From: a virus | Length of the DNA stretch: 29,047 nt | Direction: 5' to 3' (one strand) | Virus record (IMG/VR): IMGVR_UViG_3300036846_001176 | Span: 1 to 29,047 of that record | In this document: in pieces, positions 1 through 29,047 of the stretch | Numbering within the stretch: position 1 is the stretch's first letter | How the letters are laid out: every line of letters starts with the position of its first letter | The notes under the pieces: generated by a model | Told to the model about the DNA's origin: nothing | Database searches by the model: none | Seen by the model: only the letters and a program-made list of their open reading frames with translations | Program-made: the position numbers and the translations under genes

Positions 1-693
1 TCATGACCGGCCCCTCCCTTTGGTCCGCTTGCGCCTCGTCCTTGGATCCGCGGGTCCGGAGCGTCGTGCCCATCGGTGGGTGCCGAGATGATAGAAGGCA
101 CCGAGCTTGATGGGGACCGGTATGTAGAACGGATCGATCGGCATTTCTGTCGTATCGTCGCCCTTGGCCTTGAACAGCCCGATCAACAGCTTGTTGCGGC
201 CAGCGCGAAGGACCGAATAGGTCCCTTCGGTGGTCACCACGATGTACTGGTTCACGAGATCCGCAAGGATCCGGTCATAGCCGTCCGGCAGCGGTGGCGG
301 CGTGCCGCCTGTGCTGGCGAAGTAGGTAATTGCCATGGTGCCTGGGGAAACGTCGATCTCCAGGTCCTGGCCTTTCTTGTAGGTGGCGAGCGCGTCGGCG
401 ATCTCATGCATTTCGATGGGATCGCAGCCGTCGTCGCCGCCATAGGACTGCTGCTTGGCACTCCACCAATCGTTGAAACTCATCGCCGTCGGGTTGCATT
501 CGTTGGCGTAAACGATGAACGGCTTTTCGCCGTCCGGCGTGTTGTTCGCCATCAGATAGACGCCGTCGTCGCCGATCAGCCAGAGCTGCGGCTTTCGCTC
601 GGTCTGGCCATAGGTCAGCTGGAACGGCGCGGTTCCCGTGCGCAGCGCGTCGAGGATTTTCTCGACGCCTGCGCGGTCAAAGGTGAGCATCAT
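1..693 (-). CDS. DUF3085-like domain protein
   Basis: LWLIGDDGVYLM...YANECNP...DWW...GGDDG pattern matches my recollection of DUF3085; has a C-terminal extension. Confidence 0.7.
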   Translation of the reverse strand: MMLTFDRAGVEKILDALRTGTAPFQLTYGQTERKPQLWLIGDDGVYLMANNTPDGEKPFIVYANECNPTAMSFNDWWSAKQQSYGGDDGCDPIEMHEIADALATYKKGQDLEIDVSPGTMAITYFASTGGTPPPLPDGYDRILADLVNQYIVVTTEGTYSVLRAGRNKLLIGLFKAKGDDTTEMPIDPFYIPVPIKLGAFYHLGTHRWARRSGPADPRTRRKRTKGRGRS

Positions 694-723
694 GGTTGAG
701 GTCCTTGTGTTGAGCAGCAGGCT

Positions 724-1344
724 TTAGTGCTTGTAGAGGTTGGCGATCTTGGCGCCGCCAAGCAGAGTGAGCACTTCGCGAGCGAACTCGCGTTGTGCAT
801 CTGTCGGCGGCGTAGGAGGCAGCAACTTCGCGAAGCGTCCCTCATAGCGGATGGGACCTTCTTCGCTATCGATGTCGAACTGCGTGACGCTGGACGGTTT
901 GCCGTCCGCACCGCGCTGGATCTCGCCTGAGGTCATGAGCGCCTGCAGCTCGCCGGCGTCGTCGCGGTAGTCCGTCGAGACCATGACGATCTCGATGCGG
1001 TCTTCCGCTTCCGACGGCGCCACGGCCTGGGCGCGTTCATTCAGTTGGTCTGCGGTCTCGCCGGGCAGTTGTCGCACCCGGCGTGACCATGCTTCGACGA
1101 GGAAGCTGATGCACTGGGCGTTGTAGATAACGCCAATGCACCGGACGAGCATGGCGGCGCGATCCTTGTCCTCCGGGCTCTGCCACATCGCGGGATAAAG
1201 CGCGGTGTGCTCGGGGCCGTGGATGACAAACAGCGGCCGCATTTCGCCGTATTCCATGAGTGCGCGCTTGCAGAACTCGTAATCCATTCGGTGCTGGTTG
1301 GCCCAGCGGTCGGGTCCGGCTTTAGCGCGGGGTGGTTTTCGCAT
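724..1344 (-). CDS. hypothetical phage protein (206 aa)
   Basis: Start re-assigned to MRKPPRAK after an AG-rich RBS; protein-like composition. Confidence 0.7.
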   Translation of the reverse strand: MRKPPRAKAGPDRWANQHRMDYEFCKRALMEYGEMRPLFVIHGPEHTALYPAMWQSPEDKDRAAMLVRCIGVIYNAQCISFLVEAWSRRVRQLPGETADQLNERAQAVAPSEAEDRIEIVMVSTDYRDDAGELQALMTSGEIQRGADGKPSSVTQFDIDSEEGPIRYEGRFAKLLPPTPPTDAQREFAREVLTLLGGAKIANLYKH

Positions 1345-1543
1345 GGCTTCTCTCCTTGGTTGGGTCTTCGATGGAGACGGAAAAACTTTCGCCTTCGAAC
1401 ACTGCCGAACTTTCCAACAGCGCCAAGACGGCTTGCATGAAGGCACCGAACGGCAAGCCGTCCGCGCCATCACCGAGCAGGCAGAACTCTTGTCGAGCCT
1501 GCCTCCCGGCGCGGTTGTTGAAAGAAACGACAAATCTAACCAT
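1322..1543 (-). CDS. hypothetical protein (MVRFVVSF...)
   Basis: GGAGGG RBS; overlaps its neighbours in a tight operon. Confidence 0.55.
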   Translation of the reverse strand: MVRFVVSFNNRAGRQARQEFCLLGDGADGLPFGAFMQAVLALLESSAVFEGESFSVSIEDPTKERSHAKTTPR

Positions 1544-1802
1544 CGCTGCCCTCCAAGGGTGGGAGTGACGCAGCATAGGCCTCGGCCTGCTCCAGCGTTT
1601 GGAAGGCATTCGTGGTGCCTGACACCGCATAGATCCGGCCGAACCGCGACGTGAATGGAAAGATGGACCGCCCGTTGACCACCTTGACGGTGATCGAGGC
1701 GAGCCATTGGTCGTGGGCTTCGTTGTAGCGCGCGGCGCCGATCGCTTCGACCAGGCGCGCGCGGGCGACTGGATCGTTCCAGTCGATGTTTGTTTCGGTC
1801 AT
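1536..1802 (-). CDS. hypothetical protein (MTETNIDW...)
   Basis: ATGA coupling with the upstream gene. Confidence 0.7.
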   Translation of the reverse strand: MTETNIDWNDPVARARLVEAIGAARYNEAHDQWLASITVKVVNGRSIFPFTSRFGRIYAVSGTTNAFQTLEQAEAYAASLPPLEGSDG

Positions 1803-2119
1803 GTGTGGATGCCCCAAACGGGCGGTGTTCCACCATGATAAATCAGCCCTCCATTGAGGACGTGTTGCCCGCGCCCATCGGGCGACGGGTCTTGGATGAT
1901 CGCCCAGTCGATCGACGTGAGGTCGTGGTGACTGGGCACGATGCTGGCCACGCGGTGCGTGCCAGGAGGGGTGCTTGCGAGATATCTGGCGCAAAGCTCC
2001 AGCAGCCGACCCAGGCCTTCACGGAACATCCGGTAGTCCTGGCCGTCGGAATATTGTTTGAAAAACGCATCCAGCCGCTCGGGAGCGAGGATCTGGATGC
2101 GCGATGTGGGTTCTGACAT
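1799..2119 (-). CDS. hypothetical protein (MSEPTSR...)
   Basis: Preceded by the repeated leader motif and a GAAAGG RBS. Confidence 0.75.
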   Translation of the reverse strand: MSEPTSRIQILAPERLDAFFKQYSDGQDYRMFREGLGRLLELCARYLASTPPGTHRVASIVPSHHDLTSIDWAIIQDPSPDGRGQHVLNGGLIYHGGTPPVWGIHT

Positions 2120-2126
2120 TGGGTAT

Positions 2127-2186
2127 GCCTTTCCGCCGGAGTACAGCCGGCTTCTCTGCCGGTCACCCGTCATGGGGCCGGGAGGC
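2127..2186 (-). promoter_or_regulatory. RBS-sequestering three-way-junction leader, copy 1 of 18
   Basis: Hairpin-GGCAGAGA-GCCGG(CUGUACU)CCGGC-GGAAAGGC immediately before ATG 2119. Confidence 0.75.
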
Positions 2187-2223
2187 ATTGTCAAAGGTAG
2201 GGAAATCTGGCACAGCGGTGTGT

Positions 2224-2323
2224 GCCAAGGCGAGGCTGGGCAACGCCCGGCAAGGCACGGCATGGCGAGGCTTGACCTGGCAGGCCCGGCTGCCGCCTCT
2301 CGGATCTGCCTCCGAGAGGCGGC
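2224..2323 (+). ncRNA. GGC-NN guide-like small RNA A (1 unit, 11 NN)
   Basis: Pentamer array 2224-2278, then GGCA-GGCCCGGC, then perfect hairpin 2292-2323; TTGTCA at 2188. Confidence 0.8.
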
Positions 2324-2343
2324 TCTGCCCGCAAGTCGCTCTT

Positions 2344-2373
2344 TATATGGTGATTTTGCCGCCGCGTTTTCAG
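2344..2373 (-). promoter_or_regulatory. leftward promoter-like motif (AAAATCACCATATA)
   Basis: Related motif recurs at 11304, 24220, 26930 and 28253. Confidence 0.5.
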
Positions 2374-2636
2374 TCGGCGACGGCAGGGTTTTCCTGATCC
2401 GGCACTGCCACGCTGGGCTTGCGGCAGGCCACGCAGCGCCGCGCGTGCGGGCGCTTCCAGCAGTGTCCGGTGACCACCGTGAACTGGCTGTGGCAATCCG
2501 GGCAGACGCTACGCCAGTCGATGCAGGTGACCAGTTTGCCCTCGACGTTGGTGAACTGGCGCACCCCGATCGGCCAGTAGCGCTGGCCTTGGTGCAGGAC
2601 GTGAAACCCCTGGGGGAACCCGGTTCCTCCGCTCAT
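2370..2636 (-). CDS. small zinc-ribbon protein
   Basis: CPDC...CVAC. Confidence 0.65.
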   Translation of the reverse strand: MSGGTGFPQGFHVLHQGQRYWPIGVRQFTNVEGKLVTCIDWRSVCPDCHSQFTVVTGHCWKRPHARRCVACRKPSVAVPDQENPAVAD

Positions 2637-2980
2637 GGCATATCCTCCGGATCGAATGCGTCACGCCGGCGCCGGCGCCACTCGCCCAGGGTGTGGGCGA
2701 ACTGCTCGCGGAGCTCGAAGTCGTGCGGCTGGAACTGAATGCGCCGGTAGAGCGTGTTCAGTTCGCGGATGGTAGGGTTCAGCGGGTGGTCACGCCCCCA
2801 GGCGACCTCGTTGGGACGGAGGCCGACATCGGCGTGGGTGACCTCGTGCTGGCGCCACATGCCGCAGTGATAGTTGGGATGGACGGTGCGCGACTGCCTG
2901 GCGCACCAGCCGGCGGCGCGCCGCTCGGACGGGCTGGCGGCGCGGGTGCGGCGGAAGTTCGTGCAGTCCATGCAGGGCAT
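2633..2980 (-). CDS. hypothetical Cys-containing protein
   Basis: MPCMDC...WC...HC; translationally coupled. Confidence 0.6.
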   Translation of the reverse strand: MPCMDCTNFRRTRAASPSERRAAGWCARQSRTVHPNYHCGMWRQHEVTHADVGLRPNEVAWGRDHPLNPTIRELNTLYRRIQFQPHDFELREQFAHTLGEWRRRRRDAFDPEDMP

Positions 2981-3159
2981 CAGGGCGGCTCCTGTGCCTC
3001 GGCCAGCAGCCGGCGCGCGAGGTCGCAGAGCACCTTGTTGGTGGCGTCGGTCTCGCCGGTCAGCATGACCCACTCGTTGCGATCGGTGCCGGTCCACATG
3101 CCGCCGCGATGCAGCAGCAGGACGGCGCGGGCGAGGCGCTCGAGGGGCGTCAGCCTCAT
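2980..3159 (-). CDS. hypothetical protein (MRLTPLER...)
   Basis: Coupled start and stop on both sides. Confidence 0.6.
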   Translation of the reverse strand: MRLTPLERLARAVLLLHRGGMWTGTDRNEWVMLTGETDATNKVLCDLARRLLAEAQEPP

Positions 3160-3545
3160 CGCCGGCCCGGCTCGGCTATGTCGCGCTGGCGCTTGTCGGC
3201 GTGGATGGTGCGCCAGACGTCGACCTTCTGCTGGGCGGCGGCGCGCTTGGCCTTGAGTTCCTCGGCCAGCACCTGGGCGTCGTACTGTTCCTCGACCGCC
3301 TTGGCGAAGGCATTCGAGATGCGCGCCTCGGCCTGCCGGCGGGCGTCGCTCTTCTGCGTGCTGACCATCACGCCGGCCGCCTCGATCATCCTGAGCCGGT
3401 AGGCGGCGCGATCGGCGGCGGCGATCGCCACGGCATAGTCGTGCGCGATATGGTCGGCGAACTGCATCGCCTCGTAGCACTCCTCGTCGGTGACGAGGTC
3501 GGTGATCGGCTCGACGTCCCGGTAGCGGGGGGAGCGGGCGCTCAC
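3156..3545 (-). CDS. helical protein, possibly a UvsY-like recombination mediator
   Basis: Coiled-coil character with C-terminal VDVWRT..ADKR; near ssb and the ERF gene (family call is inference). Confidence 0.5.
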   Translation of the reverse strand: MSARSPRYRDVEPITDLVTDEECYEAMQFADHIAHDYAVAIAAADRAAYRLRMIEAAGVMVSTQKSDARRQAEARISNAFAKAVEEQYDAQVLAEELKAKRAAAQQKVDVWRTIHADKRQRDIAEPGRR

Positions 3546-3763
3546 GGGTCACCCTTCTGCAGGGCGCGCTCGTTCCAGCCCATCGCCCATGACAGGCGCT
3601 CGATGGTCGGCGTGCCGGCGGGGCCGTGGGGGTTCTCGTGGAACCCCTGGCGGCCACGGTGGGCGATGACGCCGTCCGCGAAGGCGTCGAGGTCGAGGTC
3701 GCGGACGGTCATCTCGCCCTTCTTGTTGAGCGCCTGATGGAAGGCGTCCTCGCTCTCGGTCAT
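3542..3763 (-). CDS. hypothetical protein
   Basis: ORF within the operon, GTGA coupling. Confidence 0.6.
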   Translation of the reverse strand: MTESEDAFHQALNKKGEMTVRDLDLDAFADGVIAHRGRQGFHENPHGPAGTPTIERLSWAMGWNERALQKGDP

Positions 3764-3791
3764 CGAGGGAACTCCGATAGTGGTCGCGGCA

Positions 3792-4043
3792 TCAGACGGT
3801 ACCCCCGCCCCACTCGCGGCCTGCCGCCAGTTCCTCGCGCAACCGCTCGATCGCCACCGAATAGACTTCCCCGGCGCGCATGACGTAGCGGCGTTCGCCG
3901 GTGTCAGGGTGCTCGAACTCCCAGAGCATGCCGGGCCGCGGCTCGCAGATCGTGAAGCCGAGCCGCTGCATCACCGAGAGGAACACCTGCTCGGCCATGG
4001 CGCCGCGGCGGGCCGCGCGGGCTGACGATGACATCATTGCCAT
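3792..4043 (-). CDS. hypothetical protein
   Basis: ORF directly downstream of ssb; start uncertain. Confidence 0.55.
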   Translation of the reverse strand: MAMMSSSARAARRGAMAEQVFLSVMQRLGFTICEPRPGMLWEFEHPDTGERRYVMRAGEVYSVAIERLREELAAGREWGGGTV

Positions 4044-4048
4044 ACCCG

Positions 4049-4684
4049 TCAGAACGGGATTTCGTCGTCAAGGTCCGCTGCGGCCTGCCGTGGGTTGCCC
4101 CAGGAGGGGCCTCTGCCGGTGCCATCGCCGGCAATGCTGCCCCCGCGAGGCTCGTCGCGGCCGGCACCGTTGGTCTCGCGCGGTGGAGCAGCGCGGCGGT
4201 CATCGCCCCGGCCACGGTCGCGGCCACGGTCGTCATCGCGGCCCCGGTCCCGGCCGCGGTCATCGCTGCGACCCCTGTCACGCCCTCGGTCGTCGTCGCG
4301 GCCACGGTCGCGGCCCCGATCGTCGCGGCCGTCGTCGCCGCGCGCGTCGAGCATCTGCAACTCGCCCCGGAAGCGCTGCAGCACGACCTCGGTCGTGTAG
4401 CGGTCAGCGCCGTCGCGGTCGGTCCACTTGCGGGTCTGCAGCGCGCCCTCGACGTAAACCTTGCTGCCCTTGCGCAGGTACTTTTCGGCGACGCCGCCGA
4501 GGTTCTCGTTCCAGATCACCACGTTATGCCACTCGGTGCGCTCCTGGCGGTCGCCTGAGCGATCCTTCCAGGTCTCGCTGGTGGCGAGGCGGAAGCTCAC
4601 CACCTTGTCGCCGTTGTTGGTCGAACGGACTTCCGGATCGGCGCCGAGGTTGCCAACGAGCGTCACCTTGTTGATGCCGGCCAT
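4049..4684 (-). CDS. ssb: single-stranded DNA-binding protein
   Basis: MAGINKVTLVGNLGADPE...TEWHNVV...KGSKVYVEG...; acidic tail LDDEIPF. Confidence 0.97.
   Translation of the reverse strand: MAGINKVTLVGNLGADPEVRSTNNGDKVVSFRLATSETWKDRSGDRQERTEWHNVVIWNENLGGVAEKYLRKGSKVYVEGALQTRKWTDRDGADRYTTEVVLQRFRGELQMLDARGDDGRDDRGRDRGRDDDRGRDRGRSDDRGRDRGRDDDRGRDRGRGDDRRAAPPRETNGAGRDEPRGGSIAGDGTGRGPSWGNPRQAAADLDDEIPF
4199..4325 (-). repeat. 30-bp coding tandem repeat (DDRGRDRGRx x4) in the SSB linker
   Basis: Visible in both DNA and translation. Confidence 0.85.
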
Positions 4685-4695
4685 GACGTTTCCTT

Positions 4696-5541
4696 TCAGG
4701 AGTTGAGCGAGGGGGGCTGGATCTGCCAGCGGCCTTCATAGGCGTCGGCCAGCCAGTGGTAAGTCGTGTCGCTGCACTGTCTGAGCATCGCGGCCTCATC
4801 GCGCCACAGCTTGTCGGCCTCGTCGCGGGTGTAGGCGCTGCTCATGCGCTCGGCGAAGGCGCGCACGCGGTCCTGGAAGTTGCCGGGGTTCTCGGGTGGC
4901 GCCCCGGGGTCGCGCGACGGCGGCTCGCCGGGCGGTGGGAACTCGCCATCGTCTGGTGGCGCGGCCTCGCGCGAGGGCATGTCGCCCGGGAAGTCGCTGG
5001 GCGGCGGGGGTGCCGATGGTGGGCGCATGTCGTCCGACGTGTCGTGGCCGTTGCCGCGCGGGGGTGGCTCGCGCACGTCCTCATCGCGTTCGATATCGTC
5101 AACGTCTGCGGGGATCTTGAAGAGTGCGATCTCGAATTGCTTCAATGCGGCCGTGAGGGTCTTATTCATTGCCTTATCGTCATAAGAACCTGCCCTGAAC
5201 TGGAACCGGCAGGAACCGGTGATAGAGCCGATGTTGAACACCGCTTCGCCATCGCAATGAGCGTCAAACTCGTACTTCACGAACAAAATGCCACCGAGCA
5301 CCGAGCGGGCCACCTCACGCGGCGACAGCACCAGCCGGTGCTTGATCATCGCATCCTGGATCTTTGCGGTGAGCACCGTCGCTTCGACGTAGTCGTACCT
5401 GTGCTCCTTGTTGCGGCCGGTCTTGGGGATCTTTGGGATGTCATGCATCACGCCGACAATCGCGGCGAAAACCTTGGGCGCACCCTCAGGTGGCATGAAG
5501 ACCGGCATACGGACGACGGCGGTTTCGGTCGTAACGCTCAT
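4696..5541 (-). CDS. ERF-family single-strand annealing protein
   Basis: IPKTGRNKEHRYDYV...DDKAMNKTLTAALK...LFKIP, Pro-rich linker, adjacent to ssb. Confidence 0.8.
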   Translation of the reverse strand: MSVTTETAVVRMPVFMPPEGAPKVFAAIVGVMHDIPKIPKTGRNKEHRYDYVEATVLTAKIQDAMIKHRLVLSPREVARSVLGGILFVKYEFDAHCDGEAVFNIGSITGSCRFQFRAGSYDDKAMNKTLTAALKQFEIALFKIPADVDDIERDEDVREPPPRGNGHDTSDDMRPPSAPPPPSDFPGDMPSREAAPPDDGEFPPPGEPPSRDPGAPPENPGNFQDRVRAFAERMSSAYTRDEADKLWRDEAAMLRQCSDTTYHWLADAYEGRWQIQPPSLNS

Positions 5542-5908
5542 GACACACCCCCAAACGACAGAACGCCGCACCCGGACCTTACGATCCGAATGCGGCGCCC
5601 AGGAGACCTCGAAGCCAGCCAATTAGCCAAGCCAGCGGCCAGAGAGCAATGCACCCCAACAAGGCGTAAGCGGCGGCCTGAGTAATCGCCTCGCCCACCC
5701 CTTCGCTGATTGACATCTTCCCCGGCCGCCGTCGACGTCGACCGGGCATAGCTACCCTCCATGGTCTCACGACACATATGGGTGTGCCGAGTTTTCACGG
5801 CGAGTGGGCGCGGCAAAGAAAGCTGGGGATAACCCGGGAACGACATCTGCCGACCTCCGATCAGGTGGTATGATCCTATCCCGATTTTCCCATCCCAGGC
5901 AAGAGGGC

Positions 5909-5947
5909 AAAATAAAAACCCCCGGGGCGCGCGGCCTCGGGGGTTTC
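5909..5947 (-). terminator. intrinsic terminator
   Basis: AAACCCCCG...CGGGGGTTT stem followed by a T-run on the minus strand. Confidence 0.7.
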
Positions 5948-5948
5948 C

Positions 5949-6698
5949 TCATAGCTCCTGGCGGATGCGCCAGCGGGCAACGCCAGGCACCGGCTCAGGG
6001 GTCTTGCCGGCAAGCCGGAGATCCCAGCGATCCGCCACGAAGCGTGGGGTCAGCCAGTAACTGAATTGCCTCTGCCGCAGGCTGTCACCGTGAAACACGG
6101 TGGCAGGCAGGCCTAGCAGCACCGCCTGGAGATATGTCATGTGCACGGCCGCGATGTCGATGTCGACCGCGGTGATGTGCAGTTGCTTGTGAGGGTCGAA
6201 GCCGGCCTCCTCGAAGGCCTGCGCGAACGCAAGCATCATGCCGCCGGCGCCGCATGCGGGCTCCATAAACGAGATGTAGCCCTGTGCCTTGACTTGTTCG
6301 CCCAACTTGTCGCGCGGCGCCATCGCCAGTCGTGCCATCATGTACGAGACCTGAAACGGGGTGTAGAACTGGCCAAGCCGCCCTTTCATTGCGTTGCTGC
6401 CCAGTTCCATCCGGGACATCAAGGTATGCAAAGGGGCCTCTCCCTTCGTCAGGGCAAGCGCCAGCATGGCAGTCATACTCGCCATGTCAGTGATCTCGTC
6501 CTCGGTGTAGCGCTTGGCTACCTCGACGTAGCGCAGTTCGCGCTCGGCGTACTGCGCGCGATCGCAGGTGTTGGCGTGGGCGATGGCCGCCAGCTCAAGC
6601 CAGTCGTAGAAGACCTGGTCGATGCGGTGGCGGTGGTCGAACGACTTCAACGTGTGCGCCAGCTTCTCCAGAGGCTGGCGCGCAGCGGAGTGGATCAT
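5949..6698 (-). CDS. N6-adenine DNA methyltransferase-like protein
   Basis: GQFYTP and EPACGAGGM (motif I), AVDID; no NPPY motif IV. Confidence 0.8.
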   Translation of the reverse strand: MIHSAARQPLEKLAHTLKSFDHRHRIDQVFYDWLELAAIAHANTCDRAQYAERELRYVEVAKRYTEDEITDMASMTAMLALALTKGEAPLHTLMSRMELGSNAMKGRLGQFYTPFQVSYMMARLAMAPRDKLGEQVKAQGYISFMEPACGAGGMMLAFAQAFEEAGFDPHKQLHITAVDIDIAAVHMTYLQAVLLGLPATVFHGDSLRQRQFSYWLTPRFVADRWDLRLAGKTPEPVPGVARWRIRQEL

Positions 6699-6767
6699 TG
6701 TGATTGCCTCTTCTGCCCGGGCTTGATTACCCGGAGCCTCGGCTCCTCTGCGGAGCACGAGGTTCGG

Positions 6768-6980
6768 CTATTTCGGTTTGAGGCTACCCTTGACGGTATG
6801 CGAAACGGAAAACTCCGACAGCACCTCGAGTATGTCCTCGGCAGACGGCATGCGCCGCTGCTGGATCAGTGTGTTGAGCTCGCGTAAGGCGTCGGTGACT
6901 TCCAGCCGCTTGCGCAGCAGCAACTGCTCGAGCAGTTCGTGGAGCGCACGCGTCGTGGCAGACCTCTCAGGTTTCGTCAT
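6768..6980 (-). CDS. hypothetical protein
   Basis: Leader motif copy at 6987-7043. Confidence 0.7.
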   Translation of the reverse strand: MTKPERSATTRALHELLEQLLLRKRLEVTDALRELNTLIQQRRMPSAEDILEVLSEFSVSHTVKGSLKPK

Positions 6981-7048
6981 AGCCGTGCTTTCTCCCGGAA
7001 ACAGCCGGGTTCTCTGCCGACCATCACAGTGATGGCCGAAAGCCGGGG

Positions 7049-7291
7049 CTACTTGCGCAGCGCCCGGTGGATATGCCGCGCATAGACCGCCACCGATTTC
7101 CAGTAAGCGGCCATCGGCGCCTTGTTGCGGTACCAGGCCCGCACCGAGCGCTCCTGGGCGTCCTCGCTGATCTCCTTGAGGAGCTCGGCGATCGCCAGGC
7201 GGGCGGGCTCGGGCAGTGCCCGCACCTTGCGCAGCGCCGGCAGCGCCAGGATCGGGTTGCGGATCTCGGCGCGGTTGGAACGCTGTTCCAT
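7049..7291 (-). CDS. hypothetical phage protein (MEQRSNR...)
   Basis: Leader motif upstream; KAPMAAYWK. Confidence 0.75.
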   Translation of the reverse strand: MEQRSNRAEIRNPILALPALRKVRALPEPARLAIAELLKEISEDAQERSVRAWYRNKAPMAAYWKSVAVYARHIHRALRK

Positions 7292-7374
7292 CAGGGATCT
7301 TTCACCGGTGATCAGACCGGCTCTCTGCCGCTTGCGGTCAAGCGAGAGACGCCTGCGCTGTGCAGGCGTCCGGA

Positions 7375-7599
7375 TCACCATTGCCAGTTCGACGGCAGCA
7401 GCGCGTAAAGGGCGTCGCAGTGCTCCTCGAGCCGAGTGGCAAACGTTGTCTTGCCCTCTGCACGGAGGATCATTGCGCGGTGTTTGGTCACCGCGTAATC
7501 GCGCAGCGTGGTGGCGTGCCGGGCGAATTCTGCGAGGTCCTCGGGCATCATGCCGTCGAGGTTGGTATTGTCCAGATTGTAGGCGAATTCCTTTGGCAT
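7375..7599 (-). CDS. hypothetical phage protein
   Basis: Leader motif upstream. Confidence 0.75.
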   Translation of the reverse strand: MPKEFAYNLDNTNLDGMMPEDLAEFARHATTLRDYAVTKHRAMILRAEGKTTFATRLEEHCDALYALLPSNWQW

Positions 7600-7685
7600 A
7601 TATGGTGTTTCCTTGCGCCGGTATAAGCCGGCTCTCTGCCGCCCATCATGGGCGATAGGGCCCCGCCTTTCACGGGGCCGCGTGG

Positions 7686-8045
7686 TCAGTCATAGGCGAA
7701 CACGACGCCAAACGTGGTGAACGACGCGTAGGCGCAGGCCTGCACCTGAGAGCCGTCGTCGCGCCGCACGAACGCCCCGCAGTGATACGGGTTGTACGTC
7801 ACGGCGCGCCTGGTAAGGCCGTCGGGGATGACATCGACGATCTCGCCGATCGCCCAGGCATGCACCTCGCGCACCCCGTTGCGGACAACGCGGTCGCGGC
7901 CTGACTGAGACACGTGGAAGTGGACGCCGGCGAGCAGGACCAGGCGGCGATGGTCGATGACCAGGCCGTAGCTCCTGCCCGTCCGGCTGGGGATGGCGAT
8001 CGACCAGTCGCCGCGGTTCTTGTTGCGATAAATAGCAACCGCCAT
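7686..8045 (-). CDS. hypothetical phage protein
   Basis: YRN...WSI...GRDRV...VHAW...VTYNPY, a pattern I recognise from phage hypotheticals. Confidence 0.75.
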   Translation of the reverse strand: MAVAIYRNKNRGDWSIAIPSRTGRSYGLVIDHRRLVLLAGVHFHVSQSGRDRVVRNGVREVHAWAIGEIVDVIPDGLTRRAVTYNPYHCGAFVRRDDGSQVQACAYASFTTFGVVFAYD

Positions 8046-8053
8046 CGCCCTGG

Positions 8054-8278
8054 TCAGGGGGCAGGCGGCTTGCGTGGGTTGGGGCGCTCAATGGTTCGGT
8101 CGCGCGGCCTGTGGTTCAAGTCCGCAGTTTCCTCGCCGCGTTTAAAGCGACGGATTTTGGCGTCGATCTCGGCGCGGTTGGCGCGAATGAAGGCCTGCTT
8201 GCTTTGCCGGTGTTGTTTCCACCAGCGATACAGGCCCTCCTCATTGTCGATCCATTGGGCTCGGTCCGTGTCGTTCAC
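8054..8278 (-). CDS. hypothetical protein
   Basis: WIDNEEGLYRWW; leader motif upstream. Confidence 0.75.
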   Translation of the reverse strand: MNDTDRAQWIDNEEGLYRWWKQHRQSKQAFIRANRAEIDAKIRRFKRGEETADLNHRPRDRTIERPNPRKPPAP

Positions 8279-8341
8279 GGATGCCTCCTAGCGCCGGCAA
8301 TCAGGCCGGCTCTCTGCCGCCCTTTAATGGGCGGTAGGAGA

Positions 8342-8563
8342 TCAGAGTTTGCCGCGCGGACGGCGGCGTGAGGTGCCATGCTCGATCAGGCGCCGGTAGC
8401 TCCGGTCGGTGATCCGCAGGCTCTTGCCGATCAGGATGCCCTCCAGGTGGCCATAGTGCACCAGGCGGCGAACAGTCGACATCGACACATCGAGGCCAGC
8501 GGCAACCTCGGGTATCCGGTGCAGGTCTTGGCTGACAGCTGGTCGTGTTTTGATGGTTCCCAT
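8342..8563 (-). CDS. excisionase-like HTH DNA-binding protein
   Basis: IPEVAAGLDVSMSTVRRLV..GHL...IGKSLRI. Confidence 0.8.
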   Translation of the reverse strand: MGTIKTRPAVSQDLHRIPEVAAGLDVSMSTVRRLVHYGHLEGILIGKSLRITDRSYRRLIEHGTSRRRPRGKL

Positions 8564-8654
8564 GGCCTGGGGTGATGACGTGAGGCCATCCGGCCATGCA
8601 AGTGAAATCTGCTGCAAAAATTCCGCCTGTTTTGTCGTAGCAACGACGCGCCCC

Positions 8655-8978
8655 TCAGGACGCGTCGTCGTCGGTGTTGATGGGATCAAAGGGTGGCGGC
8701 ACCAGAATGTAGCGGGGCCGCAGCAGCGGGTGGATTTCGTATTCGGTCACGAGCGACCTGGATGTGAAATCCGGACGCCCAAGAATGGTCTGGACGCTGC
8801 CGTTTCGGAAGAACCCGCAGTGGTAGAACGTGCGATACTCGTCCGGGATGTCATCGGCGTACTCCGCCTTTGGCATGGGCCGAGGCTTCGGTTCCTCCAC
8901 CTGGCGTTCATCGCGAGCGTTGGCGACCCGTTCCAGGGTCTGGCGCAGCTTCCTCGGATACCGCTTCGGTTTGGCCAT
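8655..8978 (-). CDS. hypothetical protein
   Basis: Leader motif and GGGAGG RBS. Confidence 0.7.
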   Translation of the reverse strand: MAKPKRYPRKLRQTLERVANARDERQVEEPKPRPMPKAEYADDIPDEYRTFYHCGFFRNGSVQTILGRPDFTSRSLVTEYEIHPLLRPRYILVPPPFDPINTDDDAS

Positions 8979-9077
8979 AGGGCCTCCCTTGCGCCGGTGA
9001 CAGCCGGCTCTCTGCCGCCCTGGCAGGGCGGTAGGGAGGGTCGCCCCACGGACGCTGTCCGCGGGGTCCCCAAGGGA

Positions 9078-9899
9078 TCACAGTCGCTCTGCGATCTCCT
9101 TGATGATGGTGGCGTTGTACCGCCGGACCTCCTGCTCGATCGTGCCGAGGTCAGGGAACATCTGTCGCAACTGACCGATCTGCTGATCGATATGCGCGAC
9201 GAGCTCCGTCTCGCCTTTGGCGGCGAAGCTCTCCCTGACCGTGGTGTGTTCGACCAGGGCCTTGGCGGCAAACGGGCGTAAGATAGCGCGGGGATGCCCC
9301 ATCGGGTCCCGCTCCAGTCCGCTGATCGCCTCGCGGCGGATCGATGTGCAGATGTCCTGGTAGGCAGCATAGAGCCGCCCGCCGGGCTGGATCACATCCT
9401 CATCGGGGATCAGTTTCCAACCGTCCTTTTCACGGTCCTTGACCACCCGTTCCTTGGAGACCCGCTCGATGTCAGCGAGCGTGTCGACCGAGGCCCATTG
9501 GAACACCTCGAGGTATTCCGGCGGGGATCGGTCCAAAAGCATATTTCCTAACGCATGCGCAACTTCTGCGCGGCCGACCATCTCCCCCGGCTTGCCGCCT
9601 CCGAAGGCGATCAAGGCACGTTGGTTGTAGGCGAGCCGCTCGACATCGTGCACGCGTTCGAAATGCCGTTGGTTGGGATCCGTCCGCCAGGCCACGAGGG
9701 GCCCGGCAAGGGCAGCGATCTGGTTATGACCAAGGGGTGCTGAGTGACCGAGCATGCTATGTAAATCTCTAAACATAGCAAGTGCAGGACCAGGGACACC
9801 AAAGCGAGCGCATTCGGCCAGCACTAACTGGAAGAAATCGCTCTGTGTAGCGGACAATGAAAGCGGGTTGCGGAGCATCTGTGCGATGTCCATTGCCAT
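9078..9899 (-). CDS. hypothetical protein (273 aa)
   Basis: Start MAMDIAQ after the leader motif; the ORF-track extension to 10085 runs through an ncRNA. Confidence 0.8.
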   Translation of the reverse strand: MAMDIAQMLRNPLSLSATQSDFFQLVLAECARFGVPGPALAMFRDLHSMLGHSAPLGHNQIAALAGPLVAWRTDPNQRHFERVHDVERLAYNQRALIAFGGGKPGEMVGRAEVAHALGNMLLDRSPPEYLEVFQWASVDTLADIERVSKERVVKDREKDGWKLIPDEDVIQPGGRLYAAYQDICTSIRREAISGLERDPMGHPRAILRPFAAKALVEHTTVRESFAAKGETELVAHIDQQIGQLRQMFPDLGTIEQEVRRYNATIIKEIAERL

Positions 9900-9986
9900 C
9901 GTGTGTCTTTCTGCCCGAGACAGCGGGCTCTCTGCCGACCACCACAATGATGGCCGAAAGACACGGATTACTTGATTGAATGGAGT

Positions 9987-10083
9987 GCAGGACCCGGAGT
10001 GGTACTCCTGGGTCCTGCGTCGCCGGGCCTGCCGCGCCATGCCTTGTTCGGCCGAGCCCTGTCCAGGCTCGCCATGCCCTGAC
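9987..10083 (-). ncRNA. GGC-NN guide-like small RNA B (1 unit, 10 NN)
   Basis: TTGCTT-16-TAGACT promoter (10117-10090), array, GGCA-GGCCCGGC, hairpin 9987-10018. Confidence 0.85.
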
Positions 10084-10125
10084 AAATGCAGTCTAGAGGC
10101 ATGGGCCGTAAAAGCAAGGCCGGCA

Positions 10126-10680
10126 TCAGTCCGGCTCCATAAAGCACCATGCGGGTTGGTCGTCGGGAGCTACGTTCGTGAGCAGGACGCAGCCGCCGAC
10201 ACCGATGGTGCCGTCGTCATCCGCCACGATCCACCTGAATAGAAGCTCGTTAAGTTTCTCCTGAAATTCTTTGTCTTCACGGATCAGTCTGTTAACGATC
10301 TCCATAACTTCAGTCGTGGTCTTGGCTTTGACGTTCAGCCTCAACCTGAGCGGACCGCCCATGTTGAGCTCCATCACGATCTGATAGAGGTGCGGCGCCA
10401 AGTCTTCCGGCGTCATCACCTTCTGCTCGCTCATGCGTTTCCAGTCGACCAGCGTGATGGCCTGGTCGTAGAGCAGTTCGAAGCTCAGATCGTCGTCGCC
10501 CTCGGCAGCCGGCTTGATGATCACCTCGCCGGTGTTCAGACCGACCAGCGTGACCGCCGCCTGCATCGCCGCATTGAGGACCATCGCCGAGTTGTCCTTG
10601 TCGATCCCCATCCGCATCAGGATGTGGTGCTCGACAGGCATCGGCTTGCCCTGGCCATGGCGGTACACCGACATGATCAT
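10126..10680 (-). CDS. hypothetical protein
   Basis: Long ORF, coupled to the upstream gene. Confidence 0.75.
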   Translation of the reverse strand: MIMSVYRHGQGKPMPVEHHILMRMGIDKDNSAMVLNAAMQAAVTLVGLNTGEVIIKPAAEGDDDLSFELLYDQAITLVDWKRMSEQKVMTPEDLAPHLYQIVMELNMGGPLRLRLNVKAKTTTEVMEIVNRLIREDKEFQEKLNELLFRWIVADDDGTIGVGGCVLLTNVAPDDQPAWCFMEPD

Positions 10681-11180
10681 GGGCGGCCTCGCCGCGGCTG
10701 GGCGTTGCGGTCGAAGAGTTCCAGACGCGGGAAGACGTTGACGACGTCCACGTCCTTGACCGACATCGGGTTCTGCATCTGCAGGCTTTCAACGAAAGCG
10801 CGCAGATCGTTGGGATCGACGATGCAGTCGAACCCCCATTTGGGCCAGCTGAGCGATCCCAGCATGACCTCAGTAATGACGTGTTTGGCCTCCATCTCGG
10901 AGGATGCCCGGCACTTAACCTGCGCCGGGAGTTCGAACACCAGGCTCACTCGTGCCTGGTAATCGATGATCGGCAGCTCGCGCTGCCGGTTGGGGGGTGG
11001 GTCGGCGTAGCGGACCTTGGCGGGCCCATCGGTGAGCTCGACCAGGACCTCGCGACCCTGGGCCAGCTCGCGCATGACGCGGCCGGCGTGTTTGGGTTCT
11101 CGCAGTTGACCCAGCATGGTGTGGGTCCTGACTTGAACGACGTCGCCAGAGTGTCTCTGGACGACCAGGAATAGGGCCAT
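10677..11180 (-). CDS. hypothetical protein
   Basis: GAAGGA RBS; first gene after the promoter at about 11304. Confidence 0.75.
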   Translation of the reverse strand: MALFLVVQRHSGDVVQVRTHTMLGQLREPKHAGRVMRELAQGREVLVELTDGPAKVRYADPPPNRQRELPIIDYQARVSLVFELPAQVKCRASSEMEAKHVITEVMLGSLSWPKWGFDCIVDPNDLRAFVESLQMQNPMSVKDVDVVNVFPRLELFDRNAQPRRGRP

Positions 11181-11303
11181 TGGTTGGTTCCTTCTTCTGC
11201 CCGGGACGGCGGGATGCCGCCCGGAGACCGCAAAAGGGGTTTCAGGAACCTGTGAAGAGTTTCCCCTGTGGGTAACTCTGTGGATGGTGGGGATGACTGA
11301 GCT

Positions 11304-11333
11304 TATATGGCGATTTTCGCCATACGCATCAAG
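11304..11333 (-). promoter_or_regulatory. leftward promoter with overlapping palindrome
   Basis: CTTGAT-N17-CCATATA; TATGGCGA...TCGCCATA inverted repeat overlaps it. Confidence 0.6.
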
Positions 11334-11790
11334 GCGATAGCCTAGTGCGGTGGGTTGGAATTTCGGATTGCCCGACGACAGAATTGGCGCTAGGGTCGGC
11401 GCCTTCCAAAAGGAGAAGGCCGGGAAGTAGGACCCCCCGGCCTTCGGTTTGGGAAGTTACGGTGTGAGGTTTCTGAGGCCATATCACACCGCGGAAGCGT
11501 CAGGGCTTGGTTGGTTGAGCAGTCCCTGTTGACGGCCGAGGATGTCGCGGCGTCGCCAGTTATATAAGCGTCGCAGAAACAACCGGCAAGCGCTTTCACG
11601 GTTCGGTCTACCTCCACACCGGGAAATTTTGTGTGACGGACTTCGATCCGTCATCTCGCGGTCGGGAGGAATATATTGTGAACACGCCGGTAACATCGAT
11701 TTCCTGCCAACCCGTTTCAAAGCTACGCGCAAAACTTGCCTACGGCGATGTGCTGCACAACCGGGAGTGCCGGTGGGGAGGGCCGCATGG

Positions 11791-12585
11791 ATGAGCGGGC
11801 GCCACGACGACGTCATGCGGATGGCGCAGGCGCTGGCCCGCAACGCCGGCTATGCCGTGTTCCCGGTGGGCGAGGACAAAAAGCCGTTCCCCCGCAGCCG
11901 GGGGTTCAAGGACGCCTCCAAGGATCCCGATGAGATCGCCGGGCTCTGGCGGCGCTGGCCGGGACCGCTGATCGGCATCGCCACCGGAGGGATCTCCAAC
12001 CGCATCGTGCTTGACCTCGACGCCAAGCACGACACCGCCCGCGCCTTCTGGCACACCTACCGCAAGCGCCTGCCCACCACCTTCTGCCAACGCACCAGGG
12101 GTGGCGGCTTTCACTTCTACTTCCGAGCCACCGCCCAGGTGCGCTGCTCCACCGGCCGCAACGATGCGGGCTTTCTCGGGGTCGATGTGCGGGGCGATGG
12201 CGGCTACGTCGTCAGCTGGCTCGCCGCCGGCTTTCCGGTTCTCTGCGAAGAACGCCCCACCGCATGGCCCGACTGGCTCACCGAGTTGGTGCAGCCGCGG
12301 CCGCCACCACCCCGGCGTGCCGAACCCTGGACCCCGCCCGAGCAGGCCTCCGCCGGCTTCGTGCGCGCCACCATCATCGGGTTGGTGCGATCCCTGGCCG
12401 AAACCAAGGAGGGCAACCGCAATGCCCACACCAACTGGAGCGCCTACCACCTGCGGGACCACATCCGCGCCGGTCACCTGACCCGCCGTGAGGCGGAGGC
12501 CGCCATCACCGAGGCCGCCCGCGCCACCGGGCTGCAAGACCGCGAGATCGCGCTCACCATCAACTCCGCCCTGAAGGGGGTGTGA
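11791..12585 (+). CDS. bifunctional DNA primase/polymerase (Prim-Pol N-terminal domain)
   Basis: YAVFPV...KKP...GFKDAS...IGIATG...VLDLD...TRGGGFHFYF...GVDVRGDGGYVV; C-terminal EGNRN. Confidence 0.92.
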   Translation: MSGRHDDVMRMAQALARNAGYAVFPVGEDKKPFPRSRGFKDASKDPDEIAGLWRRWPGPLIGIATGGISNRIVLDLDAKHDTARAFWHTYRKRLPTTFCQRTRGGGFHFYFRATAQVRCSTGRNDAGFLGVDVRGDGGYVVSWLAAGFPVLCEERPTAWPDWLTELVQPRPPPPRRAEPWTPPEQASAGFVRATIIGLVRSLAETKEGNRNAHTNWSAYHLRDHIRAGHLTRREAEAAITEAARATGLQDREIALTINSALKGV

Positions 12586-12586
12586 G

Positions 12587-13966
12587 ATGAGCGGCAATGG
12601 CGATGGCCATGGCAATGACCCGTACGACGATTTCGACGTGCCACCACCGTCGGAGGACTACCAGGAGGCCCATGGCTGGCGCGACGGCAAGCCGTCGCCG
12701 GAGACCGAGCGCGCCAAGGCCAAGCCCAACGGCAAGTACCATGGCCCTGAACCAGAGGGGGCGGACAAGGACGAGGTCCAACTCGACCAGATCTTCGAAT
12801 GGTCGGAAGACGCCTGGGACATCGCGGCCATTCCGCGCCGGCCATGGGTCGCACCGCCCTACCTCATGCGCCGCCAGATCACCCTGCTGCACGGGCCCGG
12901 CGGCGCCAGCAAGTCGCTGATCACCGTCTACTGGGCGATCGCGCTGGTGCTCGGCCGGCCATTCGGCCGGCTCGACCCGATCGGGCCGAAGCGGGTGCTG
13001 CTCGCCAACTTCGAGGATGACGAGGACGAACAGAAGCGCCGGATCAGCGCCGCCCTCGACTACTTCGGCGCCACCCCGGCCGATCTCGCCGGCAAGCTGC
13101 GCCGGGTCTATCTCGGCAAGAAGAGCGACGCGACCATGTTCACCCTGAGCCTGCTCGGCCAGGTGACCACCACCACGCCATGGGAGGCTTTCCTATGGCA
13201 TTGCAAGACCTTCCGCCCTGACGTTGTCAGCCTCGATCCGTTCATAGCGGTCAATGCCGCGGGCGAGAGCAACAATGAGGCGATGCGGCGGGTGATGACG
13301 ATCTTCCGCACCAGCATGCTGATGCCGTTCGAGTGCGCCTTTCTGCTCGCCCATCACGATGTCAAAGGCTCGGATGACGACACCGCCTCCGAGACCGCCA
13401 GCGCGCGCGGCGCCGGCGATATCACCAATGCCGTCCGCTTCGAGCTTGCGGTGCGCCGGATGACGTCTTCCCAGGCCGAGAGCTTCGGTATCGAGCCCGA
13501 CAAGCGCACGCCGTTCTTTCGGTTGGGCTCGGAGGACAGCAAGCGCAACTACGCCGCACCCGCTGCGGCCGAATGGTTCGAGCGCGACGAGCGCGACATC
13601 AACGAGGAGATGGTGGTGATCTGCCGGCCATGGGAGCCGCCCGATGGCCGGCTTGACCCGGATCAGGCTGCGGCGATCGAGGCCGACATCGCCAAGGGGT
13701 GGTCGAACGGCAAGGAGACCATGCCCTGGTCGCCGCTGCTAGGCGACAACACCCGATCGGTGGCAGCGTTGCTCGAGCGCCATGGGCTCATCACCCGGGC
13801 GACCCAACGGCAGGCACTGCGACAGCTCATGCGAAAGCACGGCGTGACCAAGGCGCCCTTCAGACGACCCGGCCATGGCACCAACGAGCGCAACGGCCTG
13901 CGCACGGCCAATGGCGATCCGCACAACTTTGAGTGGAAAGACCAGGATATGGAGGCTGGCGGATGA
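12587..13966 (+). CDS. AAA/RecA-like (RepA-type) replicative helicase
   Basis: Walker A GPGGASKS, NFEDD, VSLDP, LLAHHDVK, ARGAG; follows the primase. Confidence 0.9.
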   Translation: MSGNGDGHGNDPYDDFDVPPPSEDYQEAHGWRDGKPSPETERAKAKPNGKYHGPEPEGADKDEVQLDQIFEWSEDAWDIAAIPRRPWVAPPYLMRRQITLLHGPGGASKSLITVYWAIALVLGRPFGRLDPIGPKRVLLANFEDDEDEQKRRISAALDYFGATPADLAGKLRRVYLGKKSDATMFTLSLLGQVTTTTPWEAFLWHCKTFRPDVVSLDPFIAVNAAGESNNEAMRRVMTIFRTSMLMPFECAFLLAHHDVKGSDDDTASETASARGAGDITNAVRFELAVRRMTSSQAESFGIEPDKRTPFFRLGSEDSKRNYAAPAAAEWFERDERDINEEMVVICRPWEPPDGRLDPDQAAAIEADIAKGWSNGKETMPWSPLLGDNTRSVAALLERHGLITRATQRQALRQLMRKHGVTKAPFRRPGHGTNERNGLRTANGDPHNFEWKDQDMEAGG

Positions 13967-13969
13967 CGG

Positions 13970-14120
13970 CGACCAACCTTGTCAGAGTTGGTCGAAAGTT
14001 GGTCGCAAGTTGGTCGGCGACCAACTTCTTCCAGGGCCCCCGTACGGACCAAGTTGGTCGACCTGGTTGGTCGGCCAAACTTGGTCGCCCATCCGGGGGC
14101 CCTGGTCGCAAACTTGGTCG
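13970..14120 (+). repeat. TTGGTCG iteron-like cluster, candidate replication origin
   Basis: About 8 direct and 2 inverted copies immediately after the helicase stop. Confidence 0.7.
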
Positions 14121-14294
14121 GATTTGGGGTCGCGCTGACAACCACCGGGGGTAGCGCAACCAGGAAGAGAAGGGAGATTGGTCGGCCACGCCGCGCTTGA
14201 CGGCAGATGGTCGACAGGGTCCGATGGGCGGGCCGACCCGGAGCCTCAACTCCCCGGGCCAGCCCTGACCAACCCACGCAATGGAGCTGCGCAG

Positions 14295-14834
14295 ATGGCT
14301 GAGCCAAGATCACCTCACCGGACGGCCCATCGCAATACGCCGAGCGCCTGGGGCGACGCCGCCCAAGACCGGGACGCCGGTCACGATGCTTTCCAGGCCG
14401 ACGTCTACCGGTACTGGATCAACAACATAGGCAACGAAGCTGCGGTTCTGACGCGACATATCCGCGACCAAGAATTCACCTTCGTCGTCGATAAGGTCCG
14501 CATCGAATTCCCATTCACCGAGAATGGCCGACTGATCGGGTTCGCTGACGTCGCAGTTCAACTATTATCCGGTCACGTGCCGTGGTGGCTCTACTTTGAA
14601 ATCAAGCCACGGATCGGTTCCGTCGGTGCGCTCATCAGGCAATGCAGGGCGACAGAAGTGCTCGTTAGGCGATCGGGTAACAACGGCGCCGGATGGCGGG
14701 AGAATTTCCAGGTCCTTGCGACCGTCTATCAGGATGATCCGAAGCTAGCGTTGTTGCAGGAACTGTACGGCGAGGTTTGGACCCGACTGCGACCAACGGA
14801 ACCTTTGATGGCCGAACCTGACACCCTAACCTGA
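14295..14834 (+). CDS. hypothetical protein, possible PD-(D/E)XK fold
   Basis: IEFP...FADV...YFEIK spacing. Confidence 0.55.
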   Translation: MAEPRSPHRTAHRNTPSAWGDAAQDRDAGHDAFQADVYRYWINNIGNEAAVLTRHIRDQEFTFVVDKVRIEFPFTENGRLIGFADVAVQLLSGHVPWWLYFEIKPRIGSVGALIRQCRATEVLVRRSGNNGAGWRENFQVLATVYQDDPKLALLQELYGEVWTRLRPTEPLMAEPDTLT

Positions 14835-14919
14835 CAATCCGACTTGTCAGATCGTCAGGCCAATCCGTCAGGCCACTTCGTCACCCCGATGGCCGACCTC
14901 AACCAGCCAGGAGGCTCAC

Positions 14920-15138
14920 GTGAAACGCATCGACGTTCCCATCAGCGCCCTCTACATCCGGGTGCCACGCTCCCTGCATCGCCAACTCAAGCAGGCCGCC
15001 AAGGCCGCCAACCAGTCGCTGAACACCTACCTCGTCGATATCATCAACGAGGAACTTGATGGCCGACTGACCCAGAGAGGCCGAGCCAATGCCCGATCCC
15101 GCTTGGTGGCACCAGAAAACCAGCCGGTGGACCGATGA
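14920..15138 (+). CDS. ribbon-helix-helix (HicB/Arc-like) protein
   Basis: LYIRVPRSLHRQLKQAA...SLNTYL; AGGAGG RBS. Confidence 0.8.
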   Translation: MKRIDVPISALYIRVPRSLHRQLKQAAKAANQSLNTYLVDIINEELDGRLTQRGRANARSRLVAPENQPVDR

Positions 15139-15481
15139 GGTGATGGCCGGCATCACCCAACGCATCGATGCCGGCGAACGGGTGAGCGTCATCGCCCGTG
15201 AGTTCACCGTCTCCCCACACCGGCTGCGCGACGTGGTGCACCGCTACCACCGCCGGCAGGCCTCCCGGGCAGCCCACGCCAGATACGACGCCCACCTCGC
15301 CCGCCTCCTGGTCGATCCGGAATACGCCAGGCCTTACGCCGAGGAGGACGACGTTGAGCGTGAGGAGCGAATGGCCAGGGCAAAGCAGGAGGCCGAGGCC
15401 AACGCAGAACGCCTGAAAGCCTACCGCGCCTATGCCGACGAGCACGATGGCCGAATGTGGGATCCGGCCTCGATCCGCTAG
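15089..15481 (+). CDS. hypothetical protein with possible HTH
   Basis: GERVSVIAREFTVS. Confidence 0.6.
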   Translation: MPDPAWWHQKTSRWTDEVMAGITQRIDAGERVSVIAREFTVSPHRLRDVVHRYHRRQASRAAHARYDAHLARLLVDPEYARPYAEEDDVEREERMARAKQEAEANAERLKAYRAYADEHDGRMWDPASIR

Positions 15482-15556
15482 ACCGTCATGGCCGACCTCA
15501 CACCCGCCTGTGCTAGCCTCGCCGTGACGTCCTGATCCGCTGAGAGGAGCTCCAGC

Positions 15557-16972
15557 ATGTCCGACCGTTCAGACCGAGGCCGCAGCCCCACCGCGCAAGC
15601 CGCCCTCGCCCCCGAAGTCTCGCCCGACGGCGCCCGCATCAACACCCCCACGGGCTGGCTCATCGATGCCGACGGCAATCGGTTCTCCTTGGTCCGCACC
15701 GCCGACAAAGGCATGCAGATCCGCATCAACGCGTTCGTGGATCAGATCACGCAGTACGTCCTCGCCCTGCAGATGCAGGACGGCACCTGCTACCAGGAAA
15801 CCTCGACCTCCGGCTGGTACGTCTACGGCGGCGCGCCAGGCAACTGGACCAGCAGCCCTGCACCCCCCGGCAGTGGCGCTGGGGGTGGCGGCGGTGGTGG
15901 CGGCGGTGGCCCCACCCCGCCAGTCTCCGGCGGCCTCACCGTGCGCAATGGCCGTGTCGTCGACGACAAGGGCAACGACGTGCACCTGCGTGGGCCAAAT
16001 CTCAGGTTCATGAATTGGCCGGACAACCAGAACTCGGTGATGATGCATCCGATCGCCGATCGGCAGCGTTGCCTGCCGGTGCTCGACACCCTGCCCGGCA
16101 TGAACGTCGTCAGGTTCGATGCCTTCGAAAGTATGACCCAGTTCGACGCCGCATCGCCGCAGAACATCATTCCCTACATCGATGCCATCGTGAACAACGG
16201 CGTGTTCTGCGAGGTCGAGTGCCACATCTATCCCACCCTGCTGCAGGGCGGCGACCTCGAGCGCGTCTGCGGCTGGTACTCGCAACTCGCCCGCCACTAC
16301 AAAGACAATCCGAAAGTCATCTGGGGCACGCAGAATGAACCCGGCGGCGGGCCGGATGGTGAAATCAACCGGATCTACGATGCTATCCGAAACGAGGGCA
16401 ATCAGAATTTGATCCTGATGTGCCCGGAAGGCGGATGGTCGTGGTCGAACATGAACCCGGTCAACTACCAGCGCCTGCGCAATGTCGCTTGGGATTTCCA
16501 CTACTACGGCTGGATCCCCAACTATTCCATGGACCCCGCCGTCAACGATCAGGTCCTGCTCGACAACTACAACGGCTCGCTGCGCTTCCAGTCGGCCGAC
16601 GGCAACATCCCGATGTTCGTCGGCGAATTCAGTCCATGCGGCTTCCAGAACTCGAACGCGATTTTCGTGGAAAACGCCTTCTGGATGGACCCCAACGGCC
16701 TCTTGGTCATCGATAGCGTCTACCGCGCGCCGTTCCTCTCGGGTTGGATGCAATGGTTCTGGAATACCCCGGAGACCTCGGCCAGCAACGGGATCGGATT
16801 TTTGCTGAAACCGGATGGCAATTACAACGGCAGCGCCGTTACCGATCACGGCGGCAAGCAGATGGTCGAAGCGCTCCGCCGCGGCTCGCCGGCGGCCGCC
16901 TCGGCTAGCGCCCAAAGCGACGCCAGCGCCGCCGCCGTCGATCAGCGCCAGACCCAGACCAGGGGCCGCTAA
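15557..16972 (+). CDS. glycoside hydrolase family 5-like protein
   Basis: LTVRNGRVVD..G..VHLRGPN, GMNVVR, NEP (acid/base), FHYY, FVGEF (nucleophile); N-terminal domain plus Gly/Pro linker. Confidence 0.85.
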   Translation: MSDRSDRGRSPTAQAALAPEVSPDGARINTPTGWLIDADGNRFSLVRTADKGMQIRINAFVDQITQYVLALQMQDGTCYQETSTSGWYVYGGAPGNWTSSPAPPGSGAGGGGGGGGGGPTPPVSGGLTVRNGRVVDDKGNDVHLRGPNLRFMNWPDNQNSVMMHPIADRQRCLPVLDTLPGMNVVRFDAFESMTQFDAASPQNIIPYIDAIVNNGVFCEVECHIYPTLLQGGDLERVCGWYSQLARHYKDNPKVIWGTQNEPGGGPDGEINRIYDAIRNEGNQNLILMCPEGGWSWSNMNPVNYQRLRNVAWDFHYYGWIPNYSMDPAVNDQVLLDNYNGSLRFQSADGNIPMFVGEFSPCGFQNSNAIFVENAFWMDPNGLLVIDSVYRAPFLSGWMQWFWNTPETSASNGIGFLLKPDGNYNGSAVTDHGGKQMVEALRRGSPAAASASAQSDASAAAVDQRQTQTRGR

Positions 16973-17211
16973 GTCCTTGGCGCAAAAGTCTGACGAGGAA
17001 AAACCGGGGTCTGCTTGTTACGTTTGCGGACAGTCAAATGCCCACTTCGGCTATGGCCGTCCGCTCACGCCCTGGCCGGAAATCCGCTGGGTCTGTAGCA
17101 CCCATCGGACCGACATGGTCGTCATGATCGCACGCCGCCGACAGGGAGCTCCCGATGTTCCGCCCGCGCTCCCTGTTGCGTCGCCTCACCGACCGGCCGT
17201 TCGATCGCTCC

Positions 17212-17409
17212 ATGGCCGGTAAGCCACCCTTCACCGTCACCGTGACGCGCCAGGAGACCGGCGCGCGCGCCTCCGCCGAGTTCAGCGCCGACACCCTGCA
17301 GGGCGCGTTCGAGGCCGCGATCGGCGAGTGCCAGCGCATTGGCTGGCTGCAAGCCGAGCTGCTCTCACCGGAGCCGTCCGAGCAACCCAAGCCAAGGAAC
17401 CCGTCATGA
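17212..17409 (+). CDS. hypothetical protein
   Basis: ATGA coupling to the next gene. Confidence 0.5.
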   Translation: MAGKPPFTVTVTRQETGARASAEFSADTLQGAFEAAIGECQRIGWLQAELLSPEPSEQPKPRNPS

Positions 17410-17690
17410 GCGACCGCCCCGACCGTCCCGATCAGCCGACGCCCACGCCCACGCCGACGCCGACGTCCCCGCTCCCGCCTGGTCAGCGCCCGCCGGGCCA
17501 GGTCCCGCCGGGCCAGCCCCAGCCGGGCGAGCCCGGTCAGCCGCGTCGCGACGATCAGCCCGATCCGTCCGACGAACCCGTTCCCGTGCCCACCGAGCCG
17601 CCGGCGCCGACCCCGCCGCCGCCCGATCCCAACATCCCGCCGGCGCGCGAGGCGCCAGCGCCCGGCGAACCCCAGCCGCCCGCCGCCTGA
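17406..17690 (+). CDS. Pro-rich low-complexity protein
   Basis: AAGGA RBS; PT and PPGQ repeats. Confidence 0.55.
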   Translation: MSDRPDRPDQPTPTPTPTPTSPLPPGQRPPGQVPPGQPQPGEPGQPRRDDQPDPSDEPVPVPTEPPAPTPPPPDPNIPPAREAPAPGEPQPPAA

Positions 17691-17694
17691 GCCC

Positions 17695-18018
17695 GTGGGC
17701 CGACTGACCGAGTATCTCCGGAGCCTCGATCCGGACACGCCGCCTGCGGCCTCCCCAGCCCCGGGAAACGCCATCCCATCCAATGAGATGACGTCCCAGG
17801 AGATGGAGAGGCCGCAGTTCAGCGTCTCGGTCGTCGGCCCCGACGGCGCCGGCGCCACCCTCGTCCGCCACCTCGACGCCGACACCGCCGGCCACTGGGC
17901 GCGGCGCGTCATGCGCTCGGTCGACGCCCAACTCGGCCTGATCGAATACATCCTGATCACCGACAGCGCCGGCCACTGCTCCTGGGCCTGGCACGCCCGC
18001 CGCGGCGTGCTGCCCTGA
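17695..18018 (+). CDS. hypothetical protein
   Basis: Position in the operon. Confidence 0.55.
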   Translation: MGRLTEYLRSLDPDTPPAASPAPGNAIPSNEMTSQEMERPQFSVSVVGPDGAGATLVRHLDADTAGHWARRVMRSVDAQLGLIEYILITDSAGHCSWAWHARRGVLP

Positions 18019-18176
18019 TGGCCGGCAAGCCCCCCTCGATTACCTGCCCGCGCTGCGGCCTGACCAGCTACCTCCCGATGGACATCGTCGAGGGCTACTG
18101 CGCCAGGTGCCACGCCTGGACCTCGCCACCCGCGGAAAGTTCCCGACGTCGGGAAGTTCTCCGCAGCCGGTCCTGA
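18018..18176 (+). CDS. small zinc-finger protein (below the ORF-track cut-off)
   Basis: MAGKPPSITCPRCG...GYCARCH; TGATG coupling. Confidence 0.65.
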   Translation: MAGKPPSITCPRCGLTSYLPMDIVEGYCARCHAWTSPPAESSRRREVLRSRS

Positions 18177-18182
18177 CCACCC

Positions 18183-18704
18183 ATGGCCAGCAGGATGGCC
18201 GAGCCCGATCGCAAGCGCCTCGCGCAGCTGCTCGGCATGGTCGGTAGCACCCAGGACGGCGAGGCCCTCAACGCCGCCCGCCTCGCCCACCGCATGGTGC
18301 AGCGCCTCAACCTGTCATGGGCCGATGTCCTCGATCCGCCGCCGCCGGTCTCCACCGCGGTTGACCTGGAGAGCTACAATCGCGGTCTCGCGCAGGGCTA
18401 CCAGCGCGGCCTCGAGGCCGGCCTGCAGGCGTGGCGCATGTCGGCCAAGCCACCCGGCCCACACCAGGCATGGGGCGCGCGGCCGCCGCCTCCACCGGAG
18501 CCGGAGGTGCCGGAGCAGCAGCCCTGGCAGCGCGAGGCCAGCGAGTTGCTCGAGGCGTTCCCGTTCCCGCTCACGCTCACCCGCTGGGAGCGCGAGTTCC
18601 TCGGTGCCATCGAAGCCCGTGCCTACCCGCTTACTCCGAAGCAGCAGGCACGGATGGCCGAGATCCGCGAGAAGTGCGCGCGCGCTTCACCGGTCGGCGG
18701 CTGA
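18183..18704 (+). CDS. hypothetical phage protein
   Basis: LLGMVGSTQDGEALNAAR...WEREFL...LTPKQ. Confidence 0.75.
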   Translation: MASRMAEPDRKRLAQLLGMVGSTQDGEALNAARLAHRMVQRLNLSWADVLDPPPPVSTAVDLESYNRGLAQGYQRGLEAGLQAWRMSAKPPGPHQAWGARPPPPPEPEVPEQQPWQREASELLEAFPFPLTLTRWEREFLGAIEARAYPLTPKQQARMAEIREKCARASPVGG

Positions 18705-19128
18705 ACTCGAACGTCGCCTGTTGCGGTGGAAACTCCCTCAGCGTGTGCGGGATCTTCTCCGCTTCGACCACGTCCCAGAACTCGCGCGGGTTGCGCACTA
18801 CGCTCACCGTGTGACCCATCTCGATCAGCCGCGCATGCATCGCGGGCTGCGCGCCTGTGAGGTCGGTGCGCAGGTGCCATAGCGTCCGTTCGAGTTTGAC
18901 CTCGATCCAGTGCAGCCGCGCCGTCGGCAACACCAGCAGCAGATCCGGCAGCCCTTCGACCAGCCCCATCCGGGTGATCAACCGCAGCGTCTCCGGCGTG
19001 CGATAGCTGCCGTTGCCGGTCATCGCCAGGATCGCGTGTTCCGGCTTCACATGCCCGGCGAACAGCTCCACCAGGTAGATCTGCAGCCGGGTCTCGTACT
19101 GGTTGCGCCGGGGCGGCGCGGTGTTCAC
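18631..19128 (-). CDS. VRR-NUC-like nuclease
   Basis: E..LQ...GLVEGLPDL...WIEVK...Q. Confidence 0.85.
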   Translation of the reverse strand: MNTAPPRRNQYETRLQIYLVELFAGHVKPEHAILAMTGNGSYRTPETLRLITRMGLVEGLPDLLLVLPTARLHWIEVKLERTLWHLRTDLTGAQPAMHARLIEMGHTVSVVRNPREFWDVVEAEKIPHTLREFPPQQATFEFSRRPVKRARTSRGSRPSVPAASE

Positions 19129-19490
19129 GCCGCCTTCGCCTTGCGCTTGCGCCGCGGCCGGCTGTTCTTCGAGCCACGCGGCCGGCCAGGCCCGCGCCGG
19201 CCGGGGAAGCTGAAGGTCTCGCCGCGCCGGTGCGCCTGCGCCCGCTCGACCAGCGACGCCAGATGCTGCAGCGTGTCCATCTTCGGCCGCCACTCCGGAT
19301 CGGTCAGCTTCAAGAGGCTGTTCTTGTGCACACCGCTGACCTGCTCGAGCATGCCAAGCGTGTAGCCGTGCTTGTTGCGCAGGAAGGTCGCCGCCCGGCG
19401 GATCTCGTCGAGCAGCGTGAGGCCACGGTCGACATAGGCCTCGATCCGGTGGCTGAATGAGGGTGGGCTCAAGGTCGCCGTCGTATCCAT
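19125..19490 (-). CDS. HTH regulator with AT-hook-like basic tail
   Basis: YTLGMLEQVSGVHKNSL...PKMDTLQHL; RGPGRPRGSKN. Confidence 0.75.
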   Translation of the reverse strand: MDTTATLSPPSFSHRIEAYVDRGLTLLDEIRRAATFLRNKHGYTLGMLEQVSGVHKNSLLKLTDPEWRPKMDTLQHLASLVERAQAHRRGETFSFPGRRGPGRPRGSKNSRPRRKRKAKAA

Positions 19491-19548
19491 GACCACGGGG
19501 ATGTAAGGAGTATCGGGTGCTTTGTCGATTGTGACTGTTACCTAAACG

Positions 19549-20034
19549 ATGGCCGCCTACCGTCGCAAACCGGTGCGGGCCGCGAGGGCCGAGCTGGTCT
19601 GGCGCGATGGGCGATGTATTGCCACCGTTCCGACGGTCGGGCCGACGCCCGAAAGGCTCGCCAAGGGCGACGTGGTCGGCCGGCGTGCGTTGCAGCGGAA
19701 CGTGATCGAGGAGATCGGCGACGCCGGCGAGCTCGGCGAGGACGTCGCTCAACTCGCCGCGGCGGCTGAGTGGTTCACCACGCAGGCGCACTTGGCACAG
19801 GTGCGTGGGCGGATGGTCTATTCGCAGTTGGTGACGGAACTGCCGACCAGTGCTTCGGCCGAGAAGGTGCGCGCACGCCAACTTCTAGCGCGGGCGTGCG
19901 GGGTGCTTGGGCATGATGCGTGGAGCATTTTGTCTGATACGCTGGTGTGGGACAGCCCGATCCGTGGCCCCGAGCGGCGGGCCATGTTTCGCATGGCGCT
20001 GCGCGCGCTCAGCAAGGCGTTGACGGCCACCTGA
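19549..20034 (+). CDS. hypothetical phage protein, possibly a late regulator
   Basis: Divergent ORF with a helical C-terminus; function is inference. Confidence 0.6.
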   Translation: MAAYRRKPVRAARAELVWRDGRCIATVPTVGPTPERLAKGDVVGRRALQRNVIEEIGDAGELGEDVAQLAAAAEWFTTQAHLAQVRGRMVYSQLVTELPTSASAEKVRARQLLARACGVLGHDAWSILSDTLVWDSPIRGPERRAMFRMALRALSKALTAT

Positions 20035-20054
20035 AAACGCTGCACATATTGTTG

Positions 20055-20584
20055 TGCTAGGCTCGTCTAGGCATGTCCTGGCTCGGCAAGGCGTGGCAGG
20101 GCAGGCAGCGCACGGCGGGGCTTGGCCCGGCAACGCAGGGCTCGGCATGGCAGGCACGGCTAGGCTCGGCATGTCAGGGCGCGCCTAGGCATGGCGGGGC
20201 AGGCGGGGCTGGGCTCGGCGAGGCACGTCGCGGCGAGGCTGGGCTCGGCAGGCACGGTTAGGCTTGCCACGGCCAGCCGCGGCACGGCACGGCAGGCTAG
20301 GCTCGGCAACGCGAGGCGCGACGAGGCGCGGCATGGCAGGCGAGGCTTGGCGTGGCTAGGCGCGACAGGGCCCGGCACGGCAGGCTAGGCGCGCCAAGGC
20401 AAGGCAGGGCGCGGCGTGCCCAGGCTCGGCTAGGCAAGGCAGGCGCGCCCTGGCACGGCAAGGCGCGGCGCGCCCAGGCTCGGCTAGGCAGGCAAGGCTT
20501 GGCCTGGCACGACGGGGCTGGGCGCGGCATGGCAGGGCACGGCCGGCACAGCGTTTCGGCAACGGTTCACCGGTCCGGAAACGC
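20055..20584 (+). ncRNA. long GGC-NN guide-like array (10 units)
   Basis: Pentamers punctuated by GGCA at 20100, 20149, 20198, 20247, 20291, 20335, 20379, 20438, 20487 and GGCC at 20541; TTGACG at 20020; 3' hairpin containing ACGGTTCACCGG. Confidence 0.9.
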
Positions 20585-20635
20585 AAAAAACCCCCAGCCA
20601 GTCCAGGGGTTCGTTAACCTGGACTAGCTGGGGGT
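20585..20635 (-). terminator. intrinsic terminator
   Basis: CCCCCAGCTAGTCCAGG...CCTGGACTGGCTGGGGG followed by T6 on the minus strand. Confidence 0.85.
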
Positions 20636-21337
20636 GAGTTACGGCAGGCACGATGCCTGCCGAGCCATACGGGCGAGATTTTGGGGGTCTCACCGCATGG
20701 CATGGGAATTCGGTTGAGGTTCTGGCGAAGGCCGGGAGGCACTGTATCCTCAAGTCCGGGCGACGCCTCGTCTGCCTGCCGTGAGTTCCCTCACAAGGCA
20801 GAGCCTCTAGCCGCACCGCCCCATCTGGCGACGCCCACAGCCGTGGGCGAAGCTCAAACTGGCAGCCCCCCACAGGCCAAAGGCAGGGGTTGTGTCATTT
20901 GCCTGCCGTGAAGCAGGCGTGGCTTGACGCTGGGAGCGATGCGACATCGAGCAACTCGCCGACTGGATGGGCCAAAAGCGCACCCACCGGCACCACGTGA
21001 CTGGCATCGGTCCCTAGATCACAAGGATAGGGCTCTGCCGGGTGGTCGTGGCATCAGCTTGCTGCGAGCCTGCCCATAGTCGAAGCCGTGGGCAGGGATC
21101 GTTCGAGGGTTTAGGCAGGATGGTGGCAGCCACCCATTAGTGCCTGGTTCGCGCCGCTTAGGCTTGCCACGGCTATGCGAAATTCCTTTTGGTTTCCTCC
21201 CTCGACGGGATCCGATCAAGTCACCGGGCAACCGGGCCCGGAGCATCTTATCGCGGCGAAGGCCGCTATCGCCACTGACGGGAGCGAAGACGTCCGCTTG
21301 ATCACTACGGGACTGATATGGTTATCCGTCCCGCAGT
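20585..21337 (-). ncRNA. candidate large structured ncRNA (about 750 nt)
   Basis: No credible ORF; many stems; TACACT at 21348-21343; strong terminator. Confidence 0.6.
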
Positions 21338-21367
21338 CATCAAGTGTATTCCGTAACAAAAATGCGG

Positions 21368-21964
21368 CTACAGCTCTGCAAAGTGCTGTACCGATTGCTC
21401 GGGATGGCCGAATGGGTTGAACACCATTCGCACCCCGAGCGGCTCGGCGAGGAATTCAAACGTCGCCGAGCCCGGCATGTGCCGGAGGTCGTGCAGGTTG
21501 AGAAACGCAAGGGTCAGCTTGCGCGCCATGTGCAGCAGGTCCCCCGTGGTCACACGTGGCAGCCGATCGGGTTCGTCTGCCGTCATCGGATCGTCCTGGG
21601 GCTCAACGAGCCCGGAGGACAGTGCATGTCTGCTTGTCCAGTTGGCGCCCCATGGGCGCGGCTGGAACGAAATGGTGGCAGCGCCGGCGTCGCGGAATGT
21701 GACGATCGCGCGCTGGCTGTCGGCTACGCGGGCAAATGCCGCGAGGATGGCTAGGCCGAGGTCAATCGCCTCGGTGTAGGCTTTGGGCTTTGGCTTCGCT
21801 TTGCGGAGCCGGTCGTAGTGCATCGGCATGCGGAGGGCGAGCAGTGCTCGCTCATGTGCCGCCCACAGCGCGTTCATGGGCCGGTTCGTCACCGGCAGTG
21901 CGTTGTGGAACTGCTTGGTCTCCTGCAATGCATCAACGATGCGCTCGACATGAGGGTTTGGCAT
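21368..21964 (-). CDS. hypothetical protein
   Basis: Leader motif upstream of MPNPHV. Confidence 0.65.
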   Translation of the reverse strand: MPNPHVERIVDALQETKQFHNALPVTNRPMNALWAAHERALLALRMPMHYDRLRKAKPKPKAYTEAIDLGLAILAAFARVADSQRAIVTFRDAGAATISFQPRPWGANWTSRHALSSGLVEPQDDPMTADEPDRLPRVTTGDLLHMARKLTLAFLNLHDLRHMPGSATFEFLAEPLGVRMVFNPFGHPEQSVQHFAEL

Positions 21965-22030
21965 GGATCTGCCTTTCGCGCCCAATGGCAGGGGCGTTCT
22001 CTGCCCCACGCCATTATGACGTGGGAAAGG

Positions 22031-22474
22031 TCAGGGTCGTTTTTCGGTCCAGGTCTTGAACTCGCGGAGCTGCTCGGGATCGAGCCAGTCCCAGCGTCCC
22101 TCGAAGCGGATCGCGCGGTCGTCGATCGTCAGGAAGGCGGGAGGTTTCTGGTTGGTAAACTCCAGGAGAATGAGATCTGCCCGGCGTGCGTGCAGCAGCC
22201 GCAGGAACGGTGAAGCTTCGCTCGGAAAATCGGTAATTTGCCAGCCTTCCTGGAAGGCGTGTCCACCGATCCAGACTGCCATTTCTTTGATGCTGTCCGG
22301 GTCTTTCGAGCGTGAGCTGTAAACGACCAGGCGGAAGTGCTTGCCGGCCTTGTGGGCCCAATCGAGAAACCCTGGCGTCACGGTGCCGTAGAGCTCGCCG
22401 TTCTGCCAGCCTCGCTCATAGCTGTGGATTACGCCATCAAAGTCGAGACAGATGACCGGACGATCGCTTGGCAT
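22031..22474 (-). CDS. HAD-superfamily phosphatase-like protein
   Basis: ICLDFDGVIH, YSSR, KPPA..TIDDRA. Confidence 0.85.
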   Translation of the reverse strand: MPSDRPVICLDFDGVIHSYERGWQNGELYGTVTPGFLDWAHKAGKHFRLVVYSSRSKDPDSIKEMAVWIGGHAFQEGWQITDFPSEASPFLRLLHARRADLILLEFTNQKPPAFLTIDDRAIRFEGRWDWLDPEQLREFKTWTEKRP

Positions 22475-22527
22475 GGCGTGGCCTTTCGTGCCGTTGACGG
22501 ACGATGAAAACACTGCACATTATCTTG

Positions 22528-22682
22528 GACCAGGCTCGGCATGGCAAGTTCCGGCTCGGCGTGGCAGGGAGTGGCCCGGCTAGGCACGGCAGGCGTGGCG
22601 GGGCCTGGCTCGTCCGGGCAAGGCACGGCGTGGCGCGGCCGGCACGGCAAGCCCCGCGGCAACGGTTCACCGGCCGCGGGGC
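22528..22682 (+). ncRNA. GGC-NN guide-like small RNA C (2 units, 12 + 9 NN)
   Basis: TTGACG at 22494; GGCA at 22588; GGCC at 22637; hairpin 22651-22682 with ACGGTTCACCGG. Confidence 0.85.
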
Positions 22683-22689
22683 ACCTCCC

Positions 22690-22899
22690 TTAGAACGCTA
22701 GCAGCAGCAACTGCTCGGCGCCGTACACGGAACGTTGGCCACACGCCTCGCACTTGTAGCGCTCGGCATCCGGTTCACAACCTTCCGCGTCGGCGCCGCA
22801 ATCGATGCAAAAACCTGGATTGTCCAGGTCCAGCAAACCTTGCTCAGCCGCCTGCTGGACGCGTTCCTGGGTCAGGCTCGGGTGGAGTTTCAGTGCCAT
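22690..22899 (-). CDS. small zinc-ribbon protein
   Basis: GFCIDCG...EPDA..YKCEACG...VYGAE. Confidence 0.8.
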   Translation of the reverse strand: MALKLHPSLTQERVQQAAEQGLLDLDNPGFCIDCGADAEGCEPDAERYKCEACGQRSVYGAEQLLLLAF

Positions 22900-23002
22900 G
22901 TGGTGGCCTTTCGCCGGAGTACAGCCGGCTCTCTGCCGTGCTGCGTTGGTGCAGCACGAAAGGCGGGTTGACAGCTTTCGTAAATATAGAACATGATGAT
23001 GT

Positions 23003-23105
23003 GTCCTCGCCTGGCGAGGCAAGGCCTGTCCGGGCCAGACGCGGCGCGACTTGGCACGGCGCGGCAGGCTTGAGGAACCCCGCAGCTGTAGCCGCGGGGT
23101 TCTTC
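23003..23105 (+). ncRNA. GGC-NN guide-like small RNA D (1 unit, 12 NN)
   Basis: TTGACA-18-CATGAT (22968-22997), array, GGCA at 23063, hairpin 23072-23105. Confidence 0.85.
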
Positions 23106-23115
23106 GTTTGCGCGG

Positions 23116-23583
23116 TCAGCCGTGAAACGCTGCGTGGCGCAATTTTTCTAACAGACCTTCGGCGATTTGCGCTGTCAGCGCGGGGCATTCGCTGGTGGTC
23201 GCGTTCATGAGCAGCTTGGCCAGGACCTTGGCCTCGACCTCGGTGACCGGGAGCATGGTCGTGAGGTAGACTGGCGGCTCGATGGTGACCTGGCCGGCGA
23301 ACAAATAGTCCTCGGCGCCTGCATCTTCAGGCTTCATGCCTGATGCGTTGTCGAAGCAGTTTTCCAACACGCAATCAGCGGCCTCCGCCAACTCAGGCGA
23401 GAGCTCGATCGAGAGCGGCCAGGTGGCCGTGTCGGTCGCGTTGCCGATCAGTGTCTGGAGGTCATCGAGGTGCAGGGCGCGGTCGGCTTCTCCGTTGTCC
23501 GCCGCGACCTCGCTCATGCCTTCGGCCATGGAGCAGAACACCTTTGCGGCGCGAAGATCGGCGATCGTTAAGCTGTGGCTCAT
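23116..23583 (-). CDS. hypothetical protein (MSHSLT...)
   Basis: ATGA coupling with 23580-23774. Confidence 0.75.
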   Translation of the reverse strand: MSHSLTIADLRAAKVFCSMAEGMSEVAADNGEADRALHLDDLQTLIGNATDTATWPLSIELSPELAEAADCVLENCFDNASGMKPEDAGAEDYLFAGQVTIEPPVYLTTMLPVTEVEAKVLAKLLMNATTSECPALTAQIAEGLLEKLRHAAFHG

Positions 23584-23774
23584 GAGCAGTAGCCTTCGGC
23601 TACGAGCTCGATCACGACGGCGCGCCCGTCTGGGATACGCCGTTCGTGTGCTGATAGGCACTGTTCGAGCGCCTCGATGGCATCGAGGGCTCCGCTGGCT
23701 GCGTCATCTGCTGGACAACCAGGCTTAGGATGACAGAATTGCAGCAGCGTTCTGAGTGCGGTTTGGGGATCCAT
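23580..23774 (-). CDS. hypothetical protein (MDPQTAL...)
   Basis: Leader motif at 23781-23838. Confidence 0.7.
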   Translation of the reverse strand: MDPQTALRTLLQFCHPKPGCPADDAASGALDAIEALEQCLSAHERRIPDGRAVVIELVAEGYCS

Positions 23775-23780
23775 GTGGAT

Positions 23781-23838
23781 GCCTTTCGCCGGAGACAGCC
23801 GGCTCTCTGCCGTGGCGCGTTGGTGCGACACGAAAGGC
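23781..23838 (-). promoter_or_regulatory. RBS-sequestering leader, clearest copy
   Basis: GCCUUUC-[GUGUCGCACCAACGCGCCAC]-GGCAGAGA-[GCCGGCUGUCUCCGGC]-GAAAGGC-N6-AUG. Confidence 0.85.
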
Positions 23839-23840
23839 AC

Positions 23841-23887
23841 AAACGAAAAGCCCCGCCTCGCAGAGGCGAGAACGGGGCTGAGTTTCG
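23841..23887 (-). terminator. intrinsic terminator-like hairpin
   Basis: AGCCCCG...CGGGGCT followed by TTTCGTTT. Confidence 0.6.
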
Positions 23888-23897
23888 TGTTTGACGG

Positions 23898-24122
23898 CTA
23901 GTGGGGCGGGGGTTCGCCGCGTGCCCAGCTAGCCAGCAAGGCGTAATGCGCAGCTCGGGCGGCTGCGATGATCCTTGGGTTTTCGGTGTGACCGGCGGCT
24001 CCGACGCGCGCCTTCGAGCTGCGGATCTTTTGACCCCAGCCCTTGAACTGCTTGTCGTAGTGACGGTCGTAGGCGGCGATCACGTCCCAAGGGCGACGTG
24101 TGTAGCCTCTAGCTCTTGGCAT
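23898..24122 (-). CDS. hypothetical protein
   Basis: AGGAG RBS; promoter motif at 24220. Confidence 0.6.
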   Translation of the reverse strand: MPRARGYTRRPWDVIAAYDRHYDKQFKGWGQKIRSSKARVGAAGHTENPRIIAAARAAHYALLASWARGEPPPH

Positions 24123-24309
24123 TATTATCTCCTGTGTGGCGGGGCATATTGATTATCTCCCTCGCCGTACCGCGGTATCAGCCGCGGCTCTCATGCACCC
24201 GGATGGGTTGCACATAGCATATATGGTAATAACTGAACACATTGCAATATACGCAATAAACCGACACCAGAAAAGCCGAAAACCCCCTGGGGCACAGGGG
24301 GTCTTGGGG

Positions 24310-24609
24310 TTAGTAACAAACGTAATGTCCCCACCGGTTCCAGTAGCAATACTCGGGGGTGGAGGCAGCGCTGGCGGCAGCTGCGCCGACCAGGAGGACG
24401 CCGAGGGCGATGCCACCGATCGTCTTGGCGACGTTCGAGTTGGCTTCGTCCTGGTTGATTTTCTCTTGGATGGGCACAAGCTGGCAGGCTTGTTGGTTGC
24501 CGATGCCACAGGCGGTGCGGAGTTGTCCGAGCCGTTGGATGTTGGCTTCGCTCGCGCAGCCGGCGAGCATGGCAAGCACCAGCGCGAGGCTGATGGTTTT
24601 CTTAAACAT
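24310..24609 (-). CDS. putative lipoprotein
   Basis: MFKK + hydrophobic stretch + LAGC lipobox; second hydrophobic segment. Confidence 0.8.
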   Translation of the reverse strand: MFKKTISLALVLAMLAGCASEANIQRLGQLRTACGIGNQQACQLVPIQEKINQDEANSNVAKTIGGIALGVLLVGAAAASAASTPEYCYWNRWGHYVCY

Positions 24610-24708
24610 GTGGAATGCTTTCTACGCCCAAACAGGGACGCTCTCTGCCCCGTTGGATGTTCGGGGAAGTTAATTGACGATGATGGAAAATGGCACATAC
24701 AATGCTGT

Positions 24709-24792
24709 GCTATGGCATGGCTTGGCAACGCCGGCCATGGCACGGCAGGGCAGGCATGGCATCCCGCGGCGACGGTTCACCGGCCGCGGGGT
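24709..24792 (+). ncRNA. GGC-NN guide-like small RNA E (1 unit, 7-8 NN)
   Basis: TTGACG-18-TACAAT (24674-24703); GGCA at 24749; hairpin with ACGGTTCACCGG. Confidence 0.8.
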
Positions 24793-24863
24793 CACTCTGT
24801 GCTTTCACGCCCGAACAGGGGCGTTCTCTGCCCTCCGGCGTTGGTGCTGGAGGAAAGCCACCC

Positions 24864-25067
24864 TTAACGGGTGGTCGTCTTGCTTGGCGGGAACAGGTCC
24901 GGCCTGGCAGCGGCCAGGTCGCGGAGTGCCCGCACGATTGCGTTGCCAACGCGGACCGAGGGGACTTCGAGGTCAAACATTCCGTCGTAACCGGAGCACT
25001 TGACGCGGTAGCCCGTCGGCCTGATGCCGATGAGGCTGATCAGGTTGGCGATTTCGCGCTTGTTCAT
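24864..25067 (-). CDS. hypothetical protein
   Basis: ATGA coupling. Confidence 0.6.
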   Translation of the reverse strand: MNKREIANLISLIGIRPTGYRVKCSGYDGMFDLEVPSVRVGNAIVRALRDLAAARPDLFPPSKTTTR

Positions 25068-25378
25068 TTGCGCGCCTTGAGGATTTCTTGGACGTTGGCG
25101 TCCAGGTCGTCCATGACCTTTTGTGTTGCCGCCCGCAAGTCCGTTTTGAACTTGTCGAGGAAGGCTTGGTCGATGTGGAATGGGTTCTTGGGTTCGTCAA
25201 CGATCTCGTTGACGTCGGTCGCCTCATCGTAAGTGGCGACCAGGTGCTTCTGCATGAACTCGTGATCCTCAGTGAATTCTTCGAGGGTCTCGCGTGCAGA
25301 GGCGGTGACGAGGTCTGGCGCGTCTATGGTGAAGACGTGCACATGGACGGTGTTAACCGTGACCTTGAACTTTGGCAT
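25064..25378 (-). CDS. hypothetical protein
   Basis: Leader motif upstream. Confidence 0.75.
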   Translation of the reverse strand: MPKFKVTVNTVHVHVFTIDAPDLVTASARETLEEFTEDHEFMQKHLVATYDEATDVNEIVDEPKNPFHIDQAFLDKFKTDLRAATQKVMDDLDANVQEILKARK

Positions 25379-25443
25379 TGTGTAGCCTTTCGCATCCTAT
25401 CAGGGATGCACTCTGCCGGATCGGTGATCCGAAAGGCGCCCGC

Positions 25444-25629
25444 TCAATGAACGGGCTGCTCGTAAAACCATTTACCGGTTTGTCCCGAGCTGAGGGTGAA
25501 TACACCGGAGCGCTGGTTGTTGTTGATCTGCGCCTCGATGGTGGCTCGCATTTCTGCGATCTCCTCGACATCCTCGCCATCGACAGTGTCGACTTCGATG
25601 ATGATGGATAGAGGGTGAGTTTCGTGCAT
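25444..25629 (-). CDS. small acidic hypothetical protein
   Basis: Leader variant upstream. Confidence 0.65.
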   Translation of the reverse strand: MHETHPLSIIIEVDTVDGEDVEEIAEMRATIEAQINNNQRSGVFTLSSGQTGKWFYEQPVH

Positions 25630-25704
25630 GGTTGGTGCCTTTCGCATCCATGAGTAGGGATGCTTTCTACCCGCCAGCGTTGGTGCTGGCGGAAAGGCGC
25701 CCGC

Positions 25705-25932
25705 TTATTCAGCGGGCCGTAGTTTGCGATCCTCCGTTTCGATCACATTGGCCATAAGCCGGTTGGCTTCGGCCACCCCGGCATTCCACGCGTCCTGTCG
25801 CGTTGGATGCAGGCCAGGCATGTAATGGCCGATGGCTCGGGTGCGGGGATTGCTTAATGAAACAACAACGATGAAGCCTTCGCCGCGCCGCTCGACGCGG
25901 ATCGTGGCAACCAGGCTGTCGGTATCGCTCAT
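25705..25932 (-). CDS. hypothetical protein
   Basis: Leader motif upstream. Confidence 0.7.
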   Translation of the reverse strand: MSDTDSLVATIRVERRGEGFIVVVSLSNPRTRAIGHYMPGLHPTRQDAWNAGVAEANRLMANVIETEDRKLRPAE

Positions 25933-26005
25933 GGTGTTTCCTTTCACGACCAGACAGGGTCGCTCTCTGCCACGCAGCGTTGGTGCTGCGTGAAAGGCGC
26001 CCGCG

Positions 26006-26245
26006 CTAGGCGGGCTGGTCGTCGGTAAATTCGGCCTCCCAGCTTGACGCGGCGAGATAGGACAGACGTGCCCCCGCAATCGCGAGGTCTCTGTTGGCCA
26101 TCTTCGTCGAGAAAAGAATGATGTGACCGGTATCGTGGTCGACTATGCAAATGACGACGCCGGCGTTTGTCGGCACCTCCGCGACGGCGCTCTCAAGCAG
26201 ATGCTTGGGGCTCGTCCATTTGCCGCGGATGGGTTCAACACTCAT
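26006..26245 (-). CDS. hypothetical protein
   Basis: Leader motif upstream. Confidence 0.7.
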   Translation of the reverse strand: MSVEPIRGKWTSPKHLLESAVAEVPTNAGVVICIVDHDTGHIILFSTKMANRDLAIAGARLSYLAASSWEAEFTDDQPA

Positions 26246-26477
26246 AGTGTTTCCTTTCACGACCAGACAGGGTCGATCTCTGCCCCTCAGCGTTGATGCG
26301 AGGGATAGGCGCCACGCCCGTTTCAGTCCGCTGTGCGGAGTACTTCGGTGCGTGGCACTTGCTACATGTAATAATCAGCGACCAAGCAACCGGCGATGAG
26401 CACCCAGGCCCACCACGGAAAACTTAGCGCGGTTGCGAAGAAGACCATCTGGTCCTCCTTTCGCTTGAGGTGAAATG

Positions 26478-26518
26478 ACAAACGCCCCAACCCCTTCTTA
26501 TTCAGGGTTGGGGCGTTC
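26478..26518. terminator. hairpin, possible bidirectional terminator
   Basis: AACGCCCCAACCC...GGGTTGGGGCGTT. Confidence 0.65.
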
Positions 26519-26523
26519 GTGTG

Positions 26524-26841
26524 TTACGCAGCTGCTGCGGCAGGGTGCTCGGAGTTGGCCTGTGAGGCACGCTGTGCGTCCCGGGCCTTCTTGAACTCCT
26601 CGAACTCACGCTTTTCGGCGTCCTGATCGGCAGCAGCTTCCCGCCAAGTGCGGCGGACGTAGTCGGTGGTCGACGAAGTCGCATTCGAGACGAGACCGAC
26701 GAGCTTGACCGCACCGTAAACGGTGCCGCCAATCACGACGGCGCCGGCCACCCAAGTGGTGGCGCGGCCAACGTCCTTAAGACCTTGCTCGAACCCCCAG
26801 CTAGCAGCGCTGCTGACGGTCGAAGTGACGTAATCGAACAT
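26524..26841 (-). CDS. putative membrane protein
   Basis: One hydrophobic segment; GAAAGGA RBS. Confidence 0.7.
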   Translation of the reverse strand: MFDYVTSTVSSAASWGFEQGLKDVGRATTWVAGAVVIGGTVYGAVKLVGLVSNATSSTTDYVRRTWREAAADQDAEKREFEEFKKARDAQRASQANSEHPAAAAA

Positions 26842-27039
26842 TTGGTAGTCCTTTCTGATTTCGCCGGATTGATGGAGCCCGGCATGTCTCCCTCACCGAT
26901 CTGGCATTTTGCCTCGGTGAGATATCAGATATATAGGGATTTGTAACGAAATTACAATGGTTTATGCAACGAAACGTTGCATTTTCAATGATTTATGCCT
27001 CGCCGGCCCTGCTTATGCTGCAGAGCCGGTTACGGGCGT

Positions 27040-27447
27040 TCAGTGCCCGTTCGACGCGTGATAAAGGTTGCGCAGTGCGCAGCGCAGCCGAAAACGCTGT
27101 TCTGCAGGCACAGCCTCGTTGAGGGTGAGGTTGATGGCGCTGCGGAATGCGTCTCTCCTGGTTCGCAGGAATTCGATGATGTCCACGGGGAAATCATCCT
27201 CGGCCAGCAGGGCGCACAGCACAGTGTCATTGCGTGCGTTGCGCGCTTTCCGCGTCGAGCGGATGTTGTTGATAACCGCGCGACCTTCCTCCTGCGCCAG
27301 CTGGTAGCCGGCGGTGATCACGATGGCTGCTCCGACAATTCCGGCGGCTTTCGCCATATTGCCGAGCGTCGGTGCCATCGCTGACCTTGAGGAGCTGTAA
27401 AGCCCGCTCGAAGGGTGTCGCAACGTATCCTGCATGGTAAAGCTCAT
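27040..27447 (-). CDS. hypothetical protein
   Basis: Leader motif upstream. Confidence 0.65.
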   Translation of the reverse strand: MSFTMQDTLRHPSSGLYSSSRSAMAPTLGNMAKAAGIVGAAIVITAGYQLAQEEGRAVINNIRSTRKARNARNDTVLCALLAEDDFPVDIIEFLRTRRDAFRSAINLTLNEAVPAEQRFRLRCALRNLYHASNGH

Positions 27448-27562
27448 TGAGCTTTCCTTCCTTTCACCGGAGACAGCCGGTTCTCTGCCGTGCCGCGGGG
27501 ATCGCGACACGAAAGGATGTGGGGTTGGTTGAATGGGCCTCGGCCTGGACCGAGGCCACCAT

Positions 27563-27769
27563 TCAATATCGATAGCACCACCCATCATGGCCGGATTGAA
27601 AGCCATGAGGGCATGATGTGTAGTTTTGTGGCCTGCTCTGATCTTGCTGGCGGGCGGCGTTGTGCATTTCCATCTGGGTGATCATCAGCGCGAAAAACGC
27701 GATGACCGCTATCGATGGAAGGCCGACGACCACCATCAGAACGATCTGCAGTGGTGAAAACTTGCGCAT
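27563..27769 (-). CDS. small membrane-anchored protein
   Basis: N-terminal hydrophobic helix; leader variant upstream. Confidence 0.65.
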   Translation of the reverse strand: MRKFSPLQIVLMVVVGLPSIAVIAFFALMITQMEMHNAARQQDQSRPQNYTSCPHGFQSGHDGWCYRY

Positions 27770-27891
27770 GTGAGTGCCTTTCACGCCCATGATGGGCGCT
27801 TTCTACCCGGTCAGCGGGATGCTGCCGGAAAGGCATTGGGGTGCGAGACGGTCCAGACGTACTGGACCGCTCGATGGGATGCCGGACGCCC

Positions 27892-28137
27892 CTACTCCCT
27901 TCGCGAGCGCCGGTCGTGATTGTCCGTGATGAAGTACTGGCCGATCCGTCGGCCAGCGATGTTCAAAGGGCCGCCTCCGGTCGGTATTCCGCCGGCGGCC
28001 AAGGCCCCGCTCACTCTGTCAGCGAACTCGCCGTCAAACACCAGCCTCACGGAGGCGGTGGAGTTTCTCGGGCGTACGACGACTTCCACGTGACGATGGT
28101 CGTTCGCCGGTGGGGCGTATTGTGGGGATCTGGGCAT
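27892..28137 (-). CDS. hypothetical protein
   Basis: AGGAGG RBS; promoter motif at 28253. Confidence 0.6.
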   Translation of the reverse strand: MPRSPQYAPPANDHRHVEVVVRPRNSTASVRLVFDGEFADRVSGALAAGGIPTGGGPLNIAGRRIGQYFITDNHDRRSRRE

Positions 28138-28313
28138 GGTGCCCTCCTGTGTATGATTTCGCGGTTTCCGAGAGAAACCTGCTGAACTCGCCCCTGGTTG
28201 GTTAACGACTGCGTCTCAGTCGAAGGGCTATCGGCACAGGATATGCTTCTCATATATGGGGATTTTGTTGCATAAATACAAGCAAAGGGCGCCCCCGTGA
28301 GGGCGCCCTCGTC

Positions 28314-28559
28314 CTACTCGACCGTTGGCTCACCAACCGCCCTGGCAATCGCGTTGTGCAGCTCCTTCGGGTCGCCGATATCGACAACGACGACCCCCTC
28401 TGGGGGTGCAGCGTCGGCACCGGTGATGGTGTATCCGTTGGTGTGGAGCAGGCTGGTGATCGCCTCGAGCTTGTTGATCAGCTGGATCTTGCCGTTCAGC
28501 AGATCCTGGATGGTGGTCACGATGAGATGGTCGTCCATTGGGACGATCGGGTTCTTCAT
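28314..28559 (-). CDS. hypothetical protein
   Basis: AAGGAG RBS; ATGA coupling. Confidence 0.7.
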   Translation of the reverse strand: MKNPIVPMDDHLIVTTIQDLLNGKIQLINKLEAITSLLHTNGYTITGADAAPPEGVVVVDIGDPKELHNAIARAVGEPTVE

Positions 28560-28834
28560 GTGGGTTTCTCCTTGGACTTGCCGCGCTTGGGCCGGCGGTC
28601 GGCCGGATCGTCGTTGCGCCAGTGGGTCTTCCAGTTGCCGATCGTCTGGTGCTTGAACGTGATCGGACCGGACAGTTCGGCCGCACTGATCTTGCCGATG
28701 ATGCGCGCCAGGACTTGGACCATCATGGGTCCGAAGTTCTTGCCCTGGAATACCTCGTTCTCGCAGTCGACGTAGACGGTGAAGCGCTTGCGCTCCTCCC
28801 CCTCGGGCGGCGTGTCCTTGTGTTTTTTGGGCAT
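28556..28834 (-). CDS. hypothetical protein (MPKKHK...)
   Basis: TAAGGA RBS. Confidence 0.7.
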   Translation of the reverse strand: MPKKHKDTPPEGEERKRFTVYVDCENEVFQGKNFGPMMVQVLARIIGKISAAELSGPITFKHQTIGNWKTHWRNDDPADRRPKRGKSKEKPT

Positions 28835-28934
28835 GAGGATTTCCTTATGAAAAGCGCCCGGCCGCGAACGGTCCAGGCGCTGGGTGCCGAGTATTCGGCA
28901 CAGCATAATATGGTGATTAAACCGGTGGATCGCA

Positions 28935-29047
28935 ATGTCGCTTGAGTTCCATAGCCTGCCGCTCGACGTGCGCCAGCAGGCCCGCGTGGTGTACGAAACC
29001 GAGCGCATCGGCTTTCAAACGCTCGCCAAGCGGTTCGGCACCAACCA
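28935..29047 (+). CDS. 5' fragment of an HTH-containing protein, possibly terminase small subunit
   Basis: MSLEFHSLPLDVRQQARVVYETERIGFQTLAKRFGTN runs off the window. Confidence 0.4.
   Translation, partial: MSLEFHSLPLDVRQQARVVYETERIGFQTLAKRFGTN

Follow-up and report, generated by a model that had tools for sequence, protein, structure and literature searches.

The DNA analysed here, a window of 29,047 nucleotides from virus record IMGVR_UViG_3300036846_001176, raises the question of what an RNA structure repeated before its minus-strand genes is and what it does. The original prediction described eighteen copies of a three-way-junction leader that hides the ribosome binding site. Each of the 16 positions it gave for the junction core CTCTGCC is exact, and both TTCTACC variants were found, at 25665 and 27801. 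CTCTGCC has 22 matches, 21 of them on the plus strand, against a chance expectation of 6.6 +/- 2.6, and none of 100 shuffles reached as many. All eighteen copies are where they were placed, though the total is at least 20, since two more divergent ones in the window (26855-26928 and 28153-28234) had been overlooked. Every copy is on the minus strand, and all fall in the first 28.3 kb of the 104,559-nt record. A covariance model run over the whole record recovers the eighteen on which it was trained, with no further match at E <0.65. The P3 stem sequences quoted earlier are present, and the sequence common to two copies, put at about 30 bp, was found at 25928/26241 as 59 nt at 92%.

The earlier description is borne out in that the mRNA strand bears a conserved, structured RNA which precedes start codons and has its ribosome binding site partly paired. 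Of the alignment cells in the three stems 93% are paired, a level reached by 0/500 shuffles and compared with 31–46% in slid controls, and the element is without an Rfam match. The junction geometry proposed for it was, however, wrong, and a hammerhead ribozyme scaffold had been overlooked, as had a conserved CUG opening the second loop. The window elements are listed below with their core, the loop II bases that may pair with it, and the predicted cut.

Element 1, 28153..28234, minus: AUA triplet, 7-nt core GAGUUCA (G3-C8), loop II partner CUC, predicted cut 28229/28228; 81-aa ORF (27892-28137); orthologous element and gene in phage G003 (L298:11326-11406, 40% protein identity)
Element 2, 27775..27835, minus: core UAGAAA (U3-A8), no loop II partner, predicted cut 27830/27829
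Element 3, 27458..27518, minus: core CAGAGA, loop CUG, predicted cut 27513/27512; 135-aa ORF common to G001, G002, G003 and G005
Element 4, 26855..26928, minus: AUA triplet, core GAGACA (G3-C8), loop CUC, predicted cut 26923/26922; 105-aa ORF (26524-26841); orthologous element and gene in G003 (L298:12536) and G001 (L288:522)
Element 5, 26251..26311, minus: CUA triplet, core CAGAGA, loop CUG, predicted cut 26306/26305
Element 6, 25938..25999, minus: core CAGAGA, loop CUG, predicted cut 25994/25993; hairpin immediately upstream
Element 7, 25636..25699, minus: core UAGAAA, loop CUA, predicted cut 25694/25693; U3 covarying with both A8 and the loop
Element 8, 25384..25438, minus: core CAGAGU (A9U), loop CUG, predicted cut 25433/25432
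Element 9, 24799..24860, minus: core CAGAGA, loop CUG, predicted cut 24855/24854; doubtful gene, a 41-aa ORF with GUG start over a pentamer-repeat tract
Element 10, 24615..24672, minus: core CAGAGA, loop CUG, short stem III, predicted cut 24667/24666
Element 11, 23780..23839, minus: core CAGAGA, loop CUG, predicted cut 23834/23833
Element 12, 22905..22965, minus: core CAGAGA, loop CUG, predicted cut 22960/22959
Element 13, 21970..22032, minus: core CAGAGA, loop CUG, predicted cut 22027/22026; 198-aa ORF common to G001-G003
Element 14, 9904..9963, minus: core CAGAGA, loop CUG, predicted cut 9958/9957; 273-aa ORF common to G001-G003 and G005
Element 15, 8985..9037, minus: CUA triplet, core CAGAGA, GCAA replacing GAAA, predicted cut 9032/9031
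Element 16, 8285..8340, minus: CUA triplet, core CAGAGA, GCUA replacing GAAA, predicted cut 8335/8334
Element 17, 7609..7661, minus: CUA triplet, core CAGAGA, GCAA, loop CUU (incomplete partner), predicted cut 7656/7655
Element 18, 7296..7351, minus: CUC triplet, core CAGAGA, loop CUG, predicted cut 7346/7345
Element 19, 6985..7045, minus: core CAGAGA, loop CUG, predicted cut 7040/7039
Element 20, 2126..2187, minus: CUC triplet, core CAGAGA, loop CUG, predicted cut 2182/2181; G003 orthologue with core CAGUGA

The comparison set comprises 124 distinct copies (21 divergent ones hand-picked) from four related phages of ~100 kb, two Alphaproteobacteria MAG contigs and metagenome contigs. Covariation among them points to a type III hammerhead scaffold, reading stem III, NUH triplet, stem I, core, stem II and GAAA. 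Three stems, all covarying, surround a junction, with I and II loop-closed and III open. The closing pair of stem III, A15.1-U16.1, is U-A in 120/120 rows and is followed by an unpaired H17 and then stem I. H17 is U in 87 copies, C in 22, A in 15 and never G (nor is it G in any of the 61 copies in four phage records that were scanned over their full length), and the 1.1-2.1 pair is U-G, C-G or U-A in 120/120 model-aligned rows, counts that are partly circular where the first search patterns imposed a non-G H17 and a pyrimidine at 1.1. GAAA, covering the G12-A13-A14 region, is found in 118/124 copies, with GCAA in 5 and GCUA in 1, so that A13 or A14 is altered in 6; G5 and G12, which the parser required, can be seen in the model alignment. 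A9 is kept in 123/124. Positions N3 and N8 form a Watson-Crick pair in 122/124 (C-G 107, G-C 12, U-A 3, mismatch 2). A descriptor that left N3, N4, N8 and loop II free returned 21 non-CAGAGA matches with GAAA, 20 with N3-N8 paired and 17 with the core-loop pseudoknot described below; a single shuffled version of that DNA yielded 4 matches in total. Loop I, in an arm of 14 to 45 nt, is often ACC, GCC or AUCC, and no conserved contact between it and loop II was found when complementarity was judged by eye. A type I/II hammerhead descriptor gave no match. That the elements descend from ordinary hammerheads is, on these sequence patterns, very probable.

The core itself has changed. In its usual form, CAGAGA, U4 has become A and position 7 is absent. 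Across the set U4 is retained in 3/124, position 7 is absent in 104/124 and present in 20, and A6 is U in 15. The seven-nt CUGANGA turn is fully canonical in one copy of 124, from phage G003, and in none of the 20 in the window. That copy, CUGACGA, has the same scaffold and gene position, and the cores CAGAUGA, CAGACGA, CAGUCGA and CUGUUGA lead up to it; several 7-nt-core copies have GUC or AUA triplets. Core bases 3–5 covary with the bases that open loop II, all three pairs being possible in 113/124 copies and the full pseudoknot missing in 11. At N4 the pairs are A-U 103, G-C 3, U-A 3, C-G 3 and G-U 1, and at N3 they are C-G 99, G-C 12 and U-A 2. A6U creates a fourth pseudoknot pair in 10/11 such 7-nt copies, which suggests selection for the pseudoknot at the expense of the catalytic turn. 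The two pairings of N3 appear mutually exclusive; a single fold holding both at once was rejected by geometric reasoning rather than computation. Because loop II pairing would preclude the catalytic fold, the RNA is likely to be two-state.

The resemblance to phage and prophage type III hammerheads (RF00008; Perreault et al. 2011, PMC3088659) extends to topology, NUH, A15.1-U16.1, G5, the N3-N8 pair, A9, G12-A13-A14 and the presence of several copies between small phage genes. Unlike those ribozymes, the elements have U4 replaced, position 7 usually deleted and A6U in 7-nt forms, pair core bases 3–5 with loop II, carry the Shine-Dalgarno within stem III and reach up to 20 copies per genome. 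None of their core changes is among the variants of section 8 in that paper, and five core strings are absent from its 11 text supplements (figure images were not searchable); no published report of the element was found. The same paper records clustered hammerheads cutting prophage polycistrons, one phage variant 13 nt before a start codon, and U3-A8 in natural active hammerheads. In a mutational scan of a type III hammerhead (PMC9901934), single and double CUGA-turn mutants all have low activity except the C3-G8 swap, the sole core change that rescues it, and in a crystal structure U7 is stacked on C3 (PMC11300833). The pseudoknot-containing hammerhead (Weinberg et al. 2015; structure PMC11300833) likewise combines a hammerhead core with a pseudoknot, which there replaces helix II and pairs with an extra stem-loop, leaving the CUGAUGA turn intact and the RNA active. 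The elements do not belong to that class, having a covarying helix II and a pseudoknot that uses core bases 3–5. The pistol ribozyme has a related junction and still cleaves with a shorter turn, C/AGA (PMC11300833), so a shortened core is not impossible. Pistol itself was rejected, for it lacks an N3-N8 pair, has an A-minor strand and carries a 6-bp pseudoknot where helix II would be, whereas the elements keep helix II and a covarying N3-N8 and give no Rfam pistol match. A further candidate was the plus-strand sequence UUUCUACC, which we take to resemble a purine riboswitch; it was set aside because the resemblance is on the non-coding strand and has no Rfam match.

No match at gathering score came from Rfam scans of the window, G003 L298 at 11–17 kb or nine further loci; RF00008 has no match in the record at E<=10 and none in the window, in a test insensitive enough to miss the canonical-core G003 copy as well. 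MAFFT alignment of the divergent copies was too poor to build a second model, and a relaxed descriptor was too noisy (912 matches vs 626 in shuffled DNA). A loose pattern gave no more matches in two MAGs than a reversed control. No new phage was recognised with patterns for the canonical core plus CAG loop or for GAGUUCA, with matches script-checked, or for A at 2.1, with matches judged by contig name and match count only. When 55 candidates were scored in each of 101 genomes surrounding G005, only G004 and G005 matched. The terminase search found G003 as sole relative, terminase identity to cultured phages being only about 35–37%. The 273-aa element-led protein has no match in cultured phages and the helicase no relatives among viral contigs.

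The window elements lie 7–19 nt before start codons, and 8/20 have an upstream stop codon no more than 10 nt from U16.1. Throughout the set, a start codon follows GAAA by 8–12 nt in 86/124 copies. The ribosome binding site had been placed in the 3′ arm of P1, which holds as AGG after GNN in 13/20 window copies only. When the 5′ strand is removed, predicted unpairing of the Shine-Dalgarno rises in 17/20 copies, from a median of 0.30 to 0.56. A hairpin of -10 kcal/mol or stronger ends just upstream in 70/123 copies, compared with 32/123 shuffled and 31/119 downstream windows. The best reading, to which we give a probability of about 0.55, is that regulated self-cleavage splits early transcripts and frees a Shine-Dalgarno held in stem III. 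In one predicted fold N3-N8 would be paired and the RNA cut after the NUH triplet; in the other, core bases 3–5 would pair with loop II and lock the core. Cleavage, if it still occurs, would detach stem III's short 5′ strand and expose the AAGG Shine-Dalgarno. Each mRNA would then cover a single gene and have a structured 5′ end, and the message upstream would finish in a hairpin. The pseudoknot may delay cleavage, or may form in the product to block religation. Between T7 early genes lie RNase III sites, single hairpins cut by a host enzyme. Under self-cleavage the elements would likewise be repeated RNA structures splitting an early polycistron before each gene, though T7 sites lack a hammerhead core.

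Changes at U4 and A6 cripple ordinary hammerheads, and the main rival is therefore a non-cutting translational switch of hammerhead descent, which we consider somewhat doubtful. The junction fold would shut stem III over the Shine-Dalgarno as the off state, the pseudoknot would strain this 3–4 bp stem open as the on state, and the balance would be set by protein, Mg2+, temperature or a ribosome completing the upstream gene. Loss of U4 in 121/124 and of position 7 in 104/124, retention of the pseudoknot with four Watson-Crick pair types at N4, and the start and stop codon spacings just given all favour it. Against it, G12, A15.1-U16.1, a non-G H17, A9 and N3-N8, catalytic in hammerheads, are all retained, one copy is fully canonical, and several 7-nt copies have no start codon nearby and therefore cannot be translational switches. 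A hammerhead lineage with a built-in lock is put forward tentatively: loop II would pair with the catalytic turn to give a regulator with two states, deployed as many as 20 times in one phage genome, the commonest, six-nt form may gate translation, cutting or not, and the copies would form a stepwise record of a ribozyme becoming a switch. The hammerhead core is usually regarded as nearly invariant. If the copies cut, a six-nt core without U4 is active, consensus searches overlook an entire family, and core-loop pairing acts as a control device of natural origin. Should they not cut, they would be a rare example of a ribozyme scaffold put to new use as a translational switch, one for which natural intermediates are available. 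Natural compensatory variants are ready-made controls, and the purpose of phage ribozyme clusters is described as open in PMC6765202.

Self-cleavage and the switch both differ from the long-P1 junction originally proposed, a structure unrelated to ribozymes that would hide the ribosome binding site until a single factor, from phage or host, opened it. The elements may form a regulon under a single trans-acting factor, as earlier inferred. A nearest-neighbour model does prefer the long P1 in 7/20 window copies, where the pairing of UUUC with GAAA would make the fold inactive. A conserved P1 of 6–7 bp is nevertheless not seen, the three inner pairs all forming in 11/20 window copies and 50/124 overall. 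Instead, Y-C of the 'CCUUUC' arm partners GG of 'GGCAGAG': column 7-49 is paired in 120/120 distinct rows of the model alignment and never breaks, whereas column 7-120 is paired in 74/120 and unpaired in 46, and column 6-121 is unpaired in 25/119. N3-N8 covariation, loop II pairing and the canonical copy are left unexplained, and we regard this structure as improbable. More improbable still is a DNA-level site, for single-strand recombination or as a homology patch, that shuffles gene cassettes. The strand fold-energy test is compatible with it though uninformative, both strands being similar and minus better in 10/20, and inner-stem G-U (18) vs A-C (12) is not decisive. The 1.1-2.1 pair is U-G in 60/124 copies, a mismatch on the opposite strand; start-codon spacing is fixed, and hammerhead-specific covariation has no DNA rationale. 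Gene shuffling, as earlier suggested, is unsupported, the element-led genes common with G003 being collinear (11/11). Some blastn segments common with G003 do end inside elements, and gain and loss of cassettes is possible because 8/20 element-led genes are without a detected G003 homologue; homology between copies may aid it as a side-effect.

The three-way-junction element that precedes small phage genes on the − strand of the window is a real, conserved, multi-copy RNA, built on a type III hammerhead scaffold and likely working like a type III hammerhead. All 16 core heptamer positions of the original prediction are exact and its two variant cores are located at 25665 and 27801. The window holds 22 copies of the heptamer where 6.6 are expected, and none of 100 shuffles reached 22. 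The 18 predicted copies stand, though the count was incomplete, as a core-agnostic descriptor revealed two more, both G3-C8 at the N3-N8 core pair and both with orthologous element-gene pairs in the related phage G003:

26855-26928 (−), further element copy
28153-28234 (−), further element copy

The source record is 104,559 nt long (the window is its first 29 kb, and its opening bases repeat at 104,380) and encodes a terminase, portal and tail proteins. Its primase and helicase-like genes, a rightward pair, have on either side a leftward block of small genes, most of them unannotated, and it is in these two blocks that the elements sit. The window's genes for SSB, Erf-like protein and methyltransferase carry no element. 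No named RNA family had been recognised, and an Rfam scan of the window gives no match at gathering score, which says little because a canonical copy in G003 is likewise unmatched.

By pattern scan, three further IMG/VR phages of 91–103 kb carry multiple copies (terminase is common to the four phages at 60–88%); elements also occur in at least about 25 short metagenome contigs among the matches listed, and in two MAG contigs among 64 genome matches. A covariance model trained on 73 parsed copies, 10 of 83 parsed candidates having been removed by eye as chance, gives 127 matches in 71 loci chosen by hand; copies number 18 in the source record, 14, 6 and 16 in the related phages G001, G002 and G003, and 2 and 6 in the Alphaproteobacteria MAGs G004 and G005. 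The counting set is the 113 matches of at least 30 bits plus 21 hand-picked divergent copies (three among the 14 weaker matches), which after removal of one unparsed copy and nine duplicates leaves 124; these are related by descent, and the counts are of sequences, not independent events. The MAG copies, together with weak terminase matches to Rhizobium phages, suggest an alphaproteobacterial host. In L303 (G005 contig 41, 20–40 kb) and L305 (G004 contig 8), from two related MAGs, elements occur on both strands, and two element-led genes are in common with the phage at 37% and 47% identity. This region has integrase-like and KilA-N genes and, in the stretches fetched, none of 17 phage markers tested; it is possibly a satellite or integrative element.

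The order of parts is stem III closed by A-U, one unpaired base, stem I, a strand of 6–7 nt, stem II and GAA. An inner pyrimidine of the CCUUUC arm is paired with the base before the core, as U-G, C-G or U-A, in 120 of 120 rows of the model alignment, a count independent of the parser that constrains the 124-copy counts of this 1.1-2.1 pair. The junction is thereby that of the type III hammerhead (numbering as in the available text of PMC11300833). Of the long CCUUUC-GAAAGG stem originally proposed, the outer pairs hold in this alignment and the two inner ones do not, one being broken in 25 of 119 rows and the other in 46 of 120. The unpaired base, H17, is U in 87 copies, C in 22, A in 15 and never G; nor is it G in the 61 copies from four phage records. 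Both counts are to be read knowing that the first search patterns did not admit G at this base and that their matches served to train the model.

The core is CAGAGA in 92 of the 124 copies, which relative to hammerhead CUGANGA has U4 replaced by A and position 7 deleted. As their usual core departs from the CUGANGA turn, the elements are kept outside the type III hammerhead family. N3 and N8 covary (C-G 107, G-C 12, U-A 3, mismatches 2). U3-A8 occurs in natural active hammerheads (PMC3088659, in the text available), and in pairwise mutagenesis the C-G swap was the sole rescue within the turn (PMC9901934, likewise). Seven-nucleotide cores are present in 20 of 124 copies, several with GUC or AUA triplets:

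CAGAUGA and CAGACGA, in G001
CUGUUGA, in the MAGs
CAGUCGA and GAGUUCA, also present
CUGACGA, fully canonical, one copy in G003, which precedes a start codon as the others do

The covariation, these cores and the triplets make descent from hammerheads very likely on sequence grounds. Two other sites resemble hammerheads. L135:1672-1733 (−), on a contig also bearing three elements, is a weak Rfam type II hammerhead match (26 bits, cut-off 37); it precedes a start codon and has a canonical CUGACGA core and an irregular-looking cleavage-site region. Outside the window, 39060-39165 (−) of the source genome is a descriptor match with a GUC triplet, GAGUUCA core, GAAAC and long irregular arms; it may be chance.

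Loop II starts with CUG in 89 of the 102 copies with a CAG-initial core, though no search pattern requested this. Altered cores have matching loops (UAG/CUA, GAG/CUC, CGG/CCG and GCG/CGC), the canonical copy has CUG/CAG, and all three core-loop II pairs are present in 113 of 124 copies. The 22 non-CAG copies have their own Watson-Crick loop partner in 20 cases, against 7.1 with cores permuted (0 of 5000 permutations as high), but because this set was partly hand-picked a fairer figure comes from a descriptor imposing nothing on N3, N4, N8 or the loop. Its 21 non-CAGAGA matches with GAAA (one a mis-parsed CAGAGA copy, one doubtful, at genome 39114) show N3-N8 pairing in 20 and loop pairing in 17; one shuffle gave 4 matches. 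N3 covaries, then, with both N8 and its loop partner, which carry the same base. The order of core, 3 nt, stem II, loop partner and mostly 2–5 nt fits H-type pseudoknot geometry. Since the active hammerhead has C3 paired to G8 and a sharp bend of the strand from U4 to G5 (PMC11300833, available text), the two pairings should be mutually exclusive, and we infer two alternative folds, both under selection. In L183:473-545 (−) and L082:322-396 (+), arm II has an inserted perfect hairpin beginning TTGACA, possibly an operator or promoter, and the loop partner is absent or weakened.

Neither the six-nucleotide core nor its pairing with loop II is described in the full-text literature searched, which mostly lies outside subscription journals (PMC6765202, PMC10085705, PMC12192606 and PMC13725137 included, as far as their text was available), and five core strings are absent from 11 text supplements of PMC3088659. 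Both features are probably new.

Gene shuffling, also proposed originally, is not borne out. The 11 element-led window genes with element-led homologues in G003 are all in the same order there; one further gene has a homologue at which no element was detected, and the other 8 of the 20 have no homologue. In G002 some homologues are at sites where the covariance model found no element. The pattern is consistent with cassettes and elements being gained and lost rather than reordered.

Regulated self-cleavage is the reading we favour, at a probability of roughly 0.55. The start codon is 7–19 nt after GAAA at every window element (8–12 nt in 86 of 124 copies), and in 93 of 124 copies the 3′ strand of stem III consists of the Shine-Dalgarno AGG. 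Cutting after H17 would release a 3–4 bp strand of stem III; when the 5′ strand is removed in a folding model without pseudoknots, predicted unpairing of Shine-Dalgarno bases rises in 17 of 20 window copies. Of 123 copies, 70 have a stable hairpin ending immediately upstream, roughly double the controls, as expected should the upstream product need a protected 3′ end, though such hairpins could alternatively be pause or weak terminator hairpins. Hammerhead clusters cutting prophage transcripts are known, with examples tested in Agrobacterium and Azorhizobium (PMC3088659, available text). A switch that does not cut is, however, a serious if tentative rival. U4 is retained in only 3 of 124 copies, A6 is U in 15 (usually extending the pseudoknot, 10 of 11), ordinary hammerheads with such core changes have low activity (PMC9901934, available text), and 7 of the 20 window copies have the long P1 first proposed as their predicted ground state. 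The pistol ribozyme still cuts with a shorter turn, but its fold differs from that of the elements (PMC11300833, available text).

Beside the elements, a HAD-family protein weakly matches the RNA-repair HAD model PF18143 (24.8 bits, cut-off 27.5) and would be relevant should the elements generate cyclic-phosphate ends. Four pentamer tracts in the record, and two in G003, end in a hairpin with the conserved motif RACGGTTCACCG.

22031-22474 (−), the HAD-family protein
15557-16972 (+), 471-aa protein with a glycoside hydrolase family 5 (cellulase) domain (E 3e-16), in the replication region
4193-4342 (−), tandem 6/12/18-nt repeats within the SSB gene, encoding an Arg-Asp-rich linker
20049-20546, 22537-22657 and 24718-24770 (+), and genome 30029 (−), GGC-phased pentamer repeat tracts
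2223-2289 and 23012-23068, shorter such tracts
20561, 22661, 24771 and 30029 (−), the terminal hairpins

Follow-up and report, generated by a model that had tools for sequence, protein, structure and literature searches.

The window, the whole stretch of DNA analyzed here (29,047 nucleotides), covers the opening 29 kb of a virus record of 104.6 kb (G000), referred to below as the genome; the record has repeated ends and a G+C content of 65.7%. All four sequencing runs containing the stretch are soil metagenomes, and no RNA dataset is among the runs listed. Pfam and annotation searches identified genes for a primase-polymerase, AAA, SSB and ERF proteins and a methylase; the phage also carries a glycoside hydrolase family 5 gene at 15557-16972 in the window (Cellulase, PF00150; E 2.9e-16).

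According to the accessible text of two bioRxiv preprints, VIPR systems combine the RAMP protein Vipr with vrRNAs built of GGY/NN units (10.64898/2026.04.26.720920, 10.64898/2026.04.26.720927). In G000, the product of the gene at 31468-32169 (minus strand), about 21 kb from the guide described below, has 1,746 homologues, and the profile of this family matches SUSP1 Vipr (PDB 36pp, E 5.8e-5) over a span that includes the thumb Arg and the G-loop (glycine loop). Judged by this homology, the gene encodes the Vipr protein, and the GGY/NN tracts of the genome are the vrRNAs of a VIPR system. A 168-amino-acid ORF between vipr and the array is a candidate vap; it falls in a PHROG without an assigned function, and neither it nor vipr matches a Pfam nuclease family. 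The relatives compared here are G001, a complete vipr-positive genome (58% of G000 aligns at 72%); G002, which is 89% complete, has L004 as a duplicate and yielded neither vipr nor a guide tract; and X2, a sequencing run belonging to a different study from the probable source, with a relative about 96% identical to our phage, represented by one contig at a depth of 5.5.

The neighboring gene and the guide cassette

The gene at 9078-9899 (minus strand) encodes a protein of 273 amino acids with 29 homologues. This protein has no family in Pfam or PHROGs and no counterpart in annotated phages or the ESM Atlas, and its structural model (pLDDT 89.9) has no fold match in the PDB at E <= 0.001 (Foldseek). 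The gene was also considered as vipr itself, which was ruled out because its product is all-helical and vipr is located elsewhere. Its structured 5' leader (9896-9964, minus strand) is one of 15 same-strand copies of an element with the core GGCAGAGA on the minus strand, which lies directly upstream of minus-strand genes (window positions 2144, 7011, 7322, 7633, 8311, 9001, 9921, 21989, 22922, 23796, 24642, 24816, 25955, 26268 and 27474) and has no copy on the opposite strand genome-wide. This copy folds as a three-way junction around a likely ribosome-binding site (z -2.8). The element contains GGCAG, the motif in which vrRNAs end; G001 and G002 have it as well, and Rfam gave no match to it. 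Because the leader is kept in the guide-free X2 relative, it lies outside the cassette.

The cassette itself spans 9965-10140 and comprises a probable promoter, a guide, a tail and the last codons of the upstream gene. These 176 nt contain no gene or ORF of their own, and an Rfam search of the window returned no match. Guide B (10026-10083, minus strand) is a stand-alone tract of 12 GGY-type triplets, 7 of them GGC and 5 degenerate, like the other tracts of the genome. Its NN pairs, read along the minus strand from 10083 to 10026, are AG AT GA TG AG TC CG AA AT GC, followed by AG. This terminal AG ends most guides of G000 and is probably a boundary motif. With 11 NN pairs, the tract falls within the 9-16 tandem GGY/NN units of vrRNAs and, judged by its composition, is a solo VIPR guide.

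Directly 5' of the guide, a block at 10084-10104 (minus strand) recurs nearly letter for letter in the syntenic cassette of G001, which also supplies the only exact match in viral_contigs. The block is a probable promoter, in which TAGACT would serve as a -10-like hexamer; a sigma-70 scan made no call at these positions. The 3' tail of the vrRNA is a G+C-rich hairpin (9987-10018, minus strand; -27.3 kcal/mol, z -4.0), whose stability was equaled by 1 of 200 shuffles. In G001, the upstream block and the ends of the hairpin stem occupy the identical slot but flank a different guide, so that the structured tail is kept while the NN letters vary, as in vrRNAs; G002 has neither. On the X2 contig, 9964 is joined to 10141 by 74 other letters that replace the cassette; 74 letters are too few for a promoter, a guide and a tail, and the cassette is therefore absent from this relative.

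The guide B footprint and its alleles

When read with a 1-nt skip, guide B matches the plus strand at 9751-9779 in 16 of 20 letters (18 of 22 counting the terminal AG). This is the sole site scoring at least 16 in the 104.6-kb genome, where the next best scores 14; with skips of 0, 2 and 3 nt, the best scores were 14, 13 and 15, respectively. Among 600 order-shuffled guides, 29 reached 16 anywhere in the genome and one did so within 1 kb of the guide. The matched stretch is antisense to codons 41-50 (AMFRDLHSML) of the neighboring gene, and the skipped bases fall at codon position 3. The mismatched pairs are AGA where the guide expects CGN, TTA where it expects CTN and AGC where it expects TCN, all of which are silent relative to the spelling of the guide. 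The genome scan and the codon comparison thus bear out what the preliminary description had reported: a 16/20 match antisense to this peptide, with mismatches only at Arg, Leu and Ser codons. The A+T-richness it had noted also holds, as the 33-nt footprint (9750-9782 on the plus strand, codons 40-50) has a G+C content of 36% versus 61% in the gene; windows of 33 nt this low in G+C make up 1.3% of the gene and 0.26% of the genome. In the 53 genes shared with G001, AGA accounts for 15 of 1,091 Arg codons and TTA for 6 of 1,191 Leu codons, and three of the four TTA codons of the neighboring gene lie outside the footprint.

The four mismatches sit in units 3, 5 and 7 of the guide, and the four tail-proximal units are perfect. 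In the accessible text of the VIPR paper, an 80% match is the threshold for calling a target, and no self-hits of at least 80% are reported in the clades tested (10.64898/2026.04.26.720920). Guide B, in contrast, has one, at 16/20 (80%), so that residual self-binding is possible.

The X2 contig, on which the cassette is absent, carries an allele that matches guide B in 19 of 20 letters (21 of 22 with the terminal AG): its Arg codon is CGC, its Leu codon is CTG and its codon 48 is GCG (Ala). Over 808 covered bases, 23 differences are listed between X2 and our gene. Nine of these fall in the 33-nt footprint, within 9756-9780, as opposed to 14 in the remaining 775 bases (Fisher 5.5e-8, or 2.8e-7 with four unlisted end differences placed outside). 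Differences at codon positions 1 and 2 follow the same pattern, with 4/9 of them inside the footprint (p 2.3e-4); three of these abolish a match to the guide, whereas no new match is created. The changes at 9762, 9777 and 9780 are at wobble positions, should be invisible to the guide and are not needed for escape. Outside the footprint, three of nine changed codons are also silent position-1 swaps of Leu or Arg, so a pattern of silent changes only carries little weight by itself. The amino-acid changes of X2 agree with those of a database protein (P0001), which is possibly not an independent sample.

In X2, G001 and G002, the three close relatives without guide B, the Arg codon is always CGC, and Leu occurs at its position in just one of them, the guide-free X2, as CTG. 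Codon 48 is GCG in X2 and G002 and AGC in G001; none of the three has TCN, and among the 29 homologues this residue is Ala in 24 and Ser in four. The preliminary description had expected CGN, CTN and TCN codons in guide-free relatives and had held that AGA, TTA and AGC there would speak against recoding. The expectation was right for Arg and, in X2, for Leu, and AGA and TTA were not seen in these relatives; it failed for Ser, as no TCN was found and G001 carries AGC. On the codons of these relatives, the Arg and Leu codons of our phage are derived, and these silent changes abolish matches to the guide. For the Ser codon there are two options: a silent swap, starting from a TCN allele that was not seen but is implied by the TC of the guide, or a conservative change from Ala, which relative to the nearest known allele (GCG in X2) adds a second mismatch in that unit. 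The allele of the guide-free G002 matches guide B at 16/20, equal to self. Perfect targets of guide B numbered zero in both viral_contigs and, with 22 letters, metagenome_contigs, in scans that may miss near-identical genomes. The 12 distant metagenome homologues and genome-collection loci scored 0-15 of 22, had no matching cassette and are uninformative on codons.

The syntenic guide of G001 points to the same gene: it spells K-D-G-W-K-A-I-A-D at another site of the neighboring gene, and the own copy of G001 matches it at 16/18; the Lys and Ile that the guide spells, and that most homologues share, are Thr and Val in this copy. As far as sequence matching can tell, the family of 9078-9899 is what guide B is aimed at.

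A second dense patch of X2 differences (10 in 56 nt) lies at 10243-10298 (minus strand) in the upstream gene, 10126-10680. Three residues change within it, and over 23 nt of it the sequence of our phage is that of G001; of the 61 guides tested, which are those of G000 and G001, not one reads it. The patch may be a scar left by a guide that was not seen; as no known guide reads it, dense patches can arise by other routes.

Other guides of this phage and its relatives

GGY/NN periodicity marks two long staggered arrays in G000 (20055-20545 and 30051-30939), together with several tracts that stand alone. The array at 20055-20545 (plus strand) has 10 guides, the last of which best matches its own genome at 20953-20984 (17/22). 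A sister solo guide at 23003-23065 (plus strand) has its best match at 23120-23154 on the minus strand (19/24), where two Leu codons are TTA/TTG and the guide expects CTN; viral_contigs holds no exact target of this guide. For the first guide of a two-guide mini-array at 22528-22641 (plus strand), the best match (22359-22393, 19/24) lies in the neighboring HAD-like gene, and all four mismatched units are amino-acid changes. Among the 40 of 77 rows listed from a read comparison over 22150-23450, which leaves the 23120 target uncovered, the guide at 22528 is retained by the relative in changed form. Among the guides of the vipr-linked array, the first (G000 30882-30939) reads vipr itself at 31766-31797, with 18/22 in self (TTG and TCG as silent swaps) versus 20/22 in the vipr gene of G001.

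At most 1 kb separates a guide from its best own-genome match in 8 of 15 solo or mini-array cases versus 3 of 46 long-array cases in G000 and G001 together (p 1.5e-10 for the former, at 2% chance). Across 79 other vipr loci, near self-matches were found for 4/28 solo versus 3/332 array guides (p 9e-4), and self-matches at any distance (12/360, about 9 expected) were barely above chance. An orthologue of the target was at hand for 11 guides, and eight of these fit a non-self allele more closely: guide B, the first array guide (on the vipr gene of G001), the G001 guides 91319 and 62242, the guides 87416 and 51124, and the L050/L051 pair. For three others (100325, 46753 and 37988), the self allele scores one letter higher than that of the relative. 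Guide 91319 of G001 matches its own copy at 18/22 and the guide-free G000 orthologue at 66735, near which no guide tract was found, at 21/22; two Leu codons of this target are swapped in opposite directions (TTG/CTG). Two related phages, L050 and L051, carry different solo guides in the same place (3032-3089 and 3392-3449, respectively) that read each other's allele of the neighboring gene at one site better than their own (20 versus 17 and 21 versus 20 of 22); for one Arg codon, one phage uses AGA and its counterpart CGA.

Ten of the 11 guide-target pairs examined are wobble-aligned. Their 33 mismatched units comprise 10 silent Leu, Arg or Ser swaps and 23 residue changes; G001 62242, which reads codon positions 2-3, and G000 20491, where the gene is not defined, were left out of this count. 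Relative to the G000-G001 baseline (306/4820), silent swaps are enriched (p 2.5e-5); we give this no weight, because the close-range baseline is 3/9. Evasion through six-codon amino acids, put forward in the preliminary description, therefore describes this locus without being a rule, as 23 of the 33 units change the residue: from these comparisons, silent swaps appear as just one escape route, with amino-acid changes as frequent or more so.

Several features of these tracts were noted in passing. The guide at 62242-62304 of G001 reads codon positions 2-3 of its neighbor at 62502-62536, where the self copy is A+T-rich and the mismatches are mostly ordinary third-position changes. A second slot, marked by G000 99597-100289 and its G001 orthologue, has one guide in G000 and another in G001, each directed at a separate site in the same neighboring gene; the G001 orthologue is A+T-rich at the wobble bases of the site of the G000 guide. 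A common tail motif with the core CGGTTCACCGG closes the arrays and mini-arrays and differs from the simple hairpins of most solo guides; such tails are found at 20546-20570, 22660-22680 and 24760-24780 in the window, near 30030 in G000 and in the G001 arrays. Upstream of several arrays and mini-arrays lies a common AAAAC..GCACAT block that is probably a promoter.

Interpretation and relation to known systems

Guide B spells the neighboring-gene allele of a guide-free sister phage, and the allele of its carrier is changed at the letters that the guide reads. In our judgment, these comparisons make it probable that guide B and the altered allele are a linked weapon-and-shield pair, predicted to silence close kin and to spare the carrier. 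The cassette would be transcribed from its own promoter, and its vrRNA would be loaded in trans by the Vipr of the phage. By analogy with SUSP1 VIPR, the complex would then bind the allele of the relative, which has a single mismatch far from the tail, and block its transcription; targets would be sensitive alleles of co-infecting or resident kin. In the carrier, four mismatches in three alternate units (3, 5 and 7) would weaken self-binding enough. Position-1 swaps at Arg and Leu codons would be the cheapest escape from a guide that skips the wobble base, with amino-acid changes where no such swap is available. The adjacency of guide and target would follow because a guide parted from the immune allele by recombination would attack its carrier; tight linkage alone would keep the two together during recombination among relatives. 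One point against this reading is that it does not account for the payoff of silencing one copy where co-infecting kin share gene products. As a sensitive carrier would suffer from a newly acquired guide, the immune allele may predate it: the allele may have come first, as an escape from the guide of a rival, and guide capture may have followed. The preliminary description had proposed recoding for self-immunity. Its self-avoidance component agrees with our data, and as to which came first, the change in the gene or the arrival of the guide, recoding and escape followed by capture both appear to fit.

Several other readings bear on the same observations. Solo VIPR guides in general might be RNA-only selfish elements, cassettes of about 170 nt that borrow Vipr and spread with a recoded immune allele as a natural RNA-guided "attack-and-rescue" allelic drive, an idea that we hold to be rather doubtful. 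If true, it would imply reciprocal arms races between alleles, and A+T-rich recoded scars would map past guide conflicts. A mechanism for such a drive would be that a Vipr filament blocks or damages replication of the sensitive allele and that repair co-converts the footprint and the cassette ("intronless homing"); this extends the weapon-and-shield explanation and does not compete with it, and we think it unlikely. On the one hand, the distance between guide and target is mostly 70-900 nt, as described for free-standing T4 endonucleases in the accessible text of PMC2988022, the cassette is absent from a relative about 96% identical, different guides in one slot are all aimed at the same neighboring gene, and adjacency would be required for homing and merely helpful for silencing. 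On the other hand, the cassette contains no ORF, the candidate vap has no Pfam nuclease match, SUSP1-type VIPR is reported in the accessible preprint texts to repress and not to cut (10.64898/2026.04.26.720920, 10.64898/2026.10.15.759431), and no conversion tract was mapped.

The footprint could also be a neutral mosaic, in which the patch came with the cassette from a diverged, A+T-richer donor, or drifted once the local gene had served as the template for the guide, and its mismatches are unselected. Such an origin would account for the guide-invisible wobble changes to A or T, for the second dense patch across the cassette with no guide reading it, for the silent position-1 swaps in three of nine changed codons outside the footprint and for the AGC shared with G001. 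It is nevertheless quite improbable, as the patch coincides with the footprint (nine changes within 9756-9780) and only two differences are listed in the 182 nt between footprint and cassette, which leaves no uniformly foreign block; in the second patch, G000 agrees with G001 over 23 nt and the change may be on the X2 side; and reciprocal and opposite-direction swaps occur at other loci. Some CRISPR-derived short guides tune the expression of their own neighboring gene. The partial self-match of guide B could likewise be a working target for autoregulation, a use that adjacency would suit; the self-match is 80%, and the perfect tail-proximal units are those where pairing of vrRNAs starts, according to the accessible text of 10.64898/2026.04.26.720927. 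We judge this very improbable, given that guide B fits the non-self allele more closely, that its mismatches at Arg and Leu are derived, that the footprint lies mid-gene, away from the promoter, that one relative lacks the cassette and that G001 uses another site.

The system of our phage shares with VIPR, as far as the published descriptions are accessible, the pentameric GGY/NN guide, the structured 3' tail, the 1-nt wobble skip, staggered arrays, a putative vipr-vap operon and Vipr homology. It differs from them in the many solo guides located away from vipr, each adjoining the gene that it reads, with self-matches of about 80%. Solo or orphan vrRNAs of SUSP1-family phages and F5 satellites are described in the accessible text of 10.64898/2026.10.15.759431, where, as here, stand-alone guides are directed at relatives, there including their vipr gene, and vrRNA-targeting guides match self less well than non-self. 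Most of those solo guides reside in vipr-null elements, and for the classes vipr and satellite the carrier's own homology covers no target region; our carrier, by contrast, is vipr-positive and has an intact target homologue beside the guide, altered at the letters read. Thus, VIPR, solo guides and lower self-matches have already been published. The accessible literature, including the VIPR preprints 10.64898/2026.04.26.720920, 10.64898/2026.10.15.759431 and 10.64898/2026.10.21.760802, yielded no guide that adjoins an intact, altered homologue of its target and no escape by position-1 synonymous swaps; the supplements of these preprints may list guides with such nearby self-matches.

The layout also resembles that of the free-standing homing endonucleases of phage T4 (seg and mob), which, in the accessible text of PMC2988022, are optional intergenic elements that attack a neighboring gene in element-free relatives (intronless homing, marker exclusion), with targets hundreds of bases from the insertion site; a comparable interference is that by PhiPA3 gp210 (10.1101/2023.09.30.560319, accessible text). 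By sequence, the neighboring gene of element-free relatives is the target here as well and the own allele should be resistant. Unlike homing endonucleases, the cassette would be RNA-guided and has no gene for a site-specific nuclease or any other protein, and silencing is predicted in place of cutting; with no nuclease found, it resembles a free-standing homing endonuclease in layout and is not one. Virus-borne CRISPR mini-arrays are reportedly guide-only cassettes used between related viruses, and they differ from our case in guide code and effector.

The locus would tie VIPR to homing-like competition between alleles of closely related phages, and it bears on the mismatch tolerance of VIPR and on self/non-self discrimination without a PAM. 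In the accessible text of 10.64898/2026.04.26.720920, wobble skipping is proposed to defeat synonymous escape, and the VIPR preprints argue that there is no silent escape; the Arg and Leu position-1 swaps found here are an exception to this proposal and likely give escape, and phages likely use such swaps to aim guides at their own kin. Our phage and the X2 relative form a near-isogenic natural pair, one with the guide and the altered allele and the other with no guide and the matching allele.

Follow-up and report, generated by a model that had tools for sequence, protein, structure and literature searches.

A putative detached ten-guide VIPR array in a phage genome, with edge guides that nearly match neighbouring DNA

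The 29,047-nt stretch that we analysed (the window) opens the 104,559-bp record of a soil phage, which has a terminal overlap (IMGVR_UViG_3300036846_001176, here G000), and contains ten tandem units built of GGC/NN pentamers (the W array). The question raised by this locus is what kind of array it is, how its content changes and at what DNA its units are directed. A first-pass annotation had read it as a master array with a CRISPR-like higher-order period.

The array and its place in the genome

On recount, the ten units (W1-W10), the 5n+4 spacings and the NN strings proved to be as that annotation had listed them. Each unit comprises 8-11 pentamers plus an overlapping GGCAG, and adjoining units are divided by a 1-nt overlap (GGCAG/GC). 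In particular, GGCAGGC lies at 20100, 20149, 20198, 20247, 20291, 20335, 20379, 20438 and 20487 (spacings 49, 49, 49, 44, 44, 44, 59 and 49), W10 is closed by a GGCC variant at 20541 (spacing 54), and every spacing is of the form 5n+4, that is, neighbours overlap by 1 nt. In-register pentamers begin with GGC in 71 of 89 cases, compared to 4% in the genome at large (P about 1e-80), and with GGY in 72 of 89; GGCAGGC is absent from 362 of the 418 500-bp windows of the genome. Note that a single 12.4-kb contig of the likely source run spans the whole stretch with 0 differences and that a variant of the stretch is present in two other studies, which argues that the W stretch is no assembly artefact. 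The 3' tail, borne within the W array by the final unit only, is a plain bulged hairpin common to the W array, a 17-unit main array and cassettes B and F (Table 1); its loop caps the stem in 6 of 6 copies although the stem sequences differ.

Table 1. Positions of guides, near-targets and accessory features in the window
Feature	Position	Strand	Remarks
Solo guide C1	2229..2290	+	
D1 near-target	9751..9779	-	same peptide, 10/10 residues; mismatches only Arg, Leu, Ser codon-family swaps
Solo guide D1	10025..10083	-	
Promoter-like leader, TTGACG-N6-7-GAAAA-N-GCACAT	20020..20054	+	promoter suggested by motif before guide cassettes
Staggered vrRNA array, ten guides W1-W10	20055..20544	+	pentamer register
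Guide starts, W1-W10	20060, 20104, 20153, 20202, 20251, 20295, 20339, 20383, 20442, 20491	+	
W7+W8 block missing in close strain	20339..20441	+	joint 20341->20442 in runs X2, X3
W10, guide with near-self match 400 bp downstream	20491..20544	+	16/20 self, 18/20 variant site
3' tail, stem with AA bulge and CGG-UUCA-CCG loop	20545..20584	+	stem pairing across copies
Terminator-like hairpin 3' of tail	20588..20635	not assigned	-35.9 kcal/mol, z -6.35
W10 near-target in conserved, apparently non-coding stretch	20953..20981	+	
B1 near-target in adjacent HAD-like gene	22362..22393	+	17/22, codon register; divergence hotspot between strains
Cassette B, two guides, leader and tail as in W	22494..22685	+	
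Solo guide E1	23013..23105	+	near-target 23120-23148, end of adjacent gene, 16/20
Solo cassette F, leader and tail as in W	24674..24795	+	

Tandem GGY/NN pentamers, about 9-16 per guide, and a structured 3' tail characterize VIPR guides, a 1-nt overlap of adjoining guides characterizes their staggered arrays, and the W array has each of these. Conserved repeats alternating with contiguous spacers, by which CRISPR arrays are recognized, are not found in it, and Rfam gave no CRISPR repeat in 19000-25500. Staggered vrRNA arrays, in which neighbouring guides overlap by 1 nt, have already been described (Fig. S18 legend, bioRxiv 2026.04.26.720920), and arrays are present at 56 of 59 related vipr loci, where 289 of 377 units end in the same GGCA step (near-duplicate loci are kept in both counts). 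The higher-order period is not novel but is this published layout, the norm in this Vipr clade, and the array type itself had already been described; RNA sequencing confirmed the ribozyme and single-guide layouts, not the staggered one (bioRxiv 10.64898/2026.04.26.720920).

Just beyond the end of the window lies a 281-aa vipr gene (G000 31468-32310, minus strand), whose stop is overlapped by a 168-aa vap-like ORF (phrog_15946). The core of Vipr was modelled with a pLDDT of 85 and found its top Foldseek matches in type III Csm and type VII CRISPR complexes, and the protein is predicted to fold like Cas7. It shares phrog_4652 with SUSP1 Vipr (YP_009199429.1), with which it also aligned by hhalign (93%, E 3e-7), and the G-loop GIGEGRP..GWGRF is conserved; the element carries both the RAMP protein (RRM core, thumb and G-loop) and the coupled vap gene of VIPR systems. 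A PDB sequence search with Vipr gave 0 matches, BLASTP found no likeness of the vap product to SUSP1 Vap1, Vap had neither a Pfam nor a PADLOC match, and, in these two proteins, no nuclease domain was found in Vipr or Vap by Pfam, nor in Vap by PADLOC.

The main array, of 17 units (G000 30,939-30,055), sits beside vipr-vap and ends in the same tail as the W array. Guides are scattered over nine loci of the genome, of which the W array lies 10-11 kb from vipr, on the opposite strand and behind its own leader. The leader motif occurs 3 times in the 104.6-kb genome (20020, 22494 and 24674), each time immediately 5' of a guide cassette (W, B and F). Because the tail is common to the main array, W, B and F, and the leader to W, B and F, the W array, judged from its sequence, is a detached array of the phage's own VIPR system and not its master array. 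(Note that the ends of solo-cassette guides were set by eye; guide H1, if taken to have 13 units, reaches only 17/26.) The best matches of the phage's SSB are Acetobacteraceae plasmid SSBs and its terminase is nearest to those of Rhizobium phages, from which we infer an alphaproteobacterial host. Elsewhere in the window, a 471-aa gene (15557-16972) has a glycine linker and a domain that resembles, by eye, a glycoside hydrolase, with no PHROG match. The segment 22896-22964 aligns a second time further downstream in the source contig (beyond 23300) and represents a small dispersed repeat that precedes several genes.

Changes in array content

The syntenic site holds ten guides in G000, one unrelated guide in a 102.6-kb sister genome and none in G001 (91.5 kb, without vipr). 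(In G001, which has neither vipr nor guides, a long repeat of another kind, the GCTGCGCTC type, is found upstream of the syntenic region, at L003 6600-7800.) Comparison of the array between strains, proposed by the first-pass annotation, revealed an in-register loss or gain of units 7-8: in a close strain (runs X2 and X3, two other studies) the array skips 20342-20441 in register and is without W7 and W8. Besides this block, the listed differences of the variant array comprise four changed NN bases and three scaffold substitutions, each of which brings the pentamer closer to GGC; in the tail, a compensatory double change has turned a T.G into a G-C (pairing read by hand).

The stretch shared by units 8 and 9, as already named, measures 19 nt. 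W8 and W9 are identical in register at 5 of 9 pentamers, including two irregular GCC scaffolds (5 of 2000 under a shuffle null); all 27 scaffold bases are the same in the two units, and 5 of the 18 NN bases differ. An identical scaffold with differences only at NN supports duplication followed by NN drift, with W8 as a probable diverged copy of W9 changed only at NN. Together with the in-register absence of units 7-8 from the close strain, this supports the earlier proposal of growth by duplication, by which the W array likely expands. When compared as possible copies, W7 and W6 agree at 7 of 16 NN bases and share one irregular scaffold. General block shuffling between guides was rejected, with 3 shared three-pentamer blocks found and 4.0 expected.

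Near-matches of edge guides and searches for targets

We found near-matches to neighbouring DNA (within 1.5 kb, P<0.05, read with a 1-nt skip) for 7 of 12 edge guides, i.e. solo, first or last guides, and for 0 of 23 inner guides (Fisher P 1e-4). With skips of 0, 2 or 3, each of the seven edge guides scored lower than with the 1-nt skip and the local near-matches were not seen. At other loci the trend was weaker, with near-matches in 8 of 73 solo or first guides and 5 of 251 inner or last guides (P 0.002; 324 guides kept after identical NN strings were removed). Within genes, the skip falls on the wobble base; matching of this kind was seen for M1, M7, D1, E1, B1, H1 and I1, and for W10 in non-coding DNA, W1-W9 not being among them. 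The reading of the units as distinct guides, decoded with gaps, is supported. For C1, a local match was not found in the neighbouring DNA.

Every near-self match found contains at least one mismatch. For D1, the encoded peptide is identical to that of the neighbouring gene, and mismatches arise only at AGA, TTA and AGC codons of the gene (AGA makes up 1.2% of Arg codons, TTA 0.8% of Leu codons); D1 matches its own gene at 16/20 and the two relatives tested at 16/20 and 14/20 (the latter by hand). M1 matches the sister's vipr at 20/22 and its own at 18/22, H1 matches a relative at 16/18 and self at 15/18, and the sister's first guide, on vap genes, scores 19/22 across and 17/22 on self. The self-matches of 80-89% (D1, E1, M1 and the sister's sD, 16/18) reach the 80% that serves as the cut-off for natural targets in bioRxiv 10.64898/2026.04.26.720920. 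At the B1 site there are about 10 changes in 32 bp between strains compared to 2.6 expected (P 3.5e-4; by hand, among the changes listed). A bias toward A/T at the wobble positions of near-self sites is marginal (48/73 versus 1054/1374 G/C, P 0.047) and is driven by D1 and M1. The A/T-rich wobble stretch at window 9690-9830, about 30 codons round the D1 near-target (8/28 G/C compared to 75% in the rest of the gene), is wider than the D1 footprint. In another phage locus (L026 10637), a solo guide directly 3' of vipr near-matches that vipr's G-loop codons at 15/18.

Although the first-pass annotation had reported no strong target in the window, W10 has a near-target there (Table 1), to which it matches at 16/20 under the 1-nt skip rule (local P 0.007, which would not survive correction over 35 guides). 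The variant strain differs at this site by two substitutions, each of which replaces a mismatched base with the one that the guide calls for (P 0.002-0.015), so that the W10 of the present strain matches the variant site at 18/20. The variant strain's own W10 has two NN changes and is back to 16/20 on its own site; in the reverse direction, the variant W10 matches the site of the present strain at 14/20. Note that this is one guide pair only, and that in the variant strain the W array and the W10 site are on separate contigs (depth 5.0 and 5.2). As W10 matches at 16/20 within each strain and at 18/20 across strains, the pattern points to kin targeting with self-avoidance, as read from these two pairs of sequences.

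The region 20640-21340 of the window is apparently non-coding, with 78% identity to the sister over 200 bp and weak conservation in G001. It has a conserved promoter-like box near 21330, and a minus-strand terminator at 20612-20588 (read by eye) overlaps the hairpin 3' of the tail; the region is a candidate for an RNA of about 700 nt converging on the W array. No tmRNA, tRNA or Rfam family was found for the conserved stretch downstream of W, and three-way folds of this stretch were unreliable because the third sequence aligned poorly.

Gapped searches against virome and host sequences, as the first-pass annotation had proposed, gave nothing above background for W2, W3, W8, W9 and W10, and did give matches for the main-array guide M7. 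Exact scans yielded 0 matches for W8, W9 and W10 in viral contigs and for W8 and W10 in metagenomes, a scan of five phage records with W10 gave no result, and the one exact match of W2 in viral contigs, in a giant-virus bin, is about the chance expectation. In 121-151 genomes, W8, W2 and W3 had 1, 1 and 1 matches compared to 4, 2 and 0 control matches (151 genomes for W8 and W2; 121 for W3, with its last base left out), and W1 and W4-W7 were scanned against the fetched loci and G000 itself only. Within these scopes no target was found for W1-W9, and no perfect, credible target for W1-W10; the genome sample was class-wide, so blanks do not show absence of targets. (Note that the scores of W2, W3, W8 and M7 at loci picked by those same patterns are not evidence.) Matches of W2 to another phage's vipr (16/18) and of F1 (13/14) are off the wobble register and within chance for 63 guides. 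The suggestion that the units record foreign elements is therefore unproven for W1-W9, whose exact and near-exact gapped searches were at background, and W10 points to a kin copy of neighbouring phage DNA.

M7 (G000 30610-30556, minus strand) decodes to a patatin catalytic motif with a 22/22 match. In a sample of 401 genomes from the alphaproteobacterial class to which G006 (a Vineibacter genome) belongs, 36 had a match within 2 mismatches, 3 of them perfect, and the reversed control gave 0; foreign matches do exist for the main array, and the search approach can work. The matched loci that were fetched were patatins in 6 of 6 cases, two of the six in CBASS operons and one of these two a perfect match, so that M7 may be a case of RNA-guided silencing of a host defence gene. 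A guide of the sister (L006 11720) has the same patatin motif, shifted by one unit. M6 (G000 30669, minus strand) and the sister's guide at L006 11266 have 21 of 22 NN bases in common and different scaffold variants; M6 decodes to a D-P-P-W motif, which we take to be a methyltransferase motif, and matches at 19/24 in phage loci L025/L026. M12, B2, W2 and the sister's sM12 decode to strings that presumably resemble helix-turn-helix motifs of repressors.

Proposed mechanism, alternatives and related systems

We consider it probable that W is a detached ten-guide staggered VIPR array, likely with its own promoter and likely loaded by Vipr in trans, whose edge guides silence the neighbouring DNA of relatives. 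The array would be transcribed from the promoter suggested by its leader, and the Cas7-like Vipr encoded by the same phage 11 kb away likely loads the W RNA. (Filament assembly, gapped pairing and repression are taken from the VIPR preprints, e.g. bioRxiv 2026.04.26.720920.) The 5-nt register is interrupted at each 1-nt overlap, so that a separate Vipr filament would start on every unit; the overlap may also be where the RNA is split into single guides. DNA binding by each unit is predicted to follow a two-of-three code and to silence the bound DNA. Content would change by gain or loss of whole units, seen between strains of which neither is assigned as ancestral, and by duplication followed by NN-only drift, for which W8/W9 would be the example, unequal recombination being the simplest mechanism and the direction our reading. 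W10 and other edge guides are likely directed against the neighbouring DNA as it occurs in relatives, with the match to the carrier's own copy kept at about 75-85% by change of target or guide. Because a guide against a shared gene could spread by recombination only with a tolerant allele, the two would travel together in a poison-and-antidote linkage, which we prefer over homing since no nuclease was found in Vipr or Vap. For the inner guides W1-W9, host genes or unrelated mobile elements are the likely targets, and the array as a whole is predicted to silence competitors while sparing its own phage.

More tentatively, we entertain the idea that the clade scatters guides as RNA-guided allele-exclusion modules. 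Edge guides would silence a relative's locus, the carrier's own match lying just under a binding threshold of ~80% by virtue of Leu/Arg/Ser recoding or retuning of the guide; guides would arise without an integrase, by duplication and NN-only drift; W would be a module grown into a second arsenal; and the W10 pair would bracket the threshold, with 16/20 tolerated and 18/20 hit.

The near-self matches could instead be the intended targets, in which case imperfect guides of a VIPR array would dampen vipr and the genes next to them in the carrier phage, as part of a timing or feedback circuit. The near-matches do adjoin the guides, M1 does match vipr, several of the matches reach 80-89%, and both strains keep W10 at 16/20. 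However, we consider such a circuit unlikely, given that no near-self match is perfect, that four guides fit a relative better than self, that the D1 mismatches use rare synonymous codons, and that the B1 site is a divergence hotspot. Alternatively, the array might be a decoy and, as solo vrRNAs do in SUSP1 satellites, sequester or divert Vipr made by co-infecting phages. Its detachment from vipr, and the fact that the searches found no targets for W1-W9, would suit such a role, which is described in bioRxiv 2026.10.15.759431; we nonetheless judge it improbable, as the genome has an intact vipr of its own, the main array has the same tail, and ten different NN strings are kept, none with multi-copy matches in the genomes searched. 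A CRISPR-like memory, with a dedicated process copying foreign DNA into the NN positions, could account for the exact enzyme motif of M7, which is hard to reach by drift alone, and for guides at the same site that differ wholly between relatives. Yet the array has no polarity, the block gained or lost being internal, W8/W9 look like duplication plus point change, and a search for a writer enzyme (not an exhaustive one) identified none, all of which makes memory very improbable in our estimation. Short open frames cross W and lend something to the idea that it is repetitive coding sequence, a neutral minisatellite rich in GC or an artefact of assembly. This idea is largely refuted by the leader and conserved tail that W has of its own, by the single error-free contig that spans it, by codon-register matches that appear only under the 1-nt skip, and by the presence of such arrays at 56 of the 59 vipr loci fetched.

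The new observations are the in-register W7-W8 indel between strains, the W8/W9 pair that differs only at NN, the better fit of W10 across strains than to self, and the near-matches of edge guides. In the text of the VIPR preprints, as far as it is accessible and supplementary data aside, we found no account of how guides arise or of how many mismatches are tolerated. The W locus offers natural test cases for both: the NN-only duplicate pair and the whole-unit indel for guide origin, and the W10 guide and site pairs at 14, 16, 16 and 18 of 20 for mismatch tolerance. The locus also suggests that a code described as resistant to synonymous change could be evaded through amino acids with six codons.

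Like the VIPR systems of bioRxiv 10.64898/2026.04.26.720920, the present one is phage-borne, pairs a RAMP-fold Vipr with one vap gene and reads a 1-nt skip code in codon register, and like the staggered arrays of that work, W has GGY/NN pentamers with a 1-nt overlap between guides. It differs in that W lies 10 kb from vipr, on the other strand and with its own leader; moreover, that work reports no self-hits of at least 80% in the P. fulva clade or types III and V, whereas G000 has several near that level. The tail of SUSP1 VIPR is a pseudoknot, whereas the tail here is a plain bulged hairpin. The solo or orphan vrRNAs of SUSP1 relatives (bioRxiv 10.64898/2026.10.15.759431) are alike in having guides away from vipr, guides against rivals' vipr and self-matches lower than cross-matches, and differ in that G000 has its own Vipr and its guides adjoin the near-targets; that preprint argues that the code blocks synonymous escape, whereas escape in G000 would use Leu/Arg/Ser codon-family swaps. 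Free-standing homing endonucleases and marker exclusion in T4 (PMC2988022) likewise set an intergenic element against a relative's allele hundreds of bases away; the likeness is one of analogy, not membership, as the present system is RNA-guided, no nuclease was found in Vipr or Vap, and gene conversion is part of the T4 case. With class 1 CRISPR arrays, finally, W shares many guides per precursor and a Cas7-like backbone protein, and it differs from them in its gapped pairing, in having no repeat-spacer alternation, and in changing internally rather than at the leader end.

Follow-up and report, generated by a model that had tools for sequence, protein, structure and literature searches.

A stand-alone VIPR guide linked to a mismatched allele of its putative target gene in a soil phage

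VIPR guides (vrRNAs) are composed of GGY/NN pentamers in 9-16 repeats and pair with either strand of the target, skipping one base at the wobble position (10.64898/2026.04.26.720920). The effector, Vipr, binds double-stranded DNA on either strand without a PAM and silences it (10.64898/2026.04.26.720920). According to the available texts, the type examples are phage SUSP1 and a P. fulva prophage (10.64898/2026.04.26.720920, 10.64898/2026.04.26.720927), structures of Vipr have been published (10.64898/2026.04.26.720927) and arrays can be detected by their periodicity (10.64898/2026.10.21.760802). The published guides flank vipr and are aimed at satellites, prophages and other VIPR loci; where tested, no self-match reached 80% (10.64898/2026.04.26.720920). 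Stand-alone guides away from vipr are described, in the available text of the competition paper, for F5 satellites and VIPR-null SUSP1-like phages. These solo elements lack vipr and borrow it, their targets being REP elements, vipr, vrRNAs and satellites, and guides aimed at vrRNAs match rivals better than their own locus (10.64898/2026.10.15.759431).

Two further systems bear a resemblance. The free-standing homing endonucleases of T4 (segA, segE, segF, segG, mobE) are intergenic, attack the rival allele of a conserved neighbour while their own is spared, and bring about intronless homing and marker exclusion, according to the available part of the source (PMC2988022). Virus-borne mini-CRISPR arrays hold one or two guides behind their own leader, aimed at kin viruses of the same population; they differ from VIPR in having contiguous spacers and a host Cas effector, and linkage to a resistant allele is unmentioned in the available text (PMC6858448).

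Here we analyse a guide in a soil phage (G000) with a genome of 104,559 nt. The window, the whole stretch of DNA that was analysed, is its first 29,047 nt. The system shares with SUSP1 and the P. fulva prophage the pentamer guides, the wobble skip, the 3' tail, a RAMP-fold Vipr with one accessory gene, and staggered units with a one-base overlap. Unlike the published guides, those of this phage are scattered genome-wide, and next to each lies the phage's own copy of the target gene, which matches at 68-85%. Unlike the published solo elements, they coexist with the phage's own vipr and are aimed at ordinary neighbouring phage genes. By the published definition, vipr is missing from the contig of a solo vrRNA or from the 20 kb around it; here vipr lies about 9 kb off, and the guides stand alone in layout only. 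They are intergenic and within co-conversion distance of a conserved neighbouring target, as homing elements are, but no site-specific nuclease is encoded. In the T4 elements, by the available account, a DNA-cutting protein gives the specificity (PMC2988022), whereas here it resides in a guide of ~150 nt, and a single effector without a recognised nuclease works with all the guides.

The VIPR code and system are thus already known, while the linked layout of guide and mismatched allele and the sign of escape in a sister strain appear to be new. The layout was not found in the VIPR preprint texts, although their supplementary target tables may list such cases. The available parts of those preprints make no mention of homing, and the competition paper (10.64898/2026.10.15.759431) contains, in its available text, no wording on alleles, gene conversion or linkage.

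The guide tract and the Vipr locus

The guide tract and the Vipr locus contain the following features, in window positions unless marked as genome positions:

22494..22523 (+), predicted sigma-70-like promoter, immediately 5' of the guide
22519..22547 (-), predicted opposing promoter-like site, overlapping the 5' end of the guide
22531..22590 (+), vrRNA unit 1, 12 NN-GGY repeats in a five-base register, dinucleotides at 22531-22587
22590..22639 (+), vrRNA unit 2, 10 repeats, one-base overlap with unit 1 (staggered array)
22651..22682 (+), 3' tail hairpin, z -2.69, equalled in 2/200 shuffles
Genome 30053-32310, vipr-vap-array locus, outside the window, with Vipr about 9 kb from the guide
Genome 31465-32310 (-), vipr gene

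The fixed triplets are canonical in 10 of 12 repeats of unit 1 and 9 of 10 repeats of unit 2. Three promoter-like sites were found in 22000-23200, compared with 0.2 in shuffled sequence; another of them stands before the next solo guide, and the opposing site at 22519..22547 (-) may be the driver of the HAD-like gene, as a prediction. The loop motif of the tail hairpin (22651-22682) is seen again behind four arrays of the phage. An Rfam search returned no match close to the gathering score.

The family profile of Vipr matches the SUSP1 protein (PDB 36pp, E 1.6e-4) over the thumb and G-loop, and a structure model (pLDDT 79) resembles Csm and type VII RAMP chains, with a best E of 6.5e-5 and a TM of 0.3-0.4. 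The accessory gene (vap) is a coupled ORF of 169-177 aa between vipr and the main array of 17 units. It has a 68% counterpart in the nearest Vipr relative (G001), a phage genome of 102,563 nt with a Vipr 66-70% identical and the same guide layout. No nuclease was recognised in Vipr or in the accessory gene, and tyrosine and serine integrases found no match in the studied phage. The locus thus combines an NN/GGY guide of 9-16 repeats, a one-base skip that falls on the wobble base on either strand, a structured 3' tail, a RAMP-fold Vipr with thumb and G-loop, and an adjacent vap. On these sequence features the tract is a VIPR guide gene (vrRNA), correctly decoded.

One main-array unit is nearly identical in both phages (G000 30671-30612, minus strand; G001 27417-27481, plus strand). 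Its antisense decoding, P-F/L-D/E-L-V-Y-A-D/E-P-P-W, resembles the DPPW motif known from DNA adenine methyltransferases. The two phages also have most of a second unit in common (G000 30612, G001 27871). The first main-array unit of G001 (27304-27363) matches that phage's own accessory gene at 17/24 and that of the studied phage at 16/24.

Unit 1 and the adjacent HAD-like gene

Two features define the match of unit 1:

22031..22474 (-), HAD-like gene, 147 aa, divergent from the guide and carrying the near-matched site
22359..22393 (+), footprint of unit 1, codons 28-39 of the HAD-like gene, 19/24 read bases matching, a divergence hot spot relative to the sister strain

The first-pass annotation had paired the dinucleotides of unit 1 with the plus strand at 22359-22393, at 19 of 24 bases with one base skipped. 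The pairing is exact and follows the published one-base-skip code of VIPR, a name that the annotation does not give. With this skip the site ranks first on both strands of the 104,559-nt genome, ahead of a runner-up at 16/24. Skips of 0 and 2 bases gave top sites elsewhere, at 17 and 16 of 24. The guide lies 136 nt from the site, and each skip falls on the wobble position of codons 28-39 in the ORF at 22031-22474 (-). Translation reproduces both the peptide that had been read from the guide, VYGTLT(D/E)GF(I/M)(D/E)W, and that of the phage's own allele. The decoded unit holds the near-invariant Y, G, G, F and W of the family in frame.

Within 1 kb, a score of 19 was reached by 0/3000 order shuffles and 0/3000 base shuffles, and genome-wide by 2/400. 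When the first CA is dropped, the score becomes 17/22, equalled by 1/3000 local and 15/400 genome-wide shuffles. The significance therefore leans largely on adjacency.

Unit 2 had been described as lacking a convincing match, which agrees with our searches: the best site scores 12/20 nearby (p 1.0), 15/20 genome-wide and 16/20 across 3.05 Mb of fetched loci, and its exact 18-base pattern has 0 matches in IMG/VR. The sense decoding of unit 2 is V-G-L-S-R-K/N-T-V-A, similar to a helix-turn-helix recognition helix.

Support for the HAD assignment is weak from Pfam (HAD_SAK_2, E 3e-5, 24.8 bits against a cut-off of 27.5) and clearer from PHROGs (phrog_1238, E 4.5e-10). The gene has 2215 homologues, of which the nearest beyond its own cluster is 58% identical among the matches listed. 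Homologues listed and scored against the guide numbered 120 of 2215 and 150 of 4644. Alleles closer to the guide than the phage's own do exist, in keeping with the rival allele that the first-pass annotation had read from it. They account for 6/119 of the nearest homologues listed and for 9/35 in a search seeded on one of the closer homologues, each with scores of 20-21 of 24. Among distant representatives listed the own allele is exceeded by 2/148, among viral loci by 1/79 and in another locus set by 0/25. The best score among the homologues scored is 21/24 (88%), in proteins only 50-55% identical. The commonest family peptide among the homologues listed is likewise at 19/24, so the homologue scores alone are no proof that the own allele has escaped.

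The perfect gapped DNA match that the predicted allele would provide was not found: the exact 22-base pattern has 0 matches in IMG/VR and metagenome contigs. The exact target was not found in three collections, and no allele above 21/24 was found among the homologues scored. A relaxed 18-base pattern of unit 1 gave 4 metagenome, 1 IMG/VR and 4 GTDB matches, none of them inside a HAD gene. A guide within 3 kb of other HAD genes was found in 0/25 and 0/79 IMG/VR HAD loci, and the HAD gene was found in 0/1 and 0/24 Vipr-bearing records.

The 90% cluster of the own protein includes a second allele (P0424, P0426). It differs at 5/12 footprint codons compared with 7/135 elsewhere (p 0.0009), the 7 including 2 of the 3 codons next to the footprint. 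Contigs of this sister strain, at depth 5.9 and 3.7, come from runs X2 and X3 of two studies that have year and habitat in common. They cover 22325-22690, the gene start and the guide, unbroken and show identical differences. The sister strain, about 92% identical to the studied phage otherwise, differs at 11/35 footprint bases compared with 9/331 around them (Fisher p 1e-7), a count in which two alignment gaps were re-read as substitutions, reproducing the P0426 peptide. The changes form a 42-nt patch that reaches 9 nt beyond the footprint, and one of them is silent. None of the 44 NN bases of units 1 and 2 is changed, the guide changes being confined to the fixed triplets. In the small gene after the guide (window 22690-22902) the sister strain is densely divergent, with 27/44 of the differences of the X3 contig.

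The sister allele matches the guide at 18/24 and the own allele at 19/24. The two are 7 read bases apart and have a single identical mismatch in common; since their mismatches otherwise differ, the guide sits between them. A constant guide over the most variable site of the gene fits what two escapes from one guide would leave, judged from the one alternative allele that the sister evidence comprises.

Solo guides and their neighbours

Further guides and arrays of the window are as follows:

23011..23065 (+), solo guide, 17/22 to a gene at a distance of 55 nt, site 23120-23151, p 0.0125
2227..2281 (+), solo guide, 16/22 to a DUF3085 gene 1.7 kb away, site 473-504, p 0.015
10026..10080 (-), degenerate solo guide with approximate bounds, 18/22 to the adjacent gene, site 9751-9782, next genomic best 14
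20058..20543 (+), long staggered array of 10 units, nearby match with p <=0.05 in 1/10
24712..24751 (+), short solo guide with the same tail, neighbour match not significant (12/16, p 0.07)

In the studied phage and G001 together, 11 of 15 solo 5'-most units have a match within 2 kb (p <=0.05), compared with 3/48 units of long arrays (Fisher p 6e-7). The 15 include G001 35005, a mis-parsed fragment of a longer array that is kept as a miss, and leave out the degenerate guide at 10026..10080, which the automatic caller missed; the 3/48 are in line with the chance expectation at p 0.05 and are not taken as neighbour matches. Second units with a neighbour match were 0/2. About 35 units were screened in the studied genome. 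The solo guides lie 55 to 1721 nt from their sites. Among the neighbouring genes targeted are those for the terminase large subunit, a neck protein and a methylase-like protein.

At 19 neighbour sites, an open frame of at least 100 codons places the skip on the wobble base, and for 11 of them the orthologue confirms the frame. By the author's reading, 7 of these sites are sense and 12 antisense. This upholds the earlier remark that the strand is unconstrained and a dsDNA target therefore favoured, and it agrees with the dsDNA target published for VIPR.

Both the HAD gene and the unit 1 guide are missing from G001. Orthologues in the two phages are 55 to 93% identical where compared. The orthologous site of the other phage scores higher than the own site in 7 of 11 cases, equal in 1 and lower in 3, which is not significant (sign test p 0.18 to 0.34); the own sites were chosen as local maxima, a bias against finding the orthologue better. 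In G001, one guide forms an insert of about 140 nt that separates two neck and tail genes; in the studied phage these genes are 3 nt apart. This neck-gene guide matches the guide-free allele of the studied phage at 21/22 and its own at 18/22. Two of its 4 self-mismatches (G001 91599-91630) are swaps between the two leucine codon families; as read from the codons, such a swap is a silent change at a read base, a way round wobble-skipping. At two loci both phages keep a guide, each aimed at a different site of the same neighbour gene. Footprint divergence between the studied phage and G001 shows no clear excess over the flanks, two of which are out of register.

Thirteen further Vipr-bearing records were examined, 8 of them fetched in part. 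Here 4/14 dispersed guides pass p 0.05, compared with 0/14 without a skip and 1/14 with two bases skipped; guides near vipr pass in 6/89. In G002, G007, G008 and G018, the best or tied-best genomic site of 5/5 dispersed guides is the neighbouring one, while G012 has a neighbour match for 0/9. Neighbour matches in 20-kb Vipr loci were seen for 5/24 single units, 1/37 units in pairs and 10/313 in longer arrays. A tail-motif scan returned 121 loci, with arrays in one only, the G001 record. The guide-beside-target layout is recurrent, not universal. In G012 3688-5394, six single units without a neighbour match are spaced at 200-500 nt far from vipr, perhaps a ribozyme-spaced array.

Readings of the layout

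We consider it probable, from the sequences compared, that the stand-alone guide and the linked, mismatched and predictedly resistant allele form a cassette aimed at close kin. The guide would be transcribed from its own promoter and is likely loaded by the phage's own Vipr. Vipr would then bind the DNA of kin that bear a matching HAD allele and block transcription there, as published for SUSP1. The own copy would be spared by the 5 mismatches among 24 read bases, on the assumption that 19/24 confers resistance. Since VIPR uses no PAM, only sequence difference would protect self, and a guide could therefore outlast recombination with kin only if it is linked to a mismatched allele. A recombinant that gained the guide without the allele would silence itself, and for this reason guide and resistant allele would stay adjacent and be passed on together as a cassette. 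The guide most likely has its true target in an allele of this phage population, and the two known strains would have departed from that allele by different routes. The benefit of such a cassette is doubtful in one respect, because a rival whose gene was silenced in a mixed infection could be complemented by the copy of the guide-bearer. A version in which the guide gives prophage immunity is weakened by the lack of an integrase match.

An effect on the rival's DNA would remove the complementation problem, which makes RNA-guided homing the first rival explanation. Vipr on the rival allele would cause a break or a stalled fork, and repair would copy in the resistant allele together with the nearby guide. 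This would account for the targeting of essential genes (terminase, neck) despite complementation. The distances of 55 to 1721 nt are within the range of free-standing endonucleases, hundreds to thousands of bp in the available part of the source (PMC2988022). The clean insert in G001 adjoins a gene whose guide-free allele matches better, and in a post hoc split the orthologue is better in 6/6 cases where the other phage has no detected guide and in 1/5 where it has one. The sister's 42-nt patch with its silent change is what a short conversion tract would leave, and the genome carries ERF, SSB and Gam-like recombination genes. Nevertheless, we regard homing as unlikely: the published activity of VIPR is binding and silencing, Vipr and its accessory gene have no recognised nuclease, and plain selection for linkage explains the adjacency without drive. 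Taken by analogy one step further, and with the same reserve, VIPR might act as an RNA-guided allele drive, with a shared effector and many scattered 150-nt guide cassettes that each attack the alleles of their neighbour gene in kin, spread with the linked resistant allele by gene conversion and drive amino-acid change in phage genes. If true, this would be an RNA-programmed counterpart of intronless homing.

That the guide represents a rival allele, as first annotated, holds under the cassette and the homing model alike. It is supported by the closer homologues and more strongly by the sister strain and the genome-wide pattern.

We find it improbable that the guides arose from, or were tuned on, nearby DNA, or that Vipr binding destabilises the site, so that the mismatches record escape from self-targeting with no rival involved. 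The position of the guide between the two sister alleles, as if it had once matched its own lineage, would suit such a local origin, as would the two loci where the guides of both phages hit different sites of the same neighbour gene; the acquisition of vrRNAs is not explained in the available VIPR preprint texts. However, a targetless guide should decay, yet 44/44 NN bases are conserved in the ~92% identical strain, and orthologues only 55 to 93% identical often match better than the own copy. We also know of no copying route that turns codons into pentamers.

Still less probable is autoregulation, in which partial pairing would lower expression of the phage's own neighbouring gene. CRISPR CreA-type regulatory RNAs are an analogue of regulation by partial pairing. 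The site is close to the gene start, 19/24 is barely below the published 80% cut for natural targets, and the own allele stands near the top of its family (exceeded by 2/148 listed and 1/79). The sister pattern agrees badly with a regulatory role, as far as the compared alleles indicate: the pairing is not conserved, since a fixed guide faces a site that amino-acid changes make the most variable stretch of the gene. A regulator would need neither a wobble skip nor a better match to the orthologue of another phage.

A chance match of a short gapped word, to which the 15/400 shuffles without the first dinucleotide and the roughly 35 units screened might point, is already refuted by the 0/3000 local shuffles, the near-invariant residues spelled in frame, the repetition in 11/15 solo guides and the footprint as a divergence hot spot.

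Under the cassette reading, VIPR gains a target class and a layout: alleles of kin, with guide and shield linked. This bears on how RNA-guided systems without a PAM avoid self and on how new guides persist. The natural alleles at 19, 18 and 21 of 24 are ready material on the mismatch tolerance of VIPR, which the available preprint texts do not give. In the sister strain a wobble-skipping guide is accompanied by amino-acid change at the footprint, contrary to the published view that the targets of such guides can hardly escape.

Several other features of the genome were observed. The ends of the record overlap by 179 nt (178 identical), with the DUF3085 gene at the junction, and from this the record looks circular and complete. 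An element of ~60 nt, read on the minus strand, is repeated before many leftward genes and is also present in G001. It has no match in Rfam. In three copies that were folded, the ribosome-binding site is sequestered in an outer stem by pairing (z -4.1, -2.3, -1.1); the element is possibly a common translational or processing signal. Its copies in the window are:

21970-22030, 22911-22964, 23784-23838, 24802-24859, 25636-25698, 25928-25998, 26241-26309 and 27462-27516 (-), copies of the ~60-nt element
6988-7043, 7299-7330, 7611-7660, 8288-8319, 8987-9036, 9909-9960 and 2130-2161 (-), further copies

Window 4049-6758 (-) and 11542-13966 (+) hold SSB, ERF recombinase, N6 methylase-like, Prim-Pol and AAA_25 genes; in G001, a guide is aimed at the neighbouring orthologue of the methylase-like gene. 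G000 also has an HNH endonuclease gene near 79800-80295, and a glycoside hydrolase family 5 gene (Pfam Cellulase, E 3e-16) occupies window 15557-16972 (+).

Follow-up and report, generated by a model that had tools for sequence, protein, structure and literature searches.

Organization of guide cassette D

The window analyzed here is a stretch of 29,047 bp that corresponds to bases 1-29047 of the phage record IMGVR_UViG_3300036846_001176 (104,559 bp). The whole record (G000 C1) is classed as linear and its ends share ~180 bp of overlap, which is consistent with a complete circular assembly. Two relatives reached via a structural gene were used for comparison: G002 (102.6 kb, complete), whose vipr gene is 73% identical, and G001 (75 kb, partial), in which no guide tracts were called. 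The genome of the phage under study contains 35 guide tracts that are arranged as two staggered arrays and seven stand-alone cassettes. Cassette D is one of the latter, is ~140 bp in length and non-coding, and is flanked by a convergent gene:

22968..22997 (+), sigma70-like promoter of guide cassette D; -35 and -10 elements 18 nt apart, 10/12 consensus matches
23003..23069 (+), vrRNA guide tract D; ends in the cap common to the guides of the phage
23071..23106 (+), 3′ hairpin tail of the guide D RNA; stem predicted at -28 kcal/mol (23066-23118)
23116..23583 (-), neighbour gene, 155 aa, convergent with guide D; no Pfam or PHROG match
23119..23154 (-), own near-target of guide D; 19/24 read bases matched in wobble register over the final 12 codons of the neighbour gene
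C1 31465-32310 (-), vipr gene, 8.4 kb from cassette D

The guide D tract is built of GGC/NN pentamers in which GGY-like triplets alternate with 12 variable dinucleotides (23006-23062), giving 12 units, or 13 if the degenerate first triplet at 23003 is counted. Six promoter-like sites were found compared to an expectation of 0.4, and three of these precede guide cassettes, at 22528, 23003 and 24704. The hairpin at 23071-23106 was not called in a scan for intrinsic terminators and an Rfam scan returned nothing near threshold.

The Vipr-vrRNA complex binds double-stranded DNA by a skip code and represses transcription, as set out in the VIPR preprints (bioRxiv 10.64898/2026.04.26.720920 and.720927). 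The systems described in the available portions of these preprints possess a 12-unit GGY/NN tract, a structured 3′ tail and a one-base skip on the wobble position. Guide D likewise comprises 12 units, within the range of 9-16 alternating GGY/NN units for VIPR guides, is followed by a predicted hairpin, and is one of a set of guides for which a skip of one base alone gives unique local matches. The phage vipr product belongs to PHROG 4652 (E 4e-13), the same family as SUSP1 Vipr (E 1e-96). HHalign of the two gave a probability of 93% over 177 columns, and the sole PDB match of the phage profile was 36pp, 'SUSP1 Vipr protein' (E 1e-4). As in the known systems, an accessory gene and a staggered array come after this vipr homolog: a 168-aa vap gene (PHROG 15946) is situated between vipr and the array. 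The phage differs from SUSP1 in its predicted simple hairpin tail and in this accessory gene, which is of another family than Vap1 (PHROG 5926) and has no BLAST similarity to it. Vap has no noteworthy Pfam match and no solved relative, and its predicted model has a pLDDT of 89.5. Judged by its sequence, cassette D is a stand-alone VIPR guide-RNA gene. It falls outside the definition of a solo (orphan) vrRNA given in the accessible text of 10.64898/2026.10.15.759431, namely a contig without vipr or with its closest copy >20 kb distant, as vipr is only 8.4 kb away.

Guide D matches the end of the adjacent gene

The preliminary description of this DNA proposed that guide D spells the end of the adjacent gene with two leucine codon swaps, and this was borne out. 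With a one-base skip the guide matches 18/20 read bases over the first ten units and 19/24 overall; the ungapped per-unit matches on the minus strand from 23154 are 2,1,2,2,1,2,2,2,2,2,0,1. Both early mismatches are at leucine codons that are of the TTR family at the site and CTN in the guide. No other site in the 104.6-kb genome matches as well, the runner-up being at 16/20, and the match is evident only at skip 1 as skips of 0, 2 and 3 yield 14-15/24. The final two units also fit as first described if an extra C is allowed, matching 4/4 only at the +1 shift; a random position provides a 4/4 shifted match in 1.3% (shift 1) or 2.7% (shift 1-2) of cases. The target was placed ~15 bp beyond the hairpin in the original account. 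Its nearness to the hairpin stands, with the distance corrected to 12-13 bp.

A fortuitous match in a GC-rich genome is extremely improbable. Although 7/300 order-shuffled versions of guide D reached 19/24 somewhere in the genome, 0/300 attained 18/20, and the match, 55 bp away from guide D, keeps the codon register and exists at skip 1 only. Guide D moreover is one of 13 such cases, and chance effectively is refuted by the local-match test described below. The leucine swaps at the guide D site considered alone are not significant (2/4 eligible codons, P 0.09-0.22; 4/17 of the other leucine codons in the neighbour gene are TTR), and attain significance only within the whole set of own sites. 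No exact guide D target was recovered in viral contigs (10 units) or metagenome contigs (12 units), and among 195 fetched loci none was a better target, the best being 18/24.

The neighbour gene and its C-terminus

The neighbour protein has 45 homologs at E≤0.001, the best of which is 60% identical. This family was found by exhaustive protein search alone: a word-indexed protein search returned only the protein itself, and Atlas leads were <0.9. The guide D site encodes the conserved terminal motif of the family. The preliminary description predicted a longer C-terminus in homologs that lack the cassette, a prediction that was not supported. Among seven homologs that carry the C-terminal module, the stops counted from the start of the motif are located at 0, +3, -1, -1, +1, +13 and -1 residues relative to the phage gene, where the +3 offset was taken from an alignment. 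Thus, six of the seven terminate within -1 to +3 residues and one at +13. The nearest homolog (60% identical) stops at the same position and ends in the residue implied by the last unit of guide D. As homologs stop at about the same place, the neighbour gene, judged from these sequences, is probably not truncated. The extra C then would be half of a compensated slip, in which a one-base gain was offset by a loss just ahead of the stop, or else would reflect substitutions that coincide by chance.

No homolog exceeded the phage protein in compatibility with guide D at the protein level (10/12 for the phage protein, ≤9 for homologs). Homolog DNA was sought in viral contigs, GTDB genomes, a phage collection, G001 and G002, and at seven loci of the upstream Zn-finger-like gene; none was found. 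The neighbour gene is absent from both G001 and G002. The neighbour protein (23116-23583; homologs P0206, P0209 and P0212) is modular: an N-terminal part of ~100 aa is accompanied by varied C-termini, and the C-terminal part of ~50 aa also occurs in separate small proteins.

Guides beside near-matching genes in two phages

All 66 guides of the phage and G002 were assessed by requiring that the best match within ≤1 kb beat all other 2-kb windows. A local best match was observed for 13/24 stand-alone or array-end guides, 6/12 of them in the case of G002, compared to 0/42 array-internal guides (Fisher P 1.2e-7). The layout of guide beside target recurs at 12-15 loci across the two phages, with the own alleles 55-830 bp from their guides. 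Codon analysis was performed with 15 own sites, comprising 12 of the 13 and three G002 sites (51124, 54089 and 62242) that were identified via the orthologue in the relative and did not beat all windows. Guide E (11/18), array-end guide 20491 and the G001 alignment for guide 91319, which an indel put out of register, were dropped from the codon tests. The 15 sites occupy either strand and all are in the wobble register of the long open frame of the neighbouring gene. Targets include vipr and vap, a DUF2460 gene, genes for a DNA methylase and the terminase large subunit, and genes of the tail region; the labels of terminase and tail region derive from reading of translations and gene order rather than database calls. 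The other cassettes and the array in the window are as follows:

2209..2281 (+), sister cassette A; no local match found; absent from G002 (gap 255 vs 91 bp)
9751..9779 (+), own site matched by guide B at 16/20
10031..10083 (-), guide tract of sister cassette B
20060..20543 (+), staggered array with 10 guide units, the internal ones without own near-match
22359..22393 (+), own site nearly matched by cassette C; located in the HAD-like gene 22031-22513 (-) and antisense to it
22494..22690 (+), sister cassette C; two guide units with promoter and hairpin; first unit 19/24 to the HAD-like gene
24674..24800 (+), sister cassette E; local match (11/18) not significant

The four mismatched bases between guide B and its own site all lie within three synonymous swaps between codon families (Arg, Leu and Ser). 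None of 25 HAD homologs (0/25) matched guide C better than the gene of the phage itself.

The pattern is not general. In a survey of 600 guides at 131 IMG/VR loci, 80 of which had full flanks, local matches were noted for 1/61 solo and 6/260 array-end guides, with controls of 0-1 and 1-5, respectively. In the unrelated IMG/VR phages L063, L015, L068 and L095, strong local near-matches of 19/22, 18/22, 23/30 and 18/24 were seen, some from array-internal guides. Within the window, the last guide of the array (20491-20543) has a 16/20 match 410 bp away at 20953-20981, a region in which G002 reaches only 12/20. The stretch matched is conserved with G002 at the DNA level and has no clear reading frame; the match may be due to chance or may denote a non-coding target. 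The first guide of the main array (C1 30882-30939) matches vipr (31766-31797) at 18/22 in the phage itself and 20/22 in G002, and the first array guide of G002 (27306-27363) matches its own vap at 17/22. In both phages the main array thus begins with a guide directed at the VIPR operon. Two array guides are common to both phages, with 10 and 8 identical units (G000 C1 30612-30669 and 30553-30615; G002 27414-27481 and 27868-27930); their targets were not found. Aligned DNA of the two phages is only ~65-75% alike.

Empty and shared cassette sites

The first account suggested that the cassette inserted beside its own target in a manner reminiscent of homing. Relatives with an empty site, which were found for sister cassettes, support the first part of this suggestion. 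At cassette 91319 of G002, a clean insertion has placed ~135 bp between two genes that adjoin each other in the phage under study (gap of 214 bp vs 76 bp). The guide of this cassette matches the empty-site orthologue in the phage at 21/22 compared to 18/22 in its carrier G002, with two reciprocal leucine swaps. Gap lengths reveal further empty sites (263 vs 78 bp; 255 vs 91 bp), and G001, which lacks a cassette after the structural gene, matches the guide of G002 at this locus at 21/24 compared to 17/24 for G002 itself. The turnover of guides at shared sites makes the suggestion only partly right. Three intergenic gaps are occupied by a cassette in both the phage and G002, but the guides differ; at two of these loci the guides of the two phages target different sites of one and the same neighbouring gene. 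Thus, guide content turns over at fixed sites.

The likeness to homing is one of geometry. The seg/mob free-standing homing endonucleases of T4 (intronless homing and marker exclusion; PMC2988022) are likewise optional intergenic elements with a nearby conserved target, and optional intergenic location, empty alleles in kin and a target tens to hundreds of bases away were found for the sister cassettes, although not for cassette D, whose neighbour gene neither relative has. True homing, in which gene conversion would follow a break or a blocked fork at the allele that lacks the cassette, nonetheless is very unlikely. Unlike seg/mob, the ~140 bp cassettes are non-coding and so include no nuclease, their specificity resides in RNA and the effector acts in trans. 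A genome search for the nuclease domains HNH, GIY-YIG and HNH_3 identified none of the first two and a single HNH_3 at 79,984, 57 kb distant. Vipr is described as a repressor in the VIPR preprints, and Vap, as stated above, has no noteworthy Pfam match and no solved relative.

The shared sites bear also on how guides arise. The guides may have been written from DNA adjoining the cassette, either that of the phage or of a recombining relative, after which the phage copy mutated to escape. Proximity then would be a record of acquisition instead of selection for linkage, although the two are compatible. Different guides directed at different positions of the same neighbour at two shared sites, and the lack of own local matches among array-internal guides, fit this proposal, and no account of how guides gain specificity was found in the available text of the VIPR preprints. 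However, a significant local match is missing for 11/24 stand-alone or end guides, the guides of arrays must originate otherwise, many own mismatches are non-synonymous and no candidate writing enzyme was found. An origin of this type as the reason for the pattern is quite unlikely.

Mismatches at own and relatives' sites

Codons for Leu, Arg or Ser at which the guide encodes the same residue were considered eligible for a swap between codon families. At the 15 own sites 14/23 eligible codons belong to the family that the guide does not read, compared to expectations of 6.6 (genome), 7.3 (pooled target genes) and 8.2 (per gene), with P values from 8e-5 to 0.0035. The bias persisted when guide D was omitted (12/19, P 0.0009-0.008) and was borderline when guides B and D both were removed (9/15, P 0.047). 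The signal derives mostly from the phage under study (8/11), and G002 alone is not significant (6/12, P 0.18). Orthologous sites in relatives showed 9/22 swaps vs 9.5 expected. Where carrier and relative encode the same residue with different families, the relative fits the guide in 6/8 comparisons.

Most own-site mismatches are non-synonymous (42/56 codons). The orthologue in the relative matches better than the own site for 8/13 guides, and the own site is better, by 1-2 bases, for 5/13. At positions that differ between self and relative, the guide agrees with the relative at 40, with self at 30 and with neither at 13. The aligned target proteins of self and relative are ~41-91% identical; these two comparisons (8/13 and 40 vs 30) therefore indicate that the guides resemble their carrier no more than they do phages with this degree of identity in the proteins concerned. 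Mismatches were not enriched near the tail (28/120 vs 42/200, P 0.68), the end at which the structure preprint (.720927, available passages) places initial target engagement. Enrichment of A/T wobble bases was borderline, at 50/147 in own sites vs 393/1494 (P 0.051) and 5/12 in the guide D site vs 25/135 (P 0.07).

Own sites match their guides at 67-89%, and 7/15 are at ≥80%, the cut-off for natural targets in the discovery preprint (10.64898/2026.04.26.720920, as far as available). Thus, self-binding is possible, and the guides might partly repress neighbouring genes of the phage itself with mismatches that tune the strength. A functional SUSP1 guide averages 89% of read bases at natural targets (10.64898/2026.10.15.759431, available text), the own site is the better match in the 5/13 cases above, and the 18/22 match of the first array guide to the vipr gene of the same phage is as in an autoregulatory loop. 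Such regulation as the basis of the layout nevertheless is unlikely: a guide that acts in trans does not have to be linked to its target, own sites show a synonymous bias away from the guide, and distant relatives match as well or better. Moreover, relatives keep the genes yet lack cassettes, and terminase and tail genes are among the targets.

Proposed role of linked guides

The probable, albeit far from certain, explanation is that guide D and its counterparts are directed against kin and are kept beside the phage's own mismatched, resistant alleles. By analogy with the systems in the VIPR preprints, the guide RNA would load Vipr and silence or block the allele of a kin phage in mixed infection, while the phage's own allele likely escapes via mismatches at read positions. 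Wobble positions are skipped by the guide, so that escape with an unchanged protein would require swaps between the codon families of Leu, Arg or Ser. As kin phages recombine, a guide directed at kin might persist only if it is tightly linked to the resistant allele. Linkage would hold the two together through recombination, and guide and allele then would behave as a poison-antidote module. Array-internal guides match no own gene locally, and so would need no such linkage.

A bolder version is doubtful: the 140-bp guide gene and the recoded patch would constitute a natural, nuclease-free, RNA-guided selfish module that moves as a unit through the phage population by crippling cassette-free kin in mixed infections, and whose guides are written from adjacent DNA. 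If true, it would expose how VIPR guides acquire new targets.

The VIPR preprints present guides as a means of attack on satellites, other phages and rival VIPR loci. A guide linked to a mismatched own allele was not described in the passages searched, nor in those of 10.64898/2026.10.21.760802, and the term 'homing' is absent from the three VIPR preprints. The discovery preprint (10.64898/2026.04.26.720920) reports no self match of ≥80% in three sets (P. fulva, type III and type V); the phage under study differs in that single cassettes are dispersed beside near-matching own genes. Solo vrRNAs of F5 satellites and SUSP1-family phages (10.64898/2026.10.15.759431, accessible text) also are stand-alone, and some target the vipr or vrRNAs of relatives with a self-match below that to the rival. 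Those guides are directed at VIPR machinery, satellites or REP decoys and have no vipr nearby, whereas the phage here possesses its own Vipr and the guides target ordinary genes (terminase, tail, methylase and hypotheticals). Engineered CRISPR toxin-antidote drives (10.64898/2026.07.12.738060, in the part available) similarly link a guide against the wild-type allele to a recoded copy. Unlike these, the phage cassettes are natural, occur in phages and are predicted to silence rather than cut.

If the preferred reading of anti-kin guides is correct, the phage pair exemplifies guides turned on close kin, each beside the allele of its carrier, and provides a natural parallel to the engineered drives. 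The VIPR preprints argue, in their available text, that wobble skipping blocks synonymous escape. Swaps between Leu, Arg and Ser codon families are the one synonymous route left, and this route is used above chance. Natural matched and mismatched sites could be used to determine the number of mismatches that protects a gene, and fixed cassette sites with guides that have turned over are suited to the question of guide acquisition.

Other features of the window

A structured leader is present on the minus strand at 21973-22030, 22908-22963, 23783-23837, 25941-25997 and 27461-27516. It is located just upstream of many small genes and consists of a closing stem that encloses two hairpins connected by a conserved purine-rich linker, a layout reminiscent of a hammerhead ribozyme with a shortened core. 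The leader had no Rfam match, and a literature search showed no paper on its core. Five strict copies occur in the window and six in G002, with looser copies in repeat families D4-D11. The gene at 15557-16972 (+) specifies a glycoside hydrolase family 5 (cellulase) domain with a Gly/Pro linker and has no tblastn match in G001 or G002. A gene at 4049-4684 (-), labelled from its translation, encodes a single-strand-binding-like protein with an Arg/Asp/Gly-rich repeat that corresponds to a tandem array at 4196-4326.
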